From positions 25,110,001 through 25,174,000 of the forward strand of contig OZ004613.1 in the NCBI GenBank assembly GCA_963924565.1: a stretch of 64,000 nucleotides of DNA, in the 5' to 3' direction. Source of the stretch: Ascidiella aspersa (lineage: Eukaryota). This document shows positions 1 to 64,000 of this stretch, one piece after another. Position numbers and translations under genes: made by a program. Position 1 is the stretch's first letter; each line of letters starts with the position of its first letter. A model generated the notes under the pieces. It saw only the letters and a program-made list of their open reading frames with translations. It searched no databases and was not told the origin of the DNA.

Positions 1-1900
1 AACATTTCGTATTTCTTTTAAAATTTGCAATATGACCTTTACGTTATTAAAGCCGTTTGTTCAAGATACATTGCGCAGGGTTGTTTCTGTAAATCGTTCG
101 GCTGTTTTTTCATCGCGACATCCAAGTGGTTTAGAATGCGGATGTTGGACTTGGATCGAATCTTCTTTAGGATAACAAGCGTTATTTGATGCTGGCGGAA
201 TATGTTCAACCAGGTAAAAATAAACAACAAATATAGCTGAATTTGTTAACGGTACACACGGGTAAATATTGTATTTGTTGTGAGATAGGAGAGGCTCTTG
301 TAGTAACACTGGCGGTCCTGGAAAAACAGTTTTTTATCGAACCAACCAGAATAACTCGTATCTTTTTTAAAATTTGCAATAGTATCGACATCTACGTTAT
401 CAGGGCCGTTTGTGTAATTTATATTGCCTATAGAGCAATTAAGGGTGTTTGCTTAACGCGCTCGGCTGATTTTGTTTCGCCGAATCCAAGTGGTTACAAT
501 TGCGGATGTTGGACTTGGATCAAATCTTGTTTAGGATAATAAGCGTTATTTGTAACTGGCAGAATAATGTAAAAGAGTAAAGCAAACAAGTAGAGATGTC
601 CGAATGTGCATACGATTGTACATACGGCGCGTCCCAACAACAGCTAGATATAATTGTTTTGGTTTGGGCAAAGGTTCTTAAATTTGGCCCTTCCAGGAAA
701 ACCTTTCCTTTTAATATACAGATAGCTCGGATCTGTTTTAACATTTCAGGACTGTTTTCCTTCGTTTGATATTTTCTTATTTAGCCTTCAAGAATATTAC
801 ATGTAGTATATTGTTCACCACTTTTATCATTTTTTATCACAAGTAAATATTTAGTTTCTTTTCAGTTTTTTTTGTTCTTTTTTATGTAAAAAAAATAATG
901 CCGATTTTGACGTAACTGCGGTATTCTGAATTTTAGTGAGGTTGTATTAGATATTTTGTAACCTTCGTAGTTTGTTTTGCATAGCTCCCCTAGGCCTGAT
1001 AAGAGTTTGTCTGATCGTGTATTTTCCCAAGACTCTTTACTCTATTATTTGTACACAAACCAGCCATGCATAAGACTAACGCATGTTTGGCGTGATATGA
1101 ATAGGTTCATGTTTTTATTGGTGTATTAAAAAAAATTTGAAACTATTTTGTCGCACTGTAAACAGCAAATATAGGCCACACAATTTCCTACAAATATGCC
1201 GTATCGTATAGTATGCATTTCAAAAACTGCAATTTGCCAGTCTTGTAATGACGCACTTAAGTCGTTTTGGTAAAATAAATTGACTTGCCCTAATTCGTTT
1301 TTGACAAGTGATTTGACTTGGGCTTAAGTCTTGAGTATAATGAGTTAGGTTTAAATTTATAAGCGTTTTTTTCAACAATTATTTATAAAATTTAGCAATT
1401 TCTCTTAAACTTTTCACGTAAACCAATTAAATTGCTACGATCGAGTTGTTTTTTGTTGGTATTGTTCTTGGTTTCGTTTTATAGAGATATAAGTGATTTG
1501 GCTTGAAAATTACTTGCTCTAATTATGACTCGACTGGAACTTTACTTAGACAAATAATGTTTTGAACTGGGACTTGACTTGTTAATTTCTATAGAAGAAT
1601 TGCCTAAACTTCGGATGCTTTTAAATGACTTAACTGGGACTTAAGTCTATTAAAAATGACTTCTTAACACTGCAATTTTCATTTTGTTGTAGGTGGTGAA
1701 TCCAAACTAGAACCTCTAAAATCACAGTTCATACCGAAACACATAACTGTAAACCTTTGTAAAAGCTTTTATCACTTATATGCCTATCTTTACCGAAATC
1801 GTAATAGTTGTAACGCTCTATCGATTTGTGCAAAGGGAGATATGACTTAACCACGCATCATGTACCGCCACAAAACTAACCAAAGTCAGTCGGCCATTAC
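1..1900. repeat. Direct segmental duplicate of 8124-~10000 (upstream region of a minus-strand copy)
   Basis: Position 1 aligns to 8124 (offset 8123); near-identical ORF-track peptides at 39-230/8162-8353 and 520-744/8643-8867. Confidence 0.9.
1238..1672. mobile_element. GACTTG-rich degenerate MITE
   Basis: CAGTCTTG...TAACACTG ends, near-perfect 8-bp TSD CAATTTGC/CAATTTTC, many internal gacttg/cttaag motifs. Duplicated at 9362-9795 and 23627-24060. Confidence 0.6.
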
Positions 1901-1962
1901 CAGAGTGATCAAACTAGTTTTAAAATCAATATGCATACTTTTGTTTTAGTGAAACTCCTAAA

Positions 1963-2330
1963 TAGATATGTCCGATATTTTACATTGTATTCCGATACCG
2001 ATACCTGATATTTGAAGCAAATAACTATCGCGATCTGATCAGTTATAAAATAACGTCAATATTAGCCTATGCACAAACAACCAAAAACGTTAAGTTGAAA
2101 CATTCAAAAGTATTTTTTAGCATTTTACTTAAAATTTTCTTTGACAGTTAACATTTTTCTTACTTAATTTTAGTTGAATCTACTATTTTTTTATAAAATT
2201 GCATTTAAGGTGAAATCCGGTCTTAATTTGATATTGCACGGCGACCGATACCACTGAAGTATCGGACGAGTAGCGATACCACCACTGGCATCAGATATCG
2301 GCACCGATCCAATTTTATCGCACATTCCTA
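1963..2330. mobile_element. CCGATA/TATCGG-rich MITE
   Basis: Imperfect TIR TAGATATGTCCGAT...ATCGCACATTCCTA with clustered ccgata/tatcgg motifs. Related fragments at ~10020-10175, 10320-10456 and 22945-23400; related element at ~56700-57046. Confidence 0.55.
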
Positions 2331-2541
2331 ATAATGATCAAACAAGCAAAATAGATGAACATAAAACGTTCAAGGCAATTGTTACCTGGTTATTTGAACA
2401 AAATTCCGTTTAGCGTTAAGAAGTTTATTTACCTCCAGTTGTTTTTTAAATATTTTTTGACAAATTTACATTTTAAAAAAAATATCAAATTTTTACATTT
2501 TTGAAATACTAATCCAATGCTTTTACCAAAATACAAAATAC

Positions 2542-2873
2542 GTGTGGGCGCGTTGGCGAAGTGGTTAGCGCCACTGACCAGCAATCCTCAGATCCGGGGC
2601 TCAACACCCGGTTGAGCACTTTACTTACGCGCGGTGCTTGTGGGCTGAGCACCTGAAAACCGTAGCCCGAAGATCAAGCAGAGAGCGCGAGTCGCGATCA
2701 AGTTAATAATCTCTGCAACAGCGCGTCTACGAGCTGAGCTGGCGGCCGTGGAAGGAGAAGAACATCTCTCACTACTTTACAGACTTGTATACATGCTAGT
2801 GCAATGTATGGTGACGCGTGCATTGTATTGTGATGTATATGTAACGCGCACTCGAATATATATATATATATAT
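2542..2873 (+). mobile_element. tRNA-derived SINE
   Basis: 5' A-box-like TGGCGAAGTGG, degenerate B-box, GC-rich body, (TA)n tail, flanked by direct repeat CAAAATAC (2534-2541 and 2874-2881). Confidence 0.75.
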
Positions 2874-3193
2874 CAAAATACATAGTGATACTAAAACATC
2901 AACATTTTATTTCCTCCATGAACTAATACAACTGGTTTACCTATTCAAAGGTTTTTATTTTTAAGTTAACTTTCTTTTAGTTAACTTAGGGTTTTTCGTA
3001 AGTTTACTTTTAAGTATTTATTCAGATTAATATTAATTTCAGGAACAAATTTAAGTAAAAAATTCCGCCTACTAAAACCCGTAGATATAATGAAAACCAA
3101 TCCATATATCTTGTGAGATATGAACAAACAATATCTTCAGCGAATATTGTTAAATTCATTACAAAATACCAAAATATTTCTAGATGTCAGTAG

Positions 3194-3818
3194 CATGACT
3201 GTGGAGCTGAAGCCGGAGCTGGAGCCCGGAGCCCGGAGACCGGAGCCAAGCATTTACTCTGGAGCCAGAGCCGGAGCCGGAGCCATTTTTATTACTTTTG
3301 TGGATCTGGAGCCGGAGCCAGAGCCCTTTTTATTATATTTGTGTAGCTTGAGCCAATTTTCTATTTGTGATGCTAAAGCTAAGAAATTATATTTTGTTCC
3401 ATCTCCAACGTTAGTTAGCCAAAAGCAATTTTTAAAACTTTTCTTTTTTAAACTTTTTAAAAAAAAAGCCATTCAATAAGTGACTGGTGGCACCGGAGCC
3501 GAAGCCGGAGTCATTGGGTGTGTGTTTGATGGCTCCGGAGCTGGAGCCGGAGCCGGAGACAAAGGATGTGAGTTTTACTACTCCGGAGCTGGAGCCGGAG
3601 CCGGAGCCAAAGGATTGAGTTGTACGACTCCGGAGCTGGAGCCGGAGCAATTTAATAATTGCCTCATGGCTCCGGAGCTGGAGCTGGAGCCGGAGTTGGA
3701 GCCGGAGCCAGAGCTGGAGCCGGAGCTGGAGCCGGAGCTGGAGCCGGAGCTGGAGCCGGAGCTGGAGCCGGAGCTGGAGCCAGAGCTAATGCTATTTTAC
3801 GGTGGCTCCCCAGCCCTG
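3194..3818 (+). mobile_element. hAT-type MITE with internal GGAGCC/GGAGCT hexamer arrays (element A)
   Basis: Right TIR GCTCCCCAGCCCTG, degenerate left TIR CATGACTGTGGAGC, perfect 8-bp TSD GTCAGTAG (3186-3193 and 3819-3826). Confidence 0.88.
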
Positions 3819-3835
3819 GTCAGTAGTCCATAATA

Positions 3836-4215
3836 CAGGGCTGGGGAGCCACCGTAAAATAGCATTAGCTCCGGCTCCAGCTCCGGAGTCGTAAAACTCA
3901 TATCCTTTGGCTCCGGCTCCAGCTCCGGTGCCACCAGTCACTTATTCAATGGCAAGTTTTAAAAATTGCTTTTGGCTAACTAACTTTGGAGATGGAACAA
4001 AATATAATTTCTTAGCTTTAGCACCACAAATTGAAAAATGGCTCCAGCTCCACAAAAATAATAAAAATGGCTCCGGCTCCAGCTCCACAAAAATAATAAA
4101 AATGGCTCCGGCTCCGGCTCCAGCTCCACAAAAATAATAACAATGGCTCCGGCTCCGGCTCTGGCTCCAGAGAAAATGCTTAGCTCCGGGCTCCAGCTCC
4201 GGCTCCCCAGCCCTG
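3836..4215 (-). mobile_element. Same MITE family in inverted orientation (element B)
   Basis: Perfect TIR CAGGGCTGGGGAGCC/GGCTCCCCAGCCCTG and perfect 8-bp TSD CCATAATA (3828-3835 and 4216-4223). Confidence 0.92.
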
Positions 4216-4516
4216 CCATAATAGACCATAATTTTGAAATAAAGACATTTTTGAAAATATCTTTGAAAACTTTTCCTTTCGTATAAATTATTTCTATTTT
4301 TTCAGCGAGGCGACAGTTTTCAATATAGTGATCTCCCTGAACAACAAACTGTAAGTGGATTGTTGGATAAAAACAAACAACTCAAACAAATGGATGCTAT
4401 AATATATTTATTCGGAAGGGGAACATTATATCACAGGAAGTAATATAACGAGGTAGAGACACGTTTTAAGATGGAAATTTAAATGGGCCTCTTTCCCCGG
4501 AAAGCTAAACTTCTGT

Positions 4517-7316
4517 TCAATAGTAGACGTAGTAGTTTCCGCAGGTGCTGAGCTTGTAGTAGGAGCTACGACTGTAAAATGAAGAATAATACACATATTT
4601 AAAATTTCTCTGCTCGATGATTTAGAAATATAAAAATAAGCATTTTGAAAAAGAGTCAATTTATAAATTCAACATTTGAATATAAAAAAGATAGCATGGC
4701 TATTGTATAGAGGTCTGAATAACTCACCAGTACTGGGTGTAGTAGTAGCAGTAGGACTGGCTGGTGGGGTAGCACACACTCCAGCGAAGGTATCCTCCGA
4801 ACATGTATCTGGGGTAGCAGTAAGAGACTCTGCACTTGGAGCAGCAAGAGAAGTGCTGGACAAGGGCGGGGATCAGCTTAGCGTAGTAAGCATCGAACTC
4901 AGCCATAACGACGTTGCAACCAGAGACAAGCTTGTTGGCGTAGGCGGAACGGGATTGGGAGACGTAATACAAGTTGTAGTAGTACTGTCCGTGGAACTTC
5001 TCGAGCATTTCGTTGTACTTGTTCCAGTGGGCGACCTTGGCCTGCAATGCGATAAAGCAATACAGTGAAATACAGAACATTTTTTTATATTGTTATATCT
5101 AAATTGTAACTTACATCCCACATAGCGTCCTAGAAAGCGGTCCTCTTGGCGTCACGGTCATCTTCGAGCTTCTTCTTGTAAGCAGCAATGGAAGCAGCCC
5201 TCTTGCTAAGGCATGTGCTGTACTTTCCGATGACGGACTTGATGAGCTCAGCGGCCTTGGTCTTGTAAGCGGCGATGCTCTTGTCGAAGGTGTCCACGCA
5301 TTCGATGAGCCTCTGGGAAAGCTGTTCCTTGTAGAGAGCGACGGCATCGTCAAGCTTCTTCTTGAGGTCAGCGCTAAGTTTGGCAAGCTCCATACGCTGG
5401 GCATAGGTCAAAAAGGTGCTGCCGTTCCTGTATCACAAAACTGGTTATCTATTTTTTCAAACATAAATAATGGTAGTTTTTGGTTTAGTGAACTTACTGG
5501 CACACGAAGTAGGAGTACTTCATTCTGTAGATGAAGGCGTGTCTCTCCTTGATGATGGCCTCGTATTTTTCAAGGTATTCGTTGTGGTATCCGATCCACT
5601 TGAGCTTCCAAGCAACGAAGGTAGCGGTGTAAGATTTGATGAATTCGTCAACCTTGGCCTGCATTTCGGATTCAATCACAGCGGGGGTCTTGTGAAGGGC
5701 ATTGAGATCTGAAAGAAAATAATGTCATTGCATCATCTGATAATATACAATTAGATAAAAGTAATGTCTACTTACCACAAGTCTTCAAGTTCTTGAAAGT
5801 CATTCCCCTGAAGCAGTAACGGAAAGCACACAAGTTGAATCCAACGCGGCAGTATTTGCGACTGAAGGAATACCAGCATCCGAGGGAGGCACTGAAAATA
5901 CAATAACATTAGATATGACACTATTTTACAAATCTTATATGACTTATTGAATCGCACCATCCGTTGTAGTAGCTCTTCTTGTAGAAGTTGAGGCATCCGT
6001 TGGTCATGTAACAGCGGTAAGAACAAGTGTAGAATCCGATGAGCTTAGACTTGTAGGAGTTAAGTTTGGTGGTGTACTCGGCAATGCATCCACGAGCAAT
6101 GTTGAGTTCGCTGTTGTAGTAGTATGAGGTGACGTAGTTGATGTAGTAGTCGGTGGTGCTCTTAGTGCCTGGTAATCAAAAGTAAGGCATTCATTGTATT
6201 TTAAATCATTCAAGGTAATTCGAAATGAACTGAAAACAATTACAAATAAACTTACAGTAAATTTTCTGCAAAAGGTTCCTGTAGTAGCTGGTCTTGGTGG
6301 TGGCAACAGCAACCTTGAACTTCCAGAAGTTGGCAACGTAAGAAGCGATCCTCTTCTCCAAAGCGGTCTTGTATTCGGCGATCTTGGTGAGACGAGTTTC
6401 AAGGCACTTCTTGGCACTGAGAAAGAATCATTTGTCATTTAGCATTATTTTGATTTACATTAGTTAAATTTAATCCTTACTTTTCGACAATCTTGGCGTG
6501 GAAGTCGATGATCATCTGAAGCTTCTTGCTGAGCAAAGCGTTGTAAGCAACCAAGGCGTCGTATCTCATTTTGATAAGCTTGGCGGTGTATTCAACGATC
6601 TTCTCATCCCGCTCCTTGATAAGGGCATCCCTGTCAGCAGTGGCGCAGCTGAAAACGAATATAACGCAAAAGTCAGCAGTGTATTTTTTAAAACTTACAC
6701 TAGAAGGGAGATAAATTAATGTAGAAAGTTATTACTTTATATGAAAAAAGCGATATATAAAAATTGTCTTTCTGTAACTTACGACATCTTGTAGTCGTAG
6801 TAGATGGTGATGAACTTCTTGTAGGCTTCGATGTATTCGTTGGTCTTCTCGTAAAGAGCGTTGTACCAGGCAACACGCTTGGCAATCATCTCACTGGAGA
6901 TCTTGAAAAGACTCTCCTTGAGGAGGTTCTTAAGTTCTTCAACGACATCATCGACGGATTTCTCTGCACACAAGAGAAGTTTGAGTCTGTTGTTTTGAGA
7001 AAAATTTGTTGCATTTACCGTTTACTTACCAGACCATCCGGTCTTTCCGCAAGTATCATCGGGGTAAACCTTCAAGATGGGCTGGTAGAATTTGGTGGAA
7101 CACCAGGCGGTGTTGAAACTGATGCTAAACCTGTAGAAGGAGGAGCAGGGGAACACATTGAAGTTGCGTCCGCAGTAGTAGGAGTAGTTGCATTGATATG
7201 CGTTGGTGGCCTGCAAAGAAACAATACGTTATTTATTGACGATACATTTATTATTCAAATGTAGTACGTTTATTACTTACTGCAATGCAAGCCAAGAGAA
7301 CGAGTAATAACTTCAT
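4517..7316 (-). pseudogene. Copy 1 of the Tyr/Cys-rich secreted protein gene, with a premature TAG in exon 9
   Basis: ATG at 7316, normal TGA at 4517-4519, same exon structure. Exon 9 reads GCT TTC TAG GAC (stop at 5130-5132) where all other copies have TTC TAC, truncating at about aa 520. Could be a real null/truncated allele or a base-call error. Confidence 0.75.
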
Positions 7317-7386
7317 CGCTGTCGTTTTTCAACTTTCCTCCTTGGATAATCGAAACTGGACTGATTTCTTGTTTAAATCTCCCTGG

Positions 7387-7393
7387 TTATATA
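7387..7393 (-). promoter_or_regulatory. TATA box of copy 1
   Basis: TATATAA on the minus strand in the same context as copy 4. Confidence 0.7.
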
Positions 7394-7789
7394 GGCTTTT
7401 CCCGGACTTAGTTGCACGGACAAAAGACACAAATTGTGCACTCGAAGTGGTATTGTTTTGCCTGGCGCTCATCAGAGCAAAGTAGTTTTCCATTTCAAAT
7501 TGGTTGTTTGCACAGTATAACAACCTCTTACTGCATGTTGGTGTCGAAGCTGCAGTAGAGTGGCGGTTTCCATAGATCTGTTTTGCAAAATAGTTCTTAG
7601 ATGAGCGATGAGTGGTCCTGCTGAGCTACATTATTTTCGTAATTTTATGTTTGTTCTGTAAATTGTCAAATTAAACCCTATTGCGATTGGATTGCATAAA
7701 ACAACATTACTGGCACTTATTCCGTTACGGCAGTGGAACAATTCACCCTGCATCAATGAAGGGTGTTTGTTCAACGCATTTGACTATTT

Positions 7790-8690
7790 TTCATCGCGAC
7801 ATCCTTTTTTTAGGGCTGTTTGTTCAAGATACATTGCCTAGAACAGCGTTGTTTCTTTAACACGTTCGGCTGTTTTTTCATCGCATATCCAAGTGGTTTA
7901 GAATGCGGATGTTGGACTTGGATAGAATATTCTTTAGGATAACAAGCGTTATTTGATGCTGACGAATTACTTGCAGCCAGGTAAAAAACAAAACAAAATA
8001 TAACTGATTTTGCTAACGATACCCAGGGGTAAATACAATCGTGTTTGTTCTGAGGGCAGAGAGGTTTTTGTTGTAACACACCCACTCCTGGATAAACATT
8101 CATTCTTCTATTAATACTACACGAACATTTCGTATTTCTTTTAAAATTTGCAATATGACCTTTACGTTATTAAAGCCGTTTGTTCAAGATACATTGCGCA
8201 GGGTTGTTTCTGTAAATCGTTTTGCTGTTTTTTCATCGCGACATCCAAGTGGTTTAGAATGCGGATGTTGGACTTGGATCGAATCTTCTTTAGGATAACA
8301 AGCGTTATTTGATGCTGGCGGAATATGTTCAACCAGGTAAAAATAAACAACAAATATAGCTGAATTTGTTAACGGTACACACGGGTAAATATTGTATTTG
8401 TTGTGAGATAGGAGAGGCTCTTGTAGTAACACTGGCGGTCCTGGAAAAACAGTTTTTTATCGAACCAACCAGAATAACTCGTATCTTTTTTAAAATTTGC
8501 AATAGTATCGACATCTACGTTATCAGGGCCGTTTGTGTAAGTTATATTGCCTATAGAGCAATTAAGGGTGTTTGCTTAACGCGCTCGGCTGTTTTTGTTT
8601 CACCGAATCCAAGTGGTTACAATTGCGGATGTTGGACTTGGATCAAATCTTGTTTAGGATACCAAGCGTTATTTGTAACTGGCAGAATAA
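7790..8690 (-). repeat. The same three ~360-bp units upstream of copy 1
   Basis: Reverse complement of 24730-25650; ccaagtggttta..gcggatgttggacttggat at about 7890, 8245 and 8610. Two units recur at 1-560. Confidence 0.85.
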
Positions 8691-10936
8691 TGTAAAAGAG
8701 TAAAGCAAACAAGTAGAGATGTCCGAATGTGCATACGATTGTACATACGGCGCGTCCCAACAACAGCTAGATATAATTGTTTTGGTTTCGGCAAAGGTTC
8801 TTAAATTTGGACCTTCCAGGAAAACCTTTCCTTTTAATATACAGATAGCTCGGATCTGTTTTAACATTTCAGGACTGTTTTCCTTCGTTTGATATTTTCT
8901 TATTTAGCCTTCAAGAATATTACATGTAGTATATTGTTCACCACTTTTATCATTTTTTATCACGAGTAAAGATCTTAGTTTCTTTTCAGTTTTTTTTGTT
9001 CTTTTTTGTGTAAAAAAAATAATGCCGATTTTGACGTAACTGCGGTATTCTGAATTTTAGTGAGGTTGTATTAGATATTTTGTAACCTTCGTAGTTTGTT
9101 TTGCATAGCTCCCCTAGGTCTGATAAGAGTTTGTCTGATCGTGTATTTTCCCAAGACTCTTTACCCATTATTTGTACACAAACCAGCCATGCATAAGACT
9201 AACGCATGTTTGGCGTGATATGAATAGGTTCATGTTTTTATTGGTGTATTAAAATAAAATTTGAATATATTTTGTCGCACTGTAAACAGCAAATATAGGC
9301 CACACAATTTCCTACAAATATGCCGTATCGTATAGTATGCATTTCAAAAACTGCAATTTGCCAGTCTTGTAATGACGCACTTAAGTCGTTTTGGTAAAAT
9401 AAATTGACTTACCGTAATTCGTTTTGGTCAAGTGATTTAACTTGGACTTAAGTCTTGGGTATAATGAGTTAGGTTTAAATTGATCAGCATTTTTTTGAAC
9501 AATATTTTATAAAATTTAGCAATGTATCTTAAACTTTTCACGTAAACCAATTAAATTGCTACGATCGAGTTGTTTTTTGTTGGTATTGTTCTTGGTTTCG
9601 TTTTATAGAGATATAAGTGATTTGGCTTGAAAATTACTTGCTCTAATTATGACTCAACTGGAAGTTTACCTCGGCAATTGATGATTTAAACTTGGACTTG
9701 ACTTGTCAATTTCTGTAGAAGAATTGCCTTAAACTTCGGATGTTTTTAAATGACTTAACTGGGACTTAAGTCTATTAAAAATGTTAACCACACTGCAATT
9801 TTCATTTTGTTTTAGGTGGTTAATCCAAACTAGAACCTCTAAAATCACAGTTAATACACACACTTGTAAGCCTTTGTCAAAGCTTTTATCCCTTCTGTGA
9901 TTAAGTTTAACGAAATCCTGTTGTTGGCCTAACTTTCTGTCGATTTGTGGAAAGTCAGATTAAACTTAACCACACACCATAAACCACCACAATAATCATT
10001 TTTTTATAGATTTAAATTTTAAGGTGAATCGTGGCCTGGGATTGCAAACAAGGCTGAAATTCCGATCTTAATTCGGTATCGCACGGCGACCGATACCACT
10101 GAAGTATCGGGCGAGTACCGATACAGCTACTGGGCACCAGGTATCGGCTGCGATCCAATTTATCGCACATTCCTAATAACAATTGTCAAACAAGCAAAAT
10201 AAATGAACATAACCTTTCCAGATTATTGCTACCAGGTTATTAGGACATCACTTGCTTTGGCATTAAAAAGATTATTTACTTCCGGTTGTTAATCGACTTG
10301 TTTTTGATAAATTTAATTTTAAGGTAAAATCGCTGCCATGGATCGCCAAGCATGGCAGGAATTTTCTACATTGATATGGCACTTAACCGGCACCGTTACC
10401 GCGCTGGTATCTGCCAAACTCTCACTGACAATTGGCATCGGGTATCGGCTCCGATCGATATTATCGGTCATCCCAATTTCAAAGAAGCGTGATTTGACAC
10501 AATTTTATTAGAATTGTTTTTACTTTAATAAAATGAATTCCTACTAGGATTTTTTTTTTTTTTCAACAAATGTTTTCAAAATCATCAAAAGATACCAAAA
10601 AAATTTCTAGATGTCAATAGTCCACAATGGACGACAATTAGGCTATTTGCAATAAAGATTTATCTTAACTGAATAAAACTATAAAAAGACGGCTTTCCGT
10701 TCATACAAATTATTTATATTTTTCTGCTTGGCAACATTTGTGAGTGACCTGCCGTTATAACAAACTAAGTGGATAGTTTGATATAGTGAAACAAACGAAA
10801 CAAATGGATGCTATATATTTATTTATTCGGAAGGGGAAAGGAACATTATATTACACAAAGCAATACAACGAGGTAGAGACACATTTTAAGATGGAAATTT
10901 ATATGGGCCTCTTTCCCCGGGAAGCTAAACATCTGT

Positions 10937-13750
10937 TCAATAGTAGACGTAGTAGTTTCCGCAGGTGCTGAGCTTGTAGTAGGAGCTACGGCTGCAAAAA
11001 TAAGTATAAATATATTTATGGAAAATTTTATGGAAAAATCGCTCCGCAACTAAATCAAGATAAGTATAGGCTCTTTGAAAAACGACGAATTGAACTAATT
11101 ACAATAATATGAATCCTAATTGTGAATATGAAACGGAAATCAATGCATTTATATATGAGTTAGCAATACTCACCAGTACTGGGTATAGTAGTAGCAGTAG
11201 GACTGGCTGGTGGGGTAGCACACACTCCAGCGAAGGTATCCTCCGAACATGTATCTGGGGTAGCAGTAAGAGACTCTGCACTTGGAGCAGCAAGAGAAGT
11301 GCTGGACAAGGGCGGGGATCAGCTTAGCGTAGTAAGCATCGAACTCAGCCATAACGACGTTGCAGCCAGAGACAAGCTTGTTGGCGTAGGCGGAACGGGA
11401 TTGGGAGACGTAATACAAGTTGTAGTAGTACTGTCCGTGGAACTTCTCGAGCATTTCGTTGTACTTGTTCCAGTGGGCGACCCTGGCCTGCAATGCGATA
11501 AAGCAATACGTTGAATATATAATACTTTCATATCGTTATATCTAAATTGTAACTTACATCCCACATAGCGCTGTAGAAAGCGGTCCTCTTGGCGTCACGG
11601 TCATCTTCGAGCTTCTTCTTGTAAGCAGCAATGGAGGCGGCCCTCTTGCTAAGGCATGTGCTGTACTTTCCGATGACGGACTTGATGAGCTCAGCGGCCT
11701 TGGTCTTGTAAGCGGCGATGCTCTTGTCGAAGGTGTCCACGCATTCGATGAGCCTCTGGTAAAGCTGTTCCTTGTAGAGAGCGACGGCATCGTCAAGCTT
11801 CTTCTTGAGGTCAGCGCTCAGTTTGGCGAGCTCCATACGCTGGGCATAAGTCAAGTAGGTGCTGCCATTCCTGTATCACAAAATTTGTTATCTATTTGTT
11901 CAACATAAATATTGGAATTTTTTGCTTCAATTAACTCACTGGCACACGAAGTAGGAGTACTTCATTCTGTAGATGAAGGCGTGTCTCTCCTTGATGATGG
12001 CCTCGTATTTCTCAAGGTATTCGTTGTGGTATCCGATCCACTTGAGCTTCCAGGCAACGAAGGTAGCGGTGTAAGATTTGACGAATTCGTCAACCTTGGC
12101 CTGCATTTCGGATTCAATCACAGCGGGGGTCTTATGAAGGGCATTGAGATCTGAAAGAAAATAATGTCATTGCATCATCTGATAATATACAATTCGATAA
12201 AAGTAATGCCTACTTACCACATGTTTTCAAGTTCTTGAAAGTCATTCCCCTGAAGCAGTAACGGAAAGCACACAAGTTGAATCCAACGCGGCAGTATTTG
12301 CGGCTGAAGGAATACCAGCATCCGAGGGAGGCACTGAAAATACAACAACATTAGATATGACACTATTTTACAACTCTTATATGACTTATTGAATCGCACC
12401 ATCCGTTGTAGTAGCTCTTTTTGTAGAAGTTGAGGCATCCGTTGGTCATGTAACAGCGGTAAGAGCAAGTGTAGAATCCGATAAGCTTAGACTTGTAGGA
12501 GTTAAGCTTGGCGGTGTACTCGGCCATGCATCCACGAGCAATGTTGAGTTCGCTGTTGTAGTAGTATGAGGTGACGTAGTTGATGTAGTAGTCGGTGGTG
12601 CTCTTAGTGCCTGGTAATCAAAAGTAAGGCATTCATTGTATTTTAAATCATTCAAGGTAATTCGAAATGAACTGAAAACAATTACAAATAAACTTACAGT
12701 AAATTTTCTGCAAAAGGTTCCTGTAGTAGCTGGTCTTGGTGGTGGCAACAGCAACCTTGAACTTCCAGAAGTTGGCAACGTAAGAGGCGATCCTCTTCTC
12801 CAAAGCGGTCTTGTATTCGGCGATCTTGGTGAGACGAGTTTCAAGGCACTTCTTGGCACTGAGAAGGAATCATTTGTTATTTAGCATTATTTTGATTTAC
12901 ATTAGTTAAATTTAATCCTTACTTTTCGACAATCTTGGCGTGGAAGTCGATGATCATCTGAAGCTTCTTGCTGAGCAAAGCGTTGTAAGCAACCAAGGCG
13001 TCGTATCTCATTTTGATAAGCTTGGCGGTGTATTCAATGATCTTCTCATCCCGCTCCTTGATAAGGGCATCCCTGTCAGCAGTGGCGCAGCTGAAAACGA
13101 ATATAACGCAAAAGTCAGCAGTGTATTTTTTAAAACTTACACTAGAAGGGAGATAAATTAATGTAGAAAGTTATTACTTTATATGAAAAAAGCGATATAT
13201 AAAAATTGAACTTACGACATCTTGTAGTCGTAGTAGATGGTGATGAACTTCCTGTAGGCTTCGATGTATTCGTTGGTCTTCTCGTAAAGAGCGTTGTACC
13301 AGGCAACACGCTTGGCAATCATCTCACTGGAGATCTTGAAAAGACTCTCCTTGAGGAGGTTCTTAAGTTCTTCAACGACATCATCGACGGATTTCTCTGC
13401 ACACAAGAGAAGTTTGAGTCTCTTGTTTTGAGAAAAATTTGTTGCATTTACCGTTTACTTACCAGACCATCCGGTCTTTCCGCAAGTATCATCGGGGTAA
13501 ACCTTCAAGATGGGCTGGTAGAATTTGGTGGAACACCAGGCGCTGTTGAAACTGATGCTAAACCTGTAGAAGGAGGAGCAGGGATACACATTGAAGTTGC
13601 GTCCGCAGTAGTAGGAGTAGTTGCATTGATATGCGTTGGTGGCCTGTAAAGAAACGATACGTTATCTTAATGACAATACGTTTAATACTCAAATATATAA
13701 GGTTTATTACTTACTGCAAAGCAAGCCAAGAGAACGAGTAACAACTTCAT
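10937..13750 (-). CDS. Copy 2 of the Tyr/Cys-rich secreted protein gene (apparently intact, unique promoter)
   Basis: ATG at 13750 (MKLLLVLLACFA), TGA at 10937-10939. Exons match copy 4 (ORF fragments 13212-13406, 11936-12121, 11528-11854, 11170-11493). AATAAA on minus strand at 10822-10827. Confidence 0.9.
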
Positions 13751-13815
13751 CGCTGTCGTTTTTTCAACTTTCCTCTTCAGGTAATTGAATGTGATTTTGG
13801 ACTGCAAGCTTCGGA

Positions 13816-13823
13816 CTTATATA
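13816..13823 (-). promoter_or_regulatory. TATA box of copy 2 in a divergent promoter
   Basis: TATATAAG on the minus strand about 70 nt upstream of ATG 13750; flanking sequence does not align by eye to the other promoters. Confidence 0.65.
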
Positions 13824-14379
13824 GCGTAACCGCCGGTCGATGCACCCAAAATAAACCAATAACAACCACCAACCAGCACGTTTGTTTTAATGCGGATTTG
13901 CGCCAAGTTGTCGAGAGCCTTAAATAAATTGTTTTCGTTTGATTTGCGAAACCCGGATAATCTGATCCGGGTACGAAATTGTGTTTAGGGATGTTTTCGT
14001 GGTTGACACATTGGTAGCCAGCACTGCATAGGCTCTTCAAAAACTACTTGCGATCGCGATTGCCACTTATTAGTTCCGAGCTTCGATACCTAATAAAAAC
14101 AAAATATTTGTGTTTTTTTAATTTGATCGTTGAGATTATTTTTTACCAGTTTTCTTTCATATGGAAACTTTAAAATTGTTTACCTAATTTTGTGTAAATT
14201 GTTAATTTTTAGACTGGTTGAGATAGTCTTATTTGGTTATTTCTAATATTCCATTATTTTTTGTTTATTTTGTTTATTTTTTATATATATATTTTTTTAC
14301 CCCCTTTTTTAGATATTTAAGTAAGCCTACGTGTAGAGCGAACCGTTTCTCTTCTTCTCAGTAATTTGCACCCAATTTC

Positions 14380-14670
14380 AGTTAGCAATAACAAGATATA
14401 CTTGTTGTTTTACGAAGATAAAACTGTTTTACGATCATCGAACTAATGCAACAAATGATGGTCGCCGATCCTACCGGTGGTGCCCAAAAGTGGACAGCTA
14501 TGCTGCGTAAGGTACATTGTTATGACTGCGTGATATTTTGGCACTTATCTAAAACACACATTTCGGTATTGTTGTTTTCCGGACGTGTGCGGACACTTGC
14601 ACCGGGTGGGCTATGACGGTTTGCTGCAATTTCAAGGCACTTGCTGTATTTTGACCACCAGATGGCGACC
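14380..14670 (+). repeat. Dispersed ~250-300 bp upstream module
   Basis: aactaatgcaacaa...tggtgc...ttggcac...aaacac..gtgtgc recurs at ~17110-17360, 18095-18425, 32635-32885, 34050-34380, 42220-42470 and 43565-43895. Confidence 0.7.
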
Positions 14671-16705
14671 GCGTCTTTACGTTTTATCGCAGGGGTGCTG
14701 AACCAAATCAGTTCAGGGGCACGGTCGATGTACAAAAAACCTACCTGCTTTAGACAAAGACTTCTGAAATAAATTAAATTCATATTTTATTCCAAAATAT
14801 CTAAAGATTGATAACCAGAAATTAACTTGACCTCAGATATTTGACGATTTTGAGATACTAATTATATTTTGAAGGGCTACTAATTATATTTTGAAACTGA
14901 AATACTATTTATAGTCGTGTGACAAGGCCAGGTGATGTGTGTTAAAAAATTACAAAGCGGGTAAAGAACACAAGACATTTAGGCGATGTTACAGCTAAAA
15001 CAATACATTTCTAGAAACCTTCAAGTTTCAAAATATTGGACCTATTTAAACAATAGTGTGTAATGGTGAATTATTCAAATTTAAAAACAAAAATATTAAA
15101 AGGTAAGAATATTTAACCAATTTCAGATACTAGGCTTTAACTGTTTCTGAACCCATAGTTTAGAAGGCCTTTTCCCGGAATAATGTTTTTATTCGTTTTT
15201 TTAAACAGATAGTCCTCCGAATTTTGCGGCAAAACTGTGATTTTATAATGTTTGTAGTAATTTTGTGTCATTAAATGAAATCCTATATTGTTAAATGAAA
15301 AGCCTTATCTTTTGAGACACTAACGGGAAATGGAATTGTCGTATTTAAAATCGAAGGAAAAATATATTTATTCCTAACGTAATAATTTGAAACTAATATA
15401 TTTGTTAGCTCTATTGCTTATATTTAGTATAACATAGGCTTCGGTGCTATAATGGTTATAGTCGTTTATCAACTTGTTTTAACACTCAAATAAATATGCC
15501 TTTGTCCAATATTCTGGTTGACATCACATTGTTACTTTGTGAACGCAAAACAGGTTGCTTATAAATTTTCAGTTGTTCATACTAATAAAAAAAAATTGGG
15601 ATTAATAAGTTAATTATTCGGTGTTTATGACTCGACCTAGACTTGTCCTGTTTGGAAACACGTTTGGAATATAAATGGAACTTGACTTAGTGAAATTGTC
15701 TTTGTTAAATCTTTAATTTGGAAAATTGTTTTTATACAGATATGCCAACCTTGATGCATTAAAAAAACGCTTTTTCATGCTGTAAAGAAAGAAATTTGAT
15801 TGGCAAATACTAGGCGAAATACTCAGCATTGCCCAGGTATGATAGGGTACCAGTTCAGTTCTAACCCGGCGAAGTATTTGGCGATTTTAATATGGTAAAC
15901 TGAGTGATTATCAGTTTGAAACAAGTAGAAGACCACTTGCGTTGTTGTCCGGGCGATGGAAATTAATTACCGATGGAATAAAGGCGATCATTTGCGAAAT
16001 CTAAATGCTTTTTGTGTGGCAAACTAAATCGTAAGTAATCAAATTAAATTCTTCATCTTGTAAACTAAAACTCTCATAAAATTTTTGAAAGTTTGTAAAT
16101 AAAACTTTAAGGAAACTGAAATTGTGTCTCTTATTCACTGATACATGTTGCACCGTCCCTGTGTAAATTTGCTAAAGATAATACGCTATAGCAAATTATT
16201 TAAAGTGATTGAGCCCATTTAAATTTTCCATCTTATGTGTTGTACCTGAAATAAATCGACAAAGTTCTCAGCTATAGAATGGAACACTTTGTCTATGCAC
16301 GACCGACACATCATCTACGTACTGTAGATCGATCAGGAATCACGAACAGACCAAAACATTAAAGATAAGGCCCGTGTGGAAAGGATAAATTGTTTGTCTT
16401 GTGTCATTTAAGCGAATTCGTCATTCAAATTCGTCATTTAAGCAAACACGTAATCCCCGAAATCAAAATGCGGCCAACATAAGACAAATCCAACCAGGAA
16501 ATAAAAATTGCTTCCCGCTAAAACCGCTGCAAAAAGCGCGATAATTCTTGCGAACACATCCTAAATTTTACGTGGTTAAACATACTGTAAGTGTAAGAAG
16601 ACAACAAGCTTTAATCTAAATCGCCATTTTTGATTATGTTGGATCATCCCAGAAAGAGGATCATTTTTCTGCCAAAATAAAAAAGGACTTTGTGTTTATT
16701 TAGAG

Positions 16706-16957
16706 CAGCGGTTCTCAACCAGTGGGCCATGGCTCACGGGTGGGCCATAAGAATATTTCAGGTGGGCCACAGACCAATTTGAAAAACCTAGATTTAGTTT
16801 CATTTGTGTCACTACATTTATTTTTTAGGAATAATGGATTGTTCTGCTGTGTTTTGTTCTGAACCTATTCTACAGTTTTTTCTTTCATAAAACCATTGGG
16901 CCACAGATTTTTTTCAACGTAAATGGGCCACGAAAGAAAAAAGGTTGAGAACCACTG
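16706..16957. mobile_element. hAT-type MITE
   Basis: TIR CAGCGGTTCTCAACC/GGTTGAGAACCACTG, perfect TSD ATTTAGAG, internal TGGGCC repeats. Empty paralogous sites at ~32480 and ~42060. Confidence 0.92.
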
Positions 16958-19547
16958 ATTTAGAGCATCCCTGGGCGCTCGCTTGAAACGCGAGTCACCA
17001 TTGCACACATTTGCTCTCTTGCTGCAAACATACCGCCGTGCGAGTCGTCAAAAAAACTTAACGTTACTGCCGAACTCGCTGAATCATTGCAATTGCACAA
17101 AGTTGGCAATAACAAGATACTCGTTGTTTTAACATAGGACTGTTTTTCCACAAACGGACTAATGCAACAAACGACAATAATCGTCCCTCGTACCTTTGGT
17201 GCTTCAAAGAGATCAACGAGACTACGTTGGAAAATTTGTTATGATTTCCTAATATGTTGGCACTCTTCTAAAAACACGCACTCCGCTAATGTTGTGTTAC
17301 GAACGCGTGCAAACCCTTACATTGGATTTGCTGTGGTTGTAGATAACAAACAGCTTTGCTGCAATAAAGCGGTTTCATCATTACGTGAGGCTTTAATCTT
17401 TTGATGTTAACACAATATAGCCCCATGACATAGTAGTGGTAATACGGCGTAGGTCACATTGCAGTTTAACATGCAAAAACATACATTTATAATTATAAGC
17501 AACACATTTGAGCTAACTCTCGTGCAAAGTGAAAAAGAAAAGACATCGACGGCTTTTCTGATTTTTTTTTGTAAAAGTGTTCCCCCTTTACATACATTGT
17601 ATAAAAACTAAAAATGATTTGGTCAAAATAGGACTTTCCAAACTTCCTGTTTGGAAACCTTTTAATTTATTAAACGTTTTAACATTTCGTTTCGTTTAAC
17701 TTAAGCAAAACATTTGTCGTTGTCTGGTAAATTTGGCCACCGCTTGTTGAAATAATAGGCTAACCTTCAAGGGAATTAGGTTTTCGCGTCAATCTAAAAC
17801 ATGCATATTATAAAAAAATCATTTTGTATGAATACAACACATGTGTAAAACACATAAACTGACCCAGTTGCGACACCCTGCACGGCCGTACCACCCAGTT
17901 GGGAATCCATGGTTTTAAACTTTGGGTCTAAACGGAGAGTGTTGCACATGCTGTCGACACTTCTGTTTAAGCTTTTCCAGTTACAAAGCGGTTAGTCTAA
18001 TAAAATACGTAAAAAGTCATAGTGCTGCCCTGTTGTGTAGCCATATTACCAGCCCAACCCTCCATGTAATTGCAATTGCGTTTGACAACAACATATTACT
18101 TGTTGTTCTAACGGTGCTAGAAATGTTTTAAGATCACTAAACTAATGCAACAAGTGATGATCGCTGTTCGTACCGCGGTGCTTCAAATTGGGCAGCGATG
18201 CTGCGTTAGATACTTTGTGATTATTTCATGTTTTTGGCACTCATGTAAAAGAAACATACTTCTCTAATGTTGTGTTACGAACGTGTGCAAACACTTAATT
18301 TTAGTTTGCTGTGGCTGTAGTTAACAAACAACTTTATAGTGTTGTTGCATTTGAGTGATTGAACTGAGTGCCAAAAGCTAGCTAGGCAAGGCGTACGATA
18401 GCATTTTAACCGTTAGAGGGCGTCTGCACAAGTCAGCTTCAATTGATGATTTTCGGAATTATTTTAACGACTGTCCTGATTTTGTTACTTGAGAATCGAC
18501 CATTTGTAATCTAAACCGCCAACGCATTAGCCGGTATCTTTCATTTCTCTTCTACTCTGCAAAACTTAACAATTTAAGGATCAAAATAAAAATAATTCTG
18601 ATATGAGTTTAACATGTTGCCAAAAATTAAAAGGAGTTTTTTATTTGTTAACACAATCCAAAAAAGGGTTAATAATGCTACTAATATAAACTAAATAAAA
18701 TCAATACATTTTTAATCCCCGGTAATTATAGAGTTTTCAAAATAATATTCAAGAGTCATGTTGGTTTAAAGCATTGCCCCAGTTGACCACAAGCAAGCCG
18801 TCGATCTTCTATTTGTCAAACTAAACCACAGAAGTTATCTCCAACAAATGTACTTAATCTACAGCTCTTGATTTATGATCAAAAAAATCAAAAACAAATT
18901 TTGTATACAACGTTGCTTATTATGGCTGCATATCTATATAAACATATGCTTAAATATCGAAATTAAACCCCATACTAAACAAATAAATAAAACTGTCAAA
19001 TGCCGTAGCAACCGAAAACAGCTTATTATTGCACGTTATTGCCTGTTTTCGAATCCGGCTGTTATCATAATAAAGATTCGATCCAAGTACAACATCCGCA
19101 ATATAAACCATTTTGGTGTCGTGATAGAAAATGGCCGAGCGCCTTAAGCAAACAACCCATGCAAGGTAAATCGATCCAACTGCCGTAAAAACACAACGAC
19201 TCGCCACATTGCTTTAACAAACTGCATCAAAGACCAACACGCTTATGCATAGAACAAGGGTAGAGTTGCGGATATAGCTAACGAGTGCTCATCGACCGAT
19301 TGCTTTGCGAAACACACCCATGGAAACAGCAAGCTAGCTTCGGGCACCGATACAACATGTAGGAAAGAGTTGTAAAGCTATAACAACAACCAATTTGGAA
19401 TGGCAAACTACTTTGCTTTAATAAGCGCCAGGCAAAACAATACCACTTGAGAGCATAACTTGTGTCTTTTGTCGATGCAACTAATTAAAGTATTGCATTT
19501 AGGTATTAAATGTATCGTCAATAAGATAACGTATTGTTTTTTTACAG

Positions 19548-22214
19548 GCCACCAACGCATATCAATGCAACTACTCCTACTACTGCGGACGCAACTTCAA
19601 TGTGTTCCCCTGCTCCTCCTTCTACAGGTTCAGCATCAGTTTCAACAGCGCCTGGTGTTCCACCAAATTCTACCAGCCCATCTTGAAGGTTTACCCCGAT
19701 GATACTTGCGGAAAGACCGGATGGTCTGGTAAGTAAACGGTAAATGCAACAAATTTTTCTCAAAACAAGAGACTCAAACTTCTCTTGTGTGCAGAGAAAT
19801 CCGTCGATGATGTCGTTGAAGAAGTTAAGAACCTCCTCAAGGAGAGTCTTTTCAAGATCTCCAGTGAGATGATTGCCAAGCGTGTTGCCTGGTATAACGC
19901 TCTTTACGAGAAGACTAACGAATACATCGAAGCCTACAAGAAGTTCATCACCATCTACTACGACTACAAGATGTCGTAAGTAATAACTTTCTACCTAAAT
20001 TTATCACCCTTCTAGTGTAAGTTTTAAAAAATACACTGCTGACTTTTGCGTTATATTCGTTTTCAGCTGCGCCACTGCTGACAGGGATGCCCTTATCAAG
20101 GAGCGGGATGAGAAGATCGCTGAATACACCGCCAAGCTTTACAAGATGAGATACGAAGCCTTGGTTGCTTACAACACTTTGCTCAGCAAGAAGCTTCAGA
20201 TGATTATCGACTTCTACGCCAAGATTGTCGAAAAGTAAGAATTTGAATTTACTAATGTAAATCAAAATAATGCTAAATGACAAATGATTCCTTCTCAGTG
20301 CCAAGAAGTGCCTTGAAACTCGTCTCGCCAAGATCGCCGAATACAAGACCGCTTTGGAGAAGAGGATCGCATCTTACGTTGCCAACTTCTGGAAGTTCAA
20401 GGTTGCTGTTGCCACCACCAAGACCAGCTACTACAGGACACTTTTGCAGAACATTTACTGTAAGTTTATTTGTAATAGTTTTCAGTTCAATTCGAATCAC
20501 CTTAAATGATTTAAAATACAACAAATGCCATACTTTTGATTACCAGGCACTAAGAGCACCACCGACTACTACATCAACTACGTCACCTCATACTACTACA
20601 ACAGCGAACTCAACATTGCTCGTGGATGCATTGCCGAGTACAACGCCAAGCTTAACTCCTACAAGTCTAAGCTTATCGGATTCTACACTTGCTCTTACCG
20701 CTGTTACATGACCAACGGATGCCTCAACTTCTACAAGAAGAGCTACTACAACGGATGGTACGATTCAACAAGCCATATAACAGTTATAAAATAGTGTCAT
20801 ATCTAATGTTGTAGTATTTTCAGTGCCTCCCTCGGATGCTGGTATTCCTTCAGCCGCAAATACTGCCGCGTTGGATTCAACTTGTGTGCTTTCCGTTACT
20901 GCTTTAGGGGAATGACTTTCAAGAACTTGAAGACTTGCGGTAGGTTATCTCTATTTTCATCTATTGTATATTATCATATTATGATGCAATGACATTATTG
21001 TCTTCAGACGTTAATGCTCTTCACAAGACCCCCGCTGTGATTGAATCCGAAATGCAGGCCAAGGTTGACGAATTCGTCAAATCTTACACCGCTACCTTCG
21101 TTGCCTGGAAGCTCAAGTGGATCGGATACCACAACGAATACCTTGAGAAATACGAGGCCATCATCAAGGAGAGACACGCCTTCATCTACAGAATGAAGTA
21201 CTCCTACTTCGTGTGCCAGTGAGTTAATTGAAGCAAAAAATTCCAATATTTATGTTGAACAAATAGATAACAAATTTTGTGATACAGGAATGGCAGCACC
21301 TACTTGACTTATGCCCAGCGTATGGAGCTCGCCAAACTGAGCGCTGACCTCAAGAAGAAGCTTGACGATGCCGTCGCTCTCTACAAGGATCAGCTTTCCC
21401 AGAGGCTCATCGAATGCGTGAACACCTTCAACAAGAGCATCGCCGCTTACAAGACCAAGGCCGCTGAGCTCATCAAGTCCGTCATCGGAAAGTACAGCAC
21501 ATGCCTTAGCAAGAGGGCCGCCTCCATTGCTGCTTACAAGAAGAAGCTCGAAGATGACCGTGACGCCAAGAGGACCGCTTTCTACAGCGCTATGTGGGAT
21601 GTAAGTTACAATTTAGATATAACGATATGAAAGTATTATATATTCAACGTATTGCTTTATCGCATTGCAGGCCAAGGTCGCCCACTGGAACAAGTACAAC
21701 GAAATGCTCGAGAAGTTCCACGGACAGTACTACTACAACTTGTATTACGTCTCCCAATCCCGTTCCGCCTACGCAAACAAGCTTGTCTCTGGTTGCAACG
21801 TCGTTATGGCTGAGTTCGATGCTTACTACGCTAAGCTGATCCCCGCCCTTGTCCAGCACTTCTCTTGCTGCTCCAAGTGTAGAGTCTCTTACTGCTACCC
21901 CAGATACATGTTCGGAGGATACCTCCGCTGGAGTGTGTGCTACCCCACCAGCCAGTCCTACTGCTACTATTATACCCAGTACTGGTGAGTATTGCTAACT
22001 CATATATAAATGCATTGATTTCCGTTTCATATTCACAATTAGGATTCATATTATTGTAATTAGTTCAATTCGTTCTTTTTCAAAGAGCCTATACTTATCT
22101 TGATTTAGTTGCAGAGCGATTTGTATTTTCCATAAATATAGTTATACTTATTTTTGCAGCCGTAGCTCCTACTACAAGCTCAGCACCTGCGGAAACTACT
22201 ACGTCTACTATTGA
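19548..22214 (+). pseudogene. Copy 3: exons 2-11 intact, but TATA box, 5'UTR and exon 1 (ATG and most of the signal peptide) deleted
   Basis: At 19483/19484 promoter sequence (tgcaacta) joins directly to intron 1 sequence (attaaagtatt). The 135 nt seen at 35556-35690 in copy 5 are missing. Exon 2 acceptor tttacag ends at 19547, TGA at 22212-22214, AATAAA at 22324. Confidence 0.85.
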
Positions 22215-24729
22215 ACAGATGTTTAGCTTCCCGGGGAAAGAGGCCCATATAAATTTCCATCTTAAAATGTGTCTCTACCTCGTTGTATTGCTTTGTGTAA
22301 TATAATGTTCCTTTCCCCTTCCGAATAAATAAATATATAGCATCCATTTGTTTCGTTTGTTTCACTATATCAAACTATCCACTTAGTTTGTTATAACGGC
22401 AGGTCACTCACAAATGTTGCCAAGCAGAAAAATATTAATAATTCGTATGAACGGAAAGCCGTCTTTTTATAGTTTTGTTCAGTTAAGATAAATCTTTATT
22501 GCAAATAGCCTAATTGTCGTCCATTGTGGACTATTGACATCTAGAAATTTTTTTGGTATCTTTTGATGATTTTGAAAACATTTGTTAAATATATTACGTG
22601 ATTCAAGATATTGGGATTAAGTGTCCATGATATCTGCGGGTTTTAGGCGGATTATTGTTTACTAAAATTTGGGATGTTTGCTCCTGAAATGAACATTTAT
22701 CCAAATATATACTTGAAAAAGTGAAAAAAAAACGTTAAAATAGTAAAAAAAAAAAAGCTGCAGTGGTTTACGCAGATAATTGATACACTATGATTTTCGT
22801 TGACAACTGTAGTATTTGGATTTATTAAACCGTCAGCAGTTGTATGGTTGTTATTGAACATGAACAAATATCCTAGTAGGAATTCATTTTATTAAAGTAA
22901 AAACAATTCTAATAAAATTGTGTCAAATCACGCTTCTTTGAAATTGGGATGACCGATAATATCGATCGGAGCCGATACCCGATGCCAATTGTCAGTGAGA
23001 GTTTGGCAGATACCAGCGCGGTAACGGTGCCGGTTAAGTGCCATATCAATTTAGAAAATTCCTGCCATGCTTGGCGATCCATGGCAGCGATTTTACCTTA
23101 AAATTAAATTTATCAAAAACAAGTCGATTAACAACCGGAAGTAAATAATCTTTTTAATGCCAAAGCAAGTGATGTCCTAACAACCTGGTAGCAATAATCT
23201 GGAAAGTTTTATGTTCATTTATTTTGCTTGTTTGACAATTGTTATTAGGAATGTGCGATAAATTGGATCGGAGCCGATACCTGGTGCCCAGTAGCTGTAT
23301 CGGTACTCGCCCGATACTTCAGTGGTATCGGTCGCCGTGCGATACCGAATTAAGATCGGAATTTCAGCCTTGTTTGCAATCCCAGGCCACGATTCACCTT
23401 AAAATGTAAATCTATAAAAAAAATGATTATTGTGGTGGTTTATGGTGTGTGGTTAAGTTTAATCTGACTTTCCACAAATCGACAGAAAGTTAGGCCAACA
23501 ACAGGATTTCGTTAAACTTAATCACAGAAGGGATAAAAGCTTTTAAAAAGGCTTACAAGTGTGTGTATTAACTGTGATTTTAGAGGTTCTAGTTTGGATT
23601 AACCACCTAAAACAAAATGAAAATTGCAGTGAGGTTAACATTTTTAATAGACTTAAGTGCCAGTTAAGTCATTTAAAAACATCCGAAGTTTAAGGCAATT
23701 CTTCTATAGAAATTAACAAGTCAAGTCCCAGTTCAAAACATTATTTGTCTAAGTAAAGTTCCAGTTGAGTCATAATTAGAGCAAGTAATTTTCAAGCCAA
23801 ATCACTTATATCTCTATAAAACGAAACCAAGAACAATACCAACAAAAAACAACTCGATCGTAGCAATTTAATTGGTTTACGTGAAAAGTTTAAGATACAT
23901 TGCTAAATTTTATATAATATTGTTTAAAAAAATGCTGATAAATTTAAATCTAACTCATTATACCCAAAACTTAAGCCCAAGTTAAATCACTTGTCCAAAA
24001 CGAATTACGGCAAGTCAATTTTATTTACCAAAACGACTTAACTGCGTCATTACAAGACTGGCAAATTGCAGTTTTTGAAATGCATACTATACGATACGGC
24101 ATATTTGTAGGAAATTGTGCGGCCTATATTGCTGTTTACAGTGCGACAAAATAGTTTCAAATTTTATTTTAATACACCAATAAAAACATGAACCTATTCA
24201 TATCACGCCAAACATGCGTTAGTCTTATGCATGGCTGGTTTGTGTACAAATAATAGAGTAAAGAGTCTTGGGAAAATAAACGATCAGACAAACTCTTATC
24301 AGGCCTAGGGGAGCTATGCAAAACAAACTACGAAGGTTACAAAATATCTAGTATAACCTCACTAAAATTCAGAATACCGCAGTTACGTCAAAATCGGCAT
24401 TATTTTTTTTACACAAAAAAGAACTAAAAAAACTGAAAAGAAACTAAGATATTTACTTGTGATAAAAAATGATAAAAGTGGTGAACAATATACTACATGT
24501 AATATTCTTGAAGGCTAAATAAGAAAATATCAAACGAAGGAAAACAGTCCTGAAATGTTAAAAGAGATCCGAGCTATCTGTATATTAAAAGGAAAGGTTT
24601 TCCTGGAAGGGACAAATTTAAGAACCTTTGCCCAAACCAAAACAATTATATCTAGCTGTTGTTGGGACGCGCCGTATGTACAATCGTATGCACATTCGGA
24701 CATCTCTACTTGTTTGCTTTACTCTTTTA

Positions 24730-25650
24730 CATTATTCTGCCAGTTACAAATAACGCTTGGTATCCTAAACAAGATTTGATCCAAGTCCAACATCCGCAAT
24801 TGTAACCACTTGGATTCGGTGAAACAAAAACAGCCGAGCGCGTTAAGCAAACACCCTTAATTGCTCTATAGGCAATATAACTTACACAAACGGCCCTGAT
24901 AACGTAATGTCGATACTATTGCAGATTTTAAAAAAGATACGAGTTATTCTGGTTGGTTCGATAAAAAACTGTTTTTCCAGGACCGCCAGTGTTACTACAA
25001 GAGCCTCTCCTATCTCACAACAAATACAATATTTACCCGTGTGTACCGTTAACAAATTCACCTATATTTGTTGTTTATTTTTACCTGGTTGAACATATTC
25101 CGCCAGCATCAAATAACGCTTGTTATCCTAAAGAAGATTCGATCCAAGTCCAACATCCGCATTCTAAACCACTTGGATGTCGCGATGAAAAAACAGCCGA
25201 ACGATTTACAGAAACAACCCTGCGCAATGTATCTTGAACAAACGGCTTAAAAAACGTAAAGGTCATATTGCAAATTTTAAAAGAAATACGAAATGTTCGT
25301 GTAGTAATAATAGAAGAATGAATGTTTATCCAGGAGTGGGTGTGTTACAACAAAAACCTCTCTGTCCTCAGAACAAACACGATTGTATTTACCCCTGGGT
25401 ATCGTTAGCAAAATCAGTTATATTTTGTTTTGGTTTTTACATGGCTGCAAGTAATTCGTCAGCATCAAATAACGCTTGTTATCCTAAAGAATATTCATCC
25501 AAGTCCAACATCCGCATTCTAAACCACTTGGATATGCGATGAAAAAACAGCCGAACGTGTTAAAGAAACAACGCTGTTCTAGGCAATGTATCTTGAACAA
25601 ACAGCCCTAATAAAAAGGATGTCGCGATGAAAAATAGTCAAATGCGTTGA
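24730..25650 (+). repeat. Three diverged tandem ~360-bp units upstream of copy 4
   Basis: Core atccaagtccaacatccgc...aaccacttggat recurs at about 24779, 25142 and 25497. Confidence 0.85.
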
Positions 25651-26027
25651 ACAAACACCCTTCATTGATGCAGGGTGAATTGTTCCACTGCCGTAACGGA
25701 ATAAGTGCCAGTAATGTTGTTTTATGCAATCCAATCGCAATAAGGTTTAATTTGACGATTTACAGAACAAACATAAAATTACGAAAATAATGTAGCTCAG
25801 CAGGACCACTCATCGCTCATCTAAGAACTATTTTGCAAAACAGATCTATGGAAACCGCCACTCTACTGCAGCTTCGACACCAACATGCAGTAAGAGGTTG
25901 TTATACTGAGCAAACAACCAATTTGAGATGGAAAACTACTTTGCTCTGATGAGCGCCAGGCAAAACAATACCACTTCGAGTGCACCATTTGTGTCTTTTG
26001 TCCGTGCAACTAAGTCCGGGAAAAGCC

Positions 26028-26034
26028 TATATAA
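26028..26034 (+). promoter_or_regulatory. TATA box of copy 4
   Basis: cc-TATATAA-cc 77 nt upstream of the ATG; conserved at 7387-7393 (minus), 35571-35577 and 45086-45092. Confidence 0.75.
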
Positions 26035-26104
26035 CCAGGGAGATTTAAACAAGAAATCAGTCCAGTTTCGATTATCCAAGGAGGAAAGTTGAAAAACGAC
26101 AGCG

Positions 26105-28951
26105 ATGAAGTTATTACTCGTTCTCTTGGCTTGCATTGCAGTAAGTAATAAACGTACTACATTTGAATAATGAATGTATCGTCAATAAATAACGTATTGT
26201 TTCTTTGCAGGCCACCAACGCATATCAATGCAACTACTCCTACTACTGCGGACGCAACTTCAATGTGTTCCCCTGCTCCTCCTTCTACAGGTTTAGCATC
26301 AGTTTCAACAGCGCCTGGTGTTCCACCAAATTCTACCAGCCCATCTTGAAGGTTTACCCCGATGATACTTGCGGAAAGACCGGATGGTCTGGTAAGTAAA
26401 CGGTAAATGCAACAAATTTTTCTCAAAACAAGAGACTCAAACTTCTCTTGTGTGCAGAGAAATCCGTCGATGATGTCGTTGAAGAACTTAAGAACCTCCT
26501 CAAAGAGAGTCTTTTCAAGATCTCCAGTGAGATGATTGCCAAGCGTGTTGCCTGGTACAACGCTCTTTACGAGAAGACCAACGAATACATCGAAGCCTAC
26601 AAGAAGTTCATCACCATCTACTACGACTACAAGATGTCGTAAGTTACAGAAAGACAATTTTTTTTTATATATCGCTTTTTTCATATAAAGTAATAACTTT
26701 CTACATTAATTTATCTCCCTTCTAGTGTAAGTTTTAAAAAATACACTGCTGACTTTTGCGTTATATTCATTTTCAGCTGCGCCACTGCTGACAGGGATGC
26801 CCTTATCAAGGAGCGGGATGAGAAGATCATTGAATACACCGCCAAGCTTATCAAAATGAGATACGACGCCTTGGTTGCTTACAACGCTTTGCTCAGCAAG
26901 AAGCTTCAGATGATCATCGACTTCCACGCCAAGATTGTCGAAAAGTAAGGATTAAATTTAACTAATGTAAATCAAAATAATGCTAAATGACAAATGATTC
27001 CTTCTCAGTGCCAAGAAGTGCCTTGAAACTCGTCTCACCAAGATCGCCGAATACAAGACCGCTTTGGAGAAGAGGATCGCTTCTTATGTTGCCAACTTCT
27101 GGAAGTTCAAGGTTGCTGTTGCCACCACCAAGACCAGCTACTACAGGACACTTTTGCAGAACATTTACTGTAAGTTTATTTGTAACAGTTTTCAGTTCAA
27201 TTCGAATCACCTTAAATGATTTAAAATACAACAAATGCCACACTTTTGATTACCAGGCACTAAGAGCACCACCGACTACTACATCAACTACGTCACCTCA
27301 TACTACTACAACAGCGAACTCAACATTGCTCGTGGATGCATGGCCGAGTACACCGCCAAGCTTAACTCCTACAAGTCTAAGCTTATCGGATTCTACACTT
27401 GCTCTTACCGCTGTTACATGACCAACGGATGCCTCAACTTCTACAAAAAGAGCTACTACAACGGATGGTGCGATTCAATAAGTCATATAAGAGTTGTAAA
27501 ATAGTGTCATATCTAATGTTGTTGTATTTTCAGTGCCTCCCTCGGATGCTGGTATTCCTTCAGCCGCAAATACTGCCGCGTTGGATTCAACTTGTGTGCT
27601 TTCCGTTACTGCTTCAGGGGAATGACTTTCAAGAACTTGAAAACTTGTGGTAAGTAGGCATTACTTTTATCGAATTGTATATTATCAGATGATGCAATGA
27701 CATTATTTTCTTTCAGATCTCAATGCCCTTCACAAGACCCCCGCTGTGATTGAATCCGAAATGCAGGCCAAGGTTGACGAATTCGTCAAATCTTACACCG
27801 CTACCTTCGTTGCCTGGAAGCTCAAGTGGATCGGATACCACAACGAATACCTTGAGAAATACGAGGCCATCATCAAGGAGAGACACGCCTTCATCTACAG
27901 AATGAAGTACTCCTACTTCGTGTGCCAGTGAGTTAATTGAAGCAAAAAATTCCAATATTTATGTTGAACAAATAGATAACAAATTTTGTGATACAGGAAC
28001 GGCAGCACCTACTTGACTTATGCCCAGCGTATGGAGCTCGCCAAACTGAGCGCTGACCTCAAGAAGAAGCTTGACGATGCCGTCGCTCTCTACAAGGAAC
28101 AGCTTTACCAGAGGCTCATCGAATGCGTGGACACCTTCGACAAGAGCATCGCCGCTTACAAGACCAAGGCCGCTGAGCTCATCAAGTCCGTCATCGGAAA
28201 GTACAGCACATGCCTTAGCAAGAGGGCCGCCTCCATTGCTGCTTACAAGAAGAAGCTCGAAGATGACCGTGACGCCAAGAGGACCGCTTTCTACAACGCT
28301 ATGTGGGATGTAAGTTACAATTTAGATATAACGATATGAAAGTAATATATATTCAACGTATTGCTTTATCGCATTGCAGGCCAAGGTCGCCCACTGGAAC
28401 AAGTACAACGAAATGCTCGAGAAGTTCCACGGACAGTACTACTACAACTTGTATTACGTCTCCCAATCCCGTTCCGCCTACGCCAACAAGCTTGTCTCTG
28501 GTTGCAACGTCGTTATGGCTGAGTTCGATGCTTACTACGCTAAGCTAATCCCCGCCCTTGTCCAGCACTTTTCTTGCTGCTCCAAGTGCAGAGTCTTTTA
28601 CTGCTACCCCAGATACATGTTCGGAGGATACCTTCGCTGGAGTGTGTGCTACCCCACCAGCCAGTCCTACTGCTACTACTACACCCAGTTCTGGTAAGTA
28701 TTGCATCTCATATATTAAATAATTGATTTCTGTTTCGTATTCACAATTATAATTTATATTATTGTAATAAGTTGACTTCTTTCTTTTTCAAAGAGCCTAT
28801 TTCTGTCTTGATTTAGTCACGGAGCGATTTGTAGTTCCCATAAATATATACATTTCTTCTGTGAAATTTAAAAATGTATATTCCTTCATATTACAGCCGT
28901 AGCTCCTACTACAAGCTCAGCACCTGCGGAAACTACTACGTCTACTATTGA
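26105..28951 (+). CDS. Copy 4 (reference model) of an 11-exon gene for a ~648-aa secreted Tyr/Cys-rich protein with two helical repeat regions
   Basis: Hand-spliced exons 26105-26140, 26211-26391, 26458-26638, 26777-26944, 27009-27169, 27257-27467, 27534-27649, 27717-27927, 27997-28309, 28380-28693, 28897-28951. All introns are GT-AG with compatible phases; total 1947 nt = 648 aa + TGA. N-terminus MKLLLVLLACIAATNA-YQC (signal-peptide-like), C-terminus CRSSYYKLSTCGNYYVYY. TATATAA upstream, AATAAA at 29061, strong C/G-ending codon bias (TAC, AAG, AAC, TTC, GCC). Confidence 0.93.
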
Positions 28952-29791
28952 ACAGAAGTTTAGCTTCCCGGGGAAAAAGGCCCATATCAATTTCCATCTT
29001 AAAATGCGTCTCTACCTCGTTGTATTACTTCGTGTGATATAATGTTCCTTTCCCCTTCCGAATAAATAAATACATATAGCATTCAATTTGGTTCTGTATT
29101 AAGTTTACTTAATTTAGATCATACAACTAACACAAACGGTTTTTAGAAAGCATAGAAATATAACAATTGATAAGTGTTTTATGCGAGATGAATTACAAAA
29201 ACAATCTATGATCAAAATGTACTATATTACATGCTCAGCCCATTTAGAGTACCAAATTGTTTTTAATTGTATTAAGATTGATTTAAATGTTTTAAGATTG
29301 ACTGTCAAAATTTGTCGCATCGGAAAACATCATAAACAGTTACCTTTTCAGCTCCAGAATATTGTATTTTTCTTTTTGTGCATTTCCTTGCACCAAATCG
29401 AAACAAAAGACATCCTTGCGAAGTCTTAAATGAAAAGTAAATGTTTGGTTGAGCATCATACTAACTAAAACCACATGGGAGAAGCCACATTGATAAACAA
29501 AGTGCAGCCTTGTATTATAGGGAATGAGAATCTACTGCAAACACAAATTGTTGAGGTTCTAGGGTCAATCAATTTGCTTGTTTTCCCTCCTATGGATCAA
29601 AACATTTTCTTTATGTTTTTTAACTTTGAACGCGAAATATATATACGAACACAATTAATACAGCTTGATAATTAATTGCAAAGCCAAAAAGGTCCAGTAG
29701 ATCGACATCATCTTGATTAGGACGTTTCGATACGAGCTTGTATCATCTTCAGTTAATGTGACTCAGAAGCCATTCAAGCATCACTTATAAG

Positions 29792-30111
29792 CAGGGTTAC
29801 CATCTGCTCAAACCAAAAAATAAGCACGCTACTCAAAAAAAGCGCACTACTGAAGACCAGGACTAGATCCAGGATTGCGGGATTACGTGAAATCCATCTT
29901 TTAGGAATAATGTCCATAAAAAAGTCTCTCACTCCTCCTTTAATGTAATAGATGTGATAAAGAACACTTTTAGAAACTAAAATAAGGCATACTAAGCACA
30001 CACCTCTAAAATAAGCACATTTCTTAAAAAACAAGCACAGTTGCGTTTTCTAAGACATTGCATCCAAAAATAAGCACAAATCTTAGAAATAAGCACGGTT
30101 TAGCAACCCTG
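29792..30111. mobile_element. MITE with AAAATAAGCAC subterminal repeats
   Basis: TIR CAGGGTTACCA/TAGCAACCCTG and perfect TSD CTTATAAG. Confidence 0.85.
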
Positions 30112-30697
30112 CTTATAAGAGATGGGACGCAATTGTTATCAATCAGATTTGGAAAGAAGAAGCATAATTTAGCACCTTGAGGTGTTGAACACGTACTGCG
30201 GTGTTGATAAATTGTCGACCTTTAGTTCGGGGCTGCAGTCTTGTATAGATAGCGCCTCGAGTAGCCGCAATCTAAAACGTCTGAAGCCCATCCGAGAACT
30301 TCGGGTTTGCAAAAATCAACTTATGCTCGGAATGTTGTAAGATGACTGCAAACCTCTGATTTCGAAATCAGAATGCTAAATTATGATCATACTTTCTAAC
30401 TCAGACTGTTAACAATTGCGTTTCATCTTTTATAAGTGATGCTTGAATTGTTTCTCGGTCGCATTAACTGAAGATGATACAAGTCCTAATCAAAATGATG
30501 TCGATCTACTCGACCGTTTTGGCTTTGCAATTTATCATCAAGATCCGTGCCTAGTGTACCCAAAAACTAATACAATTTTGGCATATTGTGCAGAAAGTTA
30601 TTTGTCAATCATCACATGCCGTGTTTTACTTTAGTTTGGTTCGCCATAGGATTTAAGGAACTTGTAAAGATCATGTTGAAATAACATCGAACTAAAT

Positions 30698-31401
30698 CAG
30701 GGGTTCAAACCTTTTTTGTTGCTCGTACACCTTAGTCAGGTCAGGGCATTCTTCGTACCCCAAAAAATTTCTAATGGATTTTTTTTTAGATGTATATTGC
30801 TAACTTACATTTCGTTTAGATCTTAATTAAACGTTAAACAGGTATTTCTCACAAAAATCGCAAAAAGAAATTAAACGTCAATTATTTTGTTTGCCACATC
30901 TCAGTGGAGTTATTTGTTGCTGCTTTAATGATAAAATTCGCTTAAACGATGGTTCGAGTTTACTCAAGGAAAAATAGGTTATCATATTTAAGATTTTTCA
31001 TGTATATATTGTTTGTTCAATACCTCCTGAGGCACAGTCGATTTCTGTGCACCAAATATTTACACTGTATTTTACACTCTAGTTCTAGAGGTGGATAGTA
31101 GACCGTTTGTAGCAGATATACAGCAAGCCAAATTTTGTGCATTGTTGTTTAATGCTGGCCGAAGCTAAACTCATATTTAGTTCTCAATCTCTTAAAGTCG
31201 GACGGCGCTGTTAAAAAACGCATGGTTATACGACAATGAGTTTTTTTGCTAAATAACAACAATTATTGGTAAAAAAATAAAATAAAAATGTACTGTGAAA
31301 TCTGTTTGAAAAGCCGCTCTGTGGCCAAAGGATCTTCGTACCACTTGATGTTTAACCTCGTAACCCCAAGGGGTACAAGTACCCCGGGTTGGGAACTTGT
31401 G
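30698..31401. mobile_element. Non-autonomous hAT-type element
   Basis: CAGGGGTTCAAACC...GGTTGGGAACTTGTG with perfect TSD AACTAAAT. Confidence 0.8.
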
Positions 31402-31620
31402 AACTAAATGAATACGAAATGTGGGGAACCGAGGTTTATTAAATAGCATATTTATCAGCAACATGTTATAAAAAATTGCTACAAACACACAATGTTGGCA
31501 CAATCATAACAAAGTTTTGGACGCAATCTTGTTGGACACAATGTTCCAACATAACGTGACGTCATATGCAATTAACGTTAAACACAACTCTTGTTCTCTA
31601 TTGAGCACAAATTTGTTTAA

Positions 31621-31665
31621 TTGATTTGATTGATTTGTTGATTTTGTTTGATTGATTGATTGATT
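31621..31665. repeat. (TTGA)n simple repeat, duplicated at ~41203-41248
   Basis: Direct reading of the sequence. Confidence 0.8.
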
Positions 31666-33493
31666 GGCAAACATTCAATTTAAAAGGATATGCGGCGCAG
31701 TAGGCACACAAAAGGAGTCTGAATACTGTCCGAAATAACGGCACTTTTCGCAATCAGACAGTTTTTGAGTCCCACGGCACAACATGACATGATGCATAAC
31801 GCCTGTAGACTAATTAGATTTTCTTTAAACAGACAAAAACATTTTGAAAGGAGTGAAAGTTCACCCAGCTATAATTTTTTCAATTAAAGTTAGTAAAAAT
31901 AAAGTTTGCGGACATAAAACAGTTCTATCGCATTTAAAAGCATTTTAACTAACTTGCCTACTTCATATGCAATTATATTGATTCAGCGAAACTGTTAATT
32001 GGCATTATTTCTGCCCACAGCCGACACTCTGGCCGCAGGTGTAAGCACAATTTTTTAAGATATTTGTTCTTACACATTAAAAACAATTAAACGCGACCGT
32101 TTACAAACATTGGGTATGTGTGGAATTAAAAACATACATTTTAAAAACAATTAGTGCAAGGGCTTTTACAAACACGACAGGTCCGACAAGTCAAATTTAA
32201 GTGCAGTCAGTTATGACAATCAAAAGTTGACTTGCATGGTATTCAAGCAAACACGTAATCCCGGAAGTAAAATGTGGCCAACATAATTTTATCCCATCTG
32301 GAAATAAAAAAGTGCTTACTGCTAAAACCGCTGCAAAAAGCGCGATAATCATTTAAAATTTTGCGTGGGTAAACATACTGTAAGAAGCCAATAGGCTTTG
32401 ACTTAAATCACCATTTTCTATTATGTTGTTTAATCCCAGAAAGTGGATCATTTTGTCTGCCAAGATGAGATCGTGTTTATTTAAGAGCGTCCCTAGGCGC
32501 TCGCTTGAAACGCGAGTCACCATTGCACACATTTCCTCTCTCTCTTGTTACAAACACCTCACCGTCCGAGTCGCCAAAAAGCCTCAACGTTACTGCCGAA
32601 CTCGCTGAATCATTGCAATTGCACATAGTTGGCACTACCAAGATATTTGTTGTTTTAAGCACATAGGACTGTTTTATCACAAACGAACTAATGCAACAAA
32701 CGATCATAATCGTCGCTCGTACCTTTGGTGCTACAAAGAGATCAACGCTACTGCGTACAAATTTGTTGCGATTTCCTAATATGTTGGCACTCTTCTAAAA
32801 ACACACACTCCGCTAATGTTGTGTTACGAACGTGTGCAAACCCTTACATTTGGCTTGCTGTGGTTGTAGATAACAAACAGCTTTAAACGTTGCTGCAATA
32901 AAGCGGTTTCGTCATTACGTGAGGCTTTAATATTTTGATGTTAACACAACATATAACCTAGTGATATATTTGGTGGTACAACGGCGTACGTCCCATTGCA
33001 GCTTAACATGCGAAAACATACATTTATAATAATTATAAACAGCACATTTGAGCTAACTCTCCTAAAAAGTAAAAAATAAAGAAATCGACTGCTTTTCTAA
33101 TTTTTTTTGTAAAAGTGTTCCACCCATTAACATACAATGTACAAAACCTAAAAATATCATAACTTGGTTAAAATAGGTCTTTCCAAACTTTTCTGTCTGC
33201 AACCCTTTTAATTTATTAAACGTTTTAGCGCCTTGTTTCGTTTCGCGTAATCTAGAAGCAAAACATTTCGTTGTCTGCTAACTTTGGCCACAGCTTGTTG
33301 AAATAATGTAACTCTTAAGGGAATTGGGTTTTCGGGTTAATTTAAAACTTGCCTATGATAAAAAATCATTTTATATGAATGCAACACATGTGTCAAACTG
33401 ATGATGTGGACCTAATTATGACAGCTTGCATGGCCGCACCACCCAGTTAGGAATCATGGTTTTAAACTTTGGGATTATGGTTTTAATCTAACC

Positions 33494-33884
33494 CAGAGGG
33501 TCTTAAACTTTTTTGTATCTTATGTTTTGCCCTTCTATCAAAGATAAATATCAGATTTACCCCCAATATATAAAATTGTTCTTATTTAATAAAAAAACGA
33601 AATTAGCAGATTGCACCAGTTATATTCAGCATTGCTTTTTGGCAACGAGTTGTTTAATGTCTGGTAAAGAAGCAGATAATGTACAACGAACATAAGATTC
33701 AACATGAAATCGGCATCGTACTTTAGATTTTATGGTAAGCAATCCGGAGAAACCTCATTGGCATAGGTAAGTTAAAGAAACGGAGCCAGAATATTCAGAG
33801 CTTGAATACCTATCCTTGGATTTACCCCCTAAAACGAAGAAATTTACGTCTGTGGGAAAATTTACCACAGGTTAAGAAAGGTTG
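33494..33884. mobile_element. Degenerate hAT-type MITE (duplicate at 43008-43398)
   Basis: Degenerate TIRs and TSD-like ATCTAACC/CTCTAAAC; the homologous region upstream of copy 3 (~17925) has the empty site gtctaaac. Confidence 0.7.
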
Positions 33885-35570
33885 CTCTAAACCGAGAGTG
33901 TTGCATATGCCGTTCGACACTACATTTTTAGCATGTTTAGTTACCAAGCGGTTAGTCCAATAAAATACGTAGAAAGTCATAGTGCTACCCTGTTTTGAAG
34001 AGCTGTTTTAAAGCCCTTCATGTAATTGCTAATACGTTCAGCAACAACATATTACTTGTTGTTCTAAGGGATATAGAAATGTTTTCAGATCATTAAACTA
34101 ATGCAACAAGTGATGATAGTTGTTTGTACCGTGGTGCTTCAAATTGGACAGCGATGCTGCGTCAGATACTTTGTGATGATTTCCTGTTTTTTGGCATTCA
34201 TTTAAAAACACACGCTTCGCTAATGTTGTGTTACGGACGTGTGCGAACACTTAATTTGGGTTTGCTGTGGCTGTAGTTAACAAACAACTTTAAAGTGCTG
34301 TTGTATTTTAGTGATTGAATTGAGTGCCAAAAGCTAGCTAGGCAAGTCGTACGATAGCATTTTAACCGTTAGAGGGCGACTGCATAAGTTAGCTTTAATT
34401 CATGATTTTCAAAATTTTTTTAATGACTTCCCCCAAATCCCATATTGTTACTTGATAGTCGACCATTCGTATCCGAAACGCAAACGCATTAGCCTTTTTT
34501 TTCAATTATCTCCTTCTCTGCGAAACTGTAAAAAATTAAGGATCAAAGAATAATTCTGGTATGAGTTTAAACTGTTGCCAAAAATCAAAATGAGAAAGAA
34601 AATGTTATCAATACTACTAATATAAACTAAATAAAATCAATACAGTTGTAAGCACCGGTTAATTTGAGTGTATTAAAAAATAATATTCAGAAGAGTCACG
34701 TTGGTTTAAAGCAAATTGCCTTTAACTTCACCACAAGCAAGCCGTCGATATTATGTTTGTCAAATTAAACGACAGGATTTATCTCCAACAAATGTATACC
34801 CTACAGCTAAACCTTGAATTTTTATTAAGTAACTCAAAAACCAATTTTGTATGCAATGTTGCTCATTATGGCTGCATATCAATATATACATGTGCATGAA
34901 TATTTAAAATTAAACCCCAAACTAAACAAATATATATGAGCCAGGTAGCAGTTCAATCAAGCTTGAATTAACAATCGAAAACGTAATGACGATCGAGATA
35001 AAACTGCGAACGCCACATATATTTTATTTTATTTTACTTAATACCAAGACTGTCAAAGGCTATAACAACAGCAAACAGGGTGATATTGTACGTTATTGTC
35101 TGTTTAACATTTTCATACCTGTTTGAATCACGCTGTTATGATAATGAAGATTCGATCCAAGTACAACATCCGCAATATAAACCACTTTAGTGTCGCAATA
35201 GAAAACCGAGCGCTTTAAGCAAACAGCACATGCAAGGTAAATCAATCAAACTGCCGTAAAAACACACCGACCCGCCACATTGCATTAACAAACTGCATTA
35301 AAGACTAACATGCTTATGCATATAGAACAAGGAAAGAATTGCGGATATAGCTAACGAACGCTCACTGCCCAAATGTTTTGCGAAACACATCCTTGGTAAC
35401 AGCAAGTTAGTTTGGCCACCGATACAACATGTAGAAAAGAGTTGTTAAGCTATAACAACAACCAATTTGGAATGGCAAACTACTTTGCTCTAATGAGGGC
35501 CAGGCAAAACAATACCACTTGAAAGCATAACTTGTGTCTTTTGTCAGTGCAACTACGTCCGGGAAAAGCC

Positions 35571-35577
35571 TATATAA
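35571..35577 (+). promoter_or_regulatory. TATA box of copy 5
   Basis: TATATAA 77 nt upstream of ATG 35648. Confidence 0.7.
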
Positions 35578-35647
35578 CTAGGGCGATTTAAGCAATAAAT
35601 CAGTCCAGTTTCGATTATCCAAGAAGGAAAGTTGAAAAACGACAGAG

Positions 35648-38525
35648 ATGAAGTTATTACTCGTTCTCTTGGCTTGCATTGCAGTAAGTAATTAAAGTAT
35701 TACATTTAGGTATTAAAGGTATCGTCAATGAGATAACGTATTGTTTCTTTGCAGGCCACCAACGCATATCAATGCAACTACTCCTACTACTGCGGACGCA
35801 ACTTCAATGTGTTCCCCTGCTCCTCCTTCTACAGGTTTAGCATCAGTTTCAACAGCGCCTGGTGTTCCACCAAATTCTACCAGCCCATCTTGAAGGTTTA
35901 CCCCGAGGATACTTGCGGACAGCCCGGATGGTCTGGTAAGTAAACGGTAAATGCAACAATTTTTTCTCAAAACAAGAGACTTAAACTTCTCTTGTGTGCA
36001 GAGAAATCCGTCGATGATGTCGTTGAAGAAGTTAAGAACCTCCTCAAGGAGAGTCTTTTCAAGATCTCCAGTGAGATGATTGCCAAGCGTATTGCCTGGT
36101 ACAACGCTCTTTACGAGAAGACCAACGAATACATCGAAGCCTACAAGAAGTTCATCACCATCTACTACGACTACAAGATGTCGTAAGTTACAGAAACACA
36201 ATATTTCTATATCGCTTAAGATTAAGTAATACCGCTTCTAGCATCAGTCAAACAAAGACACTGCTGACTTTTGCTCTCTGTTCGCTTTTAGCTGCGCCAC
36301 TGCTGACAGGGATGCTCTTATCAAGGAGCGTGATGAGAAGATCGCTGAATACACCGCCAAGCTTATCAAAATGAGATACGATGCTTTGGTTGCTTACAAC
36401 ACTTTGCTCAGCAAGAAGCTTCAGATGATCATCGACTTCCACGCCAAGATTGTCGAAAAGTAAGAATTTGAATTTAACTTATGTAAATTTATATCAAATA
36501 ATGCTAAATGGCAAATGATCCCTCCACAGTGCCAAGAAGTGCCTTGAAACTCGTCTCACCAAGATCGCCGAATACAAGACCGCTTTGGAGAAGAGGATCG
36601 CATCTTACGTTGCCAACTTCTGGAAGTTCAAGGTTGCTGTTGCCACCACCAAGACCAGCTACTACAGGACTCTTTTGCAGAACATTTACTGTGAGTTTAT
36701 TCGTTTTTTTACATTTGTTGAATTTCGAATCGTCTTAAACTATTTAAAATACAGCGAATGACATAGTTTTGCTTACCAGGCACTAAGAGCACCACCGACT
36801 ACTACATCAACTACGTTACCTCATACTACTACAACAGCGAACTCAACATTGCTCGTGGATGCATGGCCGAGTACACCGCCAAGCTTAACTCCTACAAGTC
36901 TAAGCTCATCGGATTCTACACTTGCTCTTACCGCTGTTACATGACCAACGGATGCCTCAACTTCTACAAGAAGAGCTACTACAACGGATGGTGCGATTCA
37001 ATAAGTCATATAAGAGTTGTAAAATAGTGTCATATCTAATGTTGTTGTATTTTCAGTGCCTCCCTCGGATGCTGGTATTCCTTCAGCCGCAAATACTGCC
37101 GCGTCGGATTCAACTTGTGTGCTTTCCGTTACTGCTTCAGGGGAATGACTTTCAAGAACTTAAAGACTTGTGGTAAGTTATCTTTAGTTTATCTATTTGT
37201 ATTTTATCAGATGATGTAATGACATTATTTTCTTTCAGATCTCAATGCCCTTCACAAGACCCCCGCTGTGATTGAATCCGAAATGCAGGCCAAGGTTGAC
37301 GAATTCGTCAAATCTTACACCGCTACCTTCGTTGCCTGGAAGCTCAAGTGGATCGGATACCACAACGAATACCTTGAGAAATACGAGGCCATCATCAAGG
37401 AGAGACACGCCTTCATCTACAGAATGAAGTACTCCTACTTCGTGTGCCAGTGAGTTAATTGAACCAAAAACTACCATTATTTATGCTTGAACAAATAGAT
37501 ACTGTTTTAACTGTTTTTATGATACAGGAACGGCAGCACCTACTTGACTTATGCCCAGCGTATGGAGCTCGCCAAACTGAGCGCTGACCTCAAGAAGAAG
37601 CTTGACGATGCCGTCGCTCTCTACAAGGAACAGCTTACCCATAGGCTCATCGAATGCGGGAACACCTTCAACAAGAGCATCGCCGCTTACAAGACCAAGG
37701 CCGCTGAGCTCATCAAGTCCGTCATCGGAAAGTACAGCACATGCCTTAGCAAGAGGGCCGCCTCCATTGCTGCTTACAAGAAGAAGCTCGAAGATGACCG
37801 TGACGCCAAGAGGACCGCTTTCTACAGCGCTATGTGGGATGTAAGTTACAATTTAGATATAACGATATGAAAGTATTATATATTCAACGTATTGCTTTAT
37901 CGCATTGCAGGCCAAGGTCGCCCACTGGAACAAGTACAACGAAATGCTCGAGAAGTTCCACGGACAGTACTACTACAACTTGTATTACGTCTCCCAATCC
38001 CGTTCCGCCTACGCCAACAAGCTTGTCTCTGGCTGCAACGTCGTTATGGCTGAGTTCGATGCTTACTACGCTAAGCTGATCCCCGCCCTTGTCCAGCACT
38101 TCTCTTGCTGCTCCAAGTGCAGAGTCTCTTACTGCTACCCCAGATACATGTTCGGAGGATACCTTCGCTGGAGTGTGTGCTACCCCACCAGCCAGTCCTA
38201 CTGTTACTACTACACCCAGTTCTGGTAAGTATTGCAACTCATATATTAAAGAATTGATTTCTGTTTCGTATTCACAATTATAATTTATATTATTGTAAGT
38301 TGACTTCTTTCTTTTTCAAAGAGCCTATTTCTGTCTTGATTTAGTCACGGAGCGATTTGTAGTTTCCATAAATATATTTATTTCTTCTTTTTGCATGCCT
38401 CAAATCTTGGTGTCGGCCTATACATCATCGAGCTGTGAAATTTAAAAATGTATATTCCTTCATATTACAGCCGTAGCTCCTACTACAAGCTCAGCACCTG
38501 CGGAAACTACTACGTCTACTATTGA
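35648..38525 (+). CDS. Copy 5 of the Tyr/Cys-rich secreted protein gene (apparently intact)
   Basis: ATG 35648, last exon 38471-38525 ending TGA, TATATAA 35571, AATAAA 38635. Exon ORF fragments are near-identical to copy 4. Confidence 0.9.
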
Positions 38526-39374
38526 ACAGAAGTTTAGCTTCCCGGGGAAAAAGGCCCATATCAATTTCCATCTTGAAATGTGTCTCTACCTCGTTGTATT
38601 ACTTCGTGTGATATAATGTTTCTTTCCCCTTCCGAATAAATAAATACAAATAGCATTCAATTTGGTTCTGTATTAAGTTTACTTAATTTAGAACATACAA
38701 TTATCACAAACGGTTTTTAGGAAGCATAGAAATATAACAATTGATAAGTGTTTTATGCGAGATGAATTACAAAAAAAATCTATGATCAAAGTATACTATA
38801 TTACATGCTCAGCCCATTTAGAGTACCTCAAAAACCAAATTGCTTTTAATTGTATTAAGATTGATTTAAATGTTTTAAGATTGACTGTCAAAATTTGTCG
38901 CATCGGAAAACATCATAAACAGTTACCTTTTCAGCTCCAGAATATTGTATTTTTCTTTTTGTGCATTTCCTTGCACCAAATCAAAACAAAAGACATCCTT
39001 GCGAAGTCTTAAATGAAAAGTAAATTTTTGGTTGAGCATCAAACTAACTAAAACCACGTGGGAGAAGCCACATTGATAAACAAAGTGCAGCCTTGTATTA
39101 TAGGCAATGAGAATCTACTGCAAACACAAATTGTTGAGGTTCTAGGGTCAATCAATTTGCTTGTTTTCCCTCCTATGGATCAAAACATTTTCTTTATGTT
39201 TTTTAACTTTGAACGCGAAATATATATACGAACACAATTAATACAGCTTGATAATTAATTGCAAAGCCAAAAAGGTCCAGTAGATCGACATCATCTTGAT
39301 TAGGACGTTTCGATACGAGCTTGTATCATCTTCAGTTAATGTGACTCAGAAGCCATTCAAGCATCACTTATAAG

Positions 39375-39694
39375 CAGGGTTACCATCTGCTCAAACCAAA
39401 AAATAAGCACGCTACTCAAAAAAAGCGCACTACTGAAGACCAGGACTAGATCCAGGATTGCGGGATTACGTGAAATCCATCTTTTAGGAATAATGTCCAT
39501 AAAAAAGTCTCTCACTCCTCCTTTAATGTAATAGATGTGATAAAGAACACTTTTAGAAACTAAAATAAGGCAAACTAAGCACACACCTCTAAAATAAGCA
39601 CGTTTCTTAAAAAACAAGCACAGTTGCGTTTTCTAAGACACTGCACCCAAAAATAAGCATAAATCTTAGAAATAAGCACGGTTTAGCAACCCTG
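39375..39694. mobile_element. Segmentally duplicated copy of MITE 29792-30111
   Basis: Same TIRs and TSD CTTATAAG. Confidence 0.85.
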
Positions 39695-40280
39695 CTTATA
39701 AGAGATGGGAAGCAATTGTTATCAATCAGATTTGGAAAGAAGAAGCATAATTTAGCACCTTGAGGTGTTGAACACGTACTGCGGTGTTGATAAATTGTCG
39801 ACGTTTAGTTCGGGGCTGCAGTCTTGGATAGATAGCGCCTCGAGTAGCCGCAATCTAAAACGTCTGAAGCCCATCCGAGAACTTCGGGTTTGCAAAAATC
39901 AACTTATGCTCGGGATGTTGTAAGATGACTGCCAACCTCTGATTTCGAAATCAGAATGCTAAATTATGATCATACTTTCTAACTCAGACTGTTAACAATT
40001 GCGTTCCATCTTTGATAAGTGATGCTTGAATTGTTTCTCGGTCGCATTAACTGAAGATGATACAAGTCCTAATCAAAATGATGTCGATCTACTCGACCGT
40101 TTTGGCTTTGCAATTTATCATCAAGATCCGTGCATAGTGTACCCAAAAATTAATACAAATTTGGCATATTGTGCAGAAAGTTCTTTGTCAATCATCACAT
40201 GCCGTGTTTTACTTTAGTTTGGTTCGCCATAGGATTTAAGGAACTTGTAAAGATCATGTTGAAATAACATCGAACTAAAT

Positions 40281-40983
40281 CAGGGGTTCAAACCTTTTTT
40301 GTTGCTCGTACACCTTAGTCAGGTCAGGGCATTCTTCGTACCCCAAAAAATTTCTAATGGATTTTTTTTTAGATGTATATTGCTAACTTACATTTCGTTT
40401 AGATCTTAATTAAACGTTAAACAGGTATTTCTCACAATAATCGCAAAAAGAAATTAAACGTCAATTATTTTGTTTGCCACATCTCAGTGAGTTATTTGTT
40501 GCTGCTTTAATGATAAAATTCGCTTAAACGATGGTTCGAGTTTACTCAAGGAAAAATAGGTTATCATATTTAAGATTTTTCATGTATATATTGTTTGTTC
40601 AATACCTCCTGAGGCACAGTCGATTTCTGTGCACCAAATATTTACACTGTATTTTACACTCTAGTTCTAGAGGTGGATAGTAGACCGTTTGTAGCAGATA
40701 TACAGCAAGCCAAATCTTGTGCATTGTTGTTTAATGCTGGCCGAAGCTAAACTCATATTTAGTTCTCAATCTCTTAAAGTCGTACGGCGCTGTTAAAAAA
40801 CGCATGGTTATACGACAATGAGTTTATTTGCTAAATAACAACAATTATTGGTAAAAAAATAAAATAAAAATGTACTGTGAAATCTGTTTGAAAAGCCGCT
40901 CTGTGGCCAAAGGATCTTCGTACCACTTGATGTTTAACCTCGTAACCCCAAGGGGTACAAGTACCCCGGGTTGGGAACTTGTG
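40281..40983. mobile_element. Segmentally duplicated copy of element 30698-31401
   Basis: Same ends and TSD AACTAAAT. Confidence 0.8.
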
Positions 40984-43900
40984 AACTAAATGAATACGAA
41001 ATGTGGGGAACCGAGGTTTATTAAATAGCACTTTTATCAGCAACATGTTATAAACAATTGCTACAAACACACAATGTTGGCACAATCATAACAAAGTTTT
41101 GGACGCAATCTTGTTGGACACAATGTTCCAACATAACGTGACGTCATATGCAATTAACGTTAAACACAACTCTTGTTCTCTATTGAGCACAAATTTGTTT
41201 AATTGATTTGATTGATTTGTTAATTTTGTTTGATTGATTGATTGATTGGCAAACATTCAATTTAAAAGGATATGCGGCGCAGTAGGCACACAAAAGGAGT
41301 CTGAATACTGTCCGAAATAACGGCACTTTTCGCATTCAGACAGTTTTTGAGTCCCACGGCACAACATGACATGATGCATAACGCCTGTAGACTAATTAGA
41401 TTTTCTTTAAACAGACAAAAACATTCTGAAAGGAGTGAAAGTTCACCCAGCTATAATTTTTTCAATTAAAGTTAGTAAAAATAATGTTTGCGGACATAAA
41501 ACAGCTCTATCGCATTTAAAAGCATTTTAACTAACTTGCCTACTTCATATGCAATTATATTGATTCAGCGAAACTGTTAATTGGCATTATTTCTGCCCAC
41601 AGCCGACACTCTGGCCGCAGGTGTAAGCACAATTTTTTAAGATATTTGTTCTTACACATTAAAAACAATTAAACGCGACCGTTTACAAACATTGGGTATG
41701 TGTGGAATTAAAAACATACATTTTAAAAACAATTAGTGTAAGGGCTTTTACAAACACGACAGGTCCGACAAGTCAAATTTAAGTGCAGTCAGTTATGACA
41801 ATAAAAGTTGACTTGCAAGGTATTCAAGCAAACACGTAATCCCGGAAGTAAAATGTGGCCAACATAATTTTATCCCATCTGGAAATAAAAAAGTGCTTAC
41901 TGCTAAAACCGCTGCAAAAAGCGCGATAATCATTTAAAATTTTGCGTGGGTAAACATACTGTAAGAAGCCAATAGGCTTTGACTTAAATCAGCATTTTCT
42001 ATTATGTTGTTTAATCCCAGAAAGTGGATCATTTTGTCTGCCAAGATGAGATCGTGTTTATTTAAGAGCGTCCCTTGGCGCTCGCTTGAAACGCGAGTCA
42101 CCATTGCACACATTGCCTCTCTCTCTTGTTACAAACACCTCACCGTCCGAGTCGCCAAAAAGCCTCAACGTTACTGCCGAACTCGCTGAATCATTGCAAT
42201 TGCACATAGTTGGCACTACCAAGATATTTGTTGTTTTAAGCACATAGGACTGTTTTATCACAAACGAACTAATACAACAAACGATCATAATCGTCGCTCG
42301 TACCTTTGGTGCTATAAAGAGATCAACGCGACTGCGTACAAATTTGTTGCGATTTCCTAATATGTTGGCACTCTTCTGAAAACACACACTCCGCTAATGT
42401 TGTGTTACGAACGTGTGCAAACCCTTACATTTGGCTTGCTGTGGTTGTAGATAACAAACAGCTTTAAACGTTGCTGCAGTAAAGCGGTTTCGTCATTACG
42501 TGAGGCTTTAATATTTTGATGTTAACACAACATATAGCCTAGTGATATATTTGGTGGTACAACGGCGTACGTCCCATTGCAGCTTAACATGCGAAAACAT
42601 AATGCTTTTCTAATTTTTTGTGTAAAAGTGTTCCACCCATTAACATACAATGTACAAAACCTAAAAATATCATAACTTGGTTAAAATAGGTCTTTCCAAA
42701 CTTTTCTGTCTGCAACCCTTTTAATTTATTAAACGTTTTAGCGCCTTGTTTCGTTTCGCGTAATCTAGAAGCAAAACATTTCGTTGTCTGCTAACTTTGG
42801 CCACAGCTTGTTGAAATAATGTAACTCTTAAGGGAATTGGGTTTTCGGGTTAATTTAAAACTTGCCTATGATAAAAAATCATTTTATATGAATGCAACAC
42901 ATGTGTCAAACTAATGATGTGGACCTAATTATGACAGCTTGCATGGCCGCACCACCCAGTTAGGAATCATGGTTTTTAAACTTTGGGATTATGGTTTTAA
43001 TCTAACCCAGAGGGTCTTAAACTTTTTTGTATCTTATGTTTTGCCCTTCTATCAAAGATAAATATCAGATTTACCCCCAATATATAAAATTGTTCTTATT
43101 TAATAAAAATACGAAATTAGCAGATTGCACCAGTTATATTCAGCATTGCTTTTTGGCAACGAGTTGTTTAATGTCTGGTAAAGAAGCAGATAATGTACAA
43201 CGAACATAAGATTCAACATGAAATCGGCATCGTACTTTAGATTTTATGGTAAGCAATCCGGAGAAACCTCATCGGCATAGGTAAGTTAAAGAAACGGAGC
43301 CAGAATATTCAGAGCTTGAATACCTATCCTTGGATTTACCCCCTAAAACGAAGAAATTTACGTCTGTGGGAAAATTTACCACAGGTTAAGAAAGGTTGCT
43401 CTAAACCGAGAGTGTTGCATATGCCGTTCGACACTACATTTTTAGCATGTTTAGTTACCAAGCGGTTAGTCCAATAAAATACGTAGAAAGTCATAGTGCT
43501 ACCCTGTTTTGAAGAGCTGTTTTAAAGCCCTTCATGTAATTGCTAATACGTTCAGCAACCACATATTACTTGTTGTTCTAAGGGATATAGAAATGTTTTC
43601 AGATCATTAAACTAATGCAACAAGTGATGATAGTTGTTTGTACCATGGTGCTTCAAATTGGACAGCGATGCTGCGTCAGATACTTTGTGATGATTTCCTG
43701 TTTTTTGGCATTCATTTAAAAACACACGCTTCGCTAATGTTGTGTTACGGACGTGTGCGAACACTTAATTTGGGTTTGCTGTGGCTGTAGTGAACAAACA
43801 ACTTTAAAGTGCTGTTGTATTTTAGTGATTGAATTGAGTGCCAAAAGCTAGCTAGGCAAGTCGTACGATAGCATTTTAACCGTTAGAGGGCGACTGCATA

Positions 43901-45085
43901 AGTTAGCTTTAATTCATGATTTTCAAAATTTTTTTAATGACTTCCCCCAAATCCAATATTGTTGCTTGATAGTCGACCATTCGTATCCGAAACGCAAACG
44001 CATTAGCCTTTTTTTTCAATTATCTCCTTCTCTGCGAAACTGTAAAAAATTAAGGATCAAAGAATAATTCTGGTATGAGTTTAAACTGTTGCCAAAAATC
44101 AAAATGAGAAAGAAAATGTTATCAAAACTACTAATATAAACTAAATAAAATCAATACAGTTGTAAGCACCGGTTAATTTGAGTTTATTAAAAAATAATAT
44201 TCAGAAGAGTCACGTTGGTTTAAAGCAAATTGCCTTTAACTTCACCACAAGCAAGCCGTCGATATTATGTTTGTCAAATTAAACGACAGGATTTATCTCC
44301 AACAAATGTATACCCTACAGCTAAACCTTGAATTTTCATTAAGTAACTCAAAAACCAATTTTGTATGCAATGTTGCTCATTATGGCTGCATATCAATATA
44401 TACATGTGCATGAATATTTAAAATTAAACCCCAAACTAAACAAATATATATGAGCCAGGTAGCAGTTCAATCAAGCTTGAATTAACAATCGAAAACGTAA
44501 TGACGATCGAGATAAAACTGCGAACGCCACATATATTTTATTTTATTTTACTTAATACCAAGACTGTCAAAGGCTATAACAACAGCAAACAGGGTGATAT
44601 TGTACGTTATTGTCTGTTTAACATTTTCATACCTGTTTGAATCACGCTGTTATGATAATGAATATTCGATCCAAGTACAACATCCGCAATATAAACCACT
44701 TTAGTGTCGCAATAGAAAACCGAGCGCTTTAAGCAAACAGCACATGCAAGGTAAATCAATCAAACTGCCGTAAAAACACAACGACCCGCCACATTGCATT
44801 AACAAACTGCATTAAAGACTAACATGCTTATGCATATAGAACAAGGAAAGAATTGCGGATATAGCTAACGAACGCTCACTGCCCAAATGTTTTGCGAAAC
44901 ACATCCTTGGTAACAGCAAGTTAGTTTGGCCACCGATACAACATGTAGAAAAGAGTTGTTAAGCTATAACAACAACCAATTTGGAATGGCAAACTACTTT
45001 GCTCTGATGAGCGCCAGGCAAAACAATACCACTTCGAGTGCACCATTTGTGTCTTTTGTCCGTGCAACTAAGTCCGGGAAAAGCC

Positions 45086-45092
45086 TATATAA
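45086..45092 (+). promoter_or_regulatory. TATA box of copy 6
   Basis: TATATAA 77 nt upstream of ATG 45163. Confidence 0.7.
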
Positions 45093-45162
45093 CCAGGGAG
45101 ATTTAAACAAGAAATCAGTCCAGTTTCGATTATCCAAGAAGGAAAGTTGAAAAACGACAGCG

Positions 45163-48042
45163 ATGAAGTTATTACTCGTTCTCTTGGCTTGCATTGCAGT
45201 AAGTAATAAACGTACTACATTTGAATAATAAATGTATCGTCAATAAATAACGTATTGTTTCTTTGCAGGCCACCAACGCATATCAATGCAACTACTCCTA
45301 CTACTGCGGACGCAACTTCAATGTGTTCCCCTGCTCCTCCTTCTACAGGTTTAGCATCAGTTTCAACAGCGCCTGGTGCTCCACCAAATTCTACCAGCCC
45401 ATCTTGAAGGTTTACCCCGAGGATACTTGCGGACAGCCCGGATGGTCTGGTAAGTAAACGGTAAATGCAACAAATTTTTCTCAAAACAAGAGACTCAAAC
45501 TTCTCTTGTGTGCAGAGAAATCCGTCGATGATGTCGTTGAAGAAGTTAAGAACCTCCTCAAGGAGAGTCTTTTCAAGATCTCCAGTGAGATGATTGCCAA
45601 GCGTATTGCCTGGTACAACGCTCTTTACGAGAAGACCAACGAATACATCGAAGCCTACAAGAAGTTCATCACCATCTACTACGACTACAAGATGTCGTAA
45701 GTTACAGAAACACAATATTTCTATATCGCTTAAGATTAAGTAATACCGCTTCTAGCATCAGTCAAACAAAGACACTGCTGACTTTTGCTCTCTGTTCGCT
45801 TTTAGCTGCGCCACTGCTGACAGGGATGCTCTTATCAAGGAGCGTGATGAGAAGATCGCTGAATACACCGCCAAGCTTATCAAAATGAGATACGATGCTT
45901 TGGTTGCTTACAACACTTTGCTCAGCAAGAAGCTTCAGATGATCATCGACTTCCACGCCAAGATTGTCGAAAAGTAAGAATTTGAATTTAACTTATGTAA
46001 ATTTATATCAAATAATGCTAAATGGCAAATGATCCCTCCACAGTGCCAAGAAGTGCCTTGAAACTCGTCTCACCAAGATCGCCGAATACAAGACCGCTTT
46101 GGAGAAGAGGATCGCATCTTACGTTGCCAACTTCTGGAAGTTCAAGGTTGCTGTTGCCACCACCAAGACCAGCTACTACAGGACTCTTTTGCAGAACATT
46201 TACTGTGAGTTTATTCGTATTTACATTTGTTGAATTTCGAATCGTCTTAAACTATTTAAAATACAGCGAATGACATAGTTTTGCTTACCAGGCACTAAGA
46301 GCACCACCGACTACTACATCAACTACGTCACCTCATACTACTACAACAGCGAACTCAACATTGCTCGTGGATGCATGGCCGAGTACACCGCCAAGCTTAA
46401 CTCCTACAAGTCTAAGCTTATCGGATTCTACACTTGCTCTTACCGCTGTTACATGACCAACGGATGCCTCAACTTCTACAAGAAGAGCTACTACAACGGA
46501 TGGTGCGATTCAATAAGTCATATAAGAGTTGTAAAATAGTGTCATATCTAATGTTGTTGTATTTTCAGTGCCTCCCTCGGATGCTGGTATTCCTTCAGCC
46601 GCAAATACTGCCGCGTCGGATTCAACTTGTGTGCTTTCCGTTACTGCTTCAGGGGAATGACTTTCAAGAACTTGAAGACTTGTGGTAAGTAGACATTACT
46701 TTTATCGAATTGTATATTATCAGATGATGCAATGACATTATTTTTCTTTCAGATCTCAATGCCCTTCACAAGACTCCCGCTGTGATTGAATCCGAAATGC
46801 AGGCCAAGGTTGACGAATTCGTCAAATCTTACACCGCTACCTTCGTTGCCTGGAAGCTCAAGTGGATCGGATACCACAACGAATACCTTGAGAAATACGA
46901 GGCCATCATCAAGGAGAGACACGCCTTCATCTACAGAATGAAGTACTCCTACTTCGTGTGCCAGTGAGTTAATTGAACCAAAAACTACCATTATTTATGC
47001 TTGAACAAATAGATACTGTTTTAACTGTTTTTATGATACAGGAACGGCAGCACCTACTTGACTTATGCCCAGCGTATGGAGCTCGCCAAACTGAGCGCTG
47101 ACCTCAAGAAGAAGCTTGGCGATGCCGTCGCTCTCTACAAGGAACAGCTTACCCAGAGGCTCATCGAATGCGTGGACACCTTCAACAAGAGCATCGCCGC
47201 TTACAAGACCAAGGCCGCTGAGCTCATCAAGTCCGTCATCGGAAAGTACAGCACATGCCTTAGCAAGAGGGCCGCCTCCATTGCTGCTTACAAGAAGAAG
47301 CTCGAAGATGACCGTGACGCCAAGAGGACCGCTTTCTACAGCGCTATGTGGGATGTAAGTTACAATTTAGATATAACGATATGAAAGTATTATATATTCA
47401 ACATATTGCTTTATCGGATTGCAGGCCAAGGTCGCTCACTGGAACAAATACAACGAAATGCTCGAGAAGTTCCACGGACAGTACTACTACAACTTGTATT
47501 ACGTCTCCCAATCCCGTTCCGCTTACGCCAACAAGCTTGTCTCTGGCTGCAACGTCGTTATGGCTGAGTTCGATGCTTACTACGCTAAGCTGATCCCCGC
47601 CCTTGTCCAGCACTTCTCTTGCTGCTCCAAGTGCAGAGTCTCTTACTGCTACCCCAGATACATGTTCGGAGGATACCTTCGCTGGAGTGTGTGCTACCCC
47701 ACCAGCCAGTCCTACTGCTACTACTATACCCAGTTCTGGTAAGTATTGCAACTCATATATAAATGCATTGATTTCTGTTTCGTATTCACAATTATAATTT
47801 ATATTATTGTAATAAGTTCACTTCTTTCTTTTTCAAAGAGTCTATTTCTGTCTTGATTTAGTCACGGAGCGATTTGTAGTTTCCATTAATATATTTATTT
47901 CTTCTTTTTGCATGCCTCAAATCTTGGTGTAGGCCTATATATCATCGAGCTGTGAAATTTAAAAATGTATATTCCTTCATATTACAGCCGTAGCTCCTAC
48001 TACAAGCTCAGCACCTGCGGAAACTACTACGTCTACTATTGA
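45163..48042 (+). CDS. Copy 6 of the Tyr/Cys-rich secreted protein gene (apparently intact)
   Basis: ATG 45163, last exon 47988-48042 ending TGA, TATATAA 45086, AATAAA 48152. Exon ORF fragments are near-identical to copies 4 and 5. Confidence 0.9.
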
Positions 48043-48719
48043 ACAGAAGTTTAGCTTCCCGGGGAAAGAGGCCCATATAAATTTCCATCTTAAAATGCGT
48101 CTCTACCTTGTTGTATTACTTTGTGTGATATAATGTTCCTTTCCCCTTCCGAATAAATAAATATATATAGCATGAACTTTTCTTTGTGTTTCAGGCAGTC
48201 GAGGAATATTTTTTTAAATATACTCATTTTTTTCTATAATTGCCAATACCTCTAGTTGCACATTGCCGGTAATCAAAAATCCGTTAAAAAACAACATCCC
48301 AAATCCATGTTTTAAATATTTGCTTGGAATTTTACGTATAGGCCAACAGTTTTAACATGTTTGGTTAACCACAGCCGCATTCCTAAAATGGTTTGATACT
48401 TTTTTTACTGTTAAGCGAGCTAATAAATGTTGGCCGGAAAAACGAAGAATTCACAACCGGACTACCATACGACAAACGCATTCTTTTCTATCGACAAGAA
48501 TTCTCATACGAAACACATACGCTTTTCACGATTTAATAACACTGTATCATTCAATCATTGCTGGAAACAACTGCATAAATCGCATGACCAAACGTAACCG
48601 CGCCACAAATAACCGAAACTGAACAGCAACACGCAAAATCAGCTTTAGAGCAATTTGGAATGGTCGATTGCTCGACGTTGAACTTTATTCTGATTTTCCC
48701 AACGTCAAGCTGCCATTCT

Positions 48720-51700
48720 TCATACAGACTGCTGACTGTAGGCTGCCGCAAGCAAAGCAGAACCTGCAATTGAAACCAGAAAACGTTACTTGATTGGCGT
48801 AACGCCTGCTACTGTAACTGTAAGGCTCTGTGTGCAGAGACCTGTTTTTTTTTCCTTTTAGTGGGCATTGACTTATAAAAATGCGATGTTTGAGGTACAG
48901 GCATATAAAAACTATACTTCAGTAATCACTAAGAAAACAAGTTATATCAAGATATAAAGTTGGACAGCTAGAAATCTGGTTTAAGGCCGAAAACGTGTTC
49001 CCCAAAGCAAGAACGCTTGCAAACACGTCAATATGTCACAGAACGTTAAAAAATGGAATTTCTCACGAAATATTGGGACAAAACATTTTAGAAGACCAGT
49101 TGTAAAACGGGTTAATTTTTGTCTGAAAACTTTCGCAAAGGTCTTGGCTTATTTGAAATAAAAACCGTCAATTTGCTGATTGCAAAACTGTTGTTCAAAC
49201 ATGCTCATTATGAACGGGAGCGCGAACTATAAAGTAAGGTACTCCAATTTATTGCAATCAGCGCTTGTTTGACCTCCGCTCAAAGTGCAAACAATTAAAA
49301 AATGTGTTCCTTAACTACCGAAGCCAGATAAATTTTTCCAGAAAGAAAAAATTTCGGTATACATAGGTCATAAACGTAACCATGTTACTACATTTGGAAA
49401 ACTACTGCTATAAAAACTTAGAATTTAGAGATGCAAAAAAAATTATCACTCTGTACTTTGTTTGAATGAGTTATTAAAGTGCTTGGTGAGGTCAAACAGT
49501 ATTTAACACAGCCAGATATTTTCGACGCAATTTTATGTTGTAAGAGTAATTGTGTTCGATGGACAGGAAAAGTGAGGAGTATAAGGTGTTGCATAACTTG
49601 TATGTTACTTAGTACAGGCTACGTTTTGGTTTCTACTAGGTGAATTACACTTTGTCCTAGATTCTATTCAAACGTGTCAAAATCTTACCAAATTTTTATC
49701 AAGTAAGCAATATGTCCAAAACCCTTTGTAACACAAGTATACGCTGTTTAAATCTAAACTGCCTGTGTTAAAGTTTAATAAACCAAAGTTTATCTCAGTC
49801 AAACCATTTTCTTTAGGTCACAACAATAATATCCAAGTAAAGTGACTTACTAGCATAAATTCACGACATGCCATAAGTTAGCCCTCAGAGCAGCCTGATT
49901 TTGCCGCGATTTATGATTTAAAACTAGGTGGGAAGTTATTATTCTGCTTTCTATTAAGGAACAAATGTTTTTTCCCCAGGCCAGCCCGCCATCTCCTTGA
50001 ATGTATTCAAACTAAGATTTGCGTTTCATATTTGAGCACGACATCGAACGATAATTTCCAGCTTTCTAAGGTTATTTGTTTTAAACGTCTCATGATAACG
50101 TACCTTTGTGACTTGGTGTCTAAAAAATGTTTACGCGTTCCGCTAAGCTCATTGTATTACTATTGTTCTACTTTCACCCTGAACAAAAGTATAGCAAAAG
50201 ACGTCTGGCATACTTGTAAATGACGATGTTTTTAAATTATAAATAAGGCCATTTTTATTTTAACCTAAAAAAAAAATTTCTGACTTTATTTTTATCAAGT
50301 TTTGACTTTATTTTAACCTAACGAAATTGCTTATTTTTGGAGGCCACAGTTCTTCCTTGAATTGATGCCAGTTACTCATACATAATATTTTGTCGATTTC
50401 AGAGCCAAACGTAGTATTTTTTCGAAAAGTCAAGGTGTTTTATGGATTATAAAAAGTGCGTCGGTTTTTTGGGCGATAGATTTAGCTTGCTTAGGCATTT
50501 TTGTATTACAGAATGTCAATAGGCTATTCCTAAAATCAAAACTGTTAATCTTCGAAAAGACCACGTTTATGAAGATGGAGTGTTTTATAAGAACAATAAA
50601 AAAAATAACAATAAATAAAATAAAATGGACAATTTGCGATAAAAGTTACTGATCCAAGAGGGCATTGTGATATATTTTCTGCTTTTATGGGTTAATATGT
50701 TTAATTGTGTCGCGGTTCCTGATTTACGAGGCTTCCACGATGATTTTTACAAAAACTATTCTCAAGAAACAAAAAAACTTGCCATAATTTGACAAATTTT
50801 GACTTTAGTGTAAATTTTAACTTTATTTTGACCTATAAACTTCATAGAAACAGTCCCCTAGGTGCTGAAAACAACTTTATTATTTGATTCGTGGACAGAC
50901 GGGGTCCTTAAATTGTTTTAACCTTATTAACTTTTGCGGGTCCTAATGATAAACGTCTTATCAAAACTCACTGGCTAATTCGAGTGAATTCATGTCCGCA
51001 TCGTTCCTCGTAACACCGTTCGAGGAAACTTCGCTTCGTCGCTGTAAAAGAAAGAGAAACAGTTAATTTTTAAGATAGTATTTTTTATAGTGATCATATT
51101 GTTTTTGAAGTGTGTGCCCCGAGCGATTTTAGAGTCTGTCGCGAGACTGTTTTCAACTTCCGAAAATAATCTATAATCATGTGTATTACTGTAGGCATGC
51201 TTCAAGCATTCGTGCTGCACACTATTCACTGGATGATTTTGGTATATGATTGTTTGAGTTACTTGTAATTGTATGCTTTTGTACAGAGTGTGCCGCGAAT
51301 TTGTTTTATATCTTAGTGTGCCGCAAGTTAAAAACGTTTCACTGCTGAATTAAATAATGGGGAACTTTCAGCCATTTTCGCCACAATGGCAATTTAAAAG
51401 CCGAACGGGTTCTCTCAATAAGCTGTCGAAACTGTAAAGATGAAACGGTAAATATTCCTTTGAATATGGAAATGCGTTGTGCTAGGCCTTTTGACCATAC
51501 GTCGGTGAATGCTAAACCCCAGTTAGCATTTGGTCTTTAACTTTTTTCCGCACTTTCATGCTGTCGACTTACCTCATGAGCGGTGGTCAACGGGTATGCA
51601 ACAGGCCCAGGCTGAAACGTGGCAAAATCCTGCTTGATTTGGGCAGTTGTGTGGTAGCCGCTGAACGGACCTGGAGATTAAGGTGACGTTAGTAAAACAT

Positions 51701-54700
51701 AAATCACTCGCAATGTGGATGTTTAAAGATACGAAAGGTTTATGCTCAACCAGGGATGGGAAATTATGTTCGACGGGGCCGCGCATAGGAATAAGACAAT
51801 CTTTTGAAGGACCAGATCTAAATTAGGATCCACATTATAAGTATTAATCTATTTCTAAAGCGCATTGATTTCACATGGTGATAATCTATAGTAGGTAAAA
51901 GTTAGGATGATATACAGGTGTAGTTTATTCAATGAAATATTGAAAAATATAAAAATTGTACGGGCTTTAAAAAAAATAATACCACCGGACACGGTAAGAG
52001 GGCTGTAGTTTGTCCAGGCTTGTTCTAAAAGGGCAATATAACGTTCACAAAAAACGCAAATTTATTTTACTGTAAAATCTGTGACAAAGATTTAATCGTA
52101 CACGTTCAAATAGTCAATACTCATTTTGTCATATTCTTTAAACAAGGCAATATTACCTTTTTATTTTTTTTTGTATGGAAATAAGGTACACCTCACAAGC
52201 GTTTGCCATATTCCCACAAATAAAAACGATTTTTAACACTATACTCTCGCCATATTGTGTTTGTTTTTCTTGGCGGCACCGAACAGCCGTTAATGCAACT
52301 TCTTAAAAGCTCGCGTCCGCCGTTAGTGGAGGTAAACAAAAAACGTACCAGCCACTTGGTGGTGCACTTGAGCAAGGTGGTCGTGCACAGTGTGCACCTG
52401 TGTGGTGCTCTGCCCGTGCGGCTGCTTGATCGTCTTGAGCGATGTGAACACGGGCATGTTTTGCGACGACGGGGAAGAGGCGGTCGCAGCTAAGGAAGAA
52501 AATATAGTCGTGTGAGTTTTTCTTTTAAGATAAAACGTTAACACTCTATAGCACGGGAACCTTTTTTGCTGTAAGGGGGCCATAAAAGTCAAATATTCTT
52601 GATTGTATATAATACTTGAAGTTTATGTTGGCAAAAAAATAGTAAATTGAGCAGGGTCATTTTATTTTTTCTCATTTAAAGGACAGAACATAATATGCAC
52701 AAAAAAATAATTAGCTAAGTTTACACAACTTTGATTACGGAGTTCCCTTGAAATAATAGAGCCTTTTGGACATAAAGAGATTCGCGCGAAGCGCCAAAAA
52801 TGTGCTACTATGTGTAATACATAACGAAATATTAAGTTAAGAAAGCAGTCGTGGCTGCTTGCAATTTTATTCAGATCATGCTGTGAAATGATAGCTTTGA
52901 ATTATTTGCAAGCAAGATACTTTCATCAAAAGAGCCATATTGCGTCACAAAAAGTGCCATATATGGCTCGCGAGCCATAGGTTCCCGACCCCTGCTCTAT
53001 AAGGTGCCATTTACAACGCTCAAGGGTGCCGAGAGACATTTCAAATTCTTCAGGATTCGAATTTTTGCTCTACTTGGTTTGAGCTTATTGATACAATTCC
53101 TTTGTGTACGATCAAAGTGTCAATCATCAAAAAGGTTTTATCAACCTTGTTGCACAGTTAATGTGCTGTTTCAATCTCCTTTATTGTAACGTTCCAGTTA
53201 ACCATTCAGCAAAAATACAAGCAAGAGTGCCGCGAACTATTTATGATTTCTGTAGGGTGCCGCAAGCCACAAAAAGGTTGCGAAACACTGTGTTAGGTTA
53301 ATAACGAGATGACATGTCGCTGTATTTTCTATGAAAAAATGCCTTTGATATAGTTACTCGGAGCCACTGCATGGTATACTATAAACAATGCTGGATTTGC
53401 TGGTTTAATATTGTCGTTAAATCAAGATATCACGCAACAGACCAGATATATCTCTTAACCGACCTTAACCACTTTCGTTTGGCGTTATAAGCCATTTCTA
53501 AAAGTGCTGACACATTTCTAGCGGTTACCACACTTTTCCAAGATTTGTTTAAAAAACTTGAAAGTACAAAAAACAGTTTAGCGTCGACCTACCGTTGGCT
53601 ATGAGGCCTGTCAGCAACAGGCTTTGAGGGGGAAGTGGAGTTGACATTTGCACTGTCTCAATCATCGGTCCCTCGCTTGTGCCGTGTCCCGAGGTGTGAT
53701 GTTGCAGTAGAGAAGTGTTCACGATGGGTGACAGGGTGTTTACCGACGGGAGACCCCCGTAGCTCGTTGGCTGTACGAGGAAAACAAATAGGGAGTGGTA
53801 AAATTAGGGGTGTTGCAAATATATGGCTAGCGGCACCCCTACGAGATTTTTCCGTAGGTAATTCACCAGAATGTCACAATAAACGGAACTAGAACAACAC
53901 ACATCAACTATGCACAACGTAGGAAGTTATAACTGGATTTATTCCACTCTAATCTTTACAAAAAAAGCTGTAAGAGTTGAGCAAAAATCAGATTCTTAAA
54001 TATCTCTCGGCACCCTTCAGCATTAGAAATGGCACCCCAGGTCGCCGCGTAACCCGGGTTGAGAACCACTGAACTTGTATCTAACAGTTGTATTTAACAT
54101 TATTTTCGATAAGTTGTAAACTTGTTGTCGTTGTTTACGACTAGCCGTTCGTATTATGTCACAATGTCCCTCAAAATGCCGTGTGGTTTACTGCGTTAAA
54201 GCAGGTCATTTTACATTAAAAGTTGCGAGGTAAACACGCGTGTTTTTTTGCGCGACTGAGAAACCAATTCAAAAGCGAAACTAATATAGTAAACGCTTTT
54301 GGGTATCTTCTAGACTGTAAAAGAATATTTTAAAATAGCTGGCAAATTGTTGTGTTCGTGACAGTGGCTTATTTGGTTTTTGCACTTGTGTCGCAGGGTT
54401 GTCTTCATGAATAAACGCACGCAATTCCCCATTAGGCTTTCGCTCGTCAGGTTCTAAGACAGTTTTTATTTAGACTACATTTATAATTAGTTTTTAGACT
54501 AGATATAATACTTGTCCTATTTAAAAAAGTTATTTTTTATATATTTTATTTGTTTTCAGTAATTCTCCACAAGTTTTTCATTCTTTTTGTGCGGGTTTCC
54601 TCTGTCACAAAATATGGTTGCCCTAAAAACCGTTATTTGTTAATTCGAGGGGTCCGATTCAATAGTTACAAATTTCCACCTATGTATACACATTGCACAG

Positions 54701-55684
54701 TATATGAGTTATATGAATTGTCATCTTTATTAAGTTTAATCTTCATAAAATAGTATTGCATTTACCTTAGCAGATGAAGCATTTCCGAGTCTGGTAAAGA
54801 ACAAGTTTTCCTGCTCGATTTGAGCTTGCTGTGCCGGGCTCACTTGGTTTGGGACTGTTTGGAAAAACGTTGTTCAAGTTACCTTCACTTAATGCTACAA
54901 ATTATAGAAGGCCTTTGGCCGTAATTGCACGTTTTTTTTCTTGTGAGTCTTGGTTAGGAATTTTGGAACTTGTTTTAGGCATTTCGAAACAAGTAATTTT
55001 AATGCCAGACACCTTAAATCAGGGGTTCTTAAACTTTATTTACCGCGGACCCCTAAAATTTATTTTGGCCCCGCGCGGACCACGGTAGACAAAAAAATCA
55101 AAAGCGATGTCATAAATTGACGTCACAACTAAATAAACGTCTTAAATTTTTTGATTTCGGTCCAAAGATGTGAAAGTGAAATGGAGTCTAAGTATACATT
55201 CAGTGGAAAACCGTTTTATTTTTTAATCAATCTTTTTGTTTTTTTGATAAATTGATTACTTCCTAAATGTACACTAATATTTCAACTAGACCTTCATGAG
55301 GCCCCAAAACTTGTTCACGGACCCAAAAGGGTCCATGTACCCAAGTCTAATAACCCCTGCCGTAAATCCTTACAAATTTAACTACTTTTTTAAACGGCAA
55401 TAAGTGTAAATATTCGAATTGTCAGACTTAATTTTATCAGCCTTTACCAAACGATTGTAAAACCATAACACGATTAAATTTATATCGTGTCATGTTATCC
55501 ATATGCTGACCTGGGTGGATTTGCTGCAGGGTGACGGTTTGCATAGGCGTCGAAGACATGGCCAAAGGTGGTTTTCCTGACATGGACCGAAACGGCCTCG
55601 ATCTGTGGCGCTTTGTATGCGATTTGTGGCCGCTGTGGTTTTGCTGTTGATGGTGCTGCTGTTGCTGTTGTTGTTGTTGTTGCT

Positions 55685-55715
<31 letters not shown>

Positions 55716-58700
55716 ATGTTGAACAGCTTGCTCTGCTGTACACAAAACCCTATATCTTGATAACTGATAATGAAATGCGGTGGTACCGTGTAGATTGTTT
55801 CCGTGATTTTGTCTTTATTTTATACAGTTGGTGTAACGCACGACAAAAAAATTATCCCACTGCTTTAAGCGAAAAGTACATATTTGTAGATGTAACACTT
55901 TGTGTGAAATCGATGTAGCCTACTAACGACCCTAAAAACTAGTTGCGAAATCCCCGGCGGGGTCGTGACCTTTAGTTTGAGAAAAACTTAGGTTGTGAAC
56001 AAATATATCGTTTAACAATCAGATGTGGGGTTTATCGTCTTTCATTGTCCGTCAGACAACTCTTGACCAAGGGAGTATGCCAGAAATAAAACGAAACCTT
56101 TCCGAGTTTGACATTGGTTTGTGCAACTTTTCAACCGAATTACTTGTAAAAAAACACAGCATACCACACGTGCCTTTGAAACGAAATTGGTTGGTCGCCA
56201 AACGGGTTTTGATATTGTGGATATAGGCCTACGTTTAAATATGTAATCTTCCATGATCCAAGTTGACTCATCGAAAGAGCAATTTCAATGTAAGCTACTT
56301 TTCGCAAAACACTTTTGCTTTTACTTACTTTTGGCGACGAACTCCTCCTCGTTGCCGATGACCTTGACTTTAATGGGAGGTGGTCCGTGGACGTCATCGG
56401 CCGATGTCCGCAGTTGTAGGTCGTCCTAAATGCAAAATGGTTGGGGGATAATTTGGGGATTTACCCTTGCTTTCCTTTTACAAAACACTCCACTTGCTTT
56501 TCATTATGATTTTTGTTGATTTCGCCTTACTACAGATATCGGATTATATAGAATTAACTTCTAAGGTCAATTAGCATTACTTGTCCCTTTGAAAATTGCT
56601 TATGTGGATGGGGCAACTGAGGCCTTTGGTAGATAAACGTTATAGGTAACTTTAGCATAAATTCAATGAGATACGTCTCTCTTTAAAAAGTACAGTGTAT
56701 AAGGATGTCCGATAATGACAGTTTATCTGCTACCGATACCCGATCGCTTGGATTGAATATATCGCGATCCAATTGGATGCTAAATGACGTCGTCAATACG
56801 CTAAAACAGTGAAATAGGCGACATTGAACCGTTCAAGTTAACTTTGATAGGTTATTAGGCCGAAATTTGAGTAGCAAGTTTAGTTGCATCAAGTTGTTAA
56901 CCTCTTATTTATTCATAAATTTATCTTTTAAGGCTGAAATCACTGCGTTGGACTACAAACCGTGGCTGAAATTCTCATATTAAATCGGCAATTCTATACC
57001 ACAATATCGGGCATCGGCTCCGATCCCATTTTATGGGACATCCCTTGTATGGTACATATCTCAAAAGATTGATACGCTGTCAATAAAGTATGCTGTAGTG
57101 TGCTGACACAAACACCGCCTTCTGAAGGTTTAACTAATAATTATCTTCTTTGCTAACTTTTGTGTGTTCTATGATTTACCTGCATGGTATCCAAAGCGAG
57201 TTTGTGCTTGAAAGCGTCTTCTTTGCGACGATTCGCGAACCAATTGTAGACGCGCACCTGGAAAATTGTAGATGTAATATGTAACAACTCACACATAACG
57301 CCTAATTGATATCGTTTCTAATATCGTAATTATCAATTTGTGTATTGTGCGATAGGGTAAGAAACGTATCCTGTGAAAAAATAGCCTGGTGCCTTTTGCA
57401 ACCTGTTAGTCAAAACTAAAACATACAAGATAAAGGCGGTAAACAAACGGTTTAGTAAACAAGTGTTTATTTGAACTCCACAAGGATCTCAGGCTTTGTC
57501 TAAGGTTAGTTTGATAGAATATTATATTGCTTTTTCTGTATTAAAAACAGGGCTGTGGAGTGGGACTCGGGACTCGACGGAGTCGGTTTGTTTTGCCGGA
57601 GTCGGACTCGGGACTCGGGACTCGGGACTCGGGACTCGGGACTCGGGACTCGGGACTCGAGTCATACAGCGTAAAACTACCCGAGTCCCGAGTCCGACGT
57701 GCGCGTGCGCAGTATCAAATTATAAACTGTTAAGGCGGCAAAATGTAAGTTGTGTGTAATAGCAAATGGTGAAATATTTTTAAACCATGTAATGCGGGTG
57801 GATCAACTATGACCAATATGAGTGGATTGCAAAAAAACACCTTAATTTAATTGCGTAAATGGGTAAAATACAGGCTGTAGAGTCAGAGCTGGACTCGGGC
57901 CTCGACAAAATCTTCCATTTGGCCGGAGTCGGACTCGGGACTCGGGATTCGGACTCGGGTGTATTTTTTTGGCCGGAGTCGGACTCGGGTTGTTTTTAAC
58001 CGACTCCGCAGCCCTGATTAAAAATACCCCAAACCATAAAGAAAATTATACGGCTATTACTTCAAAACAAAAAACCTTACATTGTAATTTAAGTTATTCT
58101 CGATTGGTTTTTTATTGTTTCTTTTCTTGTCAAACATATTTTACATTGCTAAAGTCCTTGTTTATTGTTTGTCTTTAATATTCTTTTTTGTTTTTGATAT
58201 TCTCTATTTCTGTTTTAACCTAAATTCCTTATACCTTCAGAGTTAACTGACTCGATAACCATTTTGTGGTTCTTTGTAGATCCTTTGTTGCTACTGTGTT
58301 CGCATCGTAGCAACAAACAAGCATTGATCGTATCTTATCTTTTATGTGGGCCTTACCTCAGTGACCAGGTTGGACCCAAGTCCACTGCAGTGTGAAGGAG
58401 AAACCCCTCTTTGAAGACACTCTGCAGTGTTGCATTCGTTCACCAATGCTTCGCGTTCTTCCTTGGTCGGGTTTCGCTGTCGCTGGTAATTATCGTATAG
58501 GAGTTTCTAAAAAAAATATGAAGGTAATGTTGTTGGTCTCCAGCTGGCTAAACACACTTCGAGATTCGATTTGGTGAGTTTCTAACAAGCTTACTATAAT
58601 AAATTATTTGTTGTTTTAATTATACCCTACGAATATCATTTCTTTGTTTTGATCAACCTGTGAGCCAGTGGTTCGCAACCGGTGTACCGCGGAACTCTGG

Positions 58701-61173
58701 GGTGCTATTGTTAACGCTCAAGTGTGCGGAGAGATATTTCAAATTCTTTACGATTCCGATTTTTTGGTCTATTGGCAAGCTTCCAGTTAATGTGGTGTTT
58801 CAATCTCGTTTATGGTAACGTGACAGTAAACCACAAAATGTCTGAAATCCTGGCCTTATATAAGATTGAATAATATAAAAATTTGAATAATTTAATGGCA
58901 TTAACGCGGTATCAAGAAAACAGAAAATAGATCACAAGGCAACCCAGAAAATTCTGCCGTTCACGTTCCCTAATGGCCGTCTAGTGTCGTCTGAAAAACT
59001 CGAACCAAAAGATGTCTAGAATCCTGGACTTACATTAAGTTTAAATAAAATAATATAAAACATTGAAGTATTTAATAGCCTTAACGCAGTGTCACGAAAA
59101 ATAAAACTGGATAATTTTATATAATTATTTTAAACTTGTTGCATAAATTCAACGCCGAAATTCCGTCACTAATTTTCCCCAATAACCGTCTCGTGTCTTC
59201 TGAATAAAGCTTTCATTTCCACAAACCGAGTACAAAATAAACACGTCTGCTTTTAAAGAAAGGAAATGCCGGATAAAGTCTCGCGGCCTGTCTAGGACCT
59301 CACCTGTGACGCAGGCCCCCATTTGAATCTGTTCCTTCTTGCTCTCAGACTCACGCCAACCGCTTCCTCCACTTGTTCTGCTCCCATTCCTTTTTCGGCG
59401 ATCTTGAATTCTACAGCAAAATACACGCCTCGTTTTTACATTGTTCGATTGACCGGCAACAGTGTAAGCAGTGGTTCTCAACCCGGGTGCCGCGGTACCC
59501 TGGGTGCCATTTCTAATCCTCAAGGGTGCCGCGACATATCTGGGAATGTTTAAGAATCTGATATTTGCTCAACTCTTACAACTTTATGTGAAAGATTAGA
59601 GTGGATTAAATCCAATTATAATTACCTACGTTGTGTAGAGTTGCTACCCACTGACAAAATCTTATAGGGGTACCGCAATGTATTTATTATTTCTGAGTGG
59701 TGCCGCTAGCCATAAAAGGCTGAGAAACACTGGTGTAAAGGTATAAAGTCGGCGCTTATATCTATCTACGTTTGCGCAGCTTTGTATTTCATTTGTTTTA
59801 AACCAGGGGTTCTTAAACTGCGCTCCATGGACCCCTCAGGGGTACTTGTACTGGTTTAAGGGGATTCACGAAAACATATTTCAAATCTTAATGTATCATT
59901 TAAATAGTGATAAATTTTTCAAAAAAACAGTTCAATTAGAAATAAAACGTTTTTGCGCTTAATACATTTAGACTTCATTTCAGTTTCACATTTTTTGGAA
60001 CGGAGCAGGATGTTTTTGAATTCTATTTGCAATATGACATCAATTTATGACGTCATATCTCAAAATTAATGGTAAGAACCGCTGTTTTAGACGCAGAGAA
60101 TAACATTTTTGGGAAGACTCTCAAGTATTTTGCTTTGACACAAATGAATTTTACTTTCGAAGAATCGGTTAAAAAAATAGTTTTATTTATACACAGAGAA
60201 CCTAAAGTACGTGGATCTTAAAAGTGTAGGTCTAAAATATTCAGTTTTGTTTACATGAACGATCAAATTATCAACTACTAAGAAGCGAAAAAAACACTCG
60301 CTAAACATTATATAAAATTGAATCCTTGTAAATGGACGACTGGACGTATTTGTCTAATTCTAAATAGGGTAGTCAGGTTGCACTACATAAAGACAAATTG
60401 TTTTGATTCTCGACAATTATCGCAGTACCATGCTTCAACAGGTCAAATTTGTCAAAATAAATTGTATTTATAAAGTCCAACCTGATTACCCTTATATAAA
60501 ATAAAAGACACTGGCTACAGAAAGCAATATTCCAGGTGAAACTTACGCGCACAGACTTCATCTTGTTTCTTGGTCCACCAGGCGTACAGCAGACAGCGCT
60601 TCTGGTTTTTCATTGGTGTTCCCTTGTTCAGATGTTGCGACAAGTGACTTTGATTTAATCCTGCGAAAATTGTATTTGCTATGTTCTAATAGACTAACTT
60701 TGACATATCACACGAAGTGTGATTGGGAAACGCTAGGTTAAATTGCTTTGAAAATTCCACTCATACCAAAAAAAAACCAAAAATAATTAAAATAAACAAA
60801 AAAAAAGTGTTTTGTTGTTTAGTATAGTATATCGCACAACCAATAGCAGCTAATCTTAAAATGCACTGCATATACCTTTGGAGGTCCATTGGAAATTCTA
60901 AAGGGTTACGCACAACATCTTTTAATTTTAATCACTATAGCAAATTTATTAAACGCACCATATATTTCCTAAATGTGCAAACATTGGGATATTTACCAGG
61001 TCCATAATAATAATAATATTTTTGTGGTTATATAAGGCTTTAAGTAGCATGCATGCGTGCGCTCTCCAAATAGGCCTGATATTTTACCTGTACAGTCGAC
61101 CACTTCCCTTTGCGGGATGTTGTGCTGTGCCATGTAGGTCTTGATGTGCTTTGCCGCCTTCCATGGGTCTGCC
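48720..61173 (-). CDS. HNF1: HNF1-class homeobox transcription factor, 5'-partial (about 491 aa visible, 13 exons)
   Basis: Phase-compatible GT-AG exons, in transcript order: 61088-61173 ([28 protein letters not shown]), 60547-60660 ([26 protein letters not shown]), 59304-59410 (..[14 protein letters not shown]), 58357-58506 ([50 protein letters not shown]), 57180-57257 ([23 protein letters not shown]), 56329-56425, 55511-55735 (poly-Q), 54766-54854, 53593-53770 (GGLPSVNTL, like vertebrate GGxLPPVSTL), 52349-52489, 51573-51670, 50972-51041, 48720-48763 (TGA). POU-like and homeodomain motifs are unmistakably HNF1A/B-like; the 3' exons rest on splice phase only and are less certain. Confidence 0.92.
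53810..54071. mobile_element. Partial inverted copy of MITE 59469-59732
   Basis: Reverse-complement similarity ending in CCCGGGTTGAGAACCACTG. Confidence 0.7.
55020..55359. mobile_element. hAT-type MITE
   Basis: CAGGGGTTCTTAAAC...GTCTAATAACCCCTG with TSD CCTTAAAT/CCGTAAAT. Confidence 0.8.
55645..55722 (-). repeat. (CAA/CAG/CAT)n trinucleotide tract encoding poly-Q/H in HNF1
   Basis: Reads [26 protein letters not shown] in the frame fixed by splice phase. Confidence 0.85.
56700..57046. mobile_element. CCGATA/TATCGG-rich MITE in an HNF1 intron
   Basis: AAGGATGTCCGATAA...TTATGGGACATCCCTT inverted ends; related to 1963-2330. Confidence 0.6.
57548..58016. mobile_element. hAT-type MITE with GGGACTC heptamer array, in a homeobox intron of HNF1
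   Basis: TIR CAGGGCTGTGGAGT/ACTCCGCAGCCCTG, perfect TSD ATTAAAAA, tandem (ggactcg)n at ~57600-57660. Confidence 0.9.
59469..59732. mobile_element. hAT-type MITE
   Basis: CAGTGGTTCTCAACC...GGCTGAGAAACACTG; an inverted partial relative lies at ~53810-54071. Confidence 0.8.
59804..60084. mobile_element. hAT-type MITE related to 55020-55359
   Basis: CAGGGGTTCTTAAAC...GGTAAGAACCGCTG with TSD TTTTAAAC/TTTTAGAC; shares internal atgacatc/atgacgtca motifs with the 55-kb element. Confidence 0.75.
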
Positions 61174-61882
61174 CTGCAAATAGCAAATAAAAGGAATGTG
61201 AAACTGGCTGTCAACGGTTTTATTATAAACCAAGAAACTAAAAGTTGCAACAAAACTAGACGCAAAATAAAGATATCTCCATGACATAAAACGATCGAAA
61301 TGGAGAGCCTATAGTCAGTTTTTCGTATAGCCAACCTATTACGGTTTATTTAGGTATAGGTTGAAGATTTATATTTATAATGCTGTAGCACGCCATTTAT
61401 TCAAGGGTGGTATAAAATTCTTGCGACAAGAGTCGATATCCAATATTTCCACGGCTGATCCACAAACAGAAACTCTCATGTTTGGTATGTCTGTTTAGGT
61501 AAAGGAAAAACTGCACAGCCTTGTTACAAAAAGGTTGACGTCGCGAGTTCGCAAAACAAACCGAAATCGCGTTATCTATCGGGCGGAAGGGGTTTCGCTA
61601 TTGTGCAAGAGTTTGCTACTCGAAAAATCGATTTGGCGCATGCACCGAACATCGCCGCGCACTTCAGTTCAAGTGTTGACACCTTGCCCCGAAAAACAAT
61701 TCCAGACGGCGAGGCCCCGGCGCGATTGGGAAACTGTTACAGTTTGTTTGCTCGCCAGTCGGTGGGGCCCTGTAGATGATTTATCGCGAATCTATTACTC
61801 CAGTGTACGCTCCGTCGTCTTTCATGTTGACAGAGCAGTATAACGAAAAAATGTGTCGCGCCGTCGTTGGCAAACGTATTCG

Positions 61883-61913
<31 letters not shown>

Positions 61914-61922
61914 CACACACAC
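61883..61922. repeat. (AC)n microsatellite
   Basis: Direct reading of the sequence. Confidence 0.95.
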
Positions 61923-64000
61923 GCGCGCACGCTCGTCTCTCTGGGTTTTGGATTTACCTCTTTCGTGTACTTACCTGTACTGTATGGTGTAGAAAGTGGC
62001 ACGATTAAGTTGGACCGTAGCTCCATTAAACCAAGTTTATTACGAGCCGTGGCACTTAACATCCCTTGCCTAGCTTTTTCACACAGGTGTTTTTTATGCT
62101 GCTCCTATCAAACGTTGTGAAGTTTCGTTAAACCTTTCTCGACATTTCATTTTTTCTATTTACCCAGTTTTTGGAAGGGTGCCATCTGAAGTTAGGCACA
62201 AGCCCAACTAGCAAACAACCGTTTTTTTGTGATTTAGGGCTCGGTGGCCTTGGATGCTGTTCAAAGCGCGGTTTCCACGCATTCTAATCGATACGAATAT
62301 TTCAAAGCTTTCGTCTCTTGTCAGATTTACAACGGACTTTGTAGTCCACAGTGCGCACATCTCGCAATATTTGGCAACTGTATAGTCTGCGCTGGCAAAT
62401 TTTCTGACATCGTAAAGCTTTGGCCAATTCGCAACCAGGTTAGTAGCGTGAACTACCTGTACTTTTTTTGTTTCTGTGCGATCGCCTTCAAGTTTCTAAA
62501 TCGCGGATCCCTTGAAATGTTTGTTCGCAACTCTACAATGTCTTCTCATCTTGGGCTTTTAGCGTTATTTTACCCAATTAAAAAAAACAGCGTCTAAAAC
62601 ATTTTCCAAAGCTGTTTTTTAATTTGTATGTCACTTCACATACAACGCGACTGATTTCGGCACTGCGACGCTTAAATGCGAATCGCCTTGTGCGGGCCAG
62701 TGGGGAAAACTGTAACGCGGATTTTTAGGCAAATCATTTACCATTTTCTTTTACAGTTGTGAGTCTATGTTGTTAATATTTCACTTAGCCGGATGCGCCC
62801 GCGGCCGAGTCGCCTTGTAGTCGTCGTCTAGTGTAGTAGTAGGTTTCGCCCGACGGCCGCCTTCTGGTAACATTTTAACAGATCGAGGGGCACCCGCGAG
62901 TTTTACAAGCCACTTGCATTTCCTCAGACGAGAAAGCGACGTATATGCTCTCATGAGGGATGCTATGTTCCAAGCCGCGCGGTATGTAGGAAGGATTACA
63001 CGTGGATTACACCAACAGAACAAACAGAGACGCTACACCGCATAAAAAACTCCGTCTGTGGAATTAATTAGGACTGCTTGTGTATCATATTATTATTTAG
63101 AATTGCTTGTGTATCATTAAATGGCTTACATCATATTGGCCTTATTAGCGAAAAAAACGTTTTGCGCACGTGACAAGGTGACTAGCGAAAATGGTTGGTT
63201 GGCTAATATGGGGAGGGGGGCTACCAATTCGCCGGGGGCCAAACAACGTGTATCGCCGATGCTTTACCGCTGTGGCGGCGACTCGCGTGCAAACTGCTCC
63301 TAATAAATTTAATGGGCACGAGCAAACAGTCAAAAGGCTATATCGGCGGGCCTTGTTTGCACTCGCGACCCCGGTAACGGGTCGGACCGACACCGGCAAA
63401 CATGAGCCGGGCTTCGGAATCGTCGACACGCCCCCGTTTTCGGGAAACAAGAGTGATTTGCAACCTTTTCGACCCGAGGCAGGTTAATTGTGGCCGATCG
63501 CGCTGCTAATGGTTAAAGCTTATGCTGCTGTTTGGTTCGGGGCACAAACAAAGGCAAGAGAGGCGAAATGTTTCTGAAGTGCCTTGGCACGATAAGAGAC
63601 GCGCCATAAGGGGGTTTCCTACCTATGAAACGGTCTATGTATGCGACCCCAGGGACAATTCACTCTTAGAAATTGAGAAAGCCCTTTAAATATTGAGTAT
63701 TTTTTATAGTGGATTTTATATGTTGCTATTAAGCAAAAAAACAGCAACGCCTGTTCTACTAACGCATTTTCCCTCCCCATTAATAACCCTCACCCCACCC
63801 TTATACGTTAAACTGCGCCAGGAATCTCGCCTATCAATGCGCACACATTACGTAAGTGGCTCAATATTTTAGACGTGCTAATGTTTGTCGTGATTACAAC
63901 AATGTTTGTCGGTCAATGACCCGCAAAACAAAGGGTGTGTCTTGCCAATGTACCCCTGAAACAAAAAAGGAACCAAGTATGAGGCAAAGCGCGACAATGT

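Follow-up and report, generated by a model that had tools for sequence, protein, structure and literature searches.

Thyroglobulin is, to our knowledge, absent from tunicates, and both the composition of the mucous net of the chordate endostyle and the iodine carrier protein of animals without thyroglobulin are poorly known. The Ends family of ascidians, which was reportedly cloned in the 1990s and whose CiEnds genes we take to be markers of glandular zone 6, shows very high and specific expression in the endostyle of Ciona, yet no fold, domain or function has been assigned to it. Its two named Ciona intestinalis members, O44236 (BAA24829, NP_001099017) and O44237 (BAA24830, NP_001107601), carry the source name "endostyle-specific precursor" and correspond to CiEnds1 and CiEnds2 by accession order, AB010895/AB010896 (PMC7347631, Table 5). 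In a table that allowed one Ciona tissue above 0.5, expression of the Ciona gene LOC100186110 (KY.Chr12.60) is 1435.65 in a single tissue and at most 0.13 in ten others (PMC9953650, Table S1); this tissue is the endostyle by the paper's text and the CAT2 row, and the column header reads "heart". The mucous net is made by endostyle glandular cells (PMC12205476), endostyles show iodine binding and peroxidase activity in zones 7 and 8 (PMC12212465), and zone 6 of the Styela endostyle has been termed an antimicrobial epithelium (PMC10980280).

Self-BLAST of the window, i.e., the whole 64-kb stretch of Ascidiella aspersa DNA analysed here, revealed six gene copies with 93–97% DNA identity. The features are as follows, in window positions and forward-strand numbering:

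4517..7316, minus strand: copy 1, 11 exons, canonical promoter, in-frame TAG at codon 521 (5132-5130)
7393-7387, minus strand: TATATAA of copy 1
10937..13750, minus strand: copy 2, 11 exons, intact 648-codon ORF
13823-13817, minus strand: copy 2's own TATATAA
13776..19478, no strand: cluster centre, head-to-head divergence point
19548..22214, plus strand: copy 3, exons 2-11 only
22851..28702, inverted relative to 4718-10569: segmental duplicate, 97.4% identical over 5.86 kb
26028..26034, plus strand: TATATAA of copy 4, 77 nt before the ATG
26105..28951, plus strand: copy 4, complete unit
26105-26140, 26211-26391, 26458-26638, 26777-26944, 27009-27169, 27257-27467, 27534-27649, 27717-27927, 27997-28309, 28380-28693, 28897-28951, plus strand: exons of copy 4
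29061..29066, plus strand: AATAAA of copy 4, 110 nt past the stop
35571-35577, plus strand: TATATAA of copy 5
35648..38525, plus strand: copy 5, complete unit, 11 exons, 648 aa
45086-45092, plus strand: TATATAA of copy 6
45163..48042, plus strand: copy 6, complete unit, 11 exons, 648 aa

Exon mapping placed all 11 exons in every copy except copy 3, which has 10. The original prediction of a six-copy cluster was right about the number and position of the copies and overstated how many are functional, copies 1 and 3 being defective and the promoter of copy 2 foreign. Copy 1, with its in-frame stop, is probably a pseudogene or the source of a truncated product. Copy 3 is probably a pseudogene: a deletion took its TATA box, 5′UTR and first exon as well as the beginning of intron 1, leaving neither the ATG nor the start of the signal peptide. 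In copy 2, promoter homology to the other copies stops ~25 nt before the ATG, and the sequence beyond is unique in the genome. Four window copies have fully open 648-codon ORFs; only copies 4 to 6 (3/6) are complete canonical units, the remaining three being defective or having an altered promoter.

The whole cluster comprises eight copies, two of them just upstream of the window. Minus-strand copies (1, 2 and the two upstream) and plus-strand copies (3–6) diverge from the cluster centre, and both inner copies (2 and 3) have 5′ ends that are damaged or replaced. Copy 6 sits in a 9.5-kb tandem unit 98.4% identical to the copy-5 unit, and the segmental duplicate pairs copy 4 and its spacer with copy 1 and its spacer. 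We regard the array as one of recently duplicated genes. Genome-wide, there are at least 39 family matches, with five further loci besides the cluster.

The predicted splicing of fragmented reading frames into an 11-exon gene for a 648-aa protein held in full: every intron is GT–AG and the exons sum to 1947 nt, that is, 648 codons plus stop. A composition count of the copy-4 product reproduced the expected 78 Tyr (12.0%) and 31 Cys (30 past the signal peptide) exactly, and none of its 7 Pro lies within the helical regions. The layout along the spliced model is also as predicted, with a signal peptide (MKLLLVLLACIAATNA, called by eye on the 648-aa model), a Y/C-rich cap, a Pro-free helical region, a Y/C-rich linker (~243–351), a second helical region and a Y/C-rich tail with a YYVYY end. 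The product of the intact genes is basic (net charge ~+38, pI ~9.2), and short tandem peptide repeats are absent from it. That no catalogued domain had been recognised agrees with Pfam, in which nine exons searched singly gave only sub-threshold noise and zero matches above cut-off, and with the relatives of the protein, from which precomputed Pfam domains are absent. An Rfam scan of the whole window gave no match. HMMER and Pfam were queried with single exons, and the joined 648-aa model was used for local composition, BLASTP and trees.

A TATATAA box lies 73–77 nt before the ATG in 5/6 copies, as the predicted TATA promoter implied, and ~200 bp of upstream sequence is conserved among copies 1, 4, 5 and 6; an AATAAA follows 105–110 nt past the stop in all six. 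The predicted preference for C-ending codons was likewise recovered (GC3 0.73, C3 0.52, ENC 34.8, against an intron GC of 0.27 and a window GC of 0.38), and such strong codon bias is consistent with high expression. Between copies, dN/dS is 0.10–0.27 and exons are 97.5–99.3% identical, against 73–96% for introns, which shows that the coding sequence is under purifying selection.

A likeness to ascidian Ends proteins had been suggested, and it proved to be true homology. In local BLASTP, the spliced copy-4 model matches O44237 with 38% identity over 626 aa (E 4.5e-143) and O44236 with 36.5% over 561 aa (E 8e-121), and the best E-values among relatives reach 5e-174. HMMER with exon 10 against 1.84 billion representatives retrieved full-length Ciona and Clavelina proteins of 634–649 aa. 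Alignments with relatives are colinear from end to end, 37–44% identical, with zero gaps at exon junctions. At least seven of eight family members share 14 Cys and 32 Tyr, and across the family Tyr makes up 9–12% and net charge ranges from +16 to +58. These alignments place the window genes in the ascidian "endostyle-specific" (CiEnds1/CiEnds2) family, which our searches have so far found in ascidians only. The exon-10-only tree was unresolved and the full-length tree was used instead. In it, the Ciona Ends clade is separate (100/99 support), the window clade stands apart from the two Ciona clades in an unresolved backbone that gives no one-to-one Ciona orthologue, and Clavelina lepadiformis LOC143452699 is the sister of the window clade (86/98 support). 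The window genes are new subfamily members of an already known, functionally unstudied family. No Halocynthia HrEnds protein was among the matches of our sequence searches, and an ESM Atlas search with a relative as query gave no usable match.

An internal two-fold repeat was detected by local BLASTP (halves aligning at E 3e-6, with cross-matches at E 1.5e-9), and the protein consists, past the signal peptide, of a Cys/Tyr-rich cap followed by two homologous modules of ~290 aa each. Each module is predicted to form a long antiparallel alpha-helical hairpin rod of three helices (~60, 110 and 40 residues) with a Tyr/Leu/Ile seam. The AlphaFold models behind this prediction are of two relatives of the window protein and have the same helix plan: the AF2 model of a C. 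savignyi relative has six long helices at pLDDT 77, and a second-module model of a relative exceeds pLDDT 90 within the hairpin. In both, the Cys/Tyr-rich segment after each rod was not confidently modelled. Long ordered helices are predicted for about two-thirds of the protein. The sticker–rod–sticker design originally proposed stands as far as its rods are concerned, which are very long predicted helices in two relatives, and needs correction in its stickers: predicted helices contain 44 of the 78 Tyr, which share the hydrophobic face with Leu and Ile and therefore probably build the rod core, leaving ~34 in Y/C-rich segments. Predicted as a homodimer, the first of the two rods in the C. savignyi relative scored 0.00, and this was counted neither for nor against.

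We hypothesize, with a probability of roughly 0.55, that this head-to-head Ends-family array encodes a secreted basic two-rod protein that is made in bulk by the endostyle and becomes part of the mucous feeding net. Endostyle glandular cells would produce the Ends-type protein in bulk and release it into the pharyngeal mucus, where its cationic rods may bind acidic mucus polymers; the Cys/Tyr-rich segments would join one molecule to another, at a minimum through disulfides, and the linked protein would enter the net. Entry into the net and cross-linking of any kind are inferences of ours, and the endostyle as producing tissue in Ascidiella aspersa is suggested by analogy with the relatives. 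Several points count against the feeding-net reading: the tree singles out no one-to-one Ciona orthologue for the window subfamily, half of the copies carry a defect or a changed promoter, and the Styela partner gene of the expression table reaches only 5.48 in the endostyle (PMC9953650, Table S1).

The same charge and helices could instead belong to a cationic amphipathic binder that is not a structural fibre, with basic helices that coat mucus and, in a capture or antimicrobial role, attach to bacteria, particles or lipid droplets, somewhat as exchangeable apolipoproteins or phasins do. We consider this unlikely, even though the positive charge holds throughout the family, the family profile weakly matches apolipoprotein A-I (E 0.0017), phasin PhaP and an apoE fragment are among the structural neighbours, and Styela zone 6 is the antimicrobial epithelium mentioned above. 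The apolipoprotein match is probably compositional, with no Pfam apolipoprotein match beside it, the helices contain no Pro and greatly exceed apolipoprotein 22-mers in length, and the ~14 conserved Cys point to a fixed structure stabilised by disulfides.

Quite improbable, in our view, is a role as an iodination or peroxidase substrate, in which a protein secreted beside the thyroid-peroxidase zone would offer a Tyr scaffold to be iodinated or dityrosine-coupled extracellularly, as an analogue of thyroglobulin. The high Tyr content of all members with its 32 conserved positions, the endostyle specificity of the relatives and the iodine binding and peroxidase activity of zones 7 and 8 all fit such a role; however, over half of the Tyr would be poorly accessible in the hydrophobic seam of predicted helices, and Pfam gives no thyroglobulin-type domain. 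Both functions might be combined, with the Ends family as the main feeding-net protein and also the endogenous Tyr scaffold that endostyle peroxidase iodinates or cross-links. We offer this as a long shot; if true, the family would be a functional forerunner of thyroglobulin, and the dozens of copies retained by a sea squirt would be accounted for.

It is very doubtful that the "endostyle" label is not transferable and that another secretory tissue (tunic-forming epidermis, stomach or adhesive papillae) makes the protein here. The separate position of the window clade and the diversification of the family into at least five loci in Ascidiella aspersa would allow it, but all characterised or quantified relatives are endostyle-specific. 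That the array consists of decaying pseudogenes without current function is scarcely credible, despite the stop codon in copy 1, the lost exon 1 of copy 3 and the lost shared promoter of copy 2, given four ORFs open over 648 codons, the low dN/dS, exons much more conserved than introns, splice sites that are all intact and retained TATA and poly(A) signals.

As the family is already in the literature, the discovery is modest; it supplies concrete targets in the form of gene models, a list of intact copies, a two-module hairpin plan and conserved Cys, Tyr and His positions.

Among known systems, long antiparallel alpha-helical hairpin and coiled-coil proteins (PLC-beta C-terminal domain, EmrA hairpin, phasin PhaP, flounder "Maxi" antifreeze, BAR/I-BAR) share the general architecture of the predicted rods, but have no sequence relation to the window protein and none has Cys/Tyr-rich segments. 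Foldseek and VIA-align searches with the two relative models returned generic helical hairpins only and no specific solved fold. The VIA neighbours have Z 9–10.4 over 100–186 residues and the top Foldseek rows are BAR/I-BAR; we treat these matches as non-specific, since Z < 13 and Foldseek E > 0.6 are in the range of unrelated helical proteins. BAR/I-BAR/F-BAR membership was ruled out (Foldseek E ≥ 0.66, TM ≤ 0.29, VIA Z ≤ 7.8 for BAR entries). Exchangeable apolipoproteins (ApoA-I, ApoA-IV, ApoE) have similar K/E/A-rich amphipathic helices, whereas the window protein is without Pro-punctuated 11/22-mers, rich in Cys and Tyr and strongly basic; homology to them was dropped, the weak ApoA-I match coming from a PDB sequence profile. 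Thyroglobulin is comparable as a functional analogue only, being secreted, rich in Tyr and tied to a thyroid-related organ, and neither Tg type-1 repeats nor a cholinesterase-like domain appeared in the nine exons searched with Pfam. A DOPA/Tyr-rich adhesive of the mussel foot protein type would have short low-complexity Tyr/Lys repeats, which are missing here, and long ordered helices are predicted instead.

Nearer relatives are all ascidian. The uncharacterised Clavelina protein LOC143452699 is 40% identical over 636 aa, with a long branch and a C-terminal tail shorter than that of the window protein. Two further uncharacterised proteins, C. intestinalis LOC100186110 and C. savignyi H2YRI4, have the highest pairwise identity (43.5–43.9% over ~635 aa, E 5e-174) but fall outside the window clade in the tree with its unresolved backbone. 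The Ciona Ends proteins O44236/O44237 are colinear with the window protein over the full length (650 vs. 648 aa) and share its signal-peptide start (MKLL/MKIL), the two-module plan, the Cys/Tyr framework and the basic charge; they differ in belonging to another subfamily, and the Ascidiella aspersa genome carries far more copies of the family.

Comparison of the window with itself, using copy 1 as query, delineates six copies of one gene at 93–97% DNA identity:

~4.4–7.4 kb, minus strand: copy 1, with TAG at codon 521 (window 5132–5130) where the other copies have TAC
10.8–13.8 kb, minus strand: copy 2, ORF intact, similarity to the other promoters ending ~25 nt before the ATG
19.5–22.3 kb, plus strand: copy 3, in which a deletion fuses the upstream region to the end of intron 1, with loss of TATA box, 5′ UTR and exon 1
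26.0–29.1 kb, plus strand: copy 4, complete canonical unit
35.6–38.6 kb, plus strand: copy 5, complete canonical unit
45.1–48.2 kb, plus strand: copy 6, complete canonical unit

The 11 exons were defined on copy 1 in gene orientation and then projected onto the remaining copies. All introns have GT-AG borders, and the sole weak donor, GTGCGA of intron 6, is retained in every copy. The joined CDS of 1947 nt (648 codons plus stop) bears out the predicted 11-exon cluster, and the copy 4 product contains, by composition count, 78 Tyr, 31 Cys and 7 Pro, the first two exactly as counted by hand in the original prediction. The TATA promoter proposed there is found in five of the six copies (TATATAA, 73–77 nt 5′ of the ATG). 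The C-ending codon bias is likewise borne out: third positions are 52% C and 73% G+C, against 27% G+C in introns and 38% in the window. AATAAA follows the stop by 105–110 nt in all six. The six copies are thus all present, but they are not equal, since copies 1 and 3 are defective and copy 2 has a foreign upstream region, and the cluster extends beyond the window.

The 475 bases upstream of copy 2 (window 13776–14250) are unrelated to the shared promoter, occur once in the genome and contain their own TATATAA 73 nt 5′ of the ATG. Copies 2 and 3 are the inner gene pair of the head-to-head arrangement; therefore, the rearrangement that created the inverted halves probably broke within their 5′ ends. 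The array expanded by segmental duplication: 4718–10569 and 28702–22851 are inverted duplicates (97.4% identity), and 28859–38656 and 38433–48173 are tandem duplicates (98.4%). A spacer element of ~1.9 kb, non-coding by ORF scan, is repeated at window 1–1873, 8124–9992 and 23430–25297 with 95% identity and has self-similar stretches offset by ~360 bp (7815–8693 and 24729–25613, 78% identity). It may derive from a transposon or satellite and mediate the duplications. Elsewhere in the window, tandem repeats of the GGAGCC/CCGGAGCTGGAG type (3495–4177; periods 12, 35/41 and 48) yield long spurious “PELEPELE” ORFs. Within 48200–64000, no ORF looks convincingly coding and Rfam yields no match; this stretch holds a poly-Gln-like CAG/CAA run at about 55.5–55.7 kb and, at about 61.9 kb, a (CA)n microsatellite.

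Database searches used single exons, and the joined 648-aa model of copy 4 was compared locally with the retrieved relatives. Nine exons were searched singly against Pfam and none gave a match above cut-off, in agreement with the earlier remark that no catalogued domain is recognizable. An HMMER search of 1.84 billion representatives with exon 10 as query found nine proteins, three of them full length (634, 641 and 649 aa). Cluster look-up and profile searches gave the following relatives (BLASTP E against the copy-4 model in brackets):

Clavelina lepadiformis LOC143452699 (6e-151)
Ciona savignyi H2YRI4 (2e-172), H2YML8 and H2YLM1
Ciona intestinalis LOC100186110 (5e-174) and LOC104266762
C. 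intestinalis “endostyle-specific precursor” O44237/BAA24830/NP_001107601 (4.5e-143)
C. intestinalis “endostyle-specific precursor” O44236/BAA24829/NP_001099017 (8e-121)

No non-ascidian relative appeared among the HMMER, cluster and profile search results. In local alignment, the copy-4 model is colinear with seven full-length relatives from signal peptide to tail (37–44% identity). With the E values of the two precursors, this substantiates the resemblance to ascidian Ends proteins that the original prediction had raised as a possibility. The exon junctions are gap-free in ten of ten cases, which independently supports the splice model, including the weak intron 6 donor and the short last exon.

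The two halves of the protein (71–352 and 353–648) are 25% identical over 244 aligned residues (BLASTP, E 3e-6), and its N-half matches the C-half of a Ciona protein (E 1.5e-9); it is an old internal duplication. A C. savignyi relative, modeled by AlphaFold2 from a family alignment of 21 rows, gave a mean pLDDT of 77 and pTM of 0.41, with six long helices (59, 107, 44, 68, 113 and 43 residues) and low confidence in cap, linker and tail. A natural CiEnds1 fragment spanning the second module exceeds pLDDT 90 in its first two helices. From these helix predictions in two relatives, each module is predicted to be a long antiparallel hairpin; judging from helix lengths, a 110-residue helix would measure ~16 nm, with two shorter helices packed alongside. 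The predicted secreted helical rod is therefore upheld by the signal peptide and by the long helices modeled in relatives. Foldseek (best E 0.66 and 0.77) and VIA-align (best Z 9.4 and 10.4) retrieved only generic long helical hairpins for the two models, with scores in the range that the tool deems uninformative for helical proteins.

Every family member is basic (net +16 to +58, pI 8.6–9.5), with 9–12% Tyr and 24–33 Cys. Conserved in at least seven of eight members are 14 Cys, 32 Tyr and six of the seven His (copy 4 positions 183, 393, 408, 531, 543 and 589). His is the most conserved residue type, frequently in Y-H or H-x-x-Y context, and could conceivably bind metal or act as a pH switch. 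With predicted helices mapped from the relative, 44 of 78 Tyr fall inside helices. Their mean angle to the aliphatic face (69 degrees) is close to the values for Leu (64) and Ile (62) and unlike the value for Glu (133), so over half of the Tyr would probably form a rod seam and not free “stickers”. The remaining 34 Tyr cluster, together with 21 Cys, in the 218 non-helical residues. The “sticker-rod” layout hence keeps its helical rods and Y/C-rich non-helical parts, but is weakened by the Tyr within helices.

CiEnds genes mark zone 6. Our evidence on tissue consists of the source names of relatives and one published table. For Ciona KY.Chr12.60 (LOC100186110), PMC9953650 Table S1 gives 1435.65 in a single column and ≤0.13 in the ten others; the paired Styela gene reaches just 5.48. 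That column is headed “Ciona_heart”; we read the header as misplaced and take the column as endostyle, because the text permits only endostyle above 0.5 and because CAT2, for which the text describes high endostyle levels in both species, has its high value in the same column (PMC9953650). With the “heart” column being the sole one to exceed 0.5, the Ciona tissue headers in this Supplementary Table S1 appear shifted, which matters to anyone reusing it. The mucous net is made by endostyle gland cells (PMC12205476). The window protein is therefore taken as a secretion that these cells make in bulk and that enters the net, where binding and linking would rely on its positive charge and its Cys/Tyr-rich segments.

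A protein this basic might instead serve to bind particles, microbes or lipid through its positive charge, which we consider unlikely. An iodination or peroxidase scaffold, conceivable for a Tyr-rich product, seems more doubtful. Expression in another tissue in Ascidiella aspersa is slightly less probable again. A dying gene array, to which the two defective copies could point, is very improbable with a dN/dS of 0.10–0.27 among copies. Exon identity between copies is 97.5–99.3% against 73–96% for introns (gaps scored as mismatches), and together these values point to purifying selection on the coding sequence or its preferential homogenization. The two defective copies carry no sign of relaxed selection so far, which suggests recent damage or gene conversion.

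Exon 10, as a protein query against the whole 308.6-Mb assembly, matches 39 genomic places:

C7 (OZ004613.1), the window's cluster: 8 near-identical matches, two of them immediately upstream of the window
C4, 6.08–6.15 Mb: about 10 matches
C3, 7.47–7.61 Mb: 13 matches
C3, 8.07–8.17 Mb: 6 matches
C1: 1 match
C4, 11.57 Mb: 2 matches

Representatives of the non-window loci match the window protein colinearly over its full length, exon by exon, at 30–45% identity, and these loci are old paralogous subfamilies, each tandemly amplified. The arrays are regular, with ~11 kb spacing on C3 (7.47–7.61 and 8.07–8.17 Mb) and ~7.3 kb on C4 (6.08–6.15 Mb), and many of the C3 and C4 array copies share an identical exon 10.

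Taken together, the alignments identify the window gene as a further member of the known, functionally unstudied Ends family. PMC7347631 names AB010895 “Endostyle-specific gene 1” and includes AB010896 as the second such gene; from accession order, we infer that they encode the two Ciona precursor proteins. In the full-length tree, whose backbone lacks resolution, the window copies group in a clade of their own, with Clavelina as sister (86/98 support). The CiEnds proteins are homologous to the window protein over the full length, yet they form a separate clade (100/99).
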